Both the position numbers and the translations under genes were made by a program. Shown one piece after another: positions 1 through 26,008 of a stretch of DNA of 26,008 bases. How positions within the stretch are numbered: the stretch's first letter is position 1; the number at the start of each line of letters is the position of its first letter. Under the pieces are notes generated by a model, which saw only the letters and a program-made list of their open reading frames with translations, was not told the origin of the DNA and did not search any database. Origin of the DNA: Aerosakkonema funiforme BLCC-F2 (GTDB lineage Bacteria; Cyanobacteriota; Cyanobacteriia; Cyanobacteriales; Aerosakkonemataceae); NCBI RefSeq assembly GCF_041929185.1, contig NZ_JBHFNO010000043.1. One strand, 5' to 3'.

Positions 1-2
1 GC

Positions 3-731
3 TTTCTCAAAGGCAGTACACAGTTAGCCGAATTTATGCGTAACTTTATCACTTCAGACGAAACATCGGCCTCCTCTATAATTAACGTCGAAGTCAATGG
101 AGTTAAGCGCTATTATTTAGTTGCCGCGCAGAAATATCGGCAAGGTGGAGCAACTGTATCGGTAGGCATTGATGTTACCGATCGCATGGAAGCCGAAGAA
201 GCTTTACGAATTGCCGAAGAAAATTATCGCAGTATCTTTGAAAACGCACTAGAAGGGATCTTCCAAGCTACAGCTCAAGGCTCCTTCATCAGCTTAAATC
301 CCGCAATGGCACGCATCTATGGCTATGACTCTGGCGAAGAAATGATGGCTGCCATTACCGACATTGGCACTCAACTTTATGTTGACCCAGAGAGGATAAA
401 TGAATTCTTTCAAGAGATGGAAGAGAATGGCAAAGTTACAGACTTTGAATATCGAGCTTATCGCAAAGATGGCAGTATCGTTTGGGTGGAGCAGGATACC
501 CGCGCTGTCCGCGATAGCAGCGGTAATGTACTTTATTATGAAGGTTTAATCCAGGACATCACCCAGCGCAAGCGCCAAGAAGAAGAACTCAAACGCCAGT
601 TGCAAGAACTCCGCATTGAAATCGACCAACAAAAACGTCAGCAGGAAGTTGCTGCTATTACCCAAAGCGATTATTTCCAAGAAATACAGTCAGAAGCGGA
701 TAGCCTGAATGTAGATGATTTTTGGAATTAG
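3..731 (+). CDS. PAS-domain signalling protein, 5'-truncated at the window edge (PAS fold followed by charged coiled-coil tail)
   Basis: Frame is open from nt 3 with no upstream stop, so the listed Met at 36 is probably internal. PAS-like segments SIFENALEGIF, NPAMARIYGY, YRKDGSIVWVEQD, YYEGLIQDITQRK; K/E/Q-rich heptad-like C-terminus; stop TAG 729-731. Confidence 0.6.
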   Translation, partial: FLKGSTQLAEFMRNFITSDETSASSIINVEVNGVKRYYLVAAQKYRQGGATVSVGIDVTDRMEAEEALRIAEENYRSIFENALEGIFQATAQGSFISLNPAMARIYGYDSGEEMMAAITDIGTQLYVDPERINEFFQEMEENGKVTDFEYRAYRKDGSIVWVEQDTRAVRDSSGNVLYYEGLIQDITQRKRQEEELKRQLQELRIEIDQQKRQQEVAAITQSDYFQEIQSEADSLNVDDFWN

Positions 732-875
732 GTTTGACAAGCGAAGATATACAGAACTTTTCAACGCTTTTGAACAATCTTAAATAAATGGAATATAAAG
801 GTTATTGTGGAGGGTGACATTGGATGATTTCCAACTATTTTTCCCTTAAAAGGCTCTTATTCAGGAGCTAACAAA

Positions 876-1358
876 ATGAATCAGGGTGGCAAAGCAAATG
901 AATTTGGTAAACGTTTAGAAAGTCTTGTAGAAACAACATTGCAAACACACGGATATATTAATTTATGCAACCAAGTACCTGAAAAGCAACGCTTAGAAAC
1001 ACTCCATTATGCTATCGTACCAAAACGATATGGCAAGCAGGTTTACATCGGTAAGGGAATTTATGAAACTGATATTAAGGTAGATTTTTACGTTGTTGGT
1101 TTACCAACTATTCCTCATCGCTTAATCATCGAATGCAAATGGCAACAAACTAAAGGCTCGGTTGATGAAAAATTTCCCTACTTAAATTTAAATATTCTAG
1201 AACATTATCTAGAGAAAACTATTGTAATAATTGCTGGAACATCGGCTAGGGAAGGAGCAATTAAGTGGTTTGAAAACCGGGTAAAAGATAATCCAAACCT
1301 TTTGGCAGTCTATAATTCGATGGATAGTTTTATGGTATGGGCAAACAGAAATTTTTAA
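876..1358 (+). CDS. small PD-(D/E)xK-like nuclease, candidate restriction endonuclease partner of the convergent Dam-family methyltransferase
   Basis: 160 aa; AGGAG about 10 nt upstream of ATG; D...ECK arrangement (ETDIKVDFYVV ... LIIECKWQ) typical of PD-(D/E)xK catalytic cores. 3' end overlaps the 3' end of the methyltransferase gene by 29 nt (convergent pair). AT-rich like its partner. Unusually small for a type II REase. Confidence 0.4.
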   Translation: MNQGGKANEFGKRLESLVETTLQTHGYINLCNQVPEKQRLETLHYAIVPKRYGKQVYIGKGIYETDIKVDFYVVGLPTIPHRLIIECKWQQTKGSVDEKFPYLNLNILEHYLEKTIVIIAGTSAREGAIKWFENRVKDNPNLLAVYNSMDSFMVWANRNF

Positions 1359-2190
1359 CTCTTACTAAAACTTCAGAAATCATGCCCCTTTTCTTCGCAT
1401 TGGAGTTAATATACCTTGCTGCTAATATATCCTCAATATGAAAATCTTTGTACAATTCTCGAATAAATTCGCAATTGGAATTAGACAGCATTACTTTTAC
1501 GTCTTGACTGGCGAGTTTGGCAAACACTTCTTTTAGCCTAATTTGGTCTTCTTTCCTAAACGCATTGCGAGTATAAGCTGTAAATTCGCTGGTATTGCTG
1601 AGAGGATAGTACGGGGGATCGAAATAAACAAAATCATCGCTAGTTTTCGCATAATCTAAAACAGCCTCAAAACTTCTTTCTGCAATCTCAACGCCTTGAA
1701 GTGTTTTTGATACTGTGTAAAGTAAATCTGGATTAGAAATTTTAGGATTTTTGTATTTACCTACAGGTACGTTAAATTCACCTTTCGGGTTAACTCTATA
1801 AAGACCGTTGAAGCAAGTTTTATTGAGATAAATAAACCGCGCAGCTGCTTCTAACCCCTTCAAATCATGGCAATTTCGTAAATTGTAATAGTAATCTGAA
1901 TTATGTTTTTGTTGATGTTCTTCCAAAAGAGCAATCAACTTATCAACACGATCTCTAACACAAATATATGTATTAATTAAGTCAGGATTAATATCTGTTA
2001 AAACAGCTTTGAATGCTGGTCGAGTTTGTTTAAGGTAAAAGAATACTGCACCGCCTCCCAAAAAAGGTTCGTAATAGGTCTTAAATTCCTTGGGAAAAAA
2101 TGTCTCATATTGAGTAATCAACTTACTTTTACCACCAGCCCATTTGAGAAACGGACGAACAGAAACCTTGTCTTTAGCAGTAGTGGACAT
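1330..2190 (-). CDS. Dam-family N6-adenine DNA methyltransferase (GATC-type, DpnM/MboIA/Dam-like)
   Basis: 286 aa. N-terminal FLKWAGGKSKL (AdoMet-binding motif of the Dam family) and catalytic DPPY motif (FVYFDPPYYPLS). About 35% GC and no HIP1 sites, unlike the flanking DNA. Confidence 0.85.
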   Translation of the reverse strand: MSTTAKDKVSVRPFLKWAGGKSKLITQYETFFPKEFKTYYEPFLGGGAVFFYLKQTRPAFKAVLTDINPDLINTYICVRDRVDKLIALLEEHQQKHNSDYYYNLRNCHDLKGLEAAARFIYLNKTCFNGLYRVNPKGEFNVPVGKYKNPKISNPDLLYTVSKTLQGVEIAERSFEAVLDYAKTSDDFVYFDPPYYPLSNTSEFTAYTRNAFRKEDQIRLKEVFAKLASQDVKVMLSNSNCEFIRELYKDFHIEDILAARYINSNAKKRGMISEVLVRVKNFCLPIP

Positions 2191-2523
2191 CGATCTAAAA
2201 ACCTAACTTATAAAAAATGTAGAGGGATTAATAATCTTATCAAAATTAAACTCAAAAATCTGATGACAACACCACGAAAAGAACAGTTTAGCTTGTCCGA
2301 TCGGTCAATGTCTGGGTGATGCGGTAGGCAGTCGGGTAGAAGGCGATCCGCCGGATGTCTGCCAAAATTATGTTAACTGCGAACTGAAGGCGAAGCAACC
2401 AACAGATCGCGATCGCTTTCCTTTCCCCTTTGGACAGTATACCGACGATTTGCAGCTAGCGCGAGAACTTTTGCAAAGTTATGTTGCGTGCGGTAAGTTT
2501 GACGCCCGCTCTCCCGCTCTTCC

Positions 2524-3174
2524 CTAGCCCCTAAACAAGTCCGCGCTGCGCCATAGATACCAGGAAGCGATCGTGCGATAAGGCTTCCACCGCTGTCCCA
2601 CACGATCGACAGTTTTTTTGTCAGGAAGTTCGCTTAAGTTATAGATGCGGCGAATACCGGCACGAATACCTAAATCATCAACAGGTAAAATATCCCAGCG
2701 ATGCAGGCGGAAGATTAACAACATTTCCACCGTCCAACGTCCGATACCTTTAATTGGCATTAAAGTTTGAACGATCGTTTCGTCATCGCACTCGGACAAT
2801 TGCGCTAAAGTTGGCAATCCATCCTGTATTTTTTGAGCTAAATCTTTCAAATAAGAGATTTTGGGACGAGAAATACCTATTTGTCGCAACACTTCGTCTG
2901 GTGTGTTAAGCACATCTAATGCACTAGGGAAAGGTCGATCCGGATAAAGCTGTTCAAATCTACGAAAAATGGTTGCGGCTGCTTTGATGGAAAGTTGCTG
3001 ATAAACGATCGATCGCGATAAGGAAAACAGTAGGTCGCCACGAAACTGTACGCGATCGAGTTCGCAAACACCCACGCGATCGATTAGATTTGCCAAAATC
3101 GGATCGGACTCTTTAAGAGTAGCGAGAGCGAGTGAGTAATCTATCTTCAATTCCGACTGTGCAAGGGAGTCCAT
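2524..3174 (-). CDS. HhH-GPD DNA glycosylase, AlkA-like DNA-3-methyladenine glycosylase II
   Basis: 216 aa. Helix-hairpin-helix plus Gly/Pro-rich loop and catalytic Asp: LMPIKGIGRWTVEMLLIFRLHRWDILPVDDLGIRAGIRRIY. Confidence 0.8.
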   Translation of the reverse strand: MDSLAQSELKIDYSLALATLKESDPILANLIDRVGVCELDRVQFRGDLLFSLSRSIVYQQLSIKAAATIFRRFEQLYPDRPFPSALDVLNTPDEVLRQIGISRPKISYLKDLAQKIQDGLPTLAQLSECDDETIVQTLMPIKGIGRWTVEMLLIFRLHRWDILPVDDLGIRAGIRRIYNLSELPDKKTVDRVGQRWKPYRTIASWYLWRSADLFRG

Positions 3175-3876
3175 TTGTTTGATAGTAGGATCTTAGTTAA
3201 GGAATTGTAGGTTGGGTTGACGCCAGGAAACCCAACACTACCCCCTTTATCTTCTTCCTCTTCTATAAGCGCTCTTCGCGTCTAATTCGCTATCGCGAAT
3301 CGCTTCGCTAAGGCGGTTCGTTAAAAAAGGGGGTAATCAACCCGGATTTAATATAATCCCTAACTATCCTAACCGAGTTTAGGCTAAAACGCGGGTAGTC
3401 TAGATTCGACTGGATAGTCGATCGCGCAAATACAGGCAGCATGGTGATTATTACTACATCAGATCGAGAGAAGTCTTTCCTGAAATCAAAAACCATATAG
3501 TGAAATTGTCAGATCCGAGTTTTTTGATGAGCTTGGCAAGGCTGAATAAACCGGGTTTCTCAACGTCAAATCTGGGCTTTCAAGGATAGTTGTAAGAAAC
3601 CCGGTTTCTGACTATGGTCGAACCTTCCGGAACTTTATTTAAAGGCTGCGAATCTTAGAACAGGATCGGCAAAAAATCAATTTTTTGCGAGCAATTCCAA
3701 TAGTCGAAAAGCCCTGAGCTAGGTATTGCGATTTAGCTCCTCATCTTAACTTTCCTGAGCTTTCAGCTTTAAAGGGGTTGAGTGCAAGCGTTTATTTAGA
3801 AACGTATTGCCTAAATTTTGCCGATCTATTTCTGGGCTAGTTTAACACCAAACTTAATTCCTTAAGGAGAACATTC

Positions 3877-4452
3877 ATGAAGTTTCTAAACCTATTTCTG
3901 GCTGCGGCTACATTAATTAGTTCTTTTCCTAGCGCCGCTTTTGCTAATGCCAAAGTTCAAATTTTAGGCGCAAGCTATGGTGGTAGCGGTTGTCCGAATC
4001 TATCCGCCAGCGTGAGCGTTAGCCCGGACGGTCAAGAGCTAACTATTCTATTCGATAAGTTTACAGCTCTGGGGAATGTGGCAGCAGAAAGACGGAAAAG
4101 CTGTAATTTGAGCATTCCGATCAAGTTACCTCAAGGCTATCAAATTTCCCTCTACGATGCTGATTATCGCGGCTATGTTGCGCCTGGAACTACTGCGAAC
4201 TTACGAGCGGAATACTTTTTTGCGGGTAATCGCGGCCCAGTTTTTTCTCGGACTTTCAGGGGCGAAACTAACTATAACGTTCGAGATAGTTTATCAACTG
4301 TGGCTAATGTTTGGTCGAGCTGTGGCGATAGTGTAAATATGCGGGTGAATGCGGCGATGACCGCCAGCGGTTCCGGAATGGCCACCGTTGACTCTTTCGA
4401 TCTCGCTCACCGTGGTTTAGTTTATCACATCAAATATCGCAGCTGTCGCTAA
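3877..4452 (+). CDS. secreted hypothetical protein with N-terminal signal peptide
   Basis: AAGGAG 8 nt upstream of ATG. N-terminus MKFLNLFLAAATLISSFPSAAFA-NA has n/h/c regions with an AXA cleavage site. Four Cys (two potential disulfides). 191 aa, no enzymatic motif recognised. Confidence 0.6.
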   Translation: MKFLNLFLAAATLISSFPSAAFANAKVQILGASYGGSGCPNLSASVSVSPDGQELTILFDKFTALGNVAAERRKSCNLSIPIKLPQGYQISLYDADYRGYVAPGTTANLRAEYFFAGNRGPVFSRTFRGETNYNVRDSLSTVANVWSSCGDSVNMRVNAAMTASGSGMATVDSFDLAHRGLVYHIKYRSCR

Positions 4453-4460
4453 TTGAAAGA

Positions 4461-4490
4461 GCGGGGGCTATATGCCCCTGTTTCTGTCTG
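4461..4490 (+). terminator. candidate intrinsic terminator downstream of the secreted-protein gene
   Basis: GC hairpin GCGGGGGC-TATAT-GCCCCTG followed by TTTCTGTCT, starting 9 nt after the stop at 4452. Confidence 0.4.
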
Positions 4491-4612
4491 GTGCGGGATT
4501 GCGATCGTCAAGTAATATGGTAGAAATTGTTTACTGAGTCTCTGGCAACCAAATCGTTGCCTGACCAGGCGCACTCAGCCCAGACACTAATTTAAGTTAT
4601 CAGCACCTACCG

Positions 4613-5737
4613 ATGGAAAAGAAACCACAGCAACCCCTGTATATATTAAAAAAAGCGCAGCCGCCAAATGCTGAAGCACCTACACCCTTACCGCAGTTAC
4701 AAGAAACAAATCAGCCTCTGAACGAACTTTTGGAAAAGCCGAAAGAGCAAAAACTCGACCTTTCGCTTAAGCTAAAAACCAAGCCGAAACTGAAGGAATC
4801 GAATCAGGTAAAAGAGAAGATAATTTATCCCAAAATAGAGAGGGCGAGATTGCGCCAGATGCGGTATTATGAAAGGGGAAAAAGACAAGCTCCTCCCTCT
4901 CATCCTGTCGGGACTCCTCAAGATGACCAATTCCAGCACAGGGCGATTGGTTTGATTTCTGCGAAATATATACCTTCTACAGCACATAAAAATAGCAAAG
5001 AATGGTTTAAAGGCATTCTGCTGACAGAAGACAATACGAGCGTTGATGCGGTAGTGTTGGGAAAAGTAAAAGCAGTGATTCAATCACCCAAACTCGACCC
5101 AGAAAAAGAGCGTCTGTTTGTTGTCTATCCCAGAACTCCTCAAGTTAACAAACAGCCAAAAAAGGAAGAAACCGATAAAGAGCCGGGAAAATCTGATTTA
5201 TCCGATGCAGAATCAGCAGTTGAAAAACCGCAAACTGAGGGTGAAATAAAGCAACCAACTAATGAAGCCAATCAAGCTAATGAAGCTAATGAAGCTAATC
5301 AAGCTAATCAAATTTCTGCCCCAGCGTCTGAGGATTCCCAAAATCAACGATCGCCAAAACTTCACGTACAAATATGCGGGATTTGGGAGCCGGAAATATT
5401 CCAACAAGGCATGGAACTTAAGCCGGATTATCCCATCGAACCGGATTACTTTTCTGTACATGGAGAAGTGATATTTCAAAATCAGGAAGAGCAGTGGATT
5501 TTGGTCAAAATTATCCAAGCTCCGAAACAACCAGATGGCAAACCGTTCTTTTTTAAATTGAAACTATGGGGGAATCTCGGCTGTAAAGCTTGCAAGCAAC
5601 TTTGGTCTTTTAAAGTCAAGCGGGAAGGGGAAGATTTGAAAATTGTCAGTTCCGAAAAGATCGGGATTTTTGTATCGGATAGGAAAAAGTTTAAGGGCAA
5701 AGGAAAAAAACCAAAAAGTAAGCCGAGAAAAGGATAA
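4613..5737 (+). CDS. K/P/E/Q-rich low-complexity hypothetical protein with NEANQA tandem peptide repeat and a more globular Cys-containing C-terminal region
   Basis: 374 aa ORF. DNA tandem repeat AATGAAGCCAATCAAGCT gives NEANQANEANEANQANQ. Lys-rich tail KKFKGKGKKPKSKPRKG. Exact start uncertain. Confidence 0.45.
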   Translation: MEKKPQQPLYILKKAQPPNAEAPTPLPQLQETNQPLNELLEKPKEQKLDLSLKLKTKPKLKESNQVKEKIIYPKIERARLRQMRYYERGKRQAPPSHPVGTPQDDQFQHRAIGLISAKYIPSTAHKNSKEWFKGILLTEDNTSVDAVVLGKVKAVIQSPKLDPEKERLFVVYPRTPQVNKQPKKEETDKEPGKSDLSDAESAVEKPQTEGEIKQPTNEANQANEANEANQANQISAPASEDSQNQRSPKLHVQICGIWEPEIFQQGMELKPDYPIEPDYFSVHGEVIFQNQEEQWILVKIIQAPKQPDGKPFFFKLKLWGNLGCKACKQLWSFKVKREGEDLKIVSSEKIGIFVSDRKKFKGKGKKPKSKPRKG

Positions 5738-5870
5738 ATACTCAGCAGTTAGAGGGTGCGATCGCAATGGCCGCACCTGCAACTGTAGCGATCGAATCAA
5801 CTCCGATCGACTTATTTTACAACAGGTGAACACAGGAATTGCAGTCACAACCTATACAGGGAAAAGCCAG

Positions 5871-6470
5871 ATGAAATTAAAAGAGCAACCTGAAATTGCA
5901 TTGGCGGTGGAAGACTTAGGCATTCCGCTGACCCTCCGCATCAATGGCAAAACCTACTCCTTGCGTGTAGAGGCGCGAGTAACGTTATTAGATGCGCTGC
6001 GGGAATATTTAGGGCTAACGGGAACAAAAAAAGGATGCGATCGCGGACAATGTGGCGCTTGTACAGTTTTGTGCGACGGAGAGCGGATTTACTCGTGTTT
6101 GGCTCTTGCGGCGATGCAAGACGGAAAAGAAATTACTACGATTGAAGGTTTAGCCAACGGCGATACTCTCCATCCCGTACAAGCTGCGTTTATCGAACAA
6201 GACGGCTTTCAGTGCGGCTATTGCACCCCCGGTCAAATTTGCGCTTCTGTAGCGCTGATCGAGGAAGTAAAACAGGGATGTGCGAGTGCAGTAACGCCGG
6301 ATCTCACCCATCCTCCCCAACTCGCCGAACTCTCAGAATCGGAAATCAAAGAACGTCTCAGCGGTAACTTGTGCCGATGCGGTGCCTATAACGGTATTGT
6401 CGCAGCTGTTGGACAAGCGATCGGACAAACACCCCCACCCCCCGAAGCGCTTGTTCTCGTTGAGGAGTAA
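5871..6470 (+). CDS. [2Fe-2S]-binding small subunit of a molybdenum hydroxylase (xanthine dehydrogenase/aldehyde oxidoreductase/CO dehydrogenase family; PaoA/CoxS-like)
   Basis: Two canonical cluster motifs: CDRGQCGACTV (plant-ferredoxin-like) and QCGYCTPG plus CRCGAY (second 2Fe-2S). Start moved to the internal ATG at 5871 (MKLKEQPEIA...); the 76 residues upstream in the listed ORF are Arg/Ser-rich junk overlapping the previous gene. No twin-arginine signal. Confidence 0.85.
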   Translation: MKLKEQPEIALAVEDLGIPLTLRINGKTYSLRVEARVTLLDALREYLGLTGTKKGCDRGQCGACTVLCDGERIYSCLALAAMQDGKEITTIEGLANGDTLHPVQAAFIEQDGFQCGYCTPGQICASVALIEEVKQGCASAVTPDLTHPPQLAELSESEIKERLSGNLCRCGAYNGIVAAVGQAIGQTPPPPEALVLVEE

Positions 6471-6521
6471 TATCATATCCGGTAGCATCGGTATCATAAA
6501 AAATGCGTTCGATCGGAATTC

Positions 6522-6562
6522 TTATCTGCGTTCATCTGCGTTCATCTGTCTTTCATCTGCGG
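6522..6562. repeat. direct 10-mer repeats (TTCATCTGCG, about 3.5 copies) in the 251-bp gap between the small and medium subunit genes
   Basis: cttATCTGCGttcATCTGCGttcATCTGtctttcATCTGCGg read directly. Confidence 0.5.
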
Positions 6563-6721
6563 TAAAAATTTAACCCTTAATTCCCACAGATAATCTTTCG
6601 CATCAGTCATGTACTACCGATACAACCGGACACGATATAATTTCCTAATTTTTCTGCTTTTCTTCAAAACTAATTGCACAGATAAAACGCTCTATTTTCT
6701 ATTCCGAGACAAAGCCAAATC

Positions 6722-7717
6722 ATGAAAAACTTTGCTTACATTCGCGCCACTTCAGTGCAAGAGGCAGTAACGCGAGCGATCGACGATAATGAAGCAAGAT
6801 TCATTGCTGGCGGTACAAACTTGCTCGATCGCATCAAGGGATATCTGGAAAATCCATCCCAAGTAATCGATATTTCCCGCCTCCAGATGCAGCCGATCGA
6901 ACCCTTACCGGCAGGGGGTTTGCGGATTGGAGCCTTAGCAACGAATACCGCTGTTGCCGATTATCCCTACGTGCGACGCCACTACCCGCTATTATCTCGC
7001 GCCATTCTCTCCGGTGCTTCCCAACAAATCCGCAACGTCGCTACAGTGGGAGGCAATCTCCTCCAACGCACGCGCTGTGCTTATTTTTACGATCCGGCTT
7101 TCCCTTGCAATAAGCGACAGCCCGGAAGCGGTTGCGCTGCGATCGCGGGAATAAACCGCACTCATGCTATCTTGGGTGCAAGCGATCGATGCGTTGCCGT
7201 GCATCCTTCCGATATGTGCGTTGCTCTGGCTGCTCTCGATGCTGTTGTGGAAGTGGAAGGATGGCAGGGGACGCGACAAATTCCTTTTGATGACTTCCAC
7301 CGTTTGCCGGGAAATACCCCCGAACGCGATACCAATTTAGAAGTTGGGGAACTGATTACCGCAGTCATTCTGCCGGCTTTACCAGCTGCTAAATCGGGTG
7401 TATATCTGAAATTGCGCGATCGTACTTCCTATACTTTTGCTTTAGTTTCTGTAGCGGCTGCTGTCGAAGTAGCAGATAATCGCATTCGGGATGTTCGCAT
7501 CGCGCTCGGTGGAGTTGCCCATAAACCTTGGCGAGCTTTGGAAGCAGAACAATTTTTGCGGGAAAAACCTGTGGATGTTGCTTTATTCCAACAAGCAGCA
7601 AACATCTCTTTACAAGAAGCCAAACCGCTACAACATAACAGTTTTAAAGTTGAAATGGCAAAACGAGCGATCGAGAAAGCGCTAGTTACATCGGTTCAGA
7701 AAGGAAGCAACGTATGA
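6722..7717 (+). CDS. FAD-binding medium subunit of the molybdenum hydroxylase (PaoB/CoxM/XdhB-like)
   Basis: 331 aa. N-terminal FAD-binding PCMH-type signature: FAYIRATSVQEAV...RFIAGGTNLLDRIK...ATVGGNL. ATGA overlap with the downstream large subunit. Confidence 0.85.
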   Translation: MKNFAYIRATSVQEAVTRAIDDNEARFIAGGTNLLDRIKGYLENPSQVIDISRLQMQPIEPLPAGGLRIGALATNTAVADYPYVRRHYPLLSRAILSGASQQIRNVATVGGNLLQRTRCAYFYDPAFPCNKRQPGSGCAAIAGINRTHAILGASDRCVAVHPSDMCVALAALDAVVEVEGWQGTRQIPFDDFHRLPGNTPERDTNLEVGELITAVILPALPAAKSGVYLKLRDRTSYTFALVSVAAAVEVADNRIRDVRIALGGVAHKPWRALEAEQFLREKPVDVALFQQAANISLQEAKPLQHNSFKVEMAKRAIEKALVTSVQKGSNV

Positions 7718-9819
7718 GCAAAGTTATCGGCACATCTGTCAATCGCCACGAGGGACGCGCTAAAGTTACAGGCACGGCAACTTACGGTGCGGAACATCAA
7801 ATTTCCGAATTGGTTTACGGTTATTTAATCGTAGCTACCATTGCCAACGGTCGCATCAAAAAGATGGAGCTTAAAGAAGCTCAAGATTCTGACGGTGTAC
7901 TGGCAATTTTTACCCATGAAAATATGCCAGCGTTCCCAAAAGCTAATGAGGGGACAAGTTTCCATATTGGCGAACCCAGGCTTCCTTTAGCAGACGATCG
8001 CATTCATTATGGGGGGCAAATTATTGGGTTAGTTGTTGCCGATACTCTAGAACGTGCCTGTCACGCGGCTTCGTTAGTTAAGGTGGAATACGAAATCGAA
8101 ACACCGACGATCGATCGGCAACAAGCATCATTTCAGAAATCGCCACGGGATGCTTCTTTTGAACAGGGAAATGTCGCCGATGCTTTAGTAACAGCGCCCG
8201 TCAAAATATCAGCAACCTACACAACGCCAAGACAATTGCACGCGATGATGGAGCCTCACGCCATTATCGCGCAATGGCACGATCGCAATTCGTTGACGGT
8301 TTGCGAACCAACGCAGTGGCTATTTTTGCAACAGCGCACTTATGCAACTTTGTTTGGCATTCCGGTTGAGCAAGTGCGGGTAATTAGTCCTTATATTGGG
8401 GGTGGATTTGGAGCTAAAGCTTGGCCTTGGCCTCATGCTATTCTTTGTATAGCGGCAGCACGGGAAATTAATCGTCCGGTGAAAGTTGTTGTCTCTCGGC
8501 AACAAATGACGGCGATTGTCGGACATCGTTCGCCAACAGAACAAACGATCGAATTGGGAGCAAGTCAGTCGGGTCAGCTAATTGCGATCGCTCATGCTGC
8601 CAAATCCTACACTTCCCCCGTTAATCCCAAATATGTAGAAAATTGTATCGGCGTTACCCCTACCATGTACGCTGCACCGAATTTGCGCGTCGAGCAAGAA
8701 ATTGCGGTTGTGAATGTGGGAATGCCGACTTTTATGCGGGCACCGGGAGAAAACCCAGGAATGTATGCGTTAGAATCGGCGATGGATGAACTCGCCTGGG
8801 CGTTACAAATCGATCCGATCGAACTGCGTTTAAAAAATGCCACAACAGAACATCAACGCAAAAAACTTCCCTTTTCATCGAAACACTTTGCGGAATGTTT
8901 GAAGCTGGGTGCAGAACAATTTCGATGGTGCGATCGCCCCATGCAAACTAAGGCAATTAGCCGCGATGATAAATTAGTCGGTTGGGGAATGGCAGCCGCA
9001 ACATTTCCCGCTATTCGGATGGGAGCTTCTGCCACAGTACGTTTGCTTTTAGATGGAACGGCGCAGGTTTTAACGGCAGCAAACGATATGGGGACGGGTA
9101 GTTATACTGTTGTAGCGATCGCAGCCGCAGAAACTCTCGATCTTCCTGTTGATAAAATTAAAGTAGAAATTGGCGATTCTCGCTTTCCTAATGGTGGACT
9201 TGCGGGAGGTTCGATGATGACAGCTTCCCTCGCGCCTGCGGTGGTGAATGCTTGTCAATTGTTACTGCAAGAAGTAAATGCGAAAAATGCGACAGAAGCT
9301 GTAATTGCGCTGCGTGAATCTGGGCGTCCTTTTTTGGAAATTACTGCATCCAGTCAACCGGGAGAAGAAGGGAAACAGTGGGCATTTCAATCTTGGGGCG
9401 CTCATTTTTGTGAAGTGGAAGTAGACGAATTGCTGGGTCGAGTGCAGGTAAAGCGCTGGATTTCTGTGATGGATGTGGGTCGAGCGATGAATGCCAAAGC
9501 AGCTGCCAGTCAAATTCGCGGCGGTGTTATCATGGGAATTGGAGAAGCTTTGATGGAAGAATGCCTTCACGATCTAAATCTGGGATTACCTGTTATTAAA
9601 GATTTGGCAACTTATCACATTCCCGTTAATGCAGATATTCCGCGTATTGAAGTGTCTTTCGTCGGTAAACCGGATCTGAATTTTAATCCTTTGGGTGTGC
9701 GCGGTTGCGGCGAAATTGCCATTACCGGCGTATCTGCTGCGATCGCTAATGCAGTTTATCACGCTACTGGCAAACGCATTCGCAATTTACCGATTACAGC
9801 GGACAAGTTGCTGTTGTGA
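7714..9819 (+). CDS. molybdopterin-cofactor-binding large subunit of the molybdenum hydroxylase (PaoC/CoxL/XdhA-like)
   Basis: 701 aa. N-terminal GRAKVTGTATYGAE (Ald_Xan_dh hammerhead), GGGFG motif (YIGGGFGAKAWP), C-terminal Moco-binding region. Start codon overlaps the stop of the FAD subunit (ATGA). Confidence 0.85.
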   Translation: MSKVIGTSVNRHEGRAKVTGTATYGAEHQISELVYGYLIVATIANGRIKKMELKEAQDSDGVLAIFTHENMPAFPKANEGTSFHIGEPRLPLADDRIHYGGQIIGLVVADTLERACHAASLVKVEYEIETPTIDRQQASFQKSPRDASFEQGNVADALVTAPVKISATYTTPRQLHAMMEPHAIIAQWHDRNSLTVCEPTQWLFLQQRTYATLFGIPVEQVRVISPYIGGGFGAKAWPWPHAILCIAAAREINRPVKVVVSRQQMTAIVGHRSPTEQTIELGASQSGQLIAIAHAAKSYTSPVNPKYVENCIGVTPTMYAAPNLRVEQEIAVVNVGMPTFMRAPGENPGMYALESAMDELAWALQIDPIELRLKNATTEHQRKKLPFSSKHFAECLKLGAEQFRWCDRPMQTKAISRDDKLVGWGMAAATFPAIRMGASATVRLLLDGTAQVLTAANDMGTGSYTVVAIAAAETLDLPVDKIKVEIGDSRFPNGGLAGGSMMTASLAPAVVNACQLLLQEVNAKNATEAVIALRESGRPFLEITASSQPGEEGKQWAFQSWGAHFCEVEVDELLGRVQVKRWISVMDVGRAMNAKAAASQIRGGVIMGIGEALMEECLHDLNLGLPVIKDLATYHIPVNADIPRIEVSFVGKPDLNFNPLGVRGCGEIAITGVSAAIANAVYHATGKRIRNLPITADKLLL

Positions 9820-9825
9820 GGTAAA

Positions 9826-9853
9826 GTCAAAAGTCAAAAGTCAAAAGTCAAAA
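9826..9853. repeat. STRR-like heptamer tandem repeat (GTCAAAA/TCAAAAG x4)
   Basis: gtcaaaagtcaaaagtcaaaagtcaaaag immediately after the stop of the Moco subunit. Confidence 0.7.
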
Positions 9854-9854
9854 G

Positions 9855-10202
9855 TAACCCACCGACACTTATCTCATCGTAGGGTGGGTTAGGCACGGGC
9901 AATAACTTCCACACTTTCAAGCAATAATTAACTCTCCGTGCCGTAACCCACCGACACTTATCTCATCGTAGGGTGGGTTAGGCACGGGCAATAACTTCCA
10001 CACTTTCAAGCAATAATTAACTCTCCGTGCCGTAACCCACCGACACTTATCTATAACATACATAAACACTTTAGCTCTTTCGGATTTATGGGTAAAAATG
10101 TTTGTTAATGTTACAGTTGAGTGTGATGGTGGGTTACGGCACGGGAACTAAATTATCGGTTGAAAGTTTTGAAATTATCGCCCGTGCCTAACCCACCCTA
10201 CG
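9855..10202. mobile_element. cluster of MITE-like hairpin elements: 89-bp unit x2.2 in direct orientation followed by one inverted copy; about 23-30 bp terminal inverted repeat CGTAGGGTGGGTTAGGCACGGGC(A/G)ATAA
   Basis: Unit ...CGTAGGGTGGGTTAGGCACGGGC-N37-CCGTGCCGTAACCCACC... starts at 9855, 9944 and 10033 (period 89). Reverse-complement copy 10128-10202 ends ...GCCCGTGCCTAACCCACCCTACG. The same family recurs at 24466-24978. Confidence 0.5.
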
Positions 10203-10227
10203 CTTAGATACTGGGCTGCTTTTACTC

Positions 10228-10836
10228 TTGCAGGGAATTGGTTATAATATGTCGATGATCGAACAAGCTGCTAATTCTGTGGTACTTGCTTCTGCTTCTA
10301 AGCCGTCTGCTACTGAGGTAGTCGATGCTTTGCTTCAGGCGGAGAAAGACGCCAGAAAGAACAATTTTTCTGATTCGTTCGATCGATTAATCGGCAATTG
10401 GCGTTTATGTTTTATTACCGGGACTAAAAAAACTCGCGCTAAGGCGGGAATTGTGCTGGGTGCGGGACGCTACATTCCTCAATTTGTCAAAATTGAATTG
10501 TCTTACTCGACTGCATCTGTAGAGATAGAAGAACAGAATTTTGAAGTCGGTCAAATTGAGAATCGGGTGACGATCGGAGCGCTAAAATTAGTGGTGAGCG
10601 GGCCTGCCAAATTTTTGCACAAGAAAAACATTTTGGCGTTTGACTTTACTCGCATGACGGTGCAGTTGTTGGGAGTGACGCTGTTTTCTGGATATATTCG
10701 TTCAGGTGAGGTGAAGTCAAAACAATTTTACCATGAAAGTGTGAGCAAGCAAGCGTTTTTTGCTTATTTTTTCATCACCGATAAGGCGATCGCAGCTAGA
10801 GGTAGAGGCGGCGGTTTGGCTATCTGGGGACGGTAA
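10228..10836 (+). CDS. PAP/fibrillin-family (plastid-lipid-associated protein-like) protein, tentative
   Basis: LIGNWRLCFITGT resembles the conserved L-x-G-x-W-x-L-x-Y-T-S fibrillin motif. C-terminal ITDKAIAARGRGGGLAIWGR resembles the fibrillin C-terminal R-x-x-RG-x-x-G...R signature. The start may be Met-8 or Met-10 (MSMIEQ). Recalled consensus, not searched. Confidence 0.45.
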   Translation: MQGIGYNMSMIEQAANSVVLASASKPSATEVVDALLQAEKDARKNNFSDSFDRLIGNWRLCFITGTKKTRAKAGIVLGAGRYIPQFVKIELSYSTASVEIEEQNFEVGQIENRVTIGALKLVVSGPAKFLHKKNILAFDFTRMTVQLLGVTLFSGYIRSGEVKSKQFYHESVSKQAFFAYFFITDKAIAARGRGGGLAIWGR

Positions 10837-10893
10837 ATGTTTGGCGGCGCTTCTGCGGTTAGTGTGGGATGGCGGAAACCCCACCCCCAACCC

Positions 10894-11050
10894 CTCCCCG
10901 TCCACGGGGAGGGGTGAAACAGGTGTAGGGGGAGGGGTGAAACAGGTGTAGGGGGAGGGGTGAAACAGGTTCGCGGGGAGGGGTGAAAGAGGTGTAGGGG
11001 GAGGGGTGAAACAGGTTCGCGGGGAGGGGTGAAAGAGAGAGGGGCTTCAG
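10894..11050. repeat. six tandem 23-bp G-rich units (AGGTGTAG/AGGTTCGC + GGGGAGGGGTGAAAC); first unit preserves a CTCCCCG-loop-GGGGAGGGGTGAAAC hairpin resembling the CRISPR repeat 3' half
   Basis: Units end at 10920, 10943, 10966, 10989, 11012 and 11035 (period 23). G-tracts GGGGAGGGG x6 on the + strand. Lies in the convergent gap between the fibrillin-like gene and the last gene of the cas operon. Confidence 0.8.
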
Positions 11051-11113
11051 GGGAAAATAAGAACTGGGAAAGAGCCGTTTTTGTTCGCGCACGGCAAAGT
11101 GCTGTCAAGATTG

Positions 11114-11734
11114 CTAATCAACGCATTTGACGCTTTTGATACTGCCATTTTTTAAGGCTGTTATTTTTACTTTTACGATCTGCCCTTGCTGGAGAGAACT
11201 CGCTTTTTTCGGTTCTTTTTCAGTCAATTTAATCGCGCCTAATATTTGATATGTCACTTTATTACCTGCAATGCCAATAACTTGGGCATCTAAGATTTGA
11301 TCGATCGCAAAATCTTGAGATTGCGTCACTTGTAAAATTTCGGCTTGCCGAGTAGATTCTATGACAGGAGCGGTAATTTCGCCGATCGGTCCCGCTTCTT
11401 TGTAGTAGCGCATTAAGCGAATTGACCACCCTAAAATTTGCAGGATAGCTGTTACATCATTTTGATAAAGTTGCAAATATTTGGTGCAAGTTCTTTCTAT
11501 GCTATCATAATATCCAGATGTTTTTTGGCTATATCCGATTCTATTACCTTGGCGGGAAAGTGTTTGCAGATAACTAAAAAATTTCGTGCCGGCATTTTCG
11601 CGATCGCTATAAGCGCGAAGATATGCCATCACTTTACCCAATTCATTTACATCAGTCTCTTCTTTGACCAATGTTTGAGCAATTCCGTGAGCAATTTGCC
11701 ATTGAATTTCGGTTAAATCGGTGGTAGTAAACAT
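11114..11734 (-). CDS. hypothetical protein, terminal gene of the type III operon (alpha-helical N-terminal half, Lys/Val-rich beta-rich C-terminal tail)
   Basis: 206 aa. Start abuts the stop of the upstream RAMP gene (11735), implying co-transcription. No recognisable motif; N-half resembles small alpha-helical Cas11-type subunits only in composition. Confidence 0.55.
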   Translation of the reverse strand: MFTTTDLTEIQWQIAHGIAQTLVKEETDVNELGKVMAYLRAYSDRENAGTKFFSYLQTLSRQGNRIGYSQKTSGYYDSIERTCTKYLQLYQNDVTAILQILGWSIRLMRYYKEAGPIGEITAPVIESTRQAEILQVTQSQDFAIDQILDAQVIGIAGNKVTYQILGAIKLTEKEPKKASSLQQGQIVKVKITALKNGSIKSVKCVD

Positions 11735-12775
11735 TTAATAAACTCCGTCTATAGGTTCTCTAGTTGTCGGCCATTGCAGAACTTGTTGTAACTCTTTCAA
11801 TTGTTGAGATTGTACTAATTGGGTGGATGCCGATCGCACGGCTTTTTGGATGAATTCCTGGAGGGAATTACCAGTCAGAGAAGGGGGTGAGGTGTTGTAA
11901 TTGCAATAGCGATCGCGCCATTCTTTCTCTTTTTCAATCCGCTGAATTTCTGTTACTTCAACTACCATCGTTCCCATACCAATTGGTTTACCGCCTCCCA
12001 CTTTTAAAGCAATGGGATTTTTACTATCTTGTCCTAACACAATCAACAGCGTTCCCAATTCGGCTAAACTTAAATTCCTAAATCCAATTTGGGTAGTAAA
12101 TATCAATTCTTTTCCCGCTTGTTGAACTGGAATACCTTGTTGTCCTTTGTCAATCGATTTAACAAAATGGTAATAAAACTTGCGTCCAGCTATTCTTCCA
12201 TTTATATAGTAGCCGGCACGTTGTTTTCTGGGTGCATAAAGTGAGGGCATAAATCCCACACTCCACTGTGCATTGTTGAGAATCGCATCAGAAAAGCGAA
12301 TCAAACCTTGCCAATCCATTGCCCCAAAAACTTGACAAGCCGGACAAAGTTTAGTATTATCTTTACATTCCCGATAACCATTCGGAATTTGACTCTGTTC
12401 TGCCTTAGTTTTGCACAAACAACTGCGCGTAATTGCTTCATAAGCAGAACGCACAACGCCTTTAAGGGAACTTCCCGGAACGATCGACTGTCGATCGCGT
12501 CCAACGGCAGTTTTGATTAGGGGGATATTTTTGGCATTTCCCGATAAGTCGCTACCCATTGCGACAACGCCAGAAGCGACAAAAGTAGCGGTTTTCACCG
12601 TTAAGCGCAGAAAGATTGTACCGCTAATGCGATCGCTTTTAAACCGATCTTGTCCAATTGGTTTATCTCGCGGTGGCGGCTGACTGGGTAGAGAAATGAG
12701 TTGATAAGGTTTTGGATTAGCAGTTTCTGGTGCAGGATTAGGTTGAGGGCGTCGAATTGGTCGATTGTTAGTCAT
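11735..12775 (-). CDS. Cas7-group RAMP with zinc finger (Csm5-like subunit of a type III-D complex)
   Basis: 346 aa. RAMP G-rich loop IVPGSSLKGVVRSAYEAI, Zn finger CKDNTKLCPACQVFG, C-terminal glycine loop KVGGGKPIGMG. Pro-rich N-terminal extension. 4-nt overlap with the upstream gene. Confidence 0.7.
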   Translation of the reverse strand: MTNNRPIRRPQPNPAPETANPKPYQLISLPSQPPPRDKPIGQDRFKSDRISGTIFLRLTVKTATFVASGVVAMGSDLSGNAKNIPLIKTAVGRDRQSIVPGSSLKGVVRSAYEAITRSCLCKTKAEQSQIPNGYRECKDNTKLCPACQVFGAMDWQGLIRFSDAILNNAQWSVGFMPSLYAPRKQRAGYYINGRIAGRKFYYHFVKSIDKGQQGIPVQQAGKELIFTTQIGFRNLSLAELGTLLIVLGQDSKNPIALKVGGGKPIGMGTMVVEVTEIQRIEKEKEWRDRYCNYNTSPPSLTGNSLQEFIQKAVRSASTQLVQSQQLKELQQVLQWPTTREPIDGVY

Positions 12776-13287
12776 GGGGATATCTCAACAGTGAGAGCGA
12801 TAAAATGTACCGTGGAAGTTTCGCGATCGATGAAATAACGTTGAGCTATTTTAACTTTGTTTGGATTATTCTTTTCATCCTTAATTATGGGATTGAGAGC
12901 GTCAGGTACAATGAATTTTTGGGGAAACCGAGTTTCATCGGGACGATAAATGTAAGCAGGTCGTTGTTCTACTTTCCACTCTATCTTTTTATCTTGTTCC
13001 TTTTTTTTATCTCGTTCCTCATCAATAGAAGTGAAAGCAGAATCTTTACCAGTTATTGACAGCAATAATACTGAATAACCTTGACCTTGTTGTTTCCAAC
13101 GCAATTCGCGATCGCAATTAAACATTTGTCCTTCTGGACTGGGAAATTCTTTTAATTCCTCTACAATTCCACTGACGCGATCTTGCCACCGAAGAAAGTA
13201 ATAAGTAGGCTTTTTCGCAAATTTATCTAGCAATTTTCTGAGATCTTCAGATGAGTCAACTTGTTTAATACCTACAAAAGGATTCAT
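12772..13287 (-). CDS. hypothetical protein occupying the position of csx19 (all1473 family) in type III-D operons
   Basis: 171 aa. ATGA-type 4-nt overlaps with both flanking RAMP genes (13284 and 12775). Lys/Glu-rich central segment. No motif recognised; assignment is positional only. Confidence 0.5.
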   Translation of the reverse strand: MNPFVGIKQVDSSEDLRKLLDKFAKKPTYYFLRWQDRVSGIVEELKEFPSPEGQMFNCDRELRWKQQGQGYSVLLLSITGKDSAFTSIDEERDKKKEQDKKIEWKVEQRPAYIYRPDETRFPQKFIVPDALNPIIKDEKNNPNKVKIAQRYFIDRETSTVHFIALTVEISP

Positions 13288-14234
13288 GCTGCTGTCCCTT
13301 GCAATATTTCACACCAAGCTTCTACAGTTTGCGAGAACAATTCACGCACTTTATCGCTCCCTTCCCAACTCTGTTGCACGCCAAAATTAAACTCAATTGG
13401 TGTTGTTTTTGGTGATGTTTCTTTCAGATCGTTAGGGGGAAAACCATAGCGGTTTCTTTCTTCATCTTCCAGAAACATTCCCGCACCCAATAAGGAAGTA
13501 AGCGGCCATTTTGTTTCTGTGCCGATCGCGCTAATTTGTTCATCTTTTATAATACAGCCAGGATATTGGACAACGGCTGAATTTAACTTAACTTCCACCA
13601 ATCCCAAACCGCGAGATTTAGCGAAACCTAATCCAAACCAACCTTGATTTAAATCGCGCAATACTAAACCGATTAATCCTAATTGTGCAAGGGTAAAATT
13701 TCTGAGATGAATTTTGGTATGAAATTCTCCGGCGGTACAAACTTGAAAATTAAATGGCCCTACAGCGACCGAACCAAACACTCTGTCAATAGCTACGCCA
13801 TTGCGTTCTTCAATTTTCAACAATTTGGGATTAACCGGATAAGCATCTTCTATTCTGACGCGACTGGCGATCGCAGTATTGCCAAACATTTGATCGGTAA
13901 AAGAAGACAATTTATAGATATCTGACGTTGATTTATTTTGCAGATATTCGTATTTGTCATTGAGTGGATCGTTTGCCCATAAACTATTTGCATTATTGGG
14001 GTCGCGGCGATCGCTTCCCACCGTCCGCACAATGCGTTCCGCATGGGCGCGAATAGCACCTTTGAGAGAACTTCCGGGTAAGTAAATTGTCCGTCCTCCG
14101 CCGTGATAGGTTTCCACAAATTCCATATCCGGTTTCGTAGGGTCAGCACCTTCTTTGCCAGATTTAATTAAGATAGGGCCAGCAGGTGTGATGGTTAATT
14201 TTATTGTACATTGATTGACAAATCGTTTAAACAT
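13284..14234 (-). CDS. csm3: Csm3 (Cas7) RAMP backbone subunit
   Basis: 316 aa. YLPGSSLKGAIRAHAERI (G-rich loop 1), QMFGNTAIASRVRIEDAY, NGVAIDRVFGSVAVGPFNFQVCTAG (thumb), GFAKSRGLGLVEVKL (glycine loop). Confidence 0.8.
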   Translation of the reverse strand: MFKRFVNQCTIKLTITPAGPILIKSGKEGADPTKPDMEFVETYHGGGRTIYLPGSSLKGAIRAHAERIVRTVGSDRRDPNNANSLWANDPLNDKYEYLQNKSTSDIYKLSSFTDQMFGNTAIASRVRIEDAYPVNPKLLKIEERNGVAIDRVFGSVAVGPFNFQVCTAGEFHTKIHLRNFTLAQLGLIGLVLRDLNQGWFGLGFAKSRGLGLVEVKLNSAVVQYPGCIIKDEQISAIGTETKWPLTSLLGAGMFLEDEERNRYGFPPNDLKETSPKTTPIEFNFGVQQSWEGSDKVRELFSQTVEAWCEILQGTAA

Positions 14235-15126
14235 TGCTGTTTTCCTCGGCAGTGGTATTAGCAGACATGAAAGTTCTTAAATGGGTAATCAAAGCATTTG
14301 TCCATTCCTGTTTGAGGAAAGCAATTCTTTCTGGATAACATGAGTAAATATCCATTTTTCCGTTAACCAGATTTTGCAGGTAATTTAGTAATAATTCTGG
14401 ATCGTCTTCTGCATCAAACCATTGCATTTCTTTAATATCCAATTTCACTACACCCAATCCGCGAGAACGTCCGCCGCCTAACGGAATTTGTTCGGTTTCA
14501 AATTGGTGTAACCCGATGGTTAATAAACCTAATTCCCAAGGTTCGGCGTTTTCAACTACTGCTTTAAACTCAAATTGCGTTCCTGCCGGTACAACTTGAA
14601 AATCGTATAATTTCGCATCAGCAGCAGTTTCGGTATCGCGATCGATCGCAACTCCATCTCGTTCTTGATATTGTCCAAACCAACTATCTGGTAATACCGT
14701 TAAATCGCGCACTTGAAATTTACTCGCAATCCAAGGAGAACCGAATAAGTGAGAAGCTAAATCGGTTTCTTTTAAAATTGCAGTGGTGAGGTCAAAATCA
14801 TCTTTGTTTTCGTCCTTAAGTTTCTTGATTTCATCAGCTTTTAGCGACCATTCCTCCTCTACGGCGGGATTGGCGACTAATTTGCGTAGGGCAATGCCCT
14901 TGTTGAAGGCATCGCTTCCCACAATCCCGCGCAGGAAGCTTTCCAAACGCGATCGCAAAGCACCTTTAAAACTCGACCCCGGAATTAAAGGTCGTCCCAC
15001 CGCATCTTTAATTACTGGTAAATCGGAACCGATTGGTTCTGTGGAACGTCCCGCGCCAATTCGCAAAGCGGTGATAGTGGTGAGAGTTCCGCTGATTTCC
15101 AAACGACTTTTGAAAGTATCAAACAT
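14227..15126 (-). CDS. csm3: Csm3 (Cas7) RAMP backbone subunit, second paralog
   Basis: 299 aa. LIPGSSFKGALRSRLE, HLFGSPWIASKFQVRD, DGVAIDRDTETAADAKLYDFQVV, GGGRSRGLGVVKLD. 8-nt overlap with the downstream csm3. Confidence 0.8.
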   Translation of the reverse strand: MFDTFKSRLEISGTLTTITALRIGAGRSTEPIGSDLPVIKDAVGRPLIPGSSFKGALRSRLESFLRGIVGSDAFNKGIALRKLVANPAVEEEWSLKADEIKKLKDENKDDFDLTTAILKETDLASHLFGSPWIASKFQVRDLTVLPDSWFGQYQERDGVAIDRDTETAADAKLYDFQVVPAGTQFEFKAVVENAEPWELGLLTIGLHQFETEQIPLGGGRSRGLGVVKLDIKEMQWFDAEDDPELLLNYLQNLVNGKMDIYSCYPERIAFLKQEWTNALITHLRTFMSANTTAEENSNV

Positions 15127-15140
15127 AGTTTACCTTATTT

Positions 15141-15707
15141 TCAATTTAAACTCAACCAGCTAAACACATCTTGCGCGGATAACTGTAAATCTTCCAGAGA
15201 ACTTAACACGGGTAAATTGTCTTGATTTTCCTTAGTTTCTGGTTGTTGACCTGGACGAAAAACCATGATAATTTTCTCTTCAGGATCGATTAACCAGCCT
15301 AATTCTGTTCCCGCATTTAAACAAAAAAGGATGTTACCAATCACGCGAGTTGAGCTTTGTTCTGGGGAAAGAATTTCAATTACCCAATCTGGATGAATGG
15401 AAAAAGAATTTTCGATTTCGCCGTTAGCATCTAAAGGGATACGTTGCCAAGAAAAAACGCTGATATCTGGCACAATTGAACGACCGCCAAAGGTGCAACG
15501 CAATTCTGTAAAAGCACTAGCTAAACGATTAGGTTCGCCTACCCTATTAATTTCGGTTGAGAAGCGAGTTTGCAATCGGCTATGTTTTCCTTTTGGCATA
15601 GGTTTTTGATAGATTTGTCCGTCTATATATTCACTAGCTGGTTTAGTTTCTGGGAGTTGCAGAAATTCGGCTAATGATATTTTGGTGGAAAGTTTTGTGG
15701 ATGTCAT
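15141..15707 (-). CDS. Uma2-family (DUF820) PD-(D/E)xK endonuclease inserted inside the type III effector operon
   Basis: 188 aa. Hallmark Uma2 motifs LAEFLQLPE...EYIDGQI (N-terminal) and VPDISV...PDWVIEILSPEQS (PD...EIxSP core). 29-nt and 14-nt gaps to the flanking csm2 and csm3 genes on the same strand. Confidence 0.75.
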   Translation of the reverse strand: MTSTKLSTKISLAEFLQLPETKPASEYIDGQIYQKPMPKGKHSRLQTRFSTEINRVGEPNRLASAFTELRCTFGGRSIVPDISVFSWQRIPLDANGEIENSFSIHPDWVIEILSPEQSSTRVIGNILFCLNAGTELGWLIDPEEKIIMVFRPGQQPETKENQDNLPVLSSLEDLQLSAQDVFSWLSLN

Positions 15708-15736
15708 GGTTGAACAATTGATAATTTAAAAACAAA

Positions 15737-16144
15737 TTACTTGGAATTGATGTATTTCAAGTATCGAGCGCCATACCCCAAGTAGCGGCGAATTAATTCT
15801 AACCAAATAGATTTGAAATCAGAACCAGAAATTTCTTTGTGAATAACATTAGCTTTCTGCTTGATTTGAGTATCAATATCATTGACAATTTTTGCTGCTA
15901 ATGAATTGTCACCTCTTCCCCATTTCTTATCGCGCCCGACTTGATAGCGCAAGAAATTTTTAATCACTTCTGGGCTATCGGTTGTATCTGCAACGCGCAC
16001 TAAGTTGCGAAATTGAGTTTCTTGTAAGTCGCCATAGGATTGACGATTGTCTAAAGCTGCTTGAATCCATAACACTAAATCATCTTCAGCAAGACGGATG
16101 TTTTTTTGTACTTTGAGTTCTATCTGTTGTTCTGCTAGGTTCAT
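15737..16144 (-). CDS. csm2: Csm2 (Cas11) small subunit
   Basis: 135 aa, all-alpha composition. LQETQFRNLVRV matches the Csm2 LTTSQ(I/L)RK motif; NFLRYQVGRDKK and RRYLGYGARYLKY match the (V/F)xYQxGRE and C-terminal aromatic/Gly motifs of Csm2 (compared with the S. thermophilus Csm2 sequence recalled from memory). ATGA overlap with the upstream RAMP gene. Confidence 0.6.
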   Translation of the reverse strand: MNLAEQQIELKVQKNIRLAEDDLVLWIQAALDNRQSYGDLQETQFRNLVRVADTTDSPEVIKNFLRYQVGRDKKWGRGDNSLAAKIVNDIDTQIKQKANVIHKEISGSDFKSIWLELIRRYLGYGARYLKYINSK

Positions 16145-17376
16145 ACAGCGTTTTCCCGAAATACTAAATGAAATTCATTGCAAACCTGAACTTGACCGAA
16201 TCCTTCCGAAGTACGTTCCCCAACTCCTTTTAATTCTAAATTCCCTAATGCTCGATACCAAATGTCTGGCGAACTTGTACTAAACAAATACACGGCACCT
16301 TTATTGGTAACTAATTCTACATCTTTCATCAATCCCCATGCGGTATTCCAGCCAGAACGATAATCGTAGCTGGTATATGCAACGTGCAGTTTTAAAGAAG
16401 GGTCATCGATCGCAGCATACTTTTTCAACATTCTATCATTAATTACTGTGGTACGTTGCCAATTTTCAGTAAAAATGGCATCGGATTGTAAATCAATGGT
16501 GAAATAGGTGCGGTCTAATAGCAAATCTTGCTGGGTTTCGCCAAAGATTTCTCCCCACTTTTGCCATCTTTTTTTAAGTTCATCGTTAAACTTGGCGATC
16601 CGAGGTTCTACTGTCGCTGCGGCGTTACCTATGTCTGCGATAATTTCCGCTTTTCCTAATCCCCGCGATGCAGAACCACCCAATCGAAAAGAATGGCGAT
16701 TGATAAAATCAGTTAGGTTATTAGCTAATTCCTCATTGTCTAATAAAATTTTGCTGCGATAGGTAGCAGGTTCCTCTTTTCCTTCCACTTCATTTAATAC
16801 TTCAATGCTGTAAAGCACCTGTTCTTCAGAAGTGGCGCGACGGCGGTTGATACCGACTCGCGTTAGCAGTCGAGTCGTGGTTGAAAGTTGATAGTAATTG
16901 TTACCGACACAAGCATAAAAACCGCTATAAGGTTCTACTCTTCCACAGTCTACCGGACAATTTGGATCGTAAGGATGGTTGTAACCTCCGGCGCAAAAAC
17001 GATCGATCAACGTATCGAAGACACCGTGCTTTTTGGGATCTGTTTTAAAACCGGGATTGGTTTTAGAACTAACTGCTGTGGCGGGGAGTACCTGAATTGG
17101 ATTAGGTAGCAAGGTTGGTTTATCTTGAATTTTGGCGATCGCAGGATAACCATTCTGGAAAATTGCCGCATTTTCGCCTAAGAATAAGCTGTGGAAGTCG
17201 TCACCTGCTTCTGGTGTGGGGGATTCAGATTCGCGGAGGATTCCAGATGCGATCGCACCCCTGATTACCGATGCGGGTATATAGCTTTCGGCTTCACTGA
17301 CGGAACCACCAGGCTTTTGTCGTCCAATGGCTAACGGTGAAGCTGCTGTAATTGTTAGTTGAATTTCGTAAGTCAT
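16141..17376 (-). CDS. Cas5-group RAMP (Csx10/Csm4-like large RAMP subunit)
   Basis: 411 aa. N-terminal LTITAASPLAIG...YIPASVIRGAIASGIL (Cas5/Csm4-type start) and C-terminal glycine loop GGSASRGLGKAEI. The size fits Csx10 of type III-D. Confidence 0.65.
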   Translation of the reverse strand: MTYEIQLTITAASPLAIGRQKPGGSVSEAESYIPASVIRGAIASGILRESESPTPEAGDDFHSLFLGENAAIFQNGYPAIAKIQDKPTLLPNPIQVLPATAVSSKTNPGFKTDPKKHGVFDTLIDRFCAGGYNHPYDPNCPVDCGRVEPYSGFYACVGNNYYQLSTTTRLLTRVGINRRRATSEEQVLYSIEVLNEVEGKEEPATYRSKILLDNEELANNLTDFINRHSFRLGGSASRGLGKAEIIADIGNAAATVEPRIAKFNDELKKRWQKWGEIFGETQQDLLLDRTYFTIDLQSDAIFTENWQRTTVINDRMLKKYAAIDDPSLKLHVAYTSYDYRSGWNTAWGLMKDVELVTNKGAVYLFSTSSPDIWYRALGNLELKGVGERTSEGFGQVQVCNEFHLVFRENAV

Positions 17377-17378
17377 TC

Positions 17379-17411
17379 GATTTTGGATTTTAGATTTTGG
17401 ATTTTGGATTG
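17379..17411. repeat. STRR-like heptamer tandem repeat (GATTTTG x4) in the 51-bp gap between two cas genes
   Basis: gattttggattttagattttggattttggatt read directly. Confidence 0.6.
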
Positions 17412-17427
17412 TCTATGTCGGATATTT

Positions 17428-18141
17428 TTAAGTTTTTAAAGCATTCCAAACGTTATCATCAATTTTTAGGTCTGGAAATTTCCAATGCAACCAACCTAAA
17501 CCACCTGATTTACTACCACCTAAAGCATGGATGTGATGTAATGCTGCGAATAAAAGCGGTTTAGTATAGGCGGGACAATCCGGTAAAAAATGAATGTGAC
17601 TGGAAAATTCGAGTTGGATATTTGCGGGAGATGTTTCTAAGAGAAATAGCTTTTGGTCTTCGGAAGTACGACGGCGGCGATTGATGGTAACGCCGGGACG
17701 CAATACTTCTGGGAGATTTTCTGCTTTTTCGTTGCAAATGAGGTCATCAAATAGCAGGCGCGAAGGTAAGGCGGGATTGCCAAATATTTGACAAATCAGA
17801 CAGTGATAACGTTCATCTCCTTCTACTTGATAATCTGGACGATGAAATTTTATTTCTTCGTTTTCTGGAAATTTTGCGCGTTGGGGACACATGGTTTGGG
17901 GGTTGGGAGATTCGCAGATTTTCCAATGCAAACCTCTGGCTATTTTTTCGCATTCGTGACGCAGGCGACCTTTGAATTGAGAAGCGGGAATTAGTAATTT
18001 TCCGGTTGCTGTGCGAACAATTGGTTTATCTGCTAGTGTTCCCGATGTACCGCCTGCGCCAACGCACAAAGCACTGTCTATTACCGCAGTTATGGATAGA
18101 GATTCTGTTGAATTTTGCCTTAAGTTTTGGAGTTGGATCAT
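17428..18141 (-). CDS. Cas7-group RAMP with zinc finger (Csm3-like, first backbone subunit after cas10)
   Basis: 237 aa. LLIPASQFKGRLRHECEKI, Cys cluster CESPNPQTMCPQ...HCLICQIFG, glycine loop GGSKSGGLGWLHW. Confidence 0.7.
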   Translation of the reverse strand: MIQLQNLRQNSTESLSITAVIDSALCVGAGGTSGTLADKPIVRTATGKLLIPASQFKGRLRHECEKIARGLHWKICESPNPQTMCPQRAKFPENEEIKFHRPDYQVEGDERYHCLICQIFGNPALPSRLLFDDLICNEKAENLPEVLRPGVTINRRRRTSEDQKLFLLETSPANIQLEFSSHIHFLPDCPAYTKPLLFAALHHIHALGGSKSGGLGWLHWKFPDLKIDDNVWNALKT

Positions 18142-18245
18142 CAGTTTCCTCCCGTTGATATTGTATCTTGAATGCTTGCAATATCCATCGGTTAAGAATA
18201 TTTAGACCTTGGAAGGGCGAAGCATTCGGACAGAAAACTTAGGGT

Positions 18246-20774
18246 TTAAGTAGATAAATTGTCGCCCGAATGCTTCGCCCCTACATTTAACCTATCTGTA
18301 TCTTGAATTTTGGCGTCAAGGGTTTGCGAAACTTCGATAAAAGGATAAAGGTCTACTAACTCGCGCCAAATAGTTTCGTAAGTGGACTTTTTTAATAAGT
18401 TTAAAATCACACTTTGTAACTGAACTTGACTGGTTGGTAAAAGTTTTAAGGAAAACATTAGAACTACTTTCCTGAAGATTCCAGCCTTCTCAAAAAGCCA
18501 AGGGGCTAAGTAACCATCATTTGTTGCTGCTTGACACCAAGCATCCTCAAAATTTTCTTTTAGTAACTGTTGTTCTTTTGAACCCAAACGCACGCGGAAA
18601 TAACGATAGTTGAGGATGGCGGTGTTTTTGCCTCGTTCCAGTAAACTGCGAATTTGATAGAGTTGCGATCGCGGAAATCCCGACTGTTTTATTGCTTTGG
18701 CTGTTTCCAGCAGTCCGCCTAGTTCATGCAGCGTGTAAGGTGCAGCATGAAGTTTGAGTTTTTGGTTATCTTTGATCGATTTGGTTAAACCTTCTCGGCG
18801 GAACGAACTGATATTTGATGATATCATTGTAACTGATTTCATCACCAAAAAGTCAACCGTACCGCCATAATAATGATAGTGTTTTTTCAACTCTTTAGCA
18901 CGCGCTTTCGCAGATTTGAGTAACTGTTCCGTTAATTTTTGAGCGTAATAAATCGGCGTGGTGTAGGCGGTAATCAAAACACCGATCGACATACTCAATT
19001 GACATTCGGAGGGGTTCTGTGGCGGCGGTTGGTAACGATGACAGGCGATTGATTTCGCATCATCTCGCTGGGATGCGGGAATTTCATATCTTTTTCCTAA
19101 ATCAGTTAATCGCTTCTCGAATTCTTCACCGATCGTTTGCGCGATCGCCAATGCTTTATCTGCTGGTACAATCAGCAATACATCGTCACCGCCAATAGTT
19201 AAAATTTCAAAGGGATGAATGACAACACCATTTCGATGTTGATGTTCTTTTCCAGTTAAGCCACTTAACCGATGGGGCTTTAGATGCGTGAGAGCTTCAT
19301 AAACTGAATTTTCCGTTGCATCGAAAATATCTTCACTAAACTGAGCGTAATCCGCTGGAGTTTTAATCTTTTGGATGTAGCCACCCATATTGTTACCATC
19401 TGCATAAATGTAAGCAACAAATCCATTGCTAGCATTGCCGATTTCTGTGAGCGATCGCGCTTGCTGAATTCCGCTATTGCTAAAACCTGCGTAATATTTG
19501 CGCCAACGTTCTAACTTGAGTAAAAACCGCTCAAACTTATTGACCCAACTTTCTACTTCTCCGGGTTGCCATTCAAGTTTTGTGCGTTCGTACCATTCTC
19601 GTTCTTGTTCTTCCTTCGAGATTTGACCTATTATTCGCTTACGCGCTAACGCTTCCGAAAACCAAGGTTCGTTGGGAAGCTCAGTCGCATGAAAAATAGC
19701 AGAACGGCAATCCCCTTCATCCCTTTTCAAGTAAGGATGAGTATCAAAAATCGGCGGGTAGCAACGGCTGGGACGTTCTGAACCAGGTAAATCGTTACCG
19801 CTGCGTCGGTGATTAAATTGTGCGGCTAATTTACCTGCTAATTCGTTAAAACTTTTGCGATTATTAAATAATTCTCCCCAATTTTCTTCTCCTTCTAAGC
19901 TACCGAAGTAAGCTTTTACTAAATCATTGTTGCGATTTTTTTCGTGATTGTTGCGATTTTTTTCGTACCAATCTAGCCAGAGTGTTTGTTCAATTGGATC
20001 GCGCAGCAACCCAAAACGCACTTCTAGTAATTTGAAGCTATCCCCAACAGCACAAGAGTTAGCCGTTAAAGTTTGTTCGGTATAACGCCGTTCAATCGCA
20101 TTCGCTAAATCGTCGATGTAAGCAGCAGGACAAAATGCGAGGATATTACCACCCGTTGAATAGATTATCAGTTCTGGGATGAGAGCATCTGAAAGCTTGA
20201 GATTATCTGCATCACCGGGAAAGCAGTTATCTAACCACTGTTTTACTTCTTCGCAGTGTGCTGTGTAACGGGGAGACTCTGGCGGTTTTCCGAAAAAAGC
20301 GGGTAAGTCGATCAGATTGATTCGATCGAGTAGTGCAGAAGCACCCCGGATGTCTTGCAGCTTAGCCGCTTCAAAAACGTAACCTTTAATTTTGGTAGCA
20401 CCGCCATAAACTAAGCCGATGGGAGTATTCCACGCTTGAGGATTTTCCCGTTGCAAGGCTTCAAAGGTTTGACGTAGTTTTTCAGCGGTGTCTGGAAACT
20501 TCAGGTTATCGATTTTTTGCGCTTGTTCTAGAAATGGTTGAATTGCAGCTGGAATACTTTTTCCTTCTTTGAGAGTCTGTTTAATTGTCTGCAACTCGGA
20601 TAGGTCGAACAGAGGTGTGGGTCGATCGCCCCAGGCGAGACACCAAGCGATTCCTATCGAAAGCTTCGTTGATATTGTCATCATACCATTTTGCAAAGTT
20701 TTCACTCTAAAGGACTTTTTTCCAAATCTGGGTAATGCCAACATTCCCAAACTCTTTGCTGTATTTTGACACAC
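18246..20774 (-). CDS. cas10: Cas10 (Csm1/Cmr2-type large subunit) with intact GGDD cyclase palm motif and no recognisable N-terminal HD nuclease motif
   Basis: 842 aa as listed. The start at 20774 is GTG; alternative ATG starts lie at residues 11 and 31. Palm motifs AYIYADGNNMGG and ILTIGGDDVLLIVPAD, Cys cluster, GASALLDRI. The first 150 residues contain no H-D dyad in HD-domain context. Confidence 0.85.
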   Translation of the reverse strand: MCQNTAKSLGMLALPRFGKKSFRVKTLQNGMMTISTKLSIGIAWCLAWGDRPTPLFDLSELQTIKQTLKEGKSIPAAIQPFLEQAQKIDNLKFPDTAEKLRQTFEALQRENPQAWNTPIGLVYGGATKIKGYVFEAAKLQDIRGASALLDRINLIDLPAFFGKPPESPRYTAHCEEVKQWLDNCFPGDADNLKLSDALIPELIIYSTGGNILAFCPAAYIDDLANAIERRYTEQTLTANSCAVGDSFKLLEVRFGLLRDPIEQTLWLDWYEKNRNNHEKNRNNDLVKAYFGSLEGEENWGELFNNRKSFNELAGKLAAQFNHRRSGNDLPGSERPSRCYPPIFDTHPYLKRDEGDCRSAIFHATELPNEPWFSEALARKRIIGQISKEEQEREWYERTKLEWQPGEVESWVNKFERFLLKLERWRKYYAGFSNSGIQQARSLTEIGNASNGFVAYIYADGNNMGGYIQKIKTPADYAQFSEDIFDATENSVYEALTHLKPHRLSGLTGKEHQHRNGVVIHPFEILTIGGDDVLLIVPADKALAIAQTIGEEFEKRLTDLGKRYEIPASQRDDAKSIACHRYQPPPQNPSECQLSMSIGVLITAYTTPIYYAQKLTEQLLKSAKARAKELKKHYHYYGGTVDFLVMKSVTMISSNISSFRREGLTKSIKDNQKLKLHAAPYTLHELGGLLETAKAIKQSGFPRSQLYQIRSLLERGKNTAILNYRYFRVRLGSKEQQLLKENFEDAWCQAATNDGYLAPWLFEKAGIFRKVVLMFSLKLLPTSQVQLQSVILNLLKKSTYETIWRELVDLYPFIEVSQTLDAKIQDTDRLNVGAKHSGDNLST

Positions 20775-21032
20775 CTATGGAAGACCCCCGTTCCAATTAA
20801 GCAACTAGACTGGTTGCCAAGTGCGGATCTTACACCTGCTTATAAAGCCCGCCAGCAATTCAAATCGCTGGCTAATAGTAAAAGTCGTCTTTAGACGACT
20901 GGTTAAAGAATACCAGTCTACTTTAGTAGACTTGAGCTATCAGCCTGGGGTTTGAACCCCAGGCGGGCTATTGGTAACGGTGAGTACACCCGGATTAAAG
21001 ACCAGATGTATCAGCACATCATCTTTAGCTTT
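20775..21032 (-). promoter_or_regulatory. cas10 upstream leader with three consecutive stem-loops and a thrice-repeated GACTGGT(T/A) motif
   Basis: Hairpins AGTCGTC-TTTA-GACGACT (20883-20900), AGTCTAC-TTTA-GTAGACT (20915-20932) and CCTGGGGT-TTGA-ACCCCAGG (20944-20963). AGACTGGTT at 20807, CGACTGGTT at 20896 and its reverse complement ACCAGTCT at 20912. Confidence 0.3.
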
Positions 21033-21452
21033 CTATTCAAGTTTGATAGAGAGTTTTAACGCCAACCCCAAACGCTGGCATAACAAAGAAAGGCGGACAC
21101 TTAGGCAAAAATTCTTTGTCAGAGCTTGAATCGCTGCTAAAGCAATAGATTGAGCCGTTGAATTATTAAGTTTAGCAGGCTCGGTTTCAATTTTGGAGGA
21201 ATCCTGGTTGATGGGGAGATATCCTTGCTGGTAAGCGGGCTTTTCGGCTAGTGGCATCTGCAAAATGCTTACTTGTGTGGGTGTAGTAACCCGTGTAGCC
21301 TGCTCCGTAAACAGTATGTTTGTAAGATTGAATGGCTGTACAACCTTGTGTAACGCTGGGTTGTAGAAAGTTTGACAGTTGCCCAACTGCAAATAACTCA
21401 AGCAGTTAGACTTTTCAACTACGGTAGTTCCGTAGAAATCTGCTGTTTTCAT
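21033..21452 (-). CDS. hypothetical ORF upstream of cas10 (low confidence, may be non-coding leader)
   Basis: 139 aa. Low-complexity Leu/Ser/Gln-rich product with no motif. Same strand as cas10, separated from it by 258 bp of hairpin-rich DNA. Confidence 0.25.
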   Translation of the reverse strand: MKTADFYGTTVVEKSNCLSYLQLGNCQTFYNPALHKVVQPFNLTNILFTEQATRVTTPTQVSILQMPLAEKPAYQQGYLPINQDSSKIETEPAKLNNSTAQSIALAAIQALTKNFCLSVRLSLLCQRLGLALKLSIKLE

Positions 21453-21495
21453 GTACTTGTCCTTGATTTGTAAATTCGCTTGTCTCAGATGCTAC

Positions 21496-21586
21496 TAGAC
21501 ATCTCCAGAAATTAAAGGTGCGTTAGCTGGAACCCTTGTAGAGACGTTTCATGAAACGTCTCTATAATGTTTTTTGGAGATGTCTA
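21496..21586 (+). terminator. nested palindrome: 12-bp outer inverted repeats (TAGACATCTCCA / TGGAGATGTCTA) enclosing a 12-13 bp perfect hairpin (TAGAGACGTTTC-AT-GAAACGTCTCTA) followed by T6
   Basis: Inner hairpin 21538-21565, T-run 21570-21575: an intrinsic-terminator shape on the + strand. Sits between the 139-aa ORF and the CRISPR leader. Confidence 0.4.
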
Positions 21587-21691
21587 CTGAATGTTGAGTC
21601 AGTTAAATCTTTAGTTGGTGGTGGCCACGCTGGAATTTTCATATGTTTCTCTACAAACTAATGTCTACAATTATAGTATTGAAACTAAGTA

Positions 21692-21725
21692 TTGACTTTT
21701 AGAGAAAATAAGAGTATCTTATATA
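21692..21725 (+). promoter_or_regulatory. candidate sigma70-type promoter in the AT-rich leader of the mini-array (TTGACT-N17-TATCTT)
   Basis: ttgact 21692-21697, 17-nt spacer, tatctt 21715-21720, followed by tatatat. Lies about 15 nt upstream of the first repeat. Confidence 0.25.
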
Positions 21726-21737
21726 TGTATAGTTAAA

Positions 21738-21929
21738 CAAAAACCTAAAAACTCCCCGTAAGGGGATTGAAACTCGCTCTTTCAGTGCTGACACACTTGT
21801 CGAGTCAGTGTTCAATACTTCCCCGCAAGGGGACTAAAACCTCAAAACTATTGCACAGTGCTTATTGCTAAGTAAACCAGCGATCGGCTACTACCCCTTG
21901 CTGGAAAAGGGGCAGTAGCTTATGAAAGC
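21738..21929 (+). CRISPR. decayed CRISPR mini-array: two recognisable repeats with one 31-nt spacer (period 67) plus a third strongly degenerate repeat-like hairpin
   Basis: R1 ...AACTCCCCGTAAGGGGATTGAAAC ends at 21773. R2 ...ACTTCCCCGCAAGGGGACTAAAAC ends at 21840. R3-like CTACCCCTTGCTGGAAAAGGGGCAGTAGCTTATGAAAGC ends at 21929. Conserved CCCCG-NN-GGGG hairpin plus (A/C)TTGAAAC 3' handle, as in cyanobacterial type III-associated repeats (recalled). An isolated ATTGAAAC also occurs at 21678. Confidence 0.6.
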
Positions 21930-21974
21930 TTTGTTCTGGTGTGTCGGCTTATTCCCCAAATGGGGACGGAAAGA

Positions 21975-22571
21975 TTACGAACTCGCCATCGCACCTTGCT
22001 GCAACTCTCTCACCACCCATTCCAATTCCTCGACCATCCAACTGCTACTCAACTGGCGGTAAATCTGCAATTGTTCTTGATAAAGCCATAACACCCCTTC
22101 CTTACCGCCTCGGAAATAATGCCAAATTTCTTCGCCAAATTGCCTAAAATTAACCAACATAGTCCGCGCATTGTGCAACTTATCCGCCAGCATCACGCGC
22201 TGGACTGGCGGACAAGCATCGCGTAACTGTTGGAGATATTGCTGTTTGTGTTCCCTCCAAGTCGGATATAAACTCGGTTCTGGCTCGGTGCAACCTTCTA
22301 TAATATGGAAAACGCGATCGCCAAATCGCTGCAAAATTTCCGCCTTCGTTACTTCTCCCCCTCGGTCTTCCAGCGCATCGTGCAATAAAGCAGAAATTGC
22401 CTCATCTTCATCTCCTCCATCTTCCAACACCAAAGCCGCGACGCTCAACAAATGGGCAATATAAGGAGTACCTGTAATTTTCCGTTGTTGGTCGCCATGA
22501 AGTTGCGCCGCATATACCAACGCTTCCTGAAAACGCGAAGTTAAAATTGTCAAACACCGTTCATTCTTCAT
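21975..22571 (-). CDS. small alarmone hydrolase (SAH; Mesh1/SpoT-like HD-domain (p)ppGpp/(p)ppApp pyrophosphohydrolase family)
   Basis: 198 aa. GTPYIAHLLSVA...AISALLHDALED...ILQRFGDRV...MLADKLHN align motif-by-motif with human Mesh1 (GTPYINHPIGVA...AALLHDTVEDT...HFGAQV...KLADKLYN; sequence recalled from memory). ATG lies 11 nt inside the 3' end of the upstream WYL gene (overlap in a different frame). Confidence 0.8.
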   Translation of the reverse strand: MKNERCLTILTSRFQEALVYAAQLHGDQQRKITGTPYIAHLLSVAALVLEDGGDEDEAISALLHDALEDRGGEVTKAEILQRFGDRVFHIIEGCTEPEPSLYPTWREHKQQYLQQLRDACPPVQRVMLADKLHNARTMLVNFRQFGEEIWHYFRGGKEGVLWLYQEQLQIYRQLSSSWMVEELEWVVRELQQGAMASS

Positions 22572-23976
22572 AATTTTTCCATTCTCGTTCGATTTCTTTC
22601 CTCGCCTGTTCTCGTAATTCCACAGGGAGGAGAATTTCTACATTCGGTCGCCACGCACGCAAGCGCTGCATTACATTAGGATCGCCTTGGCGATATTGCG
22701 CTTGGTAATAAGCATCTTGGGGAGAACGTTTGCGCCAAATATTTAACATCTTTTGTTGTTGTTCTCCCTTTAAGTTCTGCCGAATTAATCGTTCTACTTC
22801 TTGATATGCCACTCGCGCAAAGGTAGCATGGCGCATAGTATTGCGGATGTAGCGATTATCCCACTCGCGATCGAACCTCAATAGTAGCAGTTGTGCGGGT
22901 TGATAGTAATCAAAACCCCAAACTTCTGCGATCGCTAATTGGATATCATCGGGAATAGGCAGAGTATTCTTTTGATATCGCTGTTTCAGCGCCACTGGAA
23001 CTTGCGAATCTTCCCAACTCAAAGGGATCGAATCCTGAATGCGATCGAGTCGATAATTGCGAAAATCTAATTTTCCCGATTCGTCTTGCGGAACTTCGCC
23101 AAACGCACACAGATACGGCCCTCTCTGATAATAATAAATGCAAACCGGATAAACTACCACCGACAAAGTTGTTTGCCAAACCGCACTTTCATAACTTAAC
23201 AAAATCGGCGGTACAACTTCCTTTTGCCAAAGTTCCCGCAGTTGTGCTTGCCATTCCTCCACGCGATCGATCGAGTCTTGGGGAATCACATATTCCAGAT
23301 GGATAAAAAAGCGCTGCTGACCATTCAATCGCGTCGAAAGATTATCTGCGATCGCAGCCAAATCCGGTTGCGTGAGAAAATCCAAATTGTAAGCTATCAG
23401 ACGAGAATCTGATTTTTGGATCGAACTCGGCGTCCGTGGATATTTCTTAACCCGATAATACCGATTTCCTTGGCGTTTCAGCCACCCGATTTCTATCAAA
23501 ACTTGCAAATCGCCATAAAGCGATCGTCTTGTCAAGCCAAACAAACGAGTATCGTGCAACAATTCTTTAAGGTTATCCGGTAACAAATGATGTTCCCGCA
23601 AAGATTGTTCAAACGATCGCTCTTTTTCCTGCACTTCCGGCTTCCCTAATTCCCCTTTCCACTTTGACTGAGTTAAATTGAAATTAGAGCCAAATAACCA
23701 AGCCGCAACAGTTTTGGCACAACGGCATTTCGGGTCGTGCAACGCCGGAATTTCTTCTTCTCTAGTATGAGTCGCAGTAAAAAAAGCATCTCGCCATTCA
23801 GGATAAGTAAAATTTTCCGGCAAATTCAACTTAATGCCGGCTTCCCCATACAGAAAGTGCAGCCACACCCACAACCGCACCGCCTGTAGCAATCTTTGTT
23901 TTAAATCTCCCCGCGCCAGCCATTGCAGTAGTTCCACGCGAGGAGGTTCATTCCAAAAGGGGCCGATCGTTTCCAA
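22561..23976 (-). CDS. WYL-domain transcriptional regulator (wHTH + WYL + C-terminal extension), CRISPR-associated type
   Basis: 471 aa. wHTH-like LLHDTRLFGLTRRSLYGDLQVLIEIGWLKRQGNRYYRV. WYL-domain signature VVVYPVCIYYYQRGPYLCAFGE...FRNYRLDRIQ (YL...RLDRI). Translationally coupled to the SAH gene. Confidence 0.7.
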   Translation of the reverse strand: METIGPFWNEPPRVELLQWLARGDLKQRLLQAVRLWVWLHFLYGEAGIKLNLPENFTYPEWRDAFFTATHTREEEIPALHDPKCRCAKTVAAWLFGSNFNLTQSKWKGELGKPEVQEKERSFEQSLREHHLLPDNLKELLHDTRLFGLTRRSLYGDLQVLIEIGWLKRQGNRYYRVKKYPRTPSSIQKSDSRLIAYNLDFLTQPDLAAIADNLSTRLNGQQRFFIHLEYVIPQDSIDRVEEWQAQLRELWQKEVVPPILLSYESAVWQTTLSVVVYPVCIYYYQRGPYLCAFGEVPQDESGKLDFRNYRLDRIQDSIPLSWEDSQVPVALKQRYQKNTLPIPDDIQLAIAEVWGFDYYQPAQLLLLRFDREWDNRYIRNTMRHATFARVAYQEVERLIRQNLKGEQQQKMLNIWRKRSPQDAYYQAQYRQGDPNVMQRLRAWRPNVEILLPVELREQARKEIEREWKNYEE

Positions 23977-24089
23977 GCTACTCTCCCGATTTCAGCGATT
24001 TGCCTTCCTTTCTAAGTATGCCTCATCTTGGAAGCAGGTGCTTCCACCAGTTTGATACAGTAGCAATAACTCAATGAACCTATTATTTA
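23977..24089. promoter_or_regulatory. divergent intergenic region between the WYL regulator and csx3-like gene, with small palindrome GGAAGC-AGGT-GCTTCC
   Basis: 113 bp between divergent starts; palindrome at about 24034-24049. Confidence 0.3.
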
Positions 24090-24446
24090 ATGTCAGCCAT
24101 TCAATTACAACTGTTTCGGGAGCAAACCCAGTCAGGTCTGACCTACCAACACCTGCACATCCAAATCAATACACCGGATGGACTGATTGCACCAGCCGAC
24201 CTGAAAAATTTATCCCTACCGGAGGAAATGGTCTGGAGTCAAGGCGTTGTCATTGAAGGTAAAGCGCCAATTTGGTTGTACGCCTATTTAGTTCACGCTT
24301 GTCACCCCGCCGCTTGGGTAGCTTGCTTCGACCCCCGCTTAGAAGGTGCAGTTATAATTGCTACACACAGTCGCCAAGTCGCACTCGGAGATATTCTCAA
24401 ACTCAACTTACCCGCAGCCATATTTCGCAAAACAACAGGTACGTAG
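24090..24446 (+). CDS. csx3: Csx3/Crn3-like cyclic-oligoadenylate ring nuclease (stand-alone, catalytic His/Asp/His pattern present)
   Basis: 118 aa, the size of stand-alone Csx3. GKAPIWLYAYLVHACHPAAWVACFDPRLEGAVIIATHSRQVALGD has H-(+9)-D-(+12)-H spacing similar to the His60/Asp69/His80 Mn site of A. fulgidus Csx3 (numbers recalled, not checked). Adjacent to type III genes; has a paralog at 25014. Confidence 0.5.
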   Translation: MSAIQLQLFREQTQSGLTYQHLHIQINTPDGLIAPADLKNLSLPEEMVWSQGVVIEGKAPIWLYAYLVHACHPAAWVACFDPRLEGAVIIATHSRQVALGDILKLNLPAAIFRKTTGT

Positions 24447-24465
24447 TGATAATAAAAACTTATTA

Positions 24466-24978
24466 ATCGTAGGGTGGGTTAGGCACGGGCAATAATTTCA
24501 ATACTTTCGATCGATAATTAAGTTCCCGTGCCGTAACCCACCATCCCACCTACCTGTAACATTGACAAACATTTTCCACCATAAACCCTCTAGACCCGAA
24601 GATTGTACCCTATCAACCCAAAAGAACCAAGCGTTAAAACGCAACAACATACGAAGGTCTGTAAATCTAGCTCTTTCAAGTTTATGCTTCGCTTTTGTAA
24701 CAGACAATTGTGATGGTGGGTTACGGCACGGACAGTTAATTATTAGTTTTTTGAGAGAAATTATCGCCCGTGCCTAACCCACCCTACAGGTTACAAAAAG
24801 CTATCAACCCAAAAGAACCAAGCGTTAAAACGCAACAACATACGAAGGTCTGTAAATCTAGCTCTTTCAAGTTTTTGGTTCGCTTTTGTAACAGAAAATT
24901 GTGATGGTGGGTTACGGCACGGACAGTTAATTATTAGTTTTTTGAGAGAAATTATCGCCCGTGCCTAACCCACCCTAC
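24466..24978. mobile_element. second cluster of the same MITE-like hairpin family: one forward copy, then a 191-bp unit duplicated in tandem, each ending in an inverted copy
   Basis: Forward end ATCGTAGGGTGGGTTAGGCACGGGCAATAAT at 24466-24542. Reverse ends ...ATTATCGCCCGTGCCTAACCCACCCTAC at 24715-24786 and 24906-24977. CTATCAACCC... unit starts at 24610 and 24801. Internal segment (TAGCTCTTTC...GTAACAG...TGTGATGGTGGGTT) is homologous to the left cluster at 10060-10135. Confidence 0.5.
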
Positions 24979-25013
24979 TGCTAAATCCAAAAAACTCAAC
25001 AAAAGGAATAAAA

Positions 25014-25946
25014 ATGAATACGATCGCCTTACAAAAACAAGTTGAACTGCAAGTCACCGAACTGAAAACCGCACAAGGAAGTTATCAAACTTTGGCGATT
25101 AGCTTAGTGATGTTCCAGGAACTAATAAAAACTGATGTACTCGCACAATTGAAACTTCCTGACGAACTAGACTTGAGCAGAGAAGTAATTTTATACGGTA
25201 TAGCTCCTACTTGGTTGTATGCCAATTTAGTAGAACGCTGTTGGCAAGCGCCTTGGATAGGATGCTATACAGCGCCAAAAAATCAAATTGTTGTAATTCA
25301 AAGTCGGATATCAACAATAAGTATAGGCGATGCGATACCTGTATTGCTTAACAACATTCCTTGTCCGGCAATTTTAATAGGTGGTTCGCCTGACAGCGGC
25401 AAAAGCGTTTTATCGAATGCTTTGCGTTTTAATTTGATGAAAACCGGAGCATTCAAACGAGTATTTGTACATCGCGCTTCTTGGGATGGTGAGGGAAATT
25501 GGGTTTACGAAGTAGCGAATCGGGATTTAGCTAAAAAGCTGATTGTAGAAAACGAGTTTCGATTGCACGAAAATCCCGAAACGGCGAAGTTAATACCGAA
25601 ATTCTTTAAATATCATAGCTCGGCGGTACAGAATTTGCGGGAAGTTGTCGATTTGGTTTTGGTTGATGTGGGTGGTAAACCGCAGCAAGAGAAAGCGCCT
25701 CTGGTCGCACAATGTACGCACTATATAATTATTAGTAAAGAATCAGATGAGATTCCCAAATGGCACGAGCTTTGTCATCCAACTTTGCAGCCGTTAACGG
25801 TGATTCACAGCGTCCGACAAAAACGAGAAGAAGTTTGGCAAAAACAACCTTTTTTGGAAATCATCGACGGACGCTGGTGCGAAGGTGAAATCCAGTCTGT
25901 TCCCGATATCTTGCTGGAAAATGTGCTTAGGGTTTTGCACGCCTAG
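25014..25946 (+). CDS. Csx3-like N-terminal domain (catalytic His residues substituted) fused to a P-loop NTPase domain
   Basis: 310 aa. N-terminal YGIAPTWLYANLVERCWQAPWIGCYTAPKNQIVVIQSRISTISIGD is clearly paralogous to the 24090 gene, but its His positions are E/W/R. Walker A GGSPDSGKSVLSNAL and Walker B-like LVLVDVGG. Confidence 0.5.
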   Translation: MNTIALQKQVELQVTELKTAQGSYQTLAISLVMFQELIKTDVLAQLKLPDELDLSREVILYGIAPTWLYANLVERCWQAPWIGCYTAPKNQIVVIQSRISTISIGDAIPVLLNNIPCPAILIGGSPDSGKSVLSNALRFNLMKTGAFKRVFVHRASWDGEGNWVYEVANRDLAKKLIVENEFRLHENPETAKLIPKFFKYHSSAVQNLREVVDLVLVDVGGKPQQEKAPLVAQCTHYIIISKESDEIPKWHELCHPTLQPLTVIHSVRQKREEVWQKQPFLEIIDGRWCEGEIQSVPDILLENVLRVLHA

Positions 25947-25978
25947 AGCGCCAGCAGACCCGGATTTGGTACAACGCG

Positions 25979-26008
25979 GTGCGATCGCTCTCATGAGAGC
26001 GATCGCAC
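25979..26008. repeat. perfect 30-bp palindrome containing two HIP1 octamers (GTGCGATCGCTCTCATGAGAGCGATCGCAC), terminator-like hairpin at the window edge
   Basis: Reverse complement is identical. Begins 33 nt after the stop of the Csx3-NTPase gene. The window ends, so any T-tract is not visible. Confidence 0.6.

Follow-up and report, generated by a model that had tools for sequence, protein, structure and literature searches.

Do the hairpin-forming repeats on both sides of a CRISPR-Cas locus in Aerosakkonema funiforme BLCC-F2 mark the ends of a mobile cassette? The question is raised by a 26,008-nt stretch of this genome (here referred to as the window), in which two clusters of one repeat family lie on either side of the effector genes. 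The preliminary description of this DNA read the 14-kb segment between the clusters as a present or former mobile cassette. As detailed below, the clusters are broken copies of an ordinary MITE family located in two intergenic gaps and not the ends of a CRISPR cassette.

The window encodes a type III-D system

The effector genes are located at 11114-20774 on the minus strand and code for a 206-aa protein, RAMP-346, a 171-aa protein, RAMP-316, Csx7 (TIGR02581, 247 bits), an inserted Uma2 protein (15141-15707), a 135-aa protein, Csx10 (16141-17376; TIGR02674, 447 bits), RAMP-237, and Cas10 (18246-20774), which contains a Cas10 palm domain. With Csx10, Cas10, and several Csx7/Cas7-like RAMPs encoded side by side, this is a type III-D CRISPR-Cas system. 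The accessory gene region (21975-25946) contains genes for HD_4 (21975-22571, minus strand) and a TIGR03985/WYL protein (22561-23976, minus strand), followed by csx3 (24090-24446, plus strand) and a csx3 gene fused to a P-loop NTPase (csx3-P-loop; 25014-25946, plus strand; Walker A GGSPDSGKS), with the right repeat cluster between the two csx3 genes. The same accessory gene order is found in Microseira. We found no CRISPR array in the window. HIP1 sites are about as dense inside the island (15 sites over 14 kb) as in the host genome, which speaks against delivery of the island by the repeats.

The two clusters consist of truncated repeat units

We identified six ~74-nt hairpin units with the head GTAGGGTGGGTTAGGCACGGGC and, as measured against the family consensus, these are confined within the window to two clusters at 9854-10210 and 24443-24978. 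The 22-mer GTAGGGTGGGTTAGGCACGGGC has six exact matches (9879+, 9968+, 10201−, 24469+, 24787−, and 24978−), the stem partner CGTGCCGTAACCCACC is found six times at positions matching those of the head, and shuffled sequence contains no match to the 22-mer. No further similar sequence was detected in the window beyond the two clusters. Each unit folds into a 16-17-bp stem with a ~37-nt loop (ΔG of −15.6 to −19.4 kcal/mol; z of −3.8 to −5.3). The sequence TAGCTCTTTC...GTAACAG...TGTGATGGTGGGTT, which is seen at 10072-10140 and 24668-24725, represents the tail of the MITE element. These observations confirm that the repeats occur at two sites only, share internal homology, and include direct and inverted copies on either side of the cas genes, as had been noticed in the preliminary description.

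The left cluster comprises an 89-nt tandem (×2.2, 100% identical) and one inverted unit. The tandem (9854-10072, plus strand) holds two hairpin cores, L1 (9879-9952) and L2 (9968-10041), which align to consensus positions 31-129 and 31-149, respectively; both are without the 5′ TIR, and L2 has kept part of the tail. In the family consensus, the 8-nt sequence ACTTATCT flanks the hairpin on either side, and this arrangement fits slippage or unequal exchange as the origin of the 89-nt period. The inverted unit L3 (10074-10210, minus strand; core 10128-10201) is a 5′-truncated short form that covers consensus positions 34-170 with 93% identity. Its 3′ TIR-type end (AGCTCTTTCGGATTTATGG) at 10073/10074 points left, and its GTAG head points to the island. 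The closest copies of L3 elsewhere are those at loci L049 (96%) and L010 (94%) of Aerosakkonema sp. BLCC-F183.

The right cluster comprises one unit and a 191-nt tandem duplication (×1.9, 98% identical). R1 (24443-24597, plus strand; core 24469-24542) covers consensus position 16 to ~171 (16-162 in the comparison of all window copies with the consensus), lacks about 15 nt at the start of the 5′ TIR, adjoins the csx3 stop codon (TAG, 24444-24446), and has the variant terminus CCATAAACCCTCTAGACCC, which is common to the copies at loci L051, L073, and L074. The tandem duplication (24610-24978, minus strand) holds R2 (24669-24787; core 24715-24787) and R3 (24860-24978; core 24906-24978), which both begin exactly at GTAG and cover consensus positions 43-138 and 43-144, respectively. 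Each 191-nt period consists of ~59 nt of non-family sequence and a head-truncated copy; a search of about 0.8 Mb of loci gave no further copy of the 59-nt piece.

None of the six copies in the window is intact, and neither the 5′ terminal repeat nor the pair of ends is kept in any of them (0/6 in each case). The unit count is inflated by local tandem duplications of 89 nt and 191 nt, and the units cannot be counted as six independent copies. Rather, they represent roughly four insertion or truncation products and two duplications in two intergenic spacers.

The repeats belong to a dispersed MITE family

Based on an alignment of 90 copies, we obtained a 171-nt consensus with defined TIRs for this short, non-coding, and dispersed element. 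Intact copies have the layout GGCTCTCCCGTTTTTGTGGTGATAATAAAAAC-TTATCTAATC-(GTAGGGTGGGTTAGGCACGGGC, ~35-nt loop, CCGTGCCGTAACCCACC)-ATCCCACTTATCTGTAACA...CCATAAAYCCGAAAGAGCC and, therefore, imperfect 19-nt ISL3-type TIRs and an internal GTAG-tagged 74-nt hairpin. In 24 intact copies, GGCTCTCCCGTTTTTGTGG pairs with CCATAAAYCCGAAAGAGCC (reverse complement GGCTCTTTCGGRTTTATGG). Target duplications of 7-8 bp are present in 3 of these 24 copies (AATTTATT, GATTTAAT, and TTCTAAC), while 21 have none; in control comparisons of mismatched pairs, scored as the best of 25 boundary shifts, none was perfect and 1.4% were within one mismatch. All family cores begin with GTAG followed by the 16-17-bp stem. 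Eight short-form copies share one internal start position, which mostly lies directly after a flanking YAG, and in two cases (L087 and L057), a short form directly follows the GTAG or TTAG of a different copy. Solo hairpins without TIRs also exist (L092 and R2/R3).

When 185,579 species genomes were scanned with a 20-mer, 84 stretches were obtained. BLCC-F183 accounts for 57 of these, which contain 63 exact matches and are spread over 40 contigs; the remaining stretches are from other Oscillatoriales, Symploca, Coleofasciculus, and Allocoleopsis. The family copy number of at least 63 (exact seed) refers to this sister genome and not to the genome of the window itself. It amounts to dozens and does not literally reach the hundreds of copies at which the preliminary description would have regarded the flanking arrangement as unremarkable. 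A full-length copy with 74% identity and the same termini is located on a plasmid of Gloeothece PCC 7822, which has 13 matching places, and the outer ends and the core are conserved together across cyanobacterial orders. With stems that fold and copies in many places of BLCC-F183 and in other genera, the earlier recognition of a hairpin-forming, MITE-like dispersed family is borne out. We consider it very probable that truncated copies of a ~171-nt non-autonomous MITE have piled up locally to form the two clusters, and that this MITE is dispersed in Aerosakkonema genomes and several cyanobacterial orders. We note that the BLCC-F183 contig with the present locus (110,476 nt) gave no match in the 20-mer scan, yet reads of this strain show the 20-mer upstream of csx3-P-loop.

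Relatives keep the island in place where repeats are missing

If the type III-D segment were a present or former composite mobile cassette with the flanking MITE copies as its ends, a transposase would act on the outer ends, or the segment would be excised or inverted by exchange between the repeats. The geometry resembles that of composite transposons and MITE-bracketed gene capture, in which two related inverted elements with TIR-type ends pointing outward flank a gene block: L3 (minus) and R1 (plus) are inverted relative to each other and 85% identical over 138 nt, and their tail ends point outward at 10073 and 24597. Moreover, direct copies in the window have exact tracts of 28-31 nt in common, and part of the cas module has been exchanged between strains. 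However, the boundaries of the 14.5-kb segment are without a target duplication (AACACTTT at 10065-10072 versus GAAGATTG at 24598-24605), and the flanking copies are defective, with no 5′ TIR in any unit.

Comparison with relatives also speaks against a cassette. FACHB-1375, FACHB-1355, and BLCC-F183 all carry the type III-D block at this locus. In two Aerosakkonema FACHB strains (L089 and L090; 90-96% nucleotide identity), the gene order xdh, 195-aa gene, and type III-D genes is kept, and the xdh spacer contains no family copy, i.e., the left cluster is absent. On the right side, csx3 and csx3-P-loop are 115 nt apart in the FACHB strain (L092), with only one 76-nt hairpin bounded by GTAG...CTAC between them; in Microseira, the same module has a 39-nt spacer between these genes and no family copy. 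The right cluster is, therefore, not an island edge because it splits a conserved csx3/csx3-P-loop pair. Sequence identity to the FACHB strain remains at ~95% when followed over the left cluster and into 10241-10848, it is ~91% on either side of the right cluster, and the window is collinear with L089 with no inversion. The search for empty sites, which the preliminary description had proposed, thus had the opposite outcome of that predicted for a cassette: strains that lack the repeats retain the island. The gene adjoining the left cluster (10228-10836) is not recognizable as a cas gene. Contrary to the preliminary description, the right cluster is not outside the last island gene, as it sits between two CRISPR-associated csx3 genes.

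A block of ~7-8 kb that includes cas10 and csx10 (13751-21728) differs between the window strain and BLCC-F183. The flanks of this block are 99.7-100% identical in the two strains, while identity is 87-97% over 13751-15127, and 15128-21728 is 64-78% identical or unalignable. The exchange breakpoints at ~13.75 and ~21.7 kb are about 3.5 kb and 2.7 kb inside the repeat clusters. This block is a real exchanged cassette, but it is not bounded by the repeats. Two further observations argue against the cassette reading: the best Cas10 match outside the genus is only 65% identical, and in BLCC-F183, eight pairs of separate clusters lie 1.4-18 kb apart. About 27% of the clusters in that genome have a neighboring cluster within 20 kb, with housekeeping genes enclosed by these pairs; where two copies are separated by 1-5 kb, they bracket genes for DUF5996, MAPEG, pseudouridine synthase, two-component, MazG, and solute-binding proteins. 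In total, the earlier interpretation stands for a MITE-like hairpin family in both orientations and fails for the bracketing as a sign of mobility; the cassette reading is already largely refuted, and we regard it as extremely improbable. The MITE copies colonized the locus after its assembly and did not deliver it, and the type III-D neighborhood is chromosomal and conserved in place within the genus. The only plausible effect of the copies on the island is to provide short homology (≤31 nt exact) for rare RecA-type rearrangements.

Because both clusters lie between co-directional genes, and the csx3/csx3-P-loop spacer holds a hairpin in two lineages, we considered that the stable stems may have been retained for an RNA role, in which they would terminate, insulate, or stabilize transcripts in the gap that follows xdh and in the one separating csx3 from csx3-P-loop. 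Effects on mRNA stability are known for REPs and MITEs (PMC3733652, PMC3184786). However, U-tract terminators and promoter signals were not detected above chance, Rfam gave no match, the Microseira spacer has no hairpin, and the left site is empty in the FACHB strains. Covariation was uninformative because stem positions are almost invariant, with double changes in only three sequences at each of two to three pairs. We consider such a role very unlikely.

Candidate mechanisms of spread

The family TIR resembles ISL3 ends (GGCTCTT...). ISArsp7, an ISL3 element, has the IR GGCTCTTCGCGTTTCGTGGTGAAT and an 8-bp DR (PMC6305408), and the family TIR matches the ISArsp7 IRR at 17 of 24 positions in a by-eye alignment. 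A 187-bp MITE of Microcystis aeruginosa PCC 7806 with the ITR GGCTCTTCG and 8-nt repeats has been attributed to ISL3 (PMC11448079). In common with this element, the present family has a cyanobacterial host, a length of ~170-190 nt, no coding capacity, TIRs starting with GGCTCT, 8-nt duplications where present, a stem-loop, tens of copies per genome, and a mostly intergenic location, often near defense or toxin-antitoxin genes and mobile genes. The two are, however, different sequence families: a BLAST search of plasmids with the consensus matched Gloeothece only and gave no match to the Microcystis plasmids reported to carry the 187-bp MITE. Also different from the Microcystis element, a duplication is present in only 3 of 24 intact copies, and the GTAG-tagged 74-nt hairpin module also occurs alone. 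In about 0.7 Mb around copies, we found no ISL3 transposase gene with matching ends that could be the cognate enzyme; every TIR match in these loci is a MITE copy, with no solitary TIR pair enclosing an ORF.

These similarities are consistent with a scenario in which an ISL3-family DDE transposase mobilizes, or once mobilized, the copies in trans and would generate the 8-bp AT-rich target duplications. Inserted copies would then decay through truncation, and short direct repeats within the element may have allowed slippage or unequal exchange, with local expansion into the 89-nt and 191-nt tandems as the result. DDE cut-and-paste transposition does not explain the short forms and solo hairpins.

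Alternatively, the core could be a REP/REPIN-type sequence that a REP-associated tyrosine (Y1/HUH) transposase mobilizes in single-stranded form, with the ISL3-like ends representing a carrier once entered by a REP doublet. Every core starts with GTAG and a palindrome, and GTAG-tagged REP families are on record for cyanobacteria of both filamentous and unicellular type, Cyanothece/Gloeothece PCC 7822 among them, with GTAG dimers nested in longer palindromes noted in Anabaena (Di Nocera et al. 2013, PMC3733652). Such REPs share with the present units the 5′ GTAG tag followed by an imperfect palindrome, the high copy number, and the intergenic location, and both are found singly, as head-to-head or tail-to-tail dimers, and in arrays; for GTAG-12, -15, and -16 REPs, this likeness is by description and not by consensus-to-consensus comparison. 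Short-loop GTAG REPs with the identical 20-mer as their arm were found only in four proteobacterial MAGs. The solo cores bounded by GTAG...CTAC, the position of short forms after YAG, and the lack of a target duplication in the majority of intact copies also fit this possibility. By contrast, the ~37-nt loop and 74-nt core are much longer than those of classical REPs (20-40 nt, loop of 3-15 nt), the unit usually lies within a TIR-bounded 171-nt element, the cleanest copies carry the outer TIRs and 8-bp duplications, and the outer ends are conserved jointly with the core. When IS200 TnpA and E. coli RayT were used as tblastn queries against the window and about 0.7 Mb of sequence surrounding family copies, no match was better than E=0.04, and this admittedly weak test thus gave no Y1 or RAYT-like gene near the repeats. 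Altogether, we consider a REP-type origin unlikely.

Combining both, a REP-like GTAG hairpin module might be nested in the ISL3-type MITE. The solo GTAG...CTAC hairpins, tandem arrays, and short forms just after YAG suggest that the inner module can spread alone, and the family might gather preferentially at the edges of defense loci. We judge this two-layer arrangement to be distinctly unlikely. If true, two transposition chemistries would act on one repeat family across cyanobacterial orders, and accumulation at defense edges would supply homology for shuffling defense modules.

Returning to the MITE family as such, Nezha of Anabaena/Nostoc, as summarized from Zhou et al. 2008 in PMC3184786 and PMC6042816, is similarly cyanobacterial, 130-170 bp long, and forms a stable secondary structure; it is described there as sharing TIRs with an IS (ISNpu3) and as having filled and empty sites in close relatives. 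In this comparison, which is by description only, the direct repeat of the reference copy of Nezha is 10 bp (CATTATCTAC) and that of the present family 8 bp; the consensus matched no Nostoc or Anabaena plasmid. We also note that the family is present at this island and, on the Gloeothece plasmid, next to a type I-D/WYL locus, and that the Microcystis relative is found near TA systems.

Repeats at the type III-D locus are defective MITE copies

The left cluster (9854-10210; units L1, L2 and L3) follows an xdh-type operon encoding Fer2, FAD-binding and molybdopterin subunits, the last at 7714-9819. Between it and the right cluster (24443-24978; units R1, R2 and R3) lie a 202-aa ORF (10228-10836) to which no annotation could be assigned, a minus-strand type III-D effector operon with Csx10 (447 bits), several Csx7-like RAMPs, Cas10 and an inserted Uma2 gene, and the accessory genes that follow this operon, i.e., HD_4, a TIGR03985/WYL protein and csx3 (24090-24446). 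The right cluster is followed directly by a csx3 gene fused to a P-loop NTPase (310 aa; Walker A GGSPDSGKS), here csx3-P-loop. The accessions for xdh (MFB2918434) and csx3-P-loop (MFB2918450) are on one contig of 111,361 nt. No CRISPR array was found in the window. The stretch separating the 202-aa ORF from the first cas gene contains a G-rich 23-nt tandem repeat (GGGGAGGGGTGAAACAGGTGTAG, ~5.6 copies, 10877-11060). This repeat is absent from the FACHB strain, and a short-read contig breaks at it; the first 38-46 nt of the interval, which form the flank directly ahead of the tandem, recur with 91-100% identity in four loci of Aerosakkonema sp. BLCC-F183 (L020, L026, L042 and L060).

We found the 22-mer GTAGGGTGGGTTAGGCACGGGC at six positions of the window (9879+, 9968+, 10201-, 24469+, 24787- and 24978-), compared with none in shuffled sequence; its stem partner CGTGCCGTAACCCACC likewise occurs six times, at matching positions. 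Each unit is predicted to fold into a stem of 16-17 bp with a loop of ~37 nt (dG -15.6 to -19.4 kcal/mol; z -3.8 to -5.3). The hairpin-forming repeats that the preliminary description placed at both flanks are, thus, real and non-random. The left cluster has one inverted unit after an 89-nt tandem (2.2 copies, 100% identical), and the right cluster has one unit before a 191-nt tandem (1.9 copies, 98%); L3 (10069-10206) and R1 (24464-24601) are 85% complementary over 138 nt. Counted as independent pieces, the six units come to about four, plus two local duplications.

The units cover positions 31-129, 31-149, 34-170, 16-162, 43-138 and 43-144 of the family consensus. None of the six retains the 5' terminal repeat, and all six are defective. 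Because the 8-nt ACTTATCT flanks the hairpin on both sides in the consensus, we attribute the 89-nt tandem to slippage or unequal exchange. R2 and R3 begin exactly at GTAG, and 59 nt of unrelated sequence were duplicated along with them. Since the longest exact tracts common to window copies reach 28-31 nt, rare homologous rearrangement through these repeats could occur in principle.

The repeats belong to a widespread family with ISL3-type ends

Using the first 20 nt of the unit, we scanned 185,579 genomes (one per species) and obtained 84 stretches, 57 of which, with 63 exact matches on 40 contigs, were from BLCC-F183. The others included nine in an Oscillatoriales MAG and six in another MAG, and Symploca, Coleofasciculus, Allocoleopsis and Geitlerinema were also represented. 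The scan gave no match on the 110,476-nt BLCC-F183 contig that carries xdh through csx3-P-loop; contrary to this, a contig from BLCC-F183 reads (L002, 1-28) has the 20-mer directly upstream of csx3-P-loop. This mismatch may come from an assembly or masking difference, and the copy counts of the scan are therefore lower bounds.

An alignment of 90 copies with their flanks showed a larger element of ~171 nt, of which the hairpin is just the core; its layout is GGCTCTCCCGTTTTTGTGGTGATAATAAAAACTTATCTAATC, core, ATCCCACTTATCTGTAACATAAACAAACATTTTTCACCATAAAYCCGAAAGAGCC, its ends form imperfect 19-nt inverted repeats, and the terminal sequence GGCTCTCCCGTTTTTGTGG is an ISL3-type end. These ends are like published ISL3 ends, i.e., those of ISArsp7 (inverted repeat GGCTCTTCGCGTTTCGTGGTGAAT, 8-bp direct repeats; PMC6305408) and of a 187-bp MITE of Microcystis (inverted repeat GGCTCTTCG, 8-nt repeats), which its authors credit to ISL3 transposases (PMC11448079). 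Three of 24 intact copies have AT-rich target duplications of 7-8 bp (AATTTATT, GATTTAAT and TTCTAAC), and 21 have none; among mismatched control pairs scored as the best of 25 boundary shifts, a perfect match never occurred and a match within one mismatch occurred in 1.4%.

The megaplasmid of Gloeothece PCC 7822 was the sole match when PLSDB plasmids were searched by BLAST with the consensus; it has 13 matching places and carries a full-length copy with the same termini and 74% identity. We conclude that the family is old and widely distributed. The best full-length relative outside the Oscillatoriales, at 3001-3165 of locus L098 (58103-58267 of the 880-kb Gloeothece verrucosa PCC 7822 plasmid NC_014533.1), lies directly after a WYL-domain gene that adjoins a type I-D cas3'. 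The consensus defined here describes a widespread MITE family of cyanobacteria whose ends are of the ISL3 type and whose hairpin core bears a GTAG tag; it is of use in annotation and helps to account for breaks in short-read assemblies.

Mobilization of the element and its hairpin core

The mobilizing enzyme would be an ISL3-family transposase. The ~0.7 Mb of loci around the copies contained no autonomous ISL3-type element (a TIR pair enclosing an ORF), and tblastn of the loci and the window gave nothing significant for a Y1/RAYT transposase, the latter being a weak test. The core resembles GTAG-tagged REPs, which have been reported from cyanobacteria including PCC 7822 (PMC3733652); the supplements of that paper contain no consensus matching the repeat, and a literature search with literal sequence strings returned no relevant paper. 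Mobilization of the hairpin core by a REP/RAYT route is a less probable alternative to ISL3; in its favor are the absence of target duplications from most copies, the start of most short forms directly behind a YAG and the occurrence of solo hairpins. The 20-mer used in the scan, GTAGGGTGGGTTAGGCACGG, is also, in identical form, the 5' arm of classical short-loop GTAG REPs (e.g., GTAGGGTGGGTTAGGCACGGAGTTTGTGCCGTAACCCACC) in four MAG contigs from Gamma-, Alpha- and Betaproteobacteria (L030, L044, L064 and L071; GC 0.50-0.58), with about one match expected by chance in the whole collection.

At L057 (3797-4184), L087 (5240-5290) and L068 (2156-2490), family copies are nested, abut each other or stand in tandem: one copy begins right after the GTAGGGTGGGTTAG of another, a second right after TTATTTAATCGTAG, and in a cyanobacterial MAG from a tar biofilm three units of the hairpin are arranged in a 131-nt tandem array. 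These arrangements suggest that insertion or breakage is favored at or close to the GTAG tag. A permissive Rfam search of the whole window found nothing at the repeats and one sub-threshold match elsewhere. Neither promoter nor terminator signals exceeded shuffle expectation in scans of the two clusters. Among 96 distinct cores, the stems were almost invariant, which makes covariation uninformative.

Relatives carry the type III-D island at the same locus without the left cluster

The preliminary description proposed that the ~14-kb island between the clusters is, or was, a mobile cassette with the right cluster as a boundary, and suggested a search for empty sites. A contig of GCA_014696265.1 (L089; Aerosakkonema funiforme FACHB-1375 according to its protein names) is collinear with window positions 1-19168 and 90-96% identical to them. 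It carries, in this order, xdh, a 195-aa gene and the type III-D genes, and its xdh spacer lacks family copies and contains ~126 nt of short repeats of the GGGGTTAGG type; the left site is the same in FACHB-1355 (L090; GCA_014748295.1). Relatives without the left cluster, thus, keep the island in the same place, contrary to the cassette reading. Compared with FACHB, identity holds at ~95% through the left cluster as far as 10241-10848 and decreases only beyond this stretch. The xdh-downstream spacer has short-tandem (STRR) type heptamer repeats, with (AAAGTCA) x4.7 at window 9823-9855 and, in FACHB (L089, 12126-12251), an inverted pair of GGGGTTAGG and CCCTAATCC runs around a CT-rich center; the whole spacer is replaced between the two lineages.

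For the right side, we used FACHB-1355 (L092), in which csx3 and csx3-P-loop are separated by 115 nt with one 76-nt hairpin (GTAGGGTGTGTTACGCACGG...CCGTGCCTAACGCACCCTAC), compared with 532 nt in the window; both flanks align to the base, and identity is ~91% on both sides of the cluster. Microseira BLCC-F43 has the same order (Cas10, HD_4, WYL, csx3, csx3-P-loop); its two csx3 genes lie 39 nt apart, and family copies are absent. The right cluster, therefore, splits a conserved csx3/csx3-P-loop pair inside the module and does not mark its edge. A contribution of R1 to the csx3 stop codon was ruled out, as the FACHB strain has the same ...GGTACGTAG end. Planktothrix PCC 11201 was too distant to serve as an insertion-site reference (xdh 71% identical, followed by xdhC and other genes) and had no CRISPR genes after xdh.

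HIP1 density within the island is native-like. The tail-type ends of L3 and R1 face outward, at 10073 and 24597, and the adjacent 8-mers (AACACTTT and GAAGATTG) form no target duplication. Of ~59 clusters in BLCC-F183, eight pairs of separate clusters are 1.4-18 kb apart, and ~27% of clusters have a neighbor at <20 kb; at five loci, the genes between closely spaced copies are ordinary (DUF5996, MAPEG, pseudouridine synthase, a two-component system, MazG and a solute-binding protein). Nothing indicates that the clusters moved or delimit the island. They consist of copies of a dispersed ISL3-type MITE whose core is a GTAG hairpin; these copies colonized two intergenic spacers of an already resident type III-D locus, have decayed and were duplicated locally. 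In repeat-rich cyanobacterial genomes, a pair of MITE clusters flanking a defense locus should not be taken as evidence of a transposon, and at this locus the comparative test gave the opposite answer.

The Cas10/Csx10 half differs between near-identical strains

BLCC-F183 carries xdh (MFB2967467) through csx3-P-loop (MFB2967483) on one contig with the same annotated gene number between them as the window, and the DNA of these two genes is 99.7% and 100% identical, respectively, to that of the window. Short Logan contigs found by exact protein break at the repeats; the comparison was made with a 14-kb Logan contig from BLCC-F183 reads (L099; SRR30638120). Identity is ~100% over 11001-13750 (the Cas7-like half), 87-97% over 13751-15127, 64-78% or unalignable over 15128-21728 (the Cas10/Csx10/RAMP half) and 90-97% over 21729-22237. 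L099 has a Csm6-like Cas_APE2256 gene, a different Csx10/Cas10 allele and no Uma2 gene; the FACHB strain has the window-type allele at ~90% identity, and the best Cas10 match outside the genus is 65% identical. The identity profile and these alleles point to a recent swap of half the effector module by recombination inside the operon, with breakpoints ~3.5 and ~2.7 kb inward of the repeat clusters. Such an exchange between near-identical strains shows how type III modules diversify.

The Uma2-family endonuclease gene is present in the cas operon of the window (15141-15707) and FACHB and absent from BLCC-F183, and the window lacks the Csm6-like Cas_APE2256 (CARF) gene that both the FACHB strain and BLCC-F183 have; the differences map to 15141-15707 and 15712-15733 in the window, 17518-18660 in L089 and 6448-7608 in L099. 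Close strains, therefore, differ in their set of cOA effectors. Within cas10, a perfect 20-nt direct repeat with a period of 21 nt (ATTGTTGCGATTTTTTTCGT, two copies; 19926-19966) would be an in-frame duplication of seven codons. A second variable defense-like slot within the 26 kb adjoins the D12 adenine methyltransferase gene; here the window carries a PDDEXK_11 nuclease gene (876-1358) and L089 an AAA_15/DUF2813 ATPase gene and a 218-aa gene (1798-3764).

Follow-up and report, generated by a model that had tools for sequence, protein, structure and literature searches.

Does the spacer-less tandem array beside the type III-D operon of the filamentous cyanobacterium Aerosakkonema funiforme BLCC-F2 derive from a CRISPR array, or is it an element of another kind? 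A reading made from the sequence alone had offered two alternatives, a collapsed second CRISPR array and an independent G-quadruplex (G4)-forming element acting as a convergent terminator or insulator. The locus was analysed within the whole available stretch of 26,008 nucleotides (contig NZ_JBHFNO010000043.1, below called the window) and was compared with related loci and with larger sequence collections. We consider it probable that the feature is a young, lineage-specific minisatellite, neither a CRISPR array nor the remnant of one.

Anatomy and surroundings of the array

The array occupies positions 10906-11043 and consists, on the + strand, of six 23-bp units of the form GGGGAGGGGTGAAA(C/G)AGG(TGTAG/TTCGC). 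The six GGGGAGGGGTGAAA(C/G) cores lie at 10906, 10929, 10952, 10975, 10998 and 11021, that is at an exact spacing of 23 bp, against 0.01 cores expected per window in whole-window shuffles. Tandem Repeats Finder reported a period of 23 with 5.6 copies (score 205-234) and higher-order periods of 46 and 69. The core GGGGAGGGGTGAAAC/G is present in all six units, and the GAAAG ending in two of them. The first unit (10894-10920) reads CTCCCCGTCCACGGGGAGGGGTGAAAC. Between the cores there are five 8-nt pieces, which come in two versions only, AGGTGTAG in three cases and AGGTTCGC in two; the last core is followed by AGAGAGGG, and the right edge of the array is decayed into AGAGAGGGGCTTCAGGGG. Units 1 and 2 are the same in sequence, and units 3-4 are related to units 5-6 as a 46-bp duplicate (41/46 identical), the differences being confined to the decaying right end. 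A unit of 10-100 bp that is repeated head to tail far beyond chance, as in a minisatellite, is what the array displays. Both the 23-bp periodicity and the 8-nt pieces described in the sequence-only reading were reproduced by these counts.

To the left, the first unit is part of a larger structure. The stretch 10877-11043 reads AACCCCACCCCCAA-CCCCTCCCCG-TCCA-CGGGGAGGGG-TGAAACAGGTGTAG, followed by five further 23-bp units. It contains a perfect GC hairpin of 10-11 bp (10890-10915; stem CCCCTCCCCG / CGGGGAGGGG, loop TCCA) with a predicted stability of -25 kcal/mol as RNA of either strand, and the 3' arm of this hairpin also serves as the core of unit 1. The 206-aa protein described below is identical in the strains behind two Logan contigs that enter the array, and both contigs end inside it. 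Contig L003 diverges past the second unit from the right, but it does so at a 31-mer branch of the de Bruijn assembly; contigs L002, L003 and L172 all break at repeats and are unusable for assessing strain polymorphism.

The array is located in the 277-bp gap between two convergent open reading frames, whose 3' ends both point toward it. The left one, ORF202 (10228-10836, + strand), has its likely true start at the ATG at 10249, which would give a protein of 195 aa (ORF195). It did not match any Pfam or NCBIfam family, and tblastn showed no similarity that would make it a diverged cas gene or relate it to the genes that flank CRISPR arrays in the relatives; both readings were rejected. Further to the left are core genes of the xanthine dehydrogenase (XDH) type. 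The right-hand gene (11114-11734, - strand) codes for a 206-aa protein with 588 homologues, which is conserved in cyanobacterial III-D loci; with it ends a type III-D effector operon whose other members include Cas10 (18246-20774), Csx10 (16141-17376), RAMPs of the Csx7 type and others, and an inserted Uma2 gene. The distal position of the array relative to the cas operon, as described before, is thus correct. Farther right are genes for an HD protein and a WYL/TIGR03985 protein, two csx3 genes, a mini-array of two repeats on the + strand (21735-21842) and a third repeat-like copy (21950-21973). Since the G-rich strand of the 23-bp array is the + strand, the two arrays have the same orientation, in agreement with the earlier description. 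No cas6, cas1 or cas2 was found in the window. The HIP1 octamer GCGATCGC occurs 26 times in the window.

The claimed G4 potential was borne out in silico. The strongest and longest G4Hunter tract of the window spans 10869-11053 (|score| 2.84). With G4 motifs defined by at least four G-tracts of at least three residues, short loops and a G4Hunter score of at least 1.5, the locus was found to contain 12 G4 tracts and three predicted canonical motifs on the + strand (loops of 1, 14 and 1 nt). One predicted canonical four-tract motif is present on the - strand (10879-10899, GGGGAGGGGTTGGGGGTGGGG, loops of 1, 2 and 1 nt). Predicted folding reached -105 kcal/mol when G4 formation was allowed and -59.7 kcal/mol when it was not. 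Of all 78-nt stretches in the window, the one in the array region also has the strongest G>C skew, and RNA of the - strand of the array would have 51-57% C and 6-7% G.

Comparison with CRISPR repeats and with related loci

CRISPR arrays were taken to consist of repeats of ~23-55 nt with unique spacers of about equal length between them. In the array, 15-nt cores are parted by 8-nt pieces that come in two versions, and there is no counterpart of the true repeat's 5' half (GTTTCAATAAACTT). The geometry of the sequence-only reading's hairpin/handle motif does not hold either. In true repeats a 4-bp stem is followed by an 8-nt handle, whereas in unit 1 the stem is either 10 bp long, with 6 nt after it, or 4 bp long, with 11 nt after it, and units 2-6 have no C-run for pairing, hence no hairpin. 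Judged from the sequence, the Cas6-type geometry of a short stem-loop and an 8-nt 3' handle in every repeat is absent, with a stem in unit 1 only and at the wrong distance from the end. Local alignment to the window's own repeat gave a score that was reached by 112 of 500 dinucleotide shuffles of the intergenic region. For the four other real repeats aligned, one of them the Synechocystis CRISPR2 repeat, 29 to 323 of 500 shuffles scored as well, and the similarity to all five repeats lies within the dinucleotide-shuffle null.

The features that unit 1 does share with CRISPR repeats are short. It has CTCCCCGT, GGGGA and TGAAAC in common with the mini-array repeat, and to this extent the likeness to the "mini-array core" pointed out earlier is real, but the core as quoted occurs exactly once, its partner repeat being diverged (CTTCCCCGCAAGGGGACTAAAAC). 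The pattern CCCC-N2-7-GGGG-N0-6-GAAAS was found three times in the window against 0.02 expected in whole-window shuffles, the other two occurrences being real CRISPR-type repeats. More generally, the repeats of cyanobacterial type III-D CRISPR systems (GTTTCAATAAACTTCCCC-N4-5-GGGGACGGAAAC) share with unit 1 a C4/G4 hairpin followed by ...GAAAC, and type III-D arrays are convergent with the effector operon, as is the 23-bp array. The 23-bp array is unlike them in its invariant 8-nt pieces, in its hairpin-less units 2-6 and in not being conserved with the operon.

For comparison, 13 related loci were collected, 11 of which contain a type III-D operon. In Planktothrix sp. FACHB-1355 (L045), the nearest relative at hand, the junction is the same as in the window, with the 206-aa gene converging on an orthologue of ORF195, followed by XDH genes; identity to the window is 97% for the ORF195 and XDH proteins and 92-96% for the flanking DNA. 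The intergenic region of FACHB-1355 is only ~60 bp long and contains a small hairpin, AACGGCT-TATTG-AGCCGTT followed by TTTT, with a predicted stability of -9.3 kcal/mol. When the window (10740-11200, - strand) was aligned with L045 (350-600), positions 10849-11071 appeared as ~223 extra bp at the loop of the FACHB-1355 hairpin, which has 5 nt (TTATT) there instead. This extra block takes in the hairpin and its C-rich arm together with the 23-bp array and decayed edges. On its two sides the same alignment identified what seem to be remnants of the ancestral small terminator-like hairpin, GGCGGC on the left (10843-10848) and GAGCCGTTTTT, with the T-run, on the right (11072-11082). Judged from this alignment, the whole block is specific to the Aerosakkonema lineage. 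Because FACHB-1355 has the same cas6-less junction without the block, the block must post-date the loss or absence of cas6 and the CRISPR array there.

In the more distant relatives the region downstream of the 206-aa gene is organised differently. The Allocoleopsis franciscana plasmid pMIC7113.03 and the metagenome contigs L007-L009 carry the full module at ~72% identity, and in these cas6 and a convergent CRISPR-associated gene come after the 206-aa gene; where the contig is long enough, there are then cas2/cas1 and a genuine CRISPR array that is convergent with the operon and has the 35-nt repeat GTTTCAAT(T/A)AACTTCCCCTT(T/C)ACGGGGACGGAAAC. In other relatives unrelated genes lie downstream of the orthologue of the 206-aa gene. 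None of the 13 related downstream regions yielded a tandem repeat or a G4 tract comparable to that of the window, or a C4/G4-hairpin-plus-GAAAS motif, and none of the relatives compared provided an outgroup with the same junction.

Could the block still descend from a solo terminal repeat of a degenerate CRISPR array, expanded at a later time? The position and orientation are analogous to those of the real array in Allocoleopsis and L007; related loci do have a convergent array beyond cas6, downstream of the 206-aa gene; unit 1 shares the three stretches named above with the mini-array repeat; and the hairpin-plus-GAAAS pattern is rare in the window. However, there is no trace of the block at the same cas6-less junction of FACHB-1355, the 5' half of the repeat has no counterpart, the distance from the stem to the end of the repeat is 6 or 11 nt rather than 8, and the similarity to real repeats does not exceed that of shuffled sequence. 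When CRISPR arrays decay, whole repeat-spacer units are lost and there is no shrinking to 23-bp units; recombination between repeats, which drops whole units, would not yield them. We therefore regard this origin as very unlikely. The proposal of a collapsed second array fails on its invariant pieces, missing 5' half, wrong geometry, shuffle-level similarity and absence in the relatives, and identification of the array as a CRISPR array is not supported. A constant association with the cas operon is likewise contradicted by its absence from FACHB-1355 and from the 12 other related loci. For unit 1 taken singly, a distant CRISPR-repeat ancestry is remotely possible, given the rarity of the hairpin-plus-GAAAS pattern. 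At this locus it was the comparison with one close relative that decided the CRISPR question, and a tandem repeat beside a cas operon is not to be annotated as an array or as the remnant of one.

Occurrence of the array and of its hairpin elsewhere

A search for two adjacent core units (gap 4-34 nt) in 185,579 species-representative genomes returned a single match, in the alphaproteobacterium Hwanghaeella, where a different 35-bp unit with a full hairpin is repeated amid housekeeping genes. The locus of the window was itself not returned, so it is either masked in the collection or absent from it. The negative result extends to the source genome only on condition that the collection includes it, and further copies of the 23-mer or of the hairpin may exist in that genome. 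When the pattern was relaxed to allow any base as the fifth of the core, 35 heterogeneous loci were obtained from JGI metagenomes. None of these carried the proteins of the window or HIP1 sites, and they were rejected as a family of this array, being unrelated tandem repeats that contain GGGGNGGGGTGAAA twice by chance. The adjacent-core pattern had no match in viral contigs. A BLAST search of a plasmid collection with the block as query, for which the low-complexity filter may mask the block, gave no match, and with a 3-kb query it returned the Allocoleopsis III-D plasmid only, via the cas genes. An open reading frame of 114 aa spans the array on the - strand, but had no homologue among 5.8 billion proteins; the array was rejected as a coding repeat (69 nt = 23 aa) on this ground and because its basic period, 23, cannot be divided by 3. 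The sequence-only reading had considered that the same 23-mer array might be common at many unrelated loci. In the data searched it is essentially unique, and this does not rescue the link to CRISPR.

The situation is different for the hairpin at the left end of the array. On the - strand, from 10914 down to 10877, the window reads CCCCTCCCC-GTGGAC-GGGGAGGGG-TTGGGGGTGGGG, a copy of a dispersed motif of the form CCCCTCCCC-loop-GGGGAGGGG-TTGGGGGTGGGG. The pattern used for searching, CCCCTCCCC-N3-8-GGGGAGGGG-N0-3-TGGGG with 23 specified bases, is matched exactly at 10885-10914, which is the one occurrence in the window against 0.00 expected. Among the matches listed for IMG/VR there were more than 120 viral or prophage contigs, and the consensus of these listed matches is CCCCTCCCC-TTCA-GGGGAGGGG-TTGGGG(G)TGGGG(G). 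In contig L056 two inverted copies of the motif form a palindrome of ~110 nt, the right half of which contains a 21-mer, CCCCACCCCCAACCCCTCCCC, identical to that of the window. In contig L102 the motif lies within a tandem repeat of 175 bp, where TGATGC or TGAAGC comes after the hairpin. A related copy was seen near cas2 in the cyanobacterial metagenome contig L007 (11870-11912).

As GGGGAGGGG followed by TGA(A/T)GC is also found in the dispersed motif, most of the resemblance of unit 1 to a CRISPR "handle" is accounted for, and CRISPR repeats are not alone in having a GGGGAGGGG-TGA... continuation. Caution is called for with C4/G4 hairpins that lead into GAAAC, since they occur outside CRISPR as well. 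In the one genomic match inspected, which lies amid housekeeping genes, no link of the dispersed motif to CRISPR was found. The exact match indicates that the hairpin and the C-rich arm are a copy, or a convergent look-alike, of a widespread G-rich palindromic motif. The dispersed element, CCCCTCCCC-loop-GGGGAGGGG-TTGGGG(G)TGGGG, is REP/MITE-like and is matched exactly by 10877-10914 (- strand); in Hwanghaeella and in L102 it also stands inside tandem arrays. Most copies among the matches listed differ from that of the window in coming from high-GC (median 0.69) prophage or proteobacterial contigs and in having a TTCA loop, and they often have a T-run behind them. The block was rejected as a MITE, inspection of its boundaries in the alignment with FACHB-1355 (10849 and 11071) showing no terminal inverted repeats or target-site duplication. 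The motif strings gave no match and no name in the searchable literature, where the core motif strings likewise retrieved nothing relevant. No Rfam family reached its gathering score anywhere in the window, and at permissive E-values generic hairpin (miRNA-like) noise only was returned.

Origin of the block and alternative explanations

The preferred explanation may be put as follows. A G-rich palindromic element, consisting of a C-run and then the CCCCTCCCC/GGGGAGGGG hairpin, would have arrived in the loop of the small terminator hairpin between the two convergent genes, and the 23 bp starting at its G-rich arm would then have been copied head to tail in steps of 23 and 46 bp, presumably by replication slippage or unequal recombination. 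That insertion and expansion took place here, rather than a deletion in FACHB-1355, is suggested by the intactness of the hairpin in this one relative. Type III-D function would have no need of the block. The default reading is a near-neutral young minisatellite. Intergenic minisatellites (VNTRs) consist of head-to-tail units of 10-100 bp, and the 46-bp higher-order duplication, the identical neighbouring units, the decayed edges and the presence or absence between close relatives are all VNTR-like; the array differs from typical VNTR loci in that its unit is unusually G-rich and seeded by a hairpin. The array itself qualifies as an intergenic minisatellite, and the mildly novel aspect of the locus is confined to the widespread hairpin-plus-G4 motif. 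What stands out in the seed is the pairing of a hairpin with a perfect predicted G4 tract in one G-rich palindromic motif that is very widespread.

If the minisatellite has any consequence, it would be that the block has taken over from the small ancestral terminator in keeping the convergent units apart. The main structure between their 3' ends would then be the -25 kcal/mol hairpin. Transcripts of ORF202 would meet this hairpin and a G4-prone, G-rich non-template strand, whereas those of the cas operon would gain a 3' tail of ~150 nt with the C-rich, G-poor composition given above, which is rut-like, and then the hairpin. Cyanobacteria are without Rho (PMC7665894), and in filamentous cyanobacteria rut-like signatures overlap 3' stem-loops (PMC13613805), a description that the - strand transcript of the array fits. 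The hairpin shares with intrinsic terminators the strong GC stem between convergent 3' ends, and the ancestral hairpin also had the T-run. As an intrinsic terminator it was rejected, being followed by TGAAAC on the + strand and by TTGGGGGTGG on the - strand with no T/U run; a consensus intrinsic-terminator scan called none at the hairpin, which it missed because there is no U-tract on either strand.

A role as terminator or insulator is plausible, and it would shield the two units against convergent read-through and antisense RNA. A G4 or rut-like element that evolved for this function, as a strand-asymmetric terminator/insulator of the cas operon and ORF202, would agree with the top G4Hunter tract and its three tandem predicted motifs, with the large gain in folding energy when G4 is allowed, with the base composition of the - strand RNA, with the rut-like signatures reported close to 3' stem-loops of filamentous, Rho-less cyanobacteria (PMC13613805) and with the location of the block exactly between the convergent 3' ends at the disrupted ancestral hairpin. 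Yet FACHB-1355, with flanking proteins 97% identical, manages with a 19-nt hairpin and without the block, all other III-D loci examined lack it, there is no T-run, and the units are identical, which points to a very recent expansion rather than to a maintained function. Taking these observations together, we think that such an evolved element is unlikely; of the earlier proposal of an independent G4-forming element, the structural part is supported, given the very high predicted G4 potential and the membership of the seed hairpin in the dispersed motif, and the functional part is not. A more specific version, which we rate as quite improbable, would see in the block a new strand-asymmetric barrier of a Rho-less host, with the rut-like tail and the -25 kcal/mol hairpin acting on the cas strand and the three tandem G4s on the other, so that the variable III-D island is insulated from its core-genome neighbour. 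Were the barrier reading true, the CCCCTCCCC/GGGGAGGGG-TTGGGGTGGGG motif would be a general hairpin-versus-G4 switch module that seeds such barriers. If the motif does act as a structural switch or terminator module, the locus would be a dated example in which an ordinary terminator was replaced and the replacement then expanded.

Two further explanations were weighed against the minisatellite. The island border might be a recombination hot spot or a junction scar, where G4 or hairpin DNA stimulates the exchange of cas cassettes. The block does lie at the border between core genes (96% nucleotide identity to FACHB-1355) and a cas gene (92% nucleotide, 88% amino acid identity), MITE-like inverted repeats bracket the island, and strains with an identical last gene differ in their cassette, Uma2 being present in one and Cas_APE2256 in another; but the step in identity is modest and comes from 440 nt only, and the same junction exists in FACHB-1355 without the block, so that we give this explanation very little weight. 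Least of all do we favour the possibility that the GGGGAGGGGTGAAAC cores are tandem binding sites, that is an RNA or DNA decoy or a regulatory site, for a Cas protein such as Cas6, the WYL/TIGR03985 regulator or the 206-aa protein. Although direct repeats about two helical turns apart resemble arrays of protein-binding sites, and the stretch from the 206-aa gene to cas6 contains, in relatives, motifs similar to the repeat's 3' half (GGGGGACAGAAAC, AGGGGACGGAAAG), the window is devoid of cas6, the element is conserved in no relative, and the motifs of the relatives are on the opposite strand relative to the cas genes.

Other classes of direct repeats were also considered for the minisatellite. 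Iterons are direct repeats of 17-22 bp beside a rep gene or an AT-rich origin; this class was rejected, there being no rep gene in the window and the flanking genes being chromosomal core genes. The STRR heptamers of cyanobacteria are, like the array, intergenic tandem repeats, typical of filamentous species. The unit of the array is 23 bp long rather than 7 bp and is not a known STRR sequence, and STRR was rejected as its class on the period. Heptamer arrays of this kind (AAAGTCA and GATTTTG) are present in the window. In the neighbouring intergenic regions, CTAGGGG/CCCTAAC heptamer arms of FACHB-1355 stand in the place of 89-bp MITE-like repeats of the window, which indicates that close relatives swap repeat families in such regions and that turnover of this kind is apparently routine in the lineage. 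The G-rich heptamer arms of FACHB-1355 form a hairpin.

MITE-like repeats and intergenic turnover around the III-D island

A MITE-like repeat family occupies two sites in the window. At the left site (9854-10210), a unit of 89 bp is repeated in tandem (2.2 copies) and has an inverted partner; the right site (24444-24978) holds 1.9 copies of a 191-bp unit. Arms of 138 nt, one from each site (10069-10206 and 24464-24601), are 85% complementary, and ORF202 and the entire III-D island lie between them. The 191-bp repeat pair separates two csx3-domain genes (24090-24446 and 25014-25946), the second of which encodes a 310-aa protein with the Csx3 domain at its N-terminus.

The MITE-like repeats are absent from the intergenic region between the XDH gene and ORF195 (ORF202 read from its probable start codon) in Planktothrix sp. 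FACHB-1355, a close relative with the same gene junction. At the position of the 89-bp repeats this strain carries G-rich heptamer tandem repeats, CTAGGGG and AGAGGGA (L045 1095-1225), which stand opposite a complementary CCCTAAC-type arm and with it form a long hairpin. The difference between the two genomes indicates that intergenic repeats in this lineage turn over rapidly. STRR-like heptamer repeats were also detected in the window: AAAGTCA (9823-9855, 4.7 copies) directly after the XDH gene, and GATTTTG (17379-17410, 4.6 copies) in the gap that separates csx10 from the RAMP gene upstream of it.

A widespread hairpin and G4 motif

The motif CCCCTCCCC-TTCA-GGGGAGGGG-TTGGGG(G)TGGGG(G), in which a hairpin is joined to a perfect four-tract G4, is very widespread. 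The matches listed for it lie in over 120 contigs of viruses or prophages and include the IMG/VR loci L046-L125 (e.g. L056 3413-3518 and L102 7090-7520); it also occurs at L001 100-340, and a related copy is present in the III-D-carrying metagenome contig L007 (11870-11912). It is often arranged in inverted pairs, which make palindromes of about 110 nt, or lies within tandem repeats. Strings of the motif were not found in the searchable literature, and no Rfam family matched it. Long degenerate 17-nt tandem arrays (GGGGYGGGGTGAAATCT), which have no relation to the window, were seen in one set of JGI metagenomes (Ga010505x, Ga0209390; loci L010-L012, L017, L019, L021-L023, L029, L030, L033, L042 and L043).

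CRISPR-type repeats and the content of the cas operon

An orphan mini-array is located at 21735-21973 on the + strand. It comprises a spacer of approximately 36 nt between two III-D-type repeats that have diverged from each other, ...CTCCCCGTAAGGGGATTGAAAC and GTGTTCAATACTTCCCCGCAAGGGGACTAAAAC. Another repeat-like sequence, TTCCCCAAATGGGGACGGAAAG, which would be the third copy, overlaps the HD-domain gene at its 3' end. Genes for cas6, cas1 and cas2 are all missing from the window. In the relatives L004 (5830-6000, - strand) and L007 (6622-6802), the intergenic region from the 206-aa gene to cas6 harbors two motifs, GGGGGACAGAAAC and AGGGGACGGAAAG, which resemble the CRISPR repeat in its 3' half, are on the strand of the cas genes and may represent Cas6-binding or regulatory sites.

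Within the III-D operon, a Uma2-family gene (putative restriction endonuclease) was found at 15141-15707. In strain L002 and in the more distant relatives, its place is taken by a Cas_APE2256 (CARF-type) gene; cassette content therefore differs among strains with an identical last gene. A perfect 21-bp tandem duplication in cas10 (19926-19966) is in frame, and the protein reads ...EKNRNNHEKNRNN...

Follow-up and report, generated by a model that had tools for sequence, protein, structure and literature searches.

An Uma2-family gene embedded in type III-D CRISPR operons of cyanobacteria is a candidate accessory nuclease gene

The Type III-D Effector Operon and Its Uma2 Gene

The window, that is, the whole 26,008-nucleotide stretch of Aerosakkonema funiforme BLCC-F2 DNA that was analyzed, contains a CRISPR effector operon encoded on the minus strand in the order cas10, cas7, csx10, cas11, Uma2, csx7, cas7, csx19, csm5-like RAMP gene, and csx21. 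The first gene, cas10 (18246–20774), matched TIGR02577 (5.8e-43) and, in Pfam, only the Cas10-Cmr2_palm2 family. Its GGDD motif is intact at residue 528, and no HD family match was obtained using Pfam and NCBIfam-type profiles, in agreement with the original prediction that this Cas10 lacks an HD domain. Since homologues align from about residue 28–38 (tblastn coverage), the true start of cas10 is probably near 20684. This gene is followed by a cas7 gene coding for a RAMP protein of 237 aa (17428–18141; RAMPs, 2.1e-18), by csx10, which codes for the Cas5-like signature protein of type III-D (16141–17376; TIGR02674, 4.5e-134, 447.6 bits for a cut-off of 177.3), and by cas11/csm2, coding for the type III-D small subunit of 135 aa (15737–16144; PADLOC Csm2, 1.8e-61, and “CAS-III-D effector_SS”, 3.2e-59). 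Directly downstream of the Uma2 gene lies csx7, a csm3-type cas7 gene (14227–15126; TIGR02581, 1.7e-73, 246.9 bits for a cut-off of 108; RAMPs, 3.8e-27), and the operon continues with a second RAMP-type cas7 gene coding for 316 aa (13284–14234; RAMPs, 4.6e-27), csx19 (12772–13287; PADLOC Csx19, 7e-51), the csm5-like gene for a TIGR03986-type RAMP (11735–12775; TIGR03986, 1.3e-40; RAMPs, 1.7e-12), and the III-D-associated csx21 (11114–11734; PADLOC Csx21, 5.9e-90), which closes the operon in nearly all related loci too. The Csx10 signature, the HD-less Cas10 with a cyclase palm, and the presence of Cas11, several Cas7 proteins, Csx19, and a Csm5-like RAMP identified the module as type III-D, and its effector gene order is common to 12 related loci. 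Upstream of the operon there is a gene for an HTH-WYL regulator (22561–23976, minus strand; PADLOC WYL, 1.1e-162, and Pfam WYL), and a csx3-AAA gene is divergent from it (25014–25946, plus strand; PADLOC Csx3-AAA, 9.3e-65, and Pfam Cas_csx3). No RNA family of Rfam was found in the window.

The original prediction had placed an Uma2 nuclease gene between csm2 and a csm3-type gene, on the same strand and with gaps of 29 and 14 nt, within an otherwise canonical III-D order; each of these points held. The gene (15141–15707, minus strand) starts with ATG and codes for 188 aa. Its product matched the Pfam family Uma2 (PF05685) over practically the full length of the profile (positions 2–171 of 172) with E=1.4e-36 and 126 bits, well above the gathering cut-off of 27, and the Uma2 core that had been quoted, PDWVIEILSPEQS, corresponds to residues 106–118 of the protein. 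The uninterrupted canonical order was seen, with no insert, in loci L011 and L012. Between cas11 and Uma2, 29 nt separate the stop codon of the former from the start codon of the latter (15708–15736), and from the end of Uma2 to the beginning of csx7 there are 14 nt (15127–15140); all three genes lie on the minus strand. No promoter or terminator stood out in the 29-nt spacer, and no terminator-like site was found on the coding strand within the operon. Since the genes form a tightly packed, co-directional string, Uma2 is expected to be co-transcribed and, judging from this arrangement, should be unable to escape transcription with the downstream csx7, cas7, csx19, csm5, and csx21.

Fold and Putative Active Site of the Uma2 Protein

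Few protein families of cyanobacteria are as large as Uma2/DUF820, which accounts for up to 2% of the genes in some of these organisms and which, to our knowledge, has been without a known function for twenty years. In order to assign a fold to the protein encoded in the window, a profile of its clade was compared with solved structures. It matched PDB 3OT2, a crystallized cyanobacterial protein about 60% identical to the one in the window, with E=3.8e-77 over residues 4–185, and also 6OKH, 9Y1L, and 1WDJ; the restriction-endonuclease-like PD-(D/E)xK fold of the solved Uma2 members was thus recognized by a sequence-profile match to 3OT2. Our own AlphaFold model, computed from the clade alignment, reached a pLDDT of 53.7, probably as a result of the shallowness of that alignment, and was set aside as too poor, so that the fold assignment rests on the 3OT2 match. 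The protein also matched the PADLOC defence candidate PDC-S03 (5.8e-17), of which no mention was found in the literature searched. None of the Pfam, NCBIfam, or PADLOC profiles detected a CARF family in the 188 aa.

Residues H42, E68, D81, and E111 and a basic residue at position 121 were invariant in the 93 subfamily sequences compared. Three of them (H42, D81, and E111) form the His…PD…E-x-x pattern, so that the His, Asp, and Glu of the active site predicted for the Uma2/DUF820/COG4636 family (PF05685; 3OT2, 1WDJ, 6OKH) are kept. Where the family has its migrated lysine, in contrast, the window lineage has an asparagine (N125) and the subfamily as a whole Asn or Lys, while position 121, four residues before it, is always basic (Arg or Lys; R121 in the window). 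The pattern is the one described in the literature as the “PD-EXX-N” variant of the “PD-EXX-K” active site predicted by Feder and Bujnicki (2005). Such a substitution could mean that the nuclease fold serves for binding alone, either to nucleic acid or to another protein, with Uma2 working, for instance, in regulation, as a scaffold, or as an antitoxin-like or inhibitory partner of some other product of the operon, and the fact that family activity was not found in the literature searched would fit this explanation. However, H42, E68, D81, E111, and the basic residue 121 are conserved just as an active metal site would need, and the same authors considered PD-EXX-N a natural lineage within the family and not the result of decay. 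We therefore regard a non-catalytic protein as improbable. The Uma2 protein would most likely be a metal-dependent PD-(D/E)xK nuclease, with a putative metal site made up of H42, D81, and E111; the basic residue always present at position 121 may stand in for the migrated lysine.

Occurrence of Uma2 in the Same Slot of Other Type III-D Loci

The genomic location of the closest homologues was then looked up. Eight out of nine (71–88% identity; P0002, P0004, P0006, P0020, P0093, P0112, P0107, and P0120) occupy the same slot of a III-D operon, the remaining one being a member of a helicase-linked sister clade, and other scans revealed five further loci with the slot filled (L001, L003, L022, L024, and L025). 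Altogether, Uma2 was present in the same position and orientation in 14 distinct III-D loci of at least five orders, its hosts belonging to Aerosakkonematales, Oscillatoriales, Oculatellales, Nodosilineales, Nostocales, and Coleofasciculaceae. The chromosomal neighbourhoods of these loci vary. The closest relative, Planktothrix sp. FACHB-1355 (L013), carries Uma2 in the same place with 88% amino acid identity. More distant III-D loci lack it (L002, L004–L009, L011, and L012), so that the comparison of relatives proposed in the original prediction gave presence in the nearest genome and absence from these more distant loci. Since these Uma2-less loci are interspersed with the Uma2-bearing ones in the Cas trees, the gene is optional. 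In short, III-D operons of at least five orders carry Uma2 as a passenger that is old, conserved, and maintained by selection, yet optional, which makes it a candidate accessory nuclease.

The original prediction had also considered a selfish and neutral insertion of the highly amplified Uma2 family, to be recognized by close relatives without the gene and by remnants of its own repeats at its borders. Neither was found: L013 carries the gene, its 14-nt downstream spacer is identical to that of the window, and flanking repeats around the window gene were at chance level, the best pair, AT-rich and 13 nt long, having 85% identity. Although the amplification of the family would make a recent event conceivable, the slot is shared by L013 and 12 other loci, and dN/dS between the window and L013 was 0.24. 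A recent, neutral insertion of a mobile copy is hence refuted by the comparative loci and by dN/dS, and we give it practically no weight.

Traces of an old event may nevertheless have been preserved elsewhere. In L003, a significant duplicate of the csx7 start (14/14 nt) lies just upstream of Uma2, and the homologues P0016 and P0098 have csx7-like N-terminal extensions; these look like remnants of an old insertion in the lineage. A duplicate of the csx7 start upstream of Uma2 was not found in the window (p about 0.45).

Selection, Phylogeny, and Paralogues

Uma2 is under purifying selection, like its cas neighbours: compared with its value of 0.24 between the window and L013, the neighbours gave dN/dS values of 0.13–0.30, and at deeper divergence the dN of Uma2 was the lowest, or among the lowest, in the operon. 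The embedded copies formed one clade in two out of three NJ analyses, with bootstrap values of 53–63%; the clade was not recovered when a single very distant outlier was used and was recovered with four outgroups (53% bootstrap). Support for a CRISPR-embedded Uma2 clade is thus moderate. Distances between Uma2 proteins correlated weakly to moderately with those between Cas proteins (r = 0.31–0.57). Among the paralogues with 54–71% identity, 77 of 80 are located away from cas genes, many of them tightly set in unrelated operons whose contexts are diverse and mostly housekeeping, and the plasmid collection contained only non-CRISPR paralogues with at most 61% identity, in miscellaneous contexts. 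The CRISPR clade differs from the paralogues in housekeeping contexts by a single residue, E135, and therefore nothing suggests an adaptation to Cas partners. The comparative data as a whole point to a distinct lineage of paralogues that entered the III-D operon beside the csx7 start long ago and then moved with the operon through speciation and horizontal transfer, being kept intact by purifying selection and lost in some lineages.

Such a history could also be that of a long-resident hitchhiker, which settled once and was kept for some generic Uma2 function, such as that of a solo toxin or of a selfish or recombinogenic nuclease, with the operon serving as a source of transcription and with no contribution to CRISPR immunity. 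Uma2 genes have multiplied enormously in cyanobacteria; a selfish nature has been suggested for them (PMC551604), and Makarova et al. (2009; PMC2701414) put forward a solo-toxin function. A survey of 2012 found the genomic context of Uma2 to be well conserved in cyanobacteria generally (PMC3424549), and therefore conservation in place is not special to the CRISPR clade. The tight, mostly housekeeping contexts of the paralogues, the single clade-specific residue, the repeated loss from III-D loci, and the resemblance of the csx7-start copy in L003 and of the csx7-like extensions in P0016 and P0098 to an insertion scar would likewise be expected of a hitchhiker. However, Uma2 was retained across a divergence of the cas genes down to about 50% identity and in different chromosomal sites and orders, and has therefore moved together with the module on many occasions. 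Besides, where csx7 is truncated, as in L025 and L022, Uma2 and PD_DExK around it have remained intact, and this very hot spot also harbours two genuine accessory families, the CARF effectors and PD_DExK. Since Uma2 occurs in many unrelated operons and its CRISPR clade is almost unspecialized, the hitchhiker remains the main and serious rival, with an appreciable, though not the largest, share of our confidence.

CARF and PD_DExK Neighbours and the Cas10 Cyclase

In most loci a CARF gene directly adjoins Uma2. L013 has, at the junction between cas11 and Uma2, a CARF-RelE gene for a putative RNase activated by cyclic oligoadenylate (cOA). This gene is cleanly deleted in the window, and when the window sequence was aligned with L013 at both borders of the gene, the 29-nt spacer proved to be what the deletion left behind; as a consequence, Uma2 is the only accessory gene left inside the window operon. 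The proximity of both genes raised the possibility of a split cOA-activated effector, with Uma2 providing the nuclease module and the adjacent CARF protein the sensor, like a split Can2 or Card1. The CARF partner, however, varies while Uma2 stays: it may be CARF7-RelE, CARF1-HEPN, or CARF2-HEPN, each having a RelE or HEPN domain of its own, or there may be none. The window and L101 have Uma2 but no CARF gene, L002 and L004–L009 have CARF genes but no Uma2, and in L106 the order of both genes is reversed. The three CARF families with their own effector domains and the separate occurrence of the two genes largely refuted a split effector, which we consider very improbable.

The next slot downstream is filled in many sister loci, although not in the window, by a PD_DExK gene (PADLOC PDLC01472), which resembles Uma2 in being a small, stand-alone, CARF-less PD-(D/E)xK gene located between cas7 genes of the same III-D operons. 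Sequence similarity between PD_DExK and Uma2 was not detectable. PD_DExK is recognized in catalogues of CRISPR accessory genes, cluster 45 of Shah et al. (2018; PMC6546367) being annotated as “PD-DExK, possible nuclease”, whereas Uma2 is absent from the main text of that paper; we assume here that PDLC01472 and cluster 45 are the same family.

Complementarity between both genes was ruled out, as loci have both, either, or neither of them. The same applied to the Cas10 cyclase, in which the GGDD motif was intact with and without Uma2, with the one exception of GEDD in L102. All III-D Cas10 proteins compared lacked the HD domain whether Uma2 was there or not, and there is therefore no presence/absence complementarity with this domain either.

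Comparison with Known Systems and Proposed Role of Uma2

The Uma2 family is already known, and its embedding in type III operons had been mentioned only in passing, for III-B loci of Microcystis. In Microcystis aeruginosa FACHB-524, Uma2 genes are listed as accessory genes of the type III-B clusters 4 and 5 (PMC11855584). As in the III-D loci, they lie inside a cyanobacterial type III operon, beside Cas7/Cas11-type genes and with CARF genes near; in contrast, the subtype is III-B and the slot lies between cmr4 and cmr5. The paper itself mentions these Uma2 genes at the level of annotation only. When that III-B system was expressed, the purified complex showed only the five core Cmr proteins (PMC11855584). 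The Uma2/DUF820 family as a whole has been described without a preferred gene association, whereas the window lineage is fixed inside the type III-D effector operon.

Can1, Can2, and Card1 are cOA-activated PD-(D/E)xK nucleases that act in trans as type III effectors and in which a CARF sensor is fused to the nuclease. If Uma2 were a DNase, these proteins would be its nearest functional counterparts; unlike them, Uma2 is a single domain without CARF, and its presence is independent of CARF genes. The HD domain of Cas10 in III-A and III-B systems would be a functional analogue as well, namely a DNase expressed together with the effector, but its fold is unrelated to that of Uma2, which is a separate polypeptide.

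Based on the above, we tentatively favour, with a confidence slightly short of even, a role of Uma2 as a co-expressed, trans-acting accessory nuclease of the III-D system. It would be an optional, free-standing accessory, and neither a stoichiometric subunit nor a cOA-sensing effector. Its expression would simply be coupled to that of the effector, and the protein would act in trans, cutting DNA or a structured nucleic acid, and would thereby give a nuclease arm to a system with an HD-less Cas10. The trans-acting DNase put forward in the original prediction is plausible, and would agree with the lack of an HD domain in Cas10 and with the presence of another, unrelated PD-(D/E)xK gene in the slot next to it in sister loci. 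A bolder version, in which the embedded Uma2 is a dedicated III-D trans DNase or structure-specific nuclease serving the HD-less Cas10 and the whole Uma2/DUF820 family consists of defence nucleases, seems to us rather unlikely. If it were true, Uma2 would supply the DNA-degrading arm that an HD-less Cas10 cannot. In either case, the III-D-borne Uma2 offers a concrete, genetically tractable test case both for whether and by what means III-D systems, which lack the HD nuclease of Cas10, attack DNA and for the function of Uma2/DUF820, with Calothrix sp. 336/3, Thermocoleostomius sinensis, or a reconstituted operon as candidate hosts. If Uma2 were instead a hitchhiker, it would be a clean case of a non-cas gene riding stably in a mobile defence operon, and a warning for catalogues built on guilt by association.

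The individual observations pull in both directions. Against an accessory gene stand the Asn at the predicted catalytic Lys, E135 as the only clade-specific residue, the location of 77/80 paralogues away from cas, the patchy presence in III-D, the Cmr core as the only content of the Microcystis III-B complex, the moderate clade support, the r of 0.31–0.57, and the literature searched, in which neither a demonstrated nuclease activity or substrate nor any functional study of an Uma2 protein was found. For it stand the occupancy of the slot, the breadth of hosts, selection, the clade, independence from CARF, persistence, and the invariant putative catalytic residues, and likewise PD_DExK as a parallel case in the next slot, the match to PDC-S03, the listing in Microcystis III-B (PMC11855584), and an operon in which no terminator-like site was found on the coding strand.

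An Uma2 Gene Lies Within the Type III-D Effector Operon

The effector operon is transcribed from the minus strand and contains genes for Cas10 (18246–20774), Cas7 (17428–18141; RAMPs), Csx10 (16141–17376; TIGR02674, 4.5e-134), Cas11/Csm2 (15737–16144; PADLOC "CAS-III-D effector_SS"), Uma2 (15141–15707; Pfam PF05685), Csx7 (14227–15126; TIGR02581, 1.7e-73), a further Cas7 (13284–14234; RAMPs), Csx19 (12772–13287; PADLOC Csx19), a Csm5-like RAMP (11735–12775; TIGR03986), and Csx21 (11114–11734; PADLOC, 5.9e-90). An HTH-WYL regulator is encoded upstream on the same strand (22561–23976; PADLOC WYL, 1.1e-162), and csx3-AAA (25014–25946) is divergent from the operon. The original prediction had placed Uma2 inside this operon with gaps of 29 and 14 nt, and all its particulars hold: the ORF codes for 188 aa, PF05685 is matched end to end (E = 1.4e-36, 126 bits), and the neighbours and spacers are as described. 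Cas10 was likewise correctly described as lacking an HD domain, since it gave only a palm2/Cmr2 match and no HD match; its GGDD cyclase motif is intact. The remaining junctions from csx10 to csx21 overlap or abut, and no terminator-like sites were seen on the coding strand within the operon.

Two further features of this region were observed. A 198-aa HD_4 protein (RelA/SpoT-type HD by Pfam; 21975–22571, minus strand) is encoded between the WYL regulator, whose gene end it overlaps, and cas10; it represents a stand-alone HD hydrolase beside a Cas10 that lacks HD, and PADLOC gave no match for it. Immediately behind the csx21 stop codon (10890–11040), about 5.6 tandem units of 23 nt (GGGGAGGGGTGAAACAGGTGTAG, plus strand) run into a G+C-rich hairpin, whose coding-strand sequence is CCCCTCCCCG-tgga-CGGGGAGGGG. 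This stretch has no Rfam match and is possibly the terminator region of the operon.

The Same Slot Is Occupied in Other Type III-D Loci

A Csx10 scan of species-representative genomes yielded 12 related III-D loci, onto which all window proteins were mapped. The order is canonical in L011 and L012, with csx7 16 nt after cas11; a CARF gene of about 380 aa occupies the cas11–csx7 slot in L002 and L004–L009; and L001 and L003 contain both a CARF gene and, directly upstream of csx7, an Uma2 gene whose product is 72–75% identical to that of the window. A protein search with the window Uma2, which is 100% identical to an NCBI protein of Aerosakkonema funiforme, yielded over 120 homologues with ≥69% identity, nine of which were inspected on their contigs. 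Eight lie in a III-D operon in the same slot: P0002 (Planktothrix sp. FACHB-1355, 88% identity), P0004 (82%), P0006 (79%), P0020 (Argonema galeatum), P0093 (Thermocoleostomius sinensis), P0107 (strain LEGE 07310), P0112 (Calothrix sp. 336/3), and P0120. The ninth, P0117, has another conserved context. With three embedded copies added by a metagenome scan (L022, L024, and L025), Uma2 is embedded in 14 distinct loci from at least five orders and with differing chromosomal neighbourhoods.

Comparison of the window with its closest relative, the Planktothrix locus L013, gave a dN/dS (Nei–Gojobori) of 0.24 for Uma2 and of 0.13–0.30 for the nine cas genes around it. In more divergent comparisons, in which dS has reached saturation, the dN of Uma2 is the lowest or nearly the lowest in the operon. 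Uma2 is not decaying. These values, the 14 loci sharing the slot (L013 among them) and the lack of meaningful repeats flanking the window gene run against the alternative of a neutral insertion raised in the original prediction; a recent event of this kind is largely excluded, and we regard it as extremely improbable.

A neighbour-joining tree of 93 sequences (BLOSUM62) grouped the 12 embedded copies in a single clade that contained no other sequence. When Kimura distances were used and one very distant outlier was included, the clade was missing from the point tree and present in 57–63% of bootstraps; with four outgroups it was recovered at 53% bootstrap, against 6% for the alternative arrangement, with the dispersed paralogues as the derived group. 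Together with the common insertion point, these trees suggest a single capture as the simplest reading, with moderate support. Uma2-bearing and Uma2-less loci are interspersed in the Csx7, Csx10, and Cas7 trees, implying several losses, and pairwise-distance correlations were 0.31–0.57 between Uma2 and Cas proteins compared with 0.58–0.68 among Cas proteins. A probable scar of the original insertion consists of a sequence just upstream of Uma2 in L003 (2969–2999) that copies the csx7 start codon region at 14 of 14 nt (ATGTTTGATACTTT; score reached by 0 of 300 shuffles) and of the called proteins P0016 and P0098, which start with the csx7 N-terminus, MLDTFKN(Q/H)LFTN. No such duplicate is detectable upstream of Uma2 in the window. 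Overall, we conclude with high confidence that Uma2 is an ancient, selectively maintained, optional paralogue, whose transcription is necessarily shared with the cyanobacterial III-D effector operon that contains it.

An Accessory Hot Spot Between cas11 and csx7

The window and L013 have a flanking xanthine-dehydrogenase gene in common. In L013 the order is cas11, CARF7-RelE (3540–4682), Uma2, and csx7; junction alignment showed that this 1.15-kb CARF gene is cleanly deleted in the window (junction at 15708–15736), the breakpoints lying in the two short spacers. The deletion leaves an operon with an intact cyclase and without a CARF effector, and we are highly confident that Uma2 is the sole accessory left in the slot after the loss of CARF-RelE. 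It is very improbable, and largely excluded, that Uma2 forms part of a split CARF effector. Adjacency to a CARF gene would suit that idea, but the adjacent genes belong to three families, CARF7-RelE (L013), CARF1-HEPN (L015), and CARF2-HEPN (L100), each with its own effector domain, and Uma2 also occurs without a CARF gene both in the window and in T. sinensis. In the LEGE 07310 locus (Vasconcelosia/Romeria; L106, 5001–6743) Uma2 precedes CARF, opposite to the order in every other locus.

Many related III-D loci (L001, L002, L003, L006–L009, L016 at 7514–8134, L100, L101, L106, and L108) also carry, between csx7 and the next cas7, one to three copies of a PD_DExK gene (206–209 aa; PADLOC CRISPR-associated model PDLC01472, 2.1e-45), which shows no sequence relation to Uma2 and which the window lacks. 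After a fused III-Dv-type operon (Cas7-2x of 480 aa, Csx19, and Cas7-insertion of 778 aa) in L025 (134–6545) come Uma2, a csx7 remnant truncated to 119 aa, and PD_DExK, both nuclease-fold genes being intact; L022 has the same arrangement. Since Uma2 and PD_DExK are found together, singly or not at all, there is no mutual exclusion, and the presence of either gene is uncorrelated with whether the Cas10 cyclase motif is intact.

Predicted Fold and Active Site of Uma2

A profile of the CRISPR-embedded clade matched PDB 3OT2, an uncharacterised cyanobacterial protein, over its whole length (E = 3.8e-77), with weaker matches to 6OKH, 9Y1L, and 1WDJ. The match to 3OT2 settles by homology the restriction-endonuclease-like fold; the AlphaFold model was of too low quality and was left out. 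Feder and Bujnicki predicted for the family an active site of His, PD, and E-x-x, with the lysine migrated to the following helix (PMC551604). H42, E68, D81, and E111 are invariant in 93 of 93 subfamily sequences, Asn125 (N or K in the subfamily) aligns with the migrated lysine, and residue 121 is basic throughout (Arg or Lys), so that the window protein corresponds to the "PD-EXX-N" variant of these authors. A non-catalytic role is unlikely. E135 is the only position distinguishing the embedded clade from its paralogues. Uma2 may act in trans as a metal-dependent nuclease that would give the HD-less system DNA- or structure-directed activity, a mode of action that we favour tentatively, at somewhat less than even likelihood.

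Uma2 Paralogues and Previous Reports

The metagenome scan found 80 Uma2 relatives at 54–71% identity, 77 of them with no nearby cas gene. Their closely spaced same-strand neighbours code for Dus, GNAT acetyltransferases, ABC transporters, HEAT-repeat proteins, and epimerases, and a few resemble defence genes (Piwi, STAND NTPases); paralogues on plasmids are solitary. Uma2 contexts were found well conserved in cyanobacteria in a 2012 survey (PMC3424549), and fixed position and purifying selection are therefore normal for the family and do not alone prove a CRISPR function. It is accordingly quite possible that Uma2 is a hitchhiker with a generic Uma2 function. The embedding offers a good and testable way into two unsettled questions, although the chance that the gene is a passenger is real.

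The sister clade of the embedded copies has its own conserved gene string (L020, L023, L026 at 3931–10061, L028, and L107), coding for a LigT-like phosphoesterase, two unknown proteins of 128 and 147 aa, Uma2, a ResIII/DEAD helicase (463–468 aa), an SMC-like ATPase with AAA_23 (688 aa), and another Uma2 of divergent sequence; it looks like an undescribed defence-type module.

The family has been labelled selfish (PMC551604), solo toxin (PMC2701414), and, for bookkeeping purposes, restriction endonuclease. The PADLOC model matching the window Uma2 is the defence candidate PDC-S03, and no experimental activity of any member was found in the literature searched. The only paper found there linking Uma2 to type III operons concerns Microcystis aeruginosa FACHB-524, where two III-B clusters have it listed as an accessory gene (order Cas10, Cmr3, Cmr4, Uma2, Cmr5, Cmr1-6); it was co-expressed in Escherichia coli, and the purified complex showed the five core proteins only (PMC11855584). 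Another paper reports Uma2 endonucleases near type V-A loci. In its main text, the systematic survey of type III accessories by Shah et al. includes Csx21, Csx19, Csx3-AAA, WYL, and a PD-DExK cluster, and does not list Uma2 (PMC6546367). Given this silence beyond the III-B mention, the conserved III-D-embedded lineage seems to be newly described here. As a stand-alone gene of nuclease fold within a type III operon, the window Uma2 belongs to a familiar kind.

Other Observations

Distant Uma2 genes (about 33% identity) lie just past the III-D operon ends in L011 (13847–14116), L012 (14174–14422), and L101 (10534–10576); two of these three operons have no embedded copy, numbers too small to judge enrichment against chance. 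In L039 (1938–4858) a gene for a 759-aa Piwi-domain protein (prokaryotic Argonaute-like) is followed on the same strand, after 77 nt, by a non-CRISPR Uma2 paralogue. There is no CRISPR array anywhere in the window. Two long, near-perfect intergenic tandem duplications flank the CRISPR module, at 9854–10052 (89 nt × 2.2, 100% identity) and 24610–24978 (191 nt × 1.9, 98%). A PDDEXK_11 nuclease gene (876–1358, plus strand) is convergent with a Dam-type D12 N6-adenine methyltransferase gene (1330–2190, minus strand); their 3′ ends overlap, and they are probably a type II restriction-modification pair.

Follow-up and report, generated by a model that had tools for sequence, protein, structure and literature searches.

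A two-repeat CRISPR unit beside a cyanobacterial type III-D operon as a candidate crRNA-like RNA gene with a split leader site

Why would a cyanobacterium keep a CRISPR array of two repeats and a single spacer beside an intact type III effector operon? The question is raised by a stretch of 26,008 nucleotides from Aerosakkonema funiforme BLCC-F2, the whole of which is called the window in the following. An earlier note on this DNA regarded the array as decaying and named a reliance on arrays elsewhere, or a shift to a signalling or regulatory role, as possible reasons. We analyzed the window together with 80 related III-D loci from a scan of one genome per species (numbered with the prefix L), whose hits did not include the Aerosakkonema genome itself. 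On balance we lean towards the reading that the unit is a self-contained crRNA-like RNA gene of a conserved III-D family, which would regulate the leader of a neighbouring gene at the RNA level via the III-D effector, and that this link is most likely weakened or lost in the window.

Setting and anatomy of the mini-array

According to NCBIfam, Pfam and PADLOC the minus strand of the window carries a complete type III-D effector operon of approximately 9.7 kb, in agreement with the earlier note, which had described it as kept and put it at about 9.6 kb. The same three profile libraries found no Cas6, Cas1 or Cas2 among the window ORFs, as had been noted for the processing and adaptation genes, and no type I genes in the window. 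The effector encoded by this operon is the presumed user of the mini-array guide. Its Cas10 retains the GGDD cyclase motif, which is invariant in our Cas10 alignment (A1). An NCBI protein of A. funiforme matches this Cas10 with 100% identity, and in the closest relative, Planktothrix sp. FACHB-1355, the identity of Cas10 is 87%. The two features of the minus strand to which we refer throughout are:

11114..20774, minus strand: III-D operon with cas10, csx7, csx10, csm2/cas11, a Uma2 insert, csx7, a RAMP gene, csx19, a TIGR03986 RAMP gene and csx21
21033..21452, minus strand: ORF139 (139 aa), a small, fast-evolving gene upstream of cas10, the 5' UTR of which carries the guide site

ORF139 has no family match in Pfam, NCBIfam or PADLOC, and only one other, distant representative was found among 1.84 billion proteins. 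In a three-way alignment its homologues precede cas10 in L018 and L089 as well; the L018 homologue is 27% identical over 141 aa (tblastn, E 4e-5). The gap of approximately 260 nt between ORF139 and cas10 (20790-21030) contains several strong hairpins, e.g. CCTGGGGTTCAAACCCCAGG, which may be terminators or processing sites that decide on co-transcription. No Rfam family matches the mini-array unit, the sole match in the window being a sub-threshold Acido-Lenti-1 hit at 20935-20963.

On its right the mini-array is flanked by genes for a RelA/SpoT-hydrolase-like HD_4 protein (21975-22571) and an HTH-WYL protein (TIGR03985, 22561-23976), and further by a pair of Csx3 ring-nuclease genes at 24090-24446 and 25014-25946, one of them coding for a 310-aa fusion. 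The operon of L002 is accompanied by the same HD_4, HTH-WYL and two-Csx3 set. The gene of the Uma2 family (PF05685, putative restriction endonuclease) lies within the III-D operon both in the window (15141-15707) and in L002 (16042-16611); that the position is similar although the Cas10 proteins of the two loci share only 65% identity suggests a retained accessory rather than a random insertion. We further report tandem repeats at 9854-10052 (a perfect 89-nt unit, 2.2 copies), at 24610-24978 between the two csx3 genes (191 nt, 1.9 copies) and at 10906-11037 directly 3' of csx21 (23-nt unit GGGGAGGGGTGAAACAGGTGTAG, 5.6 copies), the last of these in the place that is taken by one type of mini-array unit (type A, see below) in other loci.

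The mini-array itself is read on the plus strand and has the following parts:

21692..21720, plus strand: predicted promoter-like site, -35 TTGACT, 17-nt spacer, -10 TATCTT (9/12 matches in a consensus scan)
21737..21773, plus strand: R1, a pseudo-repeat with a degenerate 5' half and an intact Cas6-type hairpin UCCCC-GUAA-GGGGA at 21753-21766
21766-21773, plus strand: intact 8-nt tag of R1, ATTGAAAC
21774..21807, plus strand: guide ("spacer") TCGCTCTTTCAGTGCTGACACACTTGTCGAGTCA, 34 nt, homologous to the guides of L018, L089 and L082 (A2 alignment, leave-out model)
21808..21840, plus strand: R2, with the canonical start GTGTTCAAT, hairpin UCCCC-GCAA-GGGGA at 21820-21833 and the variant tag ACTAAAAC
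21886..21920, both strands: terminator-like hairpin with a 13-bp stem and a 7-nt loop
21949..21973, plus strand: repeat relic TTATTCCCCAAATGGGGACGGAAAG, 133 nt after R2, with the hairpin of a different tag variant

The two copies of the motif CCCCG(T/C)AAGGGGA(T/C)T(G/A)AAAC at 21754-21773 and 21821-21840 are 67 nt apart from start to start; the R1 copy ends in CCCCGTAAGGGGATTGAAAC at 21773 and the R2 copy in CCCCGCAAGGGGACTAAAAC at 21840. If up to three mismatches are allowed, the window contains two matches compared to 0.01 expected, and two were reached in none of 100 shuffles, which rules against the possibility that the two copies are coincidental. The 5-bp hairpin UCCCC/GGGGA folds in both repeats in the form expected of a Cas6 substrate. 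With this hairpin and the 8-nt 5' tag ATTGAAAC the unit shares a feature of canonical arrays, the cleavage itself being predicted. The tag differs by strain (ATTGAAAC or ATGGAAAC), and the repeat of the arrays has the form GTTTCAATACTT...CCCCGCAAGGGGA.

The similarity between R1 and R2 is confined to the 3' 21 nt (86%). Their 5' halves differ from each other, in keeping with the earlier statement that the 5' halves are not conserved. Between genera the 5' half of R2 is conserved. R2 still begins like a canonical repeat, with GTGTTCAAT, a sequence complementary to the tag; we accordingly place R2 at 21808-21840 and count 34 nt instead of 31 nt for the spacer. The description as a one-spacer mini-array was borne out, with spacer boundaries revised to 21774-21807. 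A spacer search returned no credible phage or plasmid protospacer for the guide.

The proposed third repeat (about 21886-21920) had to be given up. The hairpin does not align with R1 or R2 and forms a 13-bp terminator-like stem, and it was rejected as a degenerate repeat on account of both alignment and stem length; its position 72 nt after R2 makes an origin from a repeat remotely conceivable. It folds with -23.7 kcal/mol on the plus strand (z -3.7) and -25.3 kcal/mol on the minus strand (z -4.3), and its place between the mini-array and the HD gene, which converge on it, makes a terminator the best reading. The only further match to the repeat pattern in the window is the relic at 21949-21973, which lies outside the region covered by the earlier note and folds weakly (z -1.1). 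Relic repeats after R2 are present in L082, too.

Related units and their complementary leader sites

At least 15 related III-D loci from several cyanobacterial genera carry a two-repeat, single-guide unit. It consists of a hairpin with 8-nt tag, a 34-nt guide and the 5' half of a repeat followed by a hairpin, and it has its own predicted promoter and terminator. These isolated units have a period of 64-70 nt and a "spacer" that is conserved between genera. Many of the III-D operons are bordered by ordinary arrays, which have hairpin and tag in common with the units and periods of 72-78 nt. A covariance model separates the two groups, with 75-111 bits for the units compared to at most 56.6 bits for ordinary repeat-spacer-repeat units. 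If the model is built without the window, the window unit still scores 81.4 bits compared to at most 56.9 bits for units of ordinary arrays. The units of L068 and L089 were discovered independently of the seed set.

Two layouts occur. In type A the unit shares the strand of the operon and is located at its 3' end (L011, L024, L025, L026, L027, L050, L052, L060, L068, L076 and L078); in type B it lies upstream of cas10 in divergent orientation, as in the window (L005, L018, L082 and L089, the last of these from a metagenome scan). A -35 element TTGACT is comparably placed upstream of the units in L024/L025/L026, L050/L076/L078 and L060, and type-A units likewise have sequences of a hairpin plus T-run downstream, as read by eye. 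The contigs of L011 and L026 are labelled Actinomycetota and Acetobacteraceae MAG, yet carry typical cyanobacterial III-D operons and HIP1 sites (GCGATCGC); they are probably mis-binned.

In the alignment of the family the hairpin and tag of R1 and the 5' half and hairpin of R2 are conserved, whereas variation is seen in the 5' half of R1 and in the tag of R2. The hairpin columns of R2 are invariant across 14 loci, and hairpin plus tag of R1 are conserved in all members. The conserved parts are exactly those needed for one crRNA, and the varying parts are dispensable for a gene with a single guide. The guide of type A is approximately 85-90% conserved from Nostoc to Microcoleus and that of the window has homologues in L018, L089 and L082, at variance with the variable, foreign-derived spacers of canonical arrays; the several near-identical full-length repeats at a regular period that mark such arrays are absent from the window unit as well. 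What is found instead is the picture of a regulatory mini-array, i.e. a stand-alone two-repeat unit beside a cas locus that is conserved in related loci. With spacer, R2 5' half and both hairpins conserved across genera and the leave-out score of 81.4 bits, the view of an eroding unit could not be upheld.

We also observed a second type of conserved unit, with three repeats of which the middle one is degenerate, a span of 140 nt and two conserved inserts, directly after the last gene of the operon (L029 21658-21817, L048 9107-9266, L063 18474-18634; also L067 and L080). For these "type C" units no significant target was found in L029, L048 and L063; L029 and L048 have a weak complementary site in common, approximately 1460 nt upstream.

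A comparison of the guides of the two-repeat units with their own loci leads, in 10 out of 12 loci, to the adjacent gene, whose mRNA-sense 5' leader contains the strongest complement of the entire locus. The complementary site of type A is on the same strand 830-1540 nt upstream, sometimes duplicated 33 nt apart, and that of type B on the opposite strand about 280-320 nt away; in both layouts alike the strand of the site is the mRNA-sense strand of the adjacent gene. By gapped local alignment the leader site is the top match of the whole locus in L005, L018, L082, L025, L050, L027 and L068 (0 out of 150 shuffles each), and in L060 it reaches 0.007 against shuffled guides. In L089 the place and strand of the site were predicted beforehand, and its score is 40 compared to a null maximum of 34. 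Without gaps, L005 and L027 have 25 and 26 complementary positions out of 34 (0 out of 400 shuffles). The guide of each lineage fits its own site best (25 compared to at most 17, 26 to at most 19, 23 to at most 20).

The pairing is biased along the guide: 82% of positions 13-34 pair, compared to 45% of positions 1-12 on the side of the tag. Every significant site is on the mRNA-sense strand, antisense to the guide. The 3' flank of the target pairs with tag positions -2, -3 and -4 in 6, 8 and 9 out of 9 sites, at a mean background of tag-flank pairing of 2.15 out of 8, and in L005 a variant tag is mirrored by a variant flank. Sites in mRNA sense, pairing of flank and tag, and weak pairing next to the tag are, at the level of sequence, the marks of self-tolerant type III targeting.

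Some points must be kept in mind here. A duplex-energy scan of the loci with the guide was uninformative, with equally low values for shuffled guides, and was replaced by complementarity with shuffle controls. Palindromy, in the form of a shared TGAnTCA motif, was considered as the cause of the complementarity and rejected, because non-palindromic inner bases pair too (up to 19 contiguous in L050) and the matches are on one strand only. Guide and target may descend from a duplication, as the homology runs a few nucleotides into the repeat parts, and gene conversion among such neighbouring copies could then give the impression of co-variation. The lineages are also not entirely independent of each other, since the leaders have an ancestral motif, ACTGA(C/A)TCAAC, in common. 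Several guide-target alignments require 1-nt indels, which type III effectors are not known to tolerate; the real pairing may for this reason be limited to about 20 nt.

The genes behind the leaders of type A are toxin-antitoxin genes. One kind of neighbour is a Gp49/HigB-like toxin (PF05973 Gp49, 72-77 bits) with an HTH partner, another kind a YoeB toxin (PF06769, 80 bits) with Phd/YefM, all above the Pfam thresholds. The toxin domains begin at about residue 55-65 of the maximal ORFs. The sites are located 20-95 nt upstream of the toxin ATG in L024 and L050, and about 240-300 nt upstream in L027. In the type-B loci L018 and L089 the adjacent gene is a homologue of ORF139, and in L089 the site ends approximately 20 nt before the Shine-Dalgarno sequence and ATG of this gene. 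As cleavage of a toxin-antitoxin leader would lower both partners, an addiction mechanism does not follow by itself. L052 (21062-21616) has kept the unit and an antitoxin-like ORF, without toxin and without complementary site.

A side observation concerns the leaders with sites, which open with short ORFs that contain a PP(P) motif followed by residues similar to LT(D/E)S. Examples are MKIPAWPPPTKDLTDSTF in the window (21562-21642, minus strand), MKIFLKPPPDLPETN in L005 (from 8794), ...GKSPPILPSSLTESIFQ in L024 (from 20709) and an ORF in L050 (from 20854). The short ORF may be translated into a stalling-prone leader peptide overlapping the guide site.

The leader site in the window and the rival explanations

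A three-way alignment shows that the leader of ORF139 in the window is homologous to those of L018 and L089, and that the corresponding site is present in two separated parts:

21587..21603, minus strand: 5' half of the leader site, mRNA sense ACTGACTCAACATTCAG, with homologous sites in L018 and L089
21496..21586: MITE-like insertion of 91 nt with terminal inverted repeats TAGACATCTCCA and a perfect central palindrome GAGACGTTTCATGAAACGTCTC, which splits the site
21476..21495, minus strand: 3' half of the leader site, mRNA sense GTAGCATCTGAGACAAGCGA, behind which come ATTT, AAGGA and the ORF139 start codon ATG

The insertion is absent from the leaders of L018 and L089. Elements with the same ends TAGACATCTCCA and a different interior, each of approximately 225 nt, were observed at 6104-6328 and 9733-9946 in L046 (Sphaerospermopsis). 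The only pairing in register that is left in the window is that of ACTGACTCAACA at 21587-21603 with the 3' end of the guide (11/12), and the ATTT behind the 3' half pairs with tag positions -2 to -4. Neither the ungapped complementarity of the window guide (20/34, p about 0.7) nor the gapped score is significant (24 for the intact sequence, p 0.8; 26 without the MITE, p about 0.4). If the MITE is removed in silico, the guide aligns to the leader over its full length with several indels, and the top match of the window falls exactly on the homologous site. A further candidate in the WYL mRNA (about 22978-23011; 13 Watson-Crick pairs and one G-U pair within the first 15 nt of the guide) was within chance expectation.

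Indels have altered the leader site and a 91-nt MITE divides it, so that in the window the link has probably been broken; with an intact unit and a degraded target the regulatory connection is most likely weakened or lost here. The unit of the window may thus be an orphan, and L052 would be a second example of a similar orphan state. Decay, as suspected in the earlier note, is found after all, not in the unit but in the cognate leader site of its guide.

A first rival explanation is that the locus is the plain remnant of a larger CRISPR array which erodes neutrally and without function, while the effector makes use of arrays and cas6 elsewhere. For filamentous cyanobacteria it is indeed documented that the III-D Cas6 acts in trans on fragmented and orphan arrays (Reimann et al., bioRxiv 10.1101/2020.04.14.041012), and the relic at 21949-21973 together with the relic repeats of L082, the degenerate 5' half of R1 and the lack of a significant target within the window would all fit such a history. 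A neutral remnant is at odds, however, with a spacer and an R2 5' half that are conserved between genera, unlike immune spacers, with promoter-like and terminator-like signals belonging to the unit itself, with a complementary site kept in the leader of the neighbour by homologous units in 10 out of 12 loci, and with a degeneration limited to dispensable parts. We therefore hold this explanation to be unlikely. It is also conceivable that the spacer was derived from the cell itself, e.g. acquired by an RT-Cas1 from an abundant transcript of the neighbour, and then mutated to escape autoimmunity, the unit being a hitch-hiker or a decoy for Cas6 or the effector. Guide and site do look like diverged copies with gapped alignments of nearly full length, the indels shift the part next to the tag out of register, and the window and L052 have retained the unit although it has no target there. 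Retention over several genera and beside different cargo genes with the 3' pairing maintained, compensatory changes including the tag/flank pair of L005, and the conserved position of the promoter make this explanation improbable.

The third rival leaves the regulatory role in place and assigns it to another machinery, namely a co-resident type I Cascade (e.g. I-D) that would act on DNA instead of the III-D effector. Types I-D and III-D co-occur in many cyanobacteria (bioRxiv 10.1101/2020.04.14.041012), the regulation of toxin-antitoxin cargo by mini-arrays has been described in I-D and further type I systems (Shmakov et al. 2023, PMC10120712), and the targets lie near the start of transcription units, where DNA binding would repress too. 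Against this, the complementarity is weakest at the first 12 guide positions, exactly where the PAM-adjacent seed of type I must pair; all significant sites are antisense to the guide in the mRNA; the pairing of flank and tag is a type III feature; the units are located inside or at the ends of III-D operons and have hairpin and tag in common with the arrays that flank these operons; and the window has no type I genes. A Cascade-based regulation appears very unlikely to us. We thus return to the reading of an RNA-level regulator that works through the III-D effector: the regulatory role, named as one alternative in the earlier note, is favoured by the comparative evidence of conserved units and leader complementarity in relatives, as far as sequences can tell.

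A possible mechanism and its relation to known systems

The pairing of the guide with the leader of a neighbour suggests, on the basis of sequence comparison, self-regulation instead of immunity. The order of parts in such a gene would be a predicted promoter, a minimal upstream repeat (hairpin and ATTGAAAC tag), the guide, R2 with the 3' Cas6 hairpin, and a predicted terminator. A Cas6 encoded elsewhere would cut the transcript of the unit, and the processed RNA would be loaded into the III-D effector, which would bind and probably cleave the leader mRNA and thereby lower the expression of the neighbouring gene. In type III-A and III-B systems Cas10 is kept from being activated by pairing at tag positions -2 to -4 and by mismatches adjoining the tag, while RNA binding and cleavage persist. 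The weak pairing adjacent to the tag and the pairing of the flank with positions -2 to -4 could likewise keep Cas10 signalling off here, and the unpaired segment near the tag would often be produced by 1-nt indels. Such a safeguard would matter because the Cas10 of the window keeps its GGDD cyclase motif.

The III-D unit would in this case be the RNA-level counterpart of CreTA, CrePA or CreR. We put forward, as a tentative proposal, that III-D systems carry conserved crRNA-like genes which aim the effector at the leader mRNA of toxins or of the gene before cas10 and silence it without Cas10 signalling, that this would be the first such counterpart at the RNA level, and that the window represents a state broken by a MITE. 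The regulatory mini-CRISPRs known so far serve effectors that bind DNA, of types I, II and V; if the proposal is true, type III complexes gain a housekeeping, post-transcriptional role. It would also provide a natural case of a type III guide that silences RNA without cyclic-oligoadenylate signalling, which is useful for the design of type III knock-down tools, and it would suggest a coupling of toxin-antitoxin cargo at III-D loci to an intact effector, by way of addiction or as a defence against anti-CRISPRs (anti-anti-CRISPR). For the genome of A. funiforme it would explain why a seemingly useless two-repeat array is kept beside an intact effector operon.

The literature searched, with subscription journals outside the coverage, yielded no description of a type III equivalent of CreTA, CrePA or CreR, nor is type III mentioned in a 2026 preprint on crRNA-like RNAs. 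Compared to a canonical cyanobacterial III-D array, the unit has the hairpin (CCCCGCAAGGGG), the family of 8-nt tags, the orientation logic and presumably the Cas6 in common. It differs in having one guide that is conserved between genera, a 34-nt spacer, a period of 67 nt compared to 72-78 nt, degenerate outer repeat halves and no phage match.

Mini-arrays were reported in 10-16% of type III loci in the one systematic survey, by Shmakov et al. 2023 (PMC10120712), who found for type III neither a conserved position nor an enriched Cas10 clade nor targets, and mini-array-regulated toxin-antitoxin cargo in I-D. The units described here resemble these mini-arrays in their two repeats, one of which is partly degenerate, in a spacer partly complementary to sequence beside a variable cargo, often a toxin-antitoxin pair, in or near the cas locus, and in that some loci keep the mini-array without cargo (L052 and, functionally, the window). 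Unlike them they flank III-D operons, have their sites in transcribed leaders, and show a pairing biased to the 3' part of the guide.

In CreTA and CrePA (types I-B, I-F and V-A) the crRNA-like antitoxin RNA CreA represses a toxin. The units of the type-A relatives are similar to these systems, as a degenerate mini-CRISPR lies beside a toxin gene and partial complementarity would allow repression without an immune response. CreTA and CrePA are predicted to tie the fitness of the cell to an intact effector, and the same is predicted for the III-D units. CreA, however, guides a DNA-binding effector to the toxin promoter by means of PAM and seed, whereas the III-D units would employ a presumed RNA-targeting effector on sites in 5' UTRs; a match to promoter DNA with a PAM-proximal seed is not found in them. 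In addition, the toxins beside the III-D units are ordinary type II toxins with protein antitoxins of their own, and the neighbour in the window, ORF139, is an uncharacterised protein.

The Cas-regulating RNA CreR is described for types I-B, I-E and V-A (bioRxiv 10.1101/2023.03.10.532045), and no type III example is described in the literature searched. As in the window, a mini-CRISPR lies beside the cas operon; the guide of CreR matches the start of the cas transcription unit, and of the known systems CreR comes closest to the layout of the window, where the unit is divergent from the ORF139-cas10 strand. The difference is one of level: CreR represses transcription via promoter DNA, whereas in loci of the window type the site belongs to the 5' UTR of the small gene that precedes cas10.

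Follow-up and report, generated by a model that had tools for sequence, protein, structure and literature searches.

The gene for a WYL-type regulator in a type III CRISPR locus of Aerosakkonema funiforme BLCC-F2 is paired with the gene for a small alarmone hydrolase (SAH), and this pairing is a genuine, conserved, and CRISPR-locus-specific feature. It occurs in the 26,008-nt stretch of contig NZ_JBHFNO010000043.1 analyzed here (the window; Table 1) and in more than 60 further cyanobacterial type III CRISPR loci, and it points to an undescribed link of CRISPR immunity with alarmone signaling. No description of such a pair was found in the accessible literature on sll7077, TIGR03985, SAH together with CRISPR, or WYL together with ppGpp; the pairing of sll7078 with sll7077 in Synechocystis is likewise not discussed there. 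Systematic surveys have overlooked the SAH gene or set it aside: Shah et al. (2019) listed the WYL family and not SAH, and Hoikkala et al. (2024) explicitly left out regulators and ring nucleases.

Table 1. Coordinates of the window features considered in this analysis
Feature	Position	Strand	Remarks
Type III-D effector operon: cas10 (GGDD, no HD), csx7-like RAMP, csx10, csm2, Uma2 insert, RAMPs, csx19, RAMP, csx21	11114..20774	-	
Second predicted operator copy, TGGAAGACCCCCGTTCCA	20778..20795	.	Directly precedes the cas10 ORF
Mini CRISPR array in decay (2 good repeats, 2 remnants)	21732..21973	+	Transcribed toward the SAH 3' end
SAH, RelH/SpoT-hydrolase type, 198 aa	21975..22571	-	Pfam HD_4; PDB 7QOE; HD1-HD6 intact
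TIGR03985-family HTH-WYL CRISPR-associated regulator, 471 aa, TTG start	22561..23976	-	Shares 11 nt with the start of SAH
Predicted WYL operator, TGGAAGCAGGTGCTTCCA	24029..24046	.	Between the divergent genes wyl and csx3, 113 bp apart; exact TGGAA-N8-TTCCA
Csx3/Crn3 ring nuclease gene	24090..24446	+	Pfam Cas_csx3 1e-32; NCBIfam TIGR02579 92 bits; divergent from wyl, common operator region
Csx3-AAA fusion gene (Shah et al. cluster 35 type)	25014..25946	+	PADLOC Csx3-AAA 9e-65

In the set of loci collected through SAH, a WYL gene is present in 27 of the 53 cyanobacterial loci, directly upstream on the same strand in 25 of these, and in none of the 27 noncyanobacterial loci. The linked genes are confined to a single SAH clade, heavily enriched beside type III loci (27 of its 44 members are linked to WYL), with none of nine linked in the second cyanobacterial clade. 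An independent collection counted from the WYL side has SAH directly downstream in 43 of 74 loci and never elsewhere; 42% of its TIGR03985 loci lack SAH. Neither a lack of SAH enrichment near type III loci nor a generic pair conserved away from CRISPR, the outcomes that would have spoken against the initial annotation, was seen; the pair hardly ever stands apart from cas genes. Cas genes or arrays are present in 47 of 49 long WYL+SAH loci, and the conserved neighbor clusters in 109 WYL loci are all cas, csx, or RT-Cas1 genes. These comparative counts exclude chance. The adjacency extends over Nostocales, Oscillatoriales, Chroococcales, Coleofasciculales, and Leptolyngbya-like lineages, and the WYL+SAH loci span III-A, III-B, and III-D effector genes as well as RT-Cas1-Cas2 adaptation modules. 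The WYL and SAH trees are congruent (mirror-tree r = 0.69; Mantel p = 0.001). The same pair is carried by plasmid pSYSA of Synechocystis 6803, where sll7078-sll7077 adjoins the CRISPR3 array.

The remaining 17 of the 44 genes in the SAH clade are unlinked and stand mostly among metabolic genes. A common alternative neighbor was sought for them and not found, their neighbors including creatininase, NanE, RlmN, PAP2, and ABC genes; one unlinked gene adjoins an mCpol gene, and two adjoin a 2H phosphoesterase gene. Thirteen of these 17 have no operator of the kind described below and lie in housekeeping-type surroundings which, together with the TIGR03985 loci devoid of SAH, argues that SAH is dispensable for type III function. 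In a phage genome collection, SAH had only distant relatives, none of them reaching 40% identity or coming from a cyanophage; a recent phage or antidefense origin of SAH is not supported.

The CRISPR locus in the window is of type III-D, as defined by a Cas10 with a cyclase palm and by the signature subunits Csx10 and Csx19, accompanied by Csx21. Cas10 matches the palm2 profile (9e-19) and has the GGDD motif but no detectable HD domain; Csx10 corresponds to TIGR02674 at 447 bits, and the PADLOC models of Csx19, Csx21, and the III-D Csm2 match with E values from 1e-51 to 1e-90. The setting first described for the pair, between a mini-array and the Csx3 gene of a type III system with a cyclase-motif Cas10 that lacks an HD nuclease, is correct. 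Csx3 or Csx3-AAA is encoded in 41 of 72 WYL+SAH loci and in 26 of 37 WYL-only loci. Both are predicted cyclic oligoadenylate (cOA)-binding proteins, which qualifies the statement that the window holds no CARF/SAVED effector: it is right for the canonical ones. A CARF (Cas_APE2256) gene occurs in 13 of the 72 WYL+SAH loci and not in the window; in the sister locus L001, a CARF gene occupies the exact place of the window's Uma2 gene.

The mini-array is real but decayed. Its AT-rich leader extends over about 21600-21731, its good repeats end at 21773 and 21841, and its final remnant ends 1-2 nt short of the stop codon of SAH; Rfam yielded nothing beyond subthreshold CRISPR-DR18 matches (26 and 25 bits versus 50). 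Cotranscription of SAH with a CRISPR array was considered and rejected. Convergent arrays adjoin the SAH 3' end in the window, in L007, L019, and L027, and in Synechocystis (L081), but L001 has a codirectional array, which leaves array and SAH without a consistent link in transcription.

Profile searches with both proteins returned HD_4 and spoT_relA for SAH and TIGR03985 and the PADLOC HTH-WYL model for the regulator. By these matches, the window SAH is a single-domain small alarmone hydrolase of the SpoT/RelH type, the identity already read from its HDxxED, GTPYIAH, LLHDALED, and KLHN motifs. Pfam HD_4 (E 7e-23; 81.5 bits versus a cut-off of 27.2) is its sole domain, at residues 17-138 of 198, with no synthetase, TGS, or ACT domain, and the match to NCBIfam spoT_relA is confined to the hydrolase part (profile positions 1-122 of 687). 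The closest solved structure is Leptospira RelH (7QOE; E 4e-40), alignable over residues 10-176, and the GTPYIAH, LLHDALED, and KLHN motifs lie at residues 34-40, 62-69, and 131-134. Assigned through the 7QOE alignment and the motif description in PMC9293644, the HD1-HD6 residues are all kept (R30/K31, H40, H64/D65, E68/D69, D130/K131, and N134), and they are invariant across 64 WYL-linked SAH homologues save for one D69E. Judged by these motifs, the WYL-linked SAH appears catalytically intact; its substrate, presumably (p)ppGpp and/or (p)ppApp, does not follow from the sequence.

Like RelH of Leptospira levettii (7QOE) and Corynebacterium glutamicum (7QOC/7QOD), Mesh1, and PaSAH, the window SAH consists of a single HD_4 domain in about 200 aa. 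Its likeness to the RelH type includes all six HD motifs, with the base-stacking Arg (R30), and the C-terminal helical extension. Descriptions of these enzymes concern free-standing genes for the stringent response or for (p)ppApp detoxification, whereas genes in the clade of the window SAH share an operon with a CRISPR-specific regulator inside type III loci. Activity on NADPH is also known for enzymes of the Mesh1 type. No PADLOC model matches SAH, which is therefore not a catalogued defense component. A RelA/SpoT-superfamily hydrolase is likewise associated with type III CRISPR loci in UAS-50 (Altae-Tran et al., 2023; PMC10910872). However, UAS-50 pairs its hydrolase with a RelA synthetase and belongs among CARF-containing putative effectors, whereas the partner of the window SAH is a WYL transcription factor and no synthetase; with neither a RelA domain nor a canonical CARF gene in the window, identity with this module of CARF-RelA and a pppGpp hydrolase was rejected.

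The regulator is a full-length HTH-WYL CRISPR-associated protein of the TIGR03985 family. The NCBIfam profile, named "CRISPR-associated protein," is matched in full (positions 1-249 of 249) at 297.2 bits (cut-off, 60), and PDLC01046, the HTH-WYL model of PADLOC, aligns with residues 8-470 over profile positions 3-434 of 435 (E 1e-162); the Pfam WYL score is exactly at threshold. The protein combines a WYL (Sm-like β-barrel) domain with a winged helix-turn-helix. TIGR03985 equates with cluster 36, "HTH-WYL," of Shah et al. (2019) and with Synechocystis Sll7078, so the protein belongs to an already named CRISPR-associated family and does not qualify as a novel sensor. Compared with Sll7078 and its cluster, the window protein has the same family, locus type, and divergent csx3-AAA arrangement and is itself no different; what is new is the SAH gene conserved beside it and the predicted TGGAA-N8-TTCCA operator, both absent from the accessible literature. 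An exact-match look-up of P0121, the nearest WYL homologue, returned no match.

The fold of the regulator is nearest to those of the ssDNA-sensing regulators DriD, CapW, PafBC, and BrxR and not to a known small-nucleotide receptor. WYL1 is also among the best structural matches, which are ssDNA- or RNA-binding WYL proteins. Identity with BrxR (of BREX), CapW (of CBASS), DriD, and PafBC is only 8-18%, and the window protein differs from them in a far longer N-terminal region (about 180 aa) and a conserved H-x3-C-x-C. To our knowledge, no alarmone hydrolase partner has been reported for any of these four.

The wyl and SAH ORFs overlap in the window over positions 22561-22571, reading ...TATGAAGAATGA. 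Translational coupling had been proposed on this ground; the overlap stands, but it is lineage specific, the gap across linked loci ranging from -44 to +392 nt and mostly from 4 to 35 nt. In Allocoleopsis and in L005, gene order is changed to wyl / csx3–csx3-AAA–SAH, which puts SAH in the csx3 operon in these two loci and leaves it within the operator-bracketed unit, with the ring nuclease.

The candidate operator is a conserved palindrome. The exact TGGAA-N8-TTCCA sequence is present twice in the window versus 0.05 copies expected and 119 times across 1.97 Mb of loci versus 2.2 expected. It precedes 18 of 26 WYL genes (background, 0.009 per 250 nt), in most related loci at 57-75 nt from the WYL start, and is also found upstream of cas10 (in the window, L001, and L005), csx3, and csx3-AAA. 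Four orphan SAH genes carry it 61-79 nt upstream, against 0 of 36 control SAH genes; an orphan SAH gene on a Gloeothece verrucosa plasmid has no operator. Upstream of the Synechocystis wyl gene, the exact operator is absent, and a version with two mismatches occurs at -65. These positions are an indirect hint that the WYL protein may bind DNA sequence specifically and control cas genes.

The explanation that we favor, and to which we give an even chance, is a WYL-run regulon of cas10, csx3, and wyl-SAH in which SAH serves as a reset arm by removing (p)ppGpp/(p)ppApp. The analysis shows which domains the two proteins have, that the HD motifs are intact, that the operon is conserved and confined to CRISPR loci, and that the palindrome is conserved; DNA binding, sign of regulation, substrate, and physiological purpose are what we infer. 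A transcription factor specific to type III CRISPR loci, the 471-aa HTH-WYL protein would recognize TGGAA-N8-TTCCA and control through it its own bicistronic wyl-SAH operon, the divergent csx3/csx3-AAA genes, and the operon of the cas10 effector. It would probably act as a repressor until a nucleic acid signal lifts the repression, as in BrxR and CapW. SAH would be a catalytically competent, Mn-dependent 3'-pyrophosphohydrolase of the RelH type and, through coexpression with the CRISPR regulon, would draw down (p)ppGpp, (p)ppApp, or both each time the system is turned on. Type III CRISPR systems signal through cOAs and SAM-AMP, and ring nucleases reset them. SAH would act as a second signal eraser beside Csx3, the latter clearing cA4 and SAH clearing an alarmone expected to accumulate from the RNA and translation damage inflicted by type III effectors; its removal would limit dormancy and permit recovery. 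Thus, of the roles that the initial annotation envisaged for SAH, an off-switch for an alarmone-like signal seems the most plausible. The proposed analogy is with the ring nucleases Crn1-Crn5 (Csx3/Crn3), as small locus-encoded signal-degrading enzymes, and SAH is predicted to be coregulated with Csx3. However, fold and chemistry are unrelated (3'-pyrophosphate hydrolysis versus cOA ring opening), and the signal that SAH would erase is not known as a Cas10 product. The ssDNA-sensing nearest structural relatives of the WYL protein also give no direct reason for an alarmone link. Knockouts of several CRISPR3 accessory genes left interference unaffected in the work of Shah et al., who do not mention sll7077.

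The other role envisaged for SAH, a WYL-controlled toxin/antitoxin-like output, found no support. No RelA/SAS synthetase or toxin is among the top annotated clusters of 1,145 ORFs from 109 WYL loci, and a six-frame scan of 162 loci for the D-x-x-G-h-R ... E-h-Q-h-R-T synthetase motif, a crude scan without a positive control, found none. A toxSAS/SAH toxin-antitoxin module was rejected accordingly, there being no adjacent synthetase in the 162 loci or in the conserved neighbor clusters.

We consider it unlikely that WYL-SAH is a dedicated alarmone arm of type III immunity, be it one in which the WYL domain senses (p)ppGpp/(p)ppApp or another 3'-pyrophosphorylated nucleotide, with SAH erasing this ligand in feedback, or one in which SAH terminates such a nucleotide made by the type III pathway as a second messenger. 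The former arrangement is quite unlikely when taken alone. The WYL domain would bind the alarmone or a related 3'-pyrophosphorylated nucleotide and SAH would degrade this ligand, so that the stringent response gates type III expression under negative feedback. A regulator and a ligand-degrading enzyme in one autoregulated operon make a classic design, orphan SAH genes have kept the operator, and a WYL transcription factor that binds c-di-GMP is reported in PMC11880434. However, the best structural matches of the regulator (DriD, CapW, PafBC, and WYL1) bind ssDNA or RNA, and an eraser missing from 42% of the WYL loci fits such a loop poorly.

Next in order, and improbable, is that SAH is a countermeasure or immunity gene that merely shares a defense-island regulator and neutralizes (p)ppApp or tRNA 3'-pyrophosphorylation caused by foreign RelA/SpoT-type toxins of phages, competitors, or toxSAS. 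SAHs are known antidotes of toxSAS and (p)ppApp toxins, PaSAH being described in PMC9293644; the gene sits in a defense locus that is often plasmid borne; and modules of a pppGpp hydrolase with RelA occur near type III loci in the survey of Altae-Tran et al. (2023; PMC10910872). The synthetase motif is nonetheless absent from the 162 loci and the conserved neighbor clusters, and the phage genomes contain no close SAH homologue.

Still more doubtful is the variant in which the type III system is itself the source of the nucleotide that SAH degrades, e.g., a 3'-(pyro)phosphorylated adenosine or a cOA-derived product, which would make SAH an off-switch for a CRISPR second messenger and not for the housekeeping alarmone. 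It would suit a Cas10 with a cyclase motif and no HD domain, the strict limitation of the linked SAH genes to type III loci of three subtypes, and the Allocoleopsis and L005 operons in which SAH follows csx3 and csx3-AAA. Yet SAH keeps every motif by which canonical (p)ppGpp hydrolases position guanine and pyrophosphate, the locus already has a dedicated cA4 ring nuclease in Csx3, no enzyme able to make a 3'-pyrophosphorylated product was found in the 162 loci, and the same SAH clade has members outside CRISPR loci. Finally, a housekeeping stringent-response SAH that has no function in immunity and merely rides along with wyl on mobile CRISPR cassettes would account for the unlinked clade members amid metabolic genes and for the WYL loci without SAH, but it is highly improbable given an adjacency kept across five cyanobacterial groupings and III-A, III-B, and III-D contexts, the operators retained by orphan SAH copies, the congruent trees, and a linkage that persists through gene-order change.

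To conclude, an intact and conserved alarmone hydrolase within a predicted cas10 and Csx3 regulon suggests that type III immunity is tied to general stress signaling, by way of a pairing found in dozens of cyanobacteria and in III-A, III-B, and III-D loci. The predicted operator TGGAA-N8-TTCCA offers a ready handle on the regulation of these loci. Synechocystis 6803, with its sll7078/sll7077 pair, is a genetically tractable model in which the readings of WYL-SAH as an alarmone arm can be tested directly. If true, either version of that arm would add a new signal class and its off-switch to CRISPR biology, and if the WYL protein were the receptor, CRISPR expression would be gated by the stringent response.

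Judged by its sequence, the small alarmone hydrolase (SAH) of the window is an intact RelH-type hydrolase and an ordinary member of the known RelH-type SAH family. It is a single-domain SpoT-type protein (Pfam HD_4, E 7e-23) to which the NCBIfam RelA/SpoT models align over the hydrolase part only, and its closest solved structures are RelH of Leptospira levettii (7QOE, E 4e-40) and, next, RelH of Corynebacterium glutamicum, as these PDB entries are identified in PMC9293644. All six hydrolase motifs of that source map onto the protein (R30/K31, H40, H64/D65, E68/D69, D130/K131, N134), with R30/K31 representing HD1, including the base-stacking Arg. Its nearest relative (94% identity) comes from the filamentous cyanobacterium 'Planktothrix sp. 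FACHB-1355', and the catalytic motifs are kept in 64/64 WYL-linked SAH proteins. Its chemistry is probably alarmone hydrolysis, acting on (p)ppGpp and/or (p)ppApp.

The adjacent regulator, which shares 11 nt at the end of its ORF with the start of the SAH ORF (...TATGAAGAATGA), is an ordinary member of TIGR03985, a family already named CRISPR-associated (297 bits; cut-off, 60). The PADLOC 'HTH-WYL' model matches it end to end (E 1e-162), and its nearest relative (97% identity) is from the filamentous cyanobacterium Aerosakkonema sp. BLCC-F183. The AlphaFold2 model (pLDDT 81.8) comprises a winged helix-turn-helix at ~136-175 and a beta-barrel WYL domain at 258-318. All TIGR03985 proteins in our alignments A2 and A3 share an H-x3-C-x-C motif (LHDxxCxC; H80, C84, and C86 in the window) with both Cys invariant and the His nearly so; it sits in the extended N-terminal part, which is absent from other WYL regulators, and may serve as a site for a metal or for redox chemistry.

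Coordinates of features in and around the WYL-SAH locus
Feature	Position	Strand	Remarks
Tandem repeats	10900-11040		~6 copies of a 23-nt G-rich unit (GGGGAGGGGTGAAACAGGT...), just 3' of csx21
Type III-D effector operon	11114-20774	minus	Cas10, Csx10, III-D Csm2, Csx19, Csx21
Uma2-family gene	15141-15707	minus	Putative restriction endonuclease; in III-D operon, between csm2 and RAMP gene
Second TGGAA-N8-TTCCA copy	20778-20795		Directly upstream of cas10 ORF; pattern match
Three short perfect hairpins	20883-20963		AGTCGTCTTTAGACGACT, AGTCTACTTTAGTAGACT, GCCTGGGGTTTGAACCCCAGGC; cas10/orf139 spacer
orf139	21033-21452		No family match; no cluster partner among ORFs of 109 related loci
32-nt hairpin	21536-21567		TTGTAGAGACGTTTCATGAAACGTCTCTATAA; 14 pairs, some G-T; between orf139 and array leader
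SAH ORF	21975-22571	minus	198 aa; downstream member of tightly packed ORF pair
WYL ORF	22561-23976	minus	471 aa, TTG start; upstream member of pair
Perfect palindrome	24029-24046		TGGAAGCAGGTGCTTCCA; TGGAA-N8-TTCCA, wyl/csx3 intergenic region

Among cyanobacterial III-D systems, this locus is a standard one. Its Cas10 carries GGDD and no detectable HD domain, the csx3 and csx3-AAA genes run divergent from wyl, and the mini-array is decayed to 2 good repeats and 2 remnants, the last of which stops 1-2 nt short of the SAH stop codon; matches to the Rfam CRISPR-DR models are sub-threshold. Both the hydrolase identity and the type III context proposed in the initial annotation hold, with the array now recognized as decayed. 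Homologues align to the listed cas10 ORF only from residue 24-28 onward, so its true start is probably Met31/32. At the position of the Uma2 gene, the sister locus L001 has a gene for a 381-aa CARF (Cas_APE2256) protein (8495-9640), as if the cOA-sensing effector had been exchanged in situ. Palindromes akin to the 32-nt hairpin (TGTAGAGACGT-N8-ACGTCTCTACA) recur in other cyanobacterial loci (L024, 8269-8298; L056, 3978-4007; L141, 5831-5860); the likely identity of this sequence is a dispersed hairpin or an element of the MITE kind.

Operonic linkage of wyl and SAH is conserved and restricted to type III loci. In a scan of one genome per species, a TIGR03985 homologue was found in 27/53 cyanobacterial SAH loci (directly upstream on the same strand in 25) against 0/27 non-cyanobacterial ones, among the best 80 of 567 confirmed SAH loci; every scan was sampled at its best-scoring 80. 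On a neighbour-joining tree, all WYL-linked SAH genes fall within one cyanobacterial clade (27/44 linked), and a second, nested among non-cyanobacterial sequences, has none (0/9). An independent metagenome collection placed SAH directly downstream of WYL in 43/74 best-scoring loci with sufficient downstream sequence and at no other position; downstream of the remaining WYL genes comes a convergent gene, RT-Cas1-Cas2, or Cas6. With ORFs called mechanically and Cas neighbours annotated by tblastn with the window proteins and Pfam scans of cluster representatives, 47/49 WYL+SAH loci of at least 9 kb hold cas genes or CRISPR arrays. Every conserved cluster of neighbouring genes is of the cas or csx kind: effectors of III-A (Csm), III-B (Cmr), and III-D, as well as Csx3, Csx3-AAA, a CARF protein, and RT-Cas1. 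Alignment distances of the two proteins correlate (r = 0.69; Mantel p = 0.001), which partly reflects species phylogeny. Between wyl and SAH, the spacing runs from -44 to +392 nt (4-35 nt in most cases); therefore, the 11-nt overlap is a feature of the window's lineage only.

Gene order varies around this core. In Allocoleopsis franciscana PCC 7113, and probably also in L005, it is wyl | csx3 - csx3-AAA - SAH; the Allocoleopsis SAH gene has shifted into the ring-nuclease operon within the same divergent unit. On the Allocoleopsis plasmid (L164, 1-4371 and 4917-8564), this unit adjoins Tn7-like tnsA, ATP-binding, and tniQ genes, with cas3 further away, and may be part or cargo of a CRISPR-associated transposon. 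TIGR03985 genes also head RT-Cas1-Cas2 adaptation modules, with SAH in between (WYL-SAH-RT-Cas1) or absent (L139, 7557-9087; L137, L138, L147, L151), and their regulon may therefore include RNA-spacer acquisition. Among WYL-less SAH genes of the same clade, one in Richelia sinica (L016, 8252-9718) is divergent from a minimal CRISPR polymerase (mCpol) protein gene, and two adjoin a 2H (2'-5' RNA ligase-like) phosphoesterase gene (L012, 7289-7801; L013, 9406-9918).

The palindrome TGGAA-N8-TTCCA is the predicted operator of TIGR03985 regulators, with SAH as a putative member of their regulon. The window holds 2 copies versus 0.05 expected, and the 1.97 Mb of fetched loci hold 119 versus 2.2 (consensus, TGGAARAAGCnTYTTCCA). 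Of 26 WYL genes, 18 have it upstream, in most cases 57-75 nt from the start codon (these loci show a background of 0.009 per 250 nt), and 4 more have GGAA-N8-TTCC; it also precedes most WYL genes of the metagenome set. Elsewhere, it precedes cas10 in L001 and L005 and csx3 or csx3-AAA in L037 and L075, and in Allocoleopsis it flanks the csx3-csx3-AAA-SAH unit on both sides. Four SAH genes without an adjacent WYL gene (L004, L009, L038, L056) carry a copy of their own, 61-79 nt ahead of the start, as against 0/36 SAH genes of the unlinked clade or of non-cyanobacteria.

The pair also occurs on Synechocystis 6803 plasmid pSYSA, where sll7078 (TIGR03985), with only a 2-mismatch operator at -65, precedes, in turn, an 'HD domain-containing protein' gene (72878-73459) and the CRISPR3 array. 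This gene is sll7077, a 'hypothetical protein' in a supplementary table and absent from the main text of every searchable paper. Antisense to it runs the plus-strand unit TU7074 (pSYSA 72771-73306; supplementary table, PMC7283877), which would fit read-through into the SAH gene from the CRISPR3 array that converges on it.

The initial annotation had placed the pair in a type III CRISPR locus, and the neighbourhood survey shows it in others; we found no description of it in the searchable literature, though Shmakov et al. 2018, outside this comparison, may hold an earlier mention. The 76 accessory families of Shah et al. 2019 include HTH-WYL (cluster 36), Csx3-AAA, Csx19, and Csx21 and no HD/SpoT family. 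Makarova et al. 2014 mention neither SpoT nor ppGpp, Hoikkala et al. 2024 set regulators and ring nucleases aside, and alarmones go unmentioned in both the classification paper and the ring-nuclease survey of 2025. The nearest prior art, in Altae-Tran et al. 2023 (PMC10910872), is one line on a module that differs in architecture because it includes a synthetase.

That WYL and SAH form a conserved, co-regulated module is very probable; what SAH does there is less certain. In an attractive design, the WYL domain would sense an alarmone and SAH would close a negative feedback loop, but fold relatives of the WYL protein bind ssDNA. SAH might instead erase a nucleotide made by the type III system itself; however, a regular-expression synthetase scan run without a positive control found no 3'-pyrophosphorylating enzyme in the fetched loci, and SAH keeps canonical guanine-positioning motifs. 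SAH antidotes are known, and this one could neutralize foreign RelA/SpoT-type toxins, but neither the neighbour clusters nor the same scan, with its lack of a control, revealed a toxin gene nearby. The view of SAH as a housekeeping gene carried along with the cassette is contradicted by how widely the pair is conserved, by the operator on orphan SAH copies, and by linkage that outlasts rearrangement.

In the explanation that we prefer, to which we give about an even chance, a CRISPR-dedicated WYL regulator would bind the palindrome, probably acting as a repressor that a nucleic-acid signal would release, in analogy to BrxR, CapW, and Sll7009 (the last as summarized in a bioRxiv paper). Upon induction of the type III regulon, SAH would hydrolyse (p)ppGpp and/or (p)ppApp and lower alarmone levels; a specific role in reset is a tentative and rather doubtful suggestion. 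Co-regulation of SAH with Csx3, co-operonic in some loci, suggests two parallel erasers, one acting on cA4 and the other on an alarmone that would accumulate as type III effectors damage RNA and translation.

To conclude, the families are known and the locus is standard, but we found no description of the pairing. What is new is the tie between a known regulator and SAH, a type III accessory gene that earlier lists lack, and, with it, the predicted operator.

Follow-up and report, generated by a model that had tools for sequence, protein, structure and literature searches.

Csx3-Type Proteins of Type III CRISPR Systems

Since 2018, the Csx3-AAA proteins have figured among the accessory families of type III systems, and in the literature to 2025 their function is unassigned. 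The family was defined by Shah et al. 2019 (cluster 35, CYB_0599), where control of the ATPase by cOA was proposed (PMC6546367); it has Slr7080 as a member and corresponds to the Csx3' of Athukoralage et al. 2020. Slr7080 co-sediments with CRISPR3 effector complexes (PMC8136920), and a passage of PMC9676260, citing Shah et al., states that deletion of slr7080 leaves plasmid interference in Synechocystis unimpaired. Much insight into the ring nuclease itself comes from AfCsx3, the activity of which is abolished by the exchanges H60A and D69A and strongly reduced by R71A and H80A (PMC7371418). [quoted passage not shown] Ring nucleases are found only together with cA4 signalling; they occur also in loci without a recognised effector, and 31 loci have been counted that contain a ring nuclease and no known effector (PMC12409355).

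Organization of the Locus

The window, which is the whole stretch of 26,008 nucleotides from the filamentous cyanobacterium Aerosakkonema funiforme BLCC-F2 that was analysed, contains two genes of the Csx3 type (Table 1), both of which are named crn3 by PGAP. The upstream gene stands alone, and the downstream gene encodes a Csx3-like domain fused to a P-loop NTPase. The fusion is a member of the known Csx3-AAA accessory family and not the founder of a new one: it matches the PADLOC model PDLC01045 "Csx3-AAA" with an E value of 9.3e-65 over model positions 7-285 of 286, that is, over practically its full length, and it adjoins the type III-D cas operon at 11114-20774. An NCBI entry with 100% identity to it is titled [quoted passage not shown]. 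The window ends 62 bp past the fusion gene, and other contigs encoding exactly this protein are only 1 kb long and bounded by repeats.

Table 1: Coordinates of the features in the 26,008-nucleotide window.
Feature	Position	Strand	Remarks
Rest of type III-D effector operon	11114..18141	-	Csx7 genes, Csx10, Csm2/Cas11, RAMP genes, Csx19, Csx21, inserted Uma2 gene
Cas10 of type III-D operon	18246..20774	-	GGDD cyclase motif ("FEILTIGGDDVLLIVP"); no HD domain
SpoT/RelA-type HD hydrolase (HD_4)	21975..22571	-	PF13328, E 7e-23; recurrent neighbour of the module
HTH-WYL regulator	22561..23976	-	divergent from csx3; TIGR03985, E 9.6e-89; PADLOC HTH-WYL, E 1e-162
Stand-alone csx3/crn3	24090..24446	+	118 aa; catalytic set H57/H60/D69/R71/H80 intact
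MITE-like nested inverted-repeat elements and 191-nt tandem duplication	24469..24978		between csx3 and fusion gene
Csx3-AAA family gene	25014..25946	+	310 aa; degenerate Csx3-like domain and P-loop NTPase
Csx3-fold domain	25035..25349	+	residues ~8-112; E, W, T, P, R replace H57, H60, D69, R71, H80
SIMIBI-class P-loop NTPase domain	25362..25943	+	residues ~117-310
Walker A GGSPDSGKS	25380..25406	+	residues 123-131; G124, S128, G129, K130, S131 invariant
Walker B / G3-like LVLVDVGG	25653..25676	+	residues 214-221; D218, G220, G221 invariant

In orthologous pairs, the distance between csx3 and the fusion gene is -32 to +84 nt in 14/17 loci. Here it amounts to 573 nt by the same measure (intergenic space, 567 bp), and the odd gap is due to a 510-bp MITE-like insert. 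An earlier note, made from the nucleotide sequence alone, had placed a MITE cluster between the two genes, and this is borne out by the nested inverted repeats found at 24469-24787 and the tandem duplication that extends them to 24978. The outer terminal inverted repeat GTAGGGTGGGTTAGGCACGGGCAATAATTTC lies at 24469-24499, 24757-24787, and 24948-24978, and the inner repeat at 24514-24561, 24696-24743, and 24887-24934. The 17-mer GGGTGGGTTAGGCACGG is present in six copies in the window against none expected; three of these lie outside the insert near 9882-10198, starting at 9882, 9971, and 10182.

The HTH-WYL gene is found beside the module in 14/16 type A, 3/3 type B, and 27/28 type C loci (the architecture types are those of the fusion and its relatives, discussed below), and also on pSYSA and on an Allocoleopsis plasmid. 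The HD_4 gene neighbours the module in 6/18 type A, 3/3 type B, and 1/28 type C loci as well as on pSYSA, and is thus enriched where the P-loop is without an attached catalytic Csx3 (10/22 loci versus 1/28). The earlier description of the system as HD-less holds, since Cas10 has the GGDD but no HD motif. No CRISPR array was found in the 26-kb window, where a 23-nt tandem repeat at 10905-11037 is without spacers, and a scan of 23900-26008 for promoters and terminators returned nothing over the shuffle background.

The Two Csx3 Domains

The stand-alone ORF matches the Pfam model Cas_csx3 (PF09620) with an E value of 1.2e-32, scores 91.9 bits against TIGR02579, for which the curated cutoff is 55.4, and matches AfCsx3 (3wzi) with an E value of 7e-13. 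Mapped onto AfCsx3, the numbering of which is used throughout (the PDB chain index is the native number plus 6), all five of the residues H57, H60, D69, R71, and H80 are kept. The His/Asp/His pattern that had been noticed before in this copy is therefore present as H57/H60/D69/H80, at the coordinates and in the peptides given at that time, and is joined by R71. The pattern IEGKIHHDRH is common to 16/17 orthologous stand-alone genes, and every catalytic residue is conserved in 100-102 of the 104 homologues of the stand-alone family. By sequence, the ORF is a bona fide Crn3/Csx3, predicted to be a Mn-dependent, cA4-specific ring nuclease that would cleave cA4 to A2-P. It is the closest relative of the catalytic fused domain of type C, with 46% identity, versus 31% to the degenerate domain. 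The C-terminal tail LNLPAAIFRK was considered as a remnant of the strand with which the P-loop domain begins; no support for this came from the alignment, and the tail matches the linker between the domains in the triple fusions described below.

The Csx3 domain of the fusion is related to its stand-alone neighbour with 34% identity over 109 amino acids (E 2e-16). Residues 35-108 match Cas_csx3 with an E value of 2.2e-18 (66 bits), the match to AfCsx3 has an E value of 1.6e-5, and the score against TIGR02579, 46.7 bits, is under the curated cutoff. The AF2 model of the 310-aa protein (pLDDT 91.2, pTM 0.87) has the Csx3 fold in this domain, for which the nearest relative of solved structure, next to AfCsx3, is the Cat1 sensor domain. 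Positions 57/60/69/71/80 are occupied by E/W/T/P/R, with a K one residue past position 71; this agrees with the E/W/T/R previously read at the His/His/Asp/His positions and adds the change of R71. All three cA4-contacting side chains of AfCsx3 are changed as well (Y for S44, I for R46, P for R71), so cA4 binding by the fusion is uncertain. Loss of the catalytic residues is a family-wide trait: of 120 homologues, 17 have His at position 57, 18 at 60, and 3 at 80, and the residues found instead do not make up another conserved motif. D69 and R71 are retained in about half of the degenerate domains (e.g., in L001 and L007), and H57, H60, D69, and R71 in a few homologues (e.g., P0006, P0016, P0025, P0052). 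Conserved are the fold, the core G45-x-P-x-W, I22 (107/120), and an aromatic F or Y at position 44 (106/120).

The NTPase Domain

The NTPase is of the SIMIBI class (MinD/ParA/BioD/SRP-like) and not an AAA+ ATPase, the family name notwithstanding. Its Walker A motif is of the form GxxxxGK[ST] and its Walker B motif of the form hhhhDxxG; the best structural neighbours are MinD (13.4), CTP synthase (13.0), and ParA (12.9), and Foldseek adds SRP, GPN, and MeaB. The AAA+ superfamily was rejected because fold and family HMM did not agree with it and the nearest structures are those of SIMIBI proteins. MinD and ParA proper have a deviant Walker A motif, KGGxGK[ST], with a signature lysine. At the position of this lysine all homologues have S or P (GG[SP]P[DN]SGKS), which excludes the domain from that family. 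As in SIMIBI NTPases in general (MinD/ParA, CTP synthase/BioD, NifH, Get3, GPN-loop, SRP, BY-kinases), Walker A reads GxxxxGKS and Walker B hhhhDxGG, and a motif R-A-x-W-D-G-E-G-N stands in what we take to be the place of the D-x-D-P-Q-G-N of ParA. Unlike these families, the domain is without a family match at the sequence level and has additionally conserved C234-x-H236, W250, and S266. The intact Walker motifs reported earlier for the fused copy are invariant in 95 homologues and across all four architectures (types A-D); the NTPase is under selection.

Pairing of the Genes and Natural Fusions

Among related loci, which are cyanobacterial and contain type III genes, a degenerate fused domain is in 17/17 cases immediately preceded, on the same strand, by an intact csx3. 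In type C, a sister clade in which a fully catalytic Csx3 is fused to the same P-loop, a separate csx3 is found in 0/27 loci. The association of pairing with the state of the fused domain has a Fisher p of 1.5e-12, for loci that are not phylogenetically independent. Spacing is operon-like, and in several genomes the two reading frames overlap or touch each other. Furthermore, single proteins of the composition Csx3-Csx3-P-loop are found (P0007, P0068, P0077, P0107, P0110, P0114; loci L005, L020, L022), in which Pfam detects two Cas_csx3 stretches; by MAFFT, the stand-alone sequences align to the middle domain, and six sequences are left for the N-terminal one. Neither these triple fusions nor the P-loop-Csx3 proteins of Chloroflexota contain an intact Csx3. 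Over these loci, the catalytic Csx3 has repeatedly been separated in nature from a dead one joined to the NTPase. Slr7080 could not serve as reference for the catalytic type, because no Csx3 was detected in its N-terminal domain either by Pfam Cas_csx3 or by purpose-built HMMs.

Proposed Function

From the identities, motifs, pairing, and fusions described above we infer, with about an even chance of being right, a two-gene type III-D accessory module in which a dead Csx3 would act as sensor, stacking on cA4 would activate the NTPase, and Crn3 would reset the system. Upon binding of target RNA, the GGDD cyclase of Cas10 would become active and make cA4. This would be sandwiched between opposite faces of stacked Csx3-type dimers, as has been shown for AfCsx3; the sensor domain of Cat1 is glued into filaments in the same way. 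Since the dead domain would be unable to cut its ligand, it could serve as sensor and assembly module, joining the P-loop domains of adjacent subunits. For SIMIBI NTPases, the typical switch to the active state is dimerisation that depends on nucleotide. The output might be hydrolysis of NTP, or else the reaction of a kinase or transferase. Eventually, the intact Crn3 would remove cA4, possibly while docked directly on the fused domain. This explanation draws on the family matches, on the catalytic residues being kept in the stand-alone and lost in the fused copy, on pairing, spacing, and natural fusions, on the invariant P-loop motifs and the cyclase motif of Cas10, as well as on the fibres and trans rescue of AfCsx3 and the cA4 literature (PMC12409355). 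The earlier note had arrived at a dead sensor too, which is in line with the family-wide catalytic loss, the invariant P-loop, and the HD-less Cas10, but the sister subfamily keeps a catalytic Csx3 on the same P-loop. A dead sensor is therefore not required for the function of the family, and the conserved theme is Csx3 plus P-loop. The triple fusions and the Chloroflexota proteins, lacking any intact Csx3, argue against the proposal as well, and so does the statement on slr7080 in PMC9676260.

The type C loci are also an argument for a regulated ring nuclease, a possible but rather doubtful alternative in which the degenerate domain docks active Crn3 in a heteromer or hetero-stack and the P-loop NTPase tunes cA4 turnover, coupling it, for example, to ATP/GTP status or to the Cas10 complex. 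With a catalytic Csx3 on the P-loop in 27/27 of them, a ring nuclease joined to the P-loop is the arrangement seen most often, and the closest relative of this catalytic domain is the stand-alone Csx3. Gene overlap and triple fusions point to physical association, the co-sedimentation of Slr7080 with effector complexes (PMC8136920) and the unimpaired interference stated in the passage on slr7080 would fit, and those degenerate domains that retain D69 and R71 would complete a composite site together with the H60 face of stand-alone Csx3, resembling the H60A and D69A rescue of AfCsx3 (PMC7371418). In the window, however, neither D69 nor R71 is present in the fused domain, which precludes a composite active site in this case, and the P-loop is conserved in types B and D and in Slr7080 without an intact Csx3, which argues for a role of the NTPase independent of ring cleavage. 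The changes at S44, R46, D69, and R71, and the aromatic residue at position 44, which leave ligand binding not assured in our preferred sensor model, would agree with a fused domain that binds no cOA and serves for dimerisation or as a scaffold only, or has a different ligand, the NTPase being constitutive or controlled transcriptionally by the WYL regulator. The divergence of the Slr7080 N-terminal domain beyond detection and the conserved HTH-WYL gene point the same way. We consider this improbable, given that AfCsx3 binds cA4 mostly through its main chain, that the G45-x-P-x-W core, I22, and the fold are conserved, and that the fusion strictly co-occurs with a cA4-specific ring nuclease and with type III loci, which speaks for a setting of cA4 signalling. 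It is very improbable that the fusion has remained a ring nuclease by way of other residues, as implied by the public annotation "ring nuclease Crn3/Csx3" that PGAP gives to both genes and as the few homologues with H57, H60, D69, and R71 might suggest. H60, D69, R71, and H80, the exchange of which abolishes or strongly reduces the activity of AfCsx3, are all changed, the substituted residues are not conserved as another motif, and the TIGR02579 score is under the trusted cutoff; on the degenerate fusion the label is probably an over-annotation.

As an extension of the sensor model, the locus might represent a new class of type III effector, which we regard as unlikely at present. The dead Csx3 would polymerise on cA4, possibly co-stacked with Crn3, and the SIMIBI NTPase or kinase, through an output directed at nucleotides, would drive the cell into dormancy. 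Two co-conserved enzymes would work against this: Crn3 would remove the signal, and the SpoT-like HD protein would remove the signal or the product.

Comparison with Known Systems

That the fusion may be an effector, as the earlier note proposed, is not a new idea, since a cOA-regulated ATPase was already published for the family (Shah et al., PMC6546367), and its NTPase is not of the AAA+ type. Like other Csx3-AAA proteins, it has an N-terminal Csx3 and a C-terminal P-loop NTPase, is ~310 amino acids long, cyanobacterial, and encoded beside type III-B/III-D cas genes. It differs from the family at large by its degenerate Csx3 with an intact csx3 always directly upstream, a split that is undescribed in the literature surveyed, although the CARF classification of Makarova et al. 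2020 may mention it. New here are the pairing rule, the Csx3-Csx3-P-loop fusions, the SIMIBI class, the likeness to the Cat1 sensor, and the gap explained by the MITE. The split into catalytic and dead Csx3, the SIMIBI class, and the Cat1 precedent sharpen the vague idea of a "cOA-regulated ATPase" into specific experiments.

In comparison to AfCsx3/Crn3 (PDB 3WZI, 6YUD), positions 44 and 46 of the stand-alone copy are E and K, a cyanobacterial signature, and the fused domain is without H57, H60, D69, R71, and H80. AAA-Csx3 proteins (Shah cluster 67, Caur_2269 type; PADLOC PDLC01059) share the P-loop with its invariant motifs and a degenerate Csx3 domain, but the domain order is reversed, they are from Chloroflexota, and no stand-alone csx3 was seen in the loci examined. 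Cat1, a TIR-CARF effector (PDB 9MUD), forms filaments glued by cA4 through a sensor domain without ring-nuclease activity, and thus offers a precedent of solved structure for a Csx3-like sensor that does not cleave cA4 but stacks on it.

The Two Csx3 Copies and Their Families

The earlier note had described two Csx3-like paralogs, one standing alone with a His/Asp/His pattern and one lacking it and fused to a P-loop NTPase; this observation is correct and statistically solid. Both ORFs are found in the predicted region and both match Pfam Cas_csx3, the stand-alone protein with E 1.2e-32 and the fusion over residues 35-108 (E 2.2e-18). On TIGR02579 they reach 91.9 and 46.7 bits, the latter under the equivalog cutoff of 55.4. 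The stand-alone protein matches AfCsx3 (3wzi; E 7e-13) and shares 34% identity with the fused Csx3 domain (E 2e-16). In AfCsx3 numbering (PDB chain index = native + 6), the catalytic set H57, H60, D69, R71, and H80 is kept entirely in the stand-alone copy, while E, W, T, P, and R take these positions in the fused one, which carries both Walker motifs. The mapped residues were found essential or important in AfCsx3, where H60A and D69A mutants are inactive and R71A and H80A strongly reduced (Athukoralage et al. 2020, PMC7371418). An NCBI entry, "CRISPR-associated protein Csx3 [Aerosakkonema]", has exactly the sequence of the fusion protein (100% identity).

The contrast of kept and lost residues is a trait of two gene families beyond one genome. 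Each of the five residues is retained in 100-102 of the stand-alone protein's 104 homologues. Of the 120 fusion homologues, only 17 have a His at position 57, 18 at position 60, and three at position 80. Residue counts are 60 R and 35 Q at position 80 and 54 D, 30 N, and 28 A at position 69, whereas G45 never varies and I22 is kept in 107. The PGAP name "CRISPR-associated ring nuclease Crn3/Csx3" on degenerate proteins (homologues P0005, P0023, P0068, P0119, and P0120, and one on the Allocoleopsis PCC 7113 plasmid, locus L065) probably over-annotates them, as they lack the catalytic residues.

Module Architectures

A genome scan gave 62 loci, and parsing with HMMs for stand-alone Csx3, fused Csx3, and P-loop yielded four architectures; Slr7080, which is more divergent, stands apart from these. 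Type A, that of the window, comprises 17 loci (16 fetched plus the window) with a stand-alone csx3 directly upstream on the same strand of a degenerate Csx3 + P-loop gene; the full catalytic set is present in the stand-alone protein of 16 loci and in the fused domain of none. Type B (loci L005, L020, and L022; proteins P0007, P0068, P0077, P0107, P0110, and P0114) is a single ORF, Csx3-Csx3-P-loop, with two Csx3 stretches detected by Pfam, both degenerate. Type C (27 loci) is a single Csx3-P-loop gene without a separate csx3, its fused domain containing H57, H60, D69, and R71 in 27/27 and H80 in 24/27 loci. Type D, P-loop-Csx3 of Chloroflexota (Shah cluster 67; 10 fetched, 9 parsed), has a degenerate Csx3. 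An intact csx3 lies upstream in 17/17 loci with a degenerate fused domain versus 0/27 with a catalytic one (Fisher p 1.5e-12, the loci not being phylogenetically independent). An exception to this split, otherwise clean, is the type A locus of Scytonematopsis (L012), with Y at position 60 in the stand-alone protein and H in the fused domain. Of the fused domains, the catalytic one of type C most resembles the stand-alone Csx3 (46% identity, versus only 31% for the degenerate domain), and the type A and B degenerate domains form their own clade in a rough NJ tree. These relationships are consistent with an active-site loss in a second Csx3 copy located between catalytic Csx3 and P-loop, from which types A and B would have arisen by gene fission or fusion.

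In 14 of the 17 type A loci, the spacing of the two genes ranges from -32 to +84 nt; by this measure the window's gap, 573 nt, is the largest, which is accounted for by a 510-bp repeat insert. The intergenic space proper (567 bp) was earlier called a MITE cluster, a fair description given its nested inverted repeats and tandem duplication and the recurrence of their terminal 17-mer in three further copies near 9882-10198 (6 in total versus 0 expected). In public assemblies the exact fusion gene is found on 1-kb contigs only, probably because assemblies break at the MITE-like repeats.

The AF2 model of the fusion is confident (pLDDT 91.2, pTM 0.87) and has AfCsx3 as its top Foldseek match (TM 0.82), followed by SRP54, SR-alpha, FtsY, the GPN GTPase PAB0955, CTP synthase, the BY-kinases Wzc/Etk, and MeaB. 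An AAA+ identity was rejected and "AAA" is a misnomer, since this list has no AAA+ protein among its leading entries and the Pfam AAA_18 match is far under cutoff. The NTPase is a SIMIBI-class P-loop domain, albeit without the signature lysine of MinD/ParA. SIMIBI NTPases typically work as nucleotide-dependent dimers. Invariant in types A-D are G-P-P-x-S-G-K-S, R-A-x-[WP]-D-G-E-G, V-D-x-G-G, C-x-H, W250, and S266, which implies strong selection on the NTPase whether the attached Csx3 is catalytic or not.

Genomic Neighbourhood

Features of the window and of related loci
Feature	Position	Strand	Remarks
PD-(D/E)XK nuclease gene (PDDEXK_11) and D12-class N6-adenine methyltransferase gene	876-2190		nuclease gene overlaps, on the opposite strand, the end of the methyltransferase gene
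MITE-like element family, terminal repeat GTAGGGTGGGTTAGGCACGGGC	9854-10198; 24469-24978		two intergenic regions; one copy an 89-nt tandem repeat, 9854-10052
G-rich 23-nt tandem repeat GGGGAGGGGTGAAACAGGTGTAG	10905-11037		~5.6 copies, just downstream of csx21
Type III-D effector operon	11114-20774	-	Cas10, Csx7 genes, Csx10, Csm2/Cas11, Csx19, Csx21, inserted Uma2 gene
Uma2-family (PD-(D/E)XK) endonuclease gene	15141-15707	-	inside operon, between csm2 and csx7 gene
139-aa ORF	21033-21452	-	between cas10 and HD gene
SpoT/RelA-type HD hydrolase (HD_4)	21975-22571	-	recurrent module neighbour
HTH-WYL regulator (TIGR03985)	22561-23976	-	divergent from csx3
Stand-alone csx3	24090-24446	+	118 aa; canonical Csx3
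Nested inverted repeats, 191-nt tandem duplication	24469-24978		between csx3 and fusion gene
Fusion gene	25014-25946	+	310 aa; Csx3 domain + P-loop
Walker A, GGSPDSGKS	fusion residues 123-131		present
Walker B, LVLVDVGG	fusion residues 214-221		present
Perfect 30-nt palindrome with GCGATCGC (cyanobacterial HIP1-type motif)	25979-26008		33 nt past fusion stop codon, at window end
Degenerate Csx3-P-loop gene, L065	9004-10311		PGAP ring-nuclease name
HD gene (HD_4), L065	10574-11209
HD gene (HD_4), Synechocystis pSYSA (L066)	2389-3105
slr7080, L066	4665-5597		RefSeq name: hypothetical

Cas10 of the type III-D operon has a GGDD cyclase motif, and the system is HD-less as previously proposed: Pfam detects no HD domain in Cas10, and the dipeptide HD is absent from about the first 160 residues of the translation read by eye. 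Between operon and csx3 lie the 139-aa ORF, which has no match in Pfam, NCBIfam, or PADLOC, and the HD and HTH-WYL genes. Neither a CARF or SAVED effector nor a CRISPR array is found within the window, which stops 62 bp past the fusion gene; the repeats at 10905-11037 were rejected as an array, being 23-nt repeats without spacers. The Uma2 gene also matches the PADLOC candidate PDC-S03; related loci L016 and L065 likewise have a Uma2 gene. The PDDEXK_11 and D12 methyltransferase genes are probably a restriction-modification pair of the same defence neighbourhood.

A divergent HTH-WYL gene adjoins the module in 14/16 type A, 3/3 type B, and 27/28 type C loci, that is, in 44 of 47 related cyanobacterial loci, and is also beside it on pSYSA and the Allocoleopsis plasmid; because this arrangement is kept, the protein probably regulates the module. 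The HD gene is near the module in 6/18 type A, 3/3 type B, and 1/28 type C loci and on pSYSA (1/1), thus in 10/22 loci with a degenerate P-loop-proximal Csx3 versus 1/28 with a catalytic one (p 5e-4, kinship ignored). Its presence in every fetched locus without any intact Csx3 hints at a part of the HD enzyme in signal or product turnover.

Proposed Mechanism and Relation to Known Systems

The window locus belongs to a family that is known but uncharacterised. The fusion matches the PADLOC "Csx3-AAA" model over its full length (E 9.3e-65), which corresponds to the mainly cyanobacterial cluster 35 of Shah et al.; these authors already proposed that the Csx3 domain allosterically controls the ATPase with cOA as activator (PMC6546367), so that family and core hypothesis, though not the mechanism, count as published. 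As late as 2025, Csx3-AAA was described as "of unknown function" (PMC12409355). The model-organism representative, Slr7080, matches the P-loop HMM (58 bits), while in its N-terminal domain the His triad is absent and neither Pfam Cas_csx3 nor custom HMMs detect Csx3. Slr7080 co-sediments with CRISPR3 effector complexes (PMC8136920), and slr7080 deletion left plasmid interference unaffected (PMC9676260).

In a mechanism to which we assign about even chances, cA4 would be made by Cas10 and bound by the dead Csx3 domain through stacking, which would bring the P-loop domains side by side and turn the NTPase on; the stand-alone Crn3 would then remove cA4, possibly docking its own H60 face onto the fused domain. 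The earlier idea of a non-hydrolysing cA4 sensor driving an NTPase effector is reasonable, its details being only partly supported: catalytic loss and the P-loop speak for it, while S44, R46, and R71, the three side-chain cA4 contacts of AfCsx3, are also replaced in the window's fusion, whose cA4 binding would therefore need main-chain contacts or a partner. The same replacements speak for the rather improbable view that the fused domain is a Csx3-like scaffold without ligand binding, although its fold is modelled as that of AfCsx3.

As type C shows, a catalytic Csx3 is also compatible with the family's function. The main rival, ranked below the sensor mechanism and considered unlikely, takes the module as an NTPase-regulated ring nuclease and not an effector. 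Residual ring-nuclease activity of the fusion itself, for which the retention of H57, H60, D69, and R71 in a few homologues speaks, is very improbable given the five replacements.

The new content is modest and fourfold, namely the conserved split between catalytic Csx3 and dead Csx3 + P-loop with its natural fusions, the SIMIBI assignment, the association of the module with an HD hydrolase, and the link to Cat1. The latter is described as a TIR-CARF effector without ring-nuclease activity, whose filaments are glued together by cA4 lying between sensor dimers in a stack (PMC12162218), and AfCsx3 H60A with cA4 turns into a milky, colloidal liquid, read by its authors as extended fibres (PMC7371418). 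A non-cleaving Csx3-type domain on an effector is, by these examples, a known route from cA4 to assembly-driven activation; Cat1 is a solved precedent for a non-cleaving cA4-stacking sensor.
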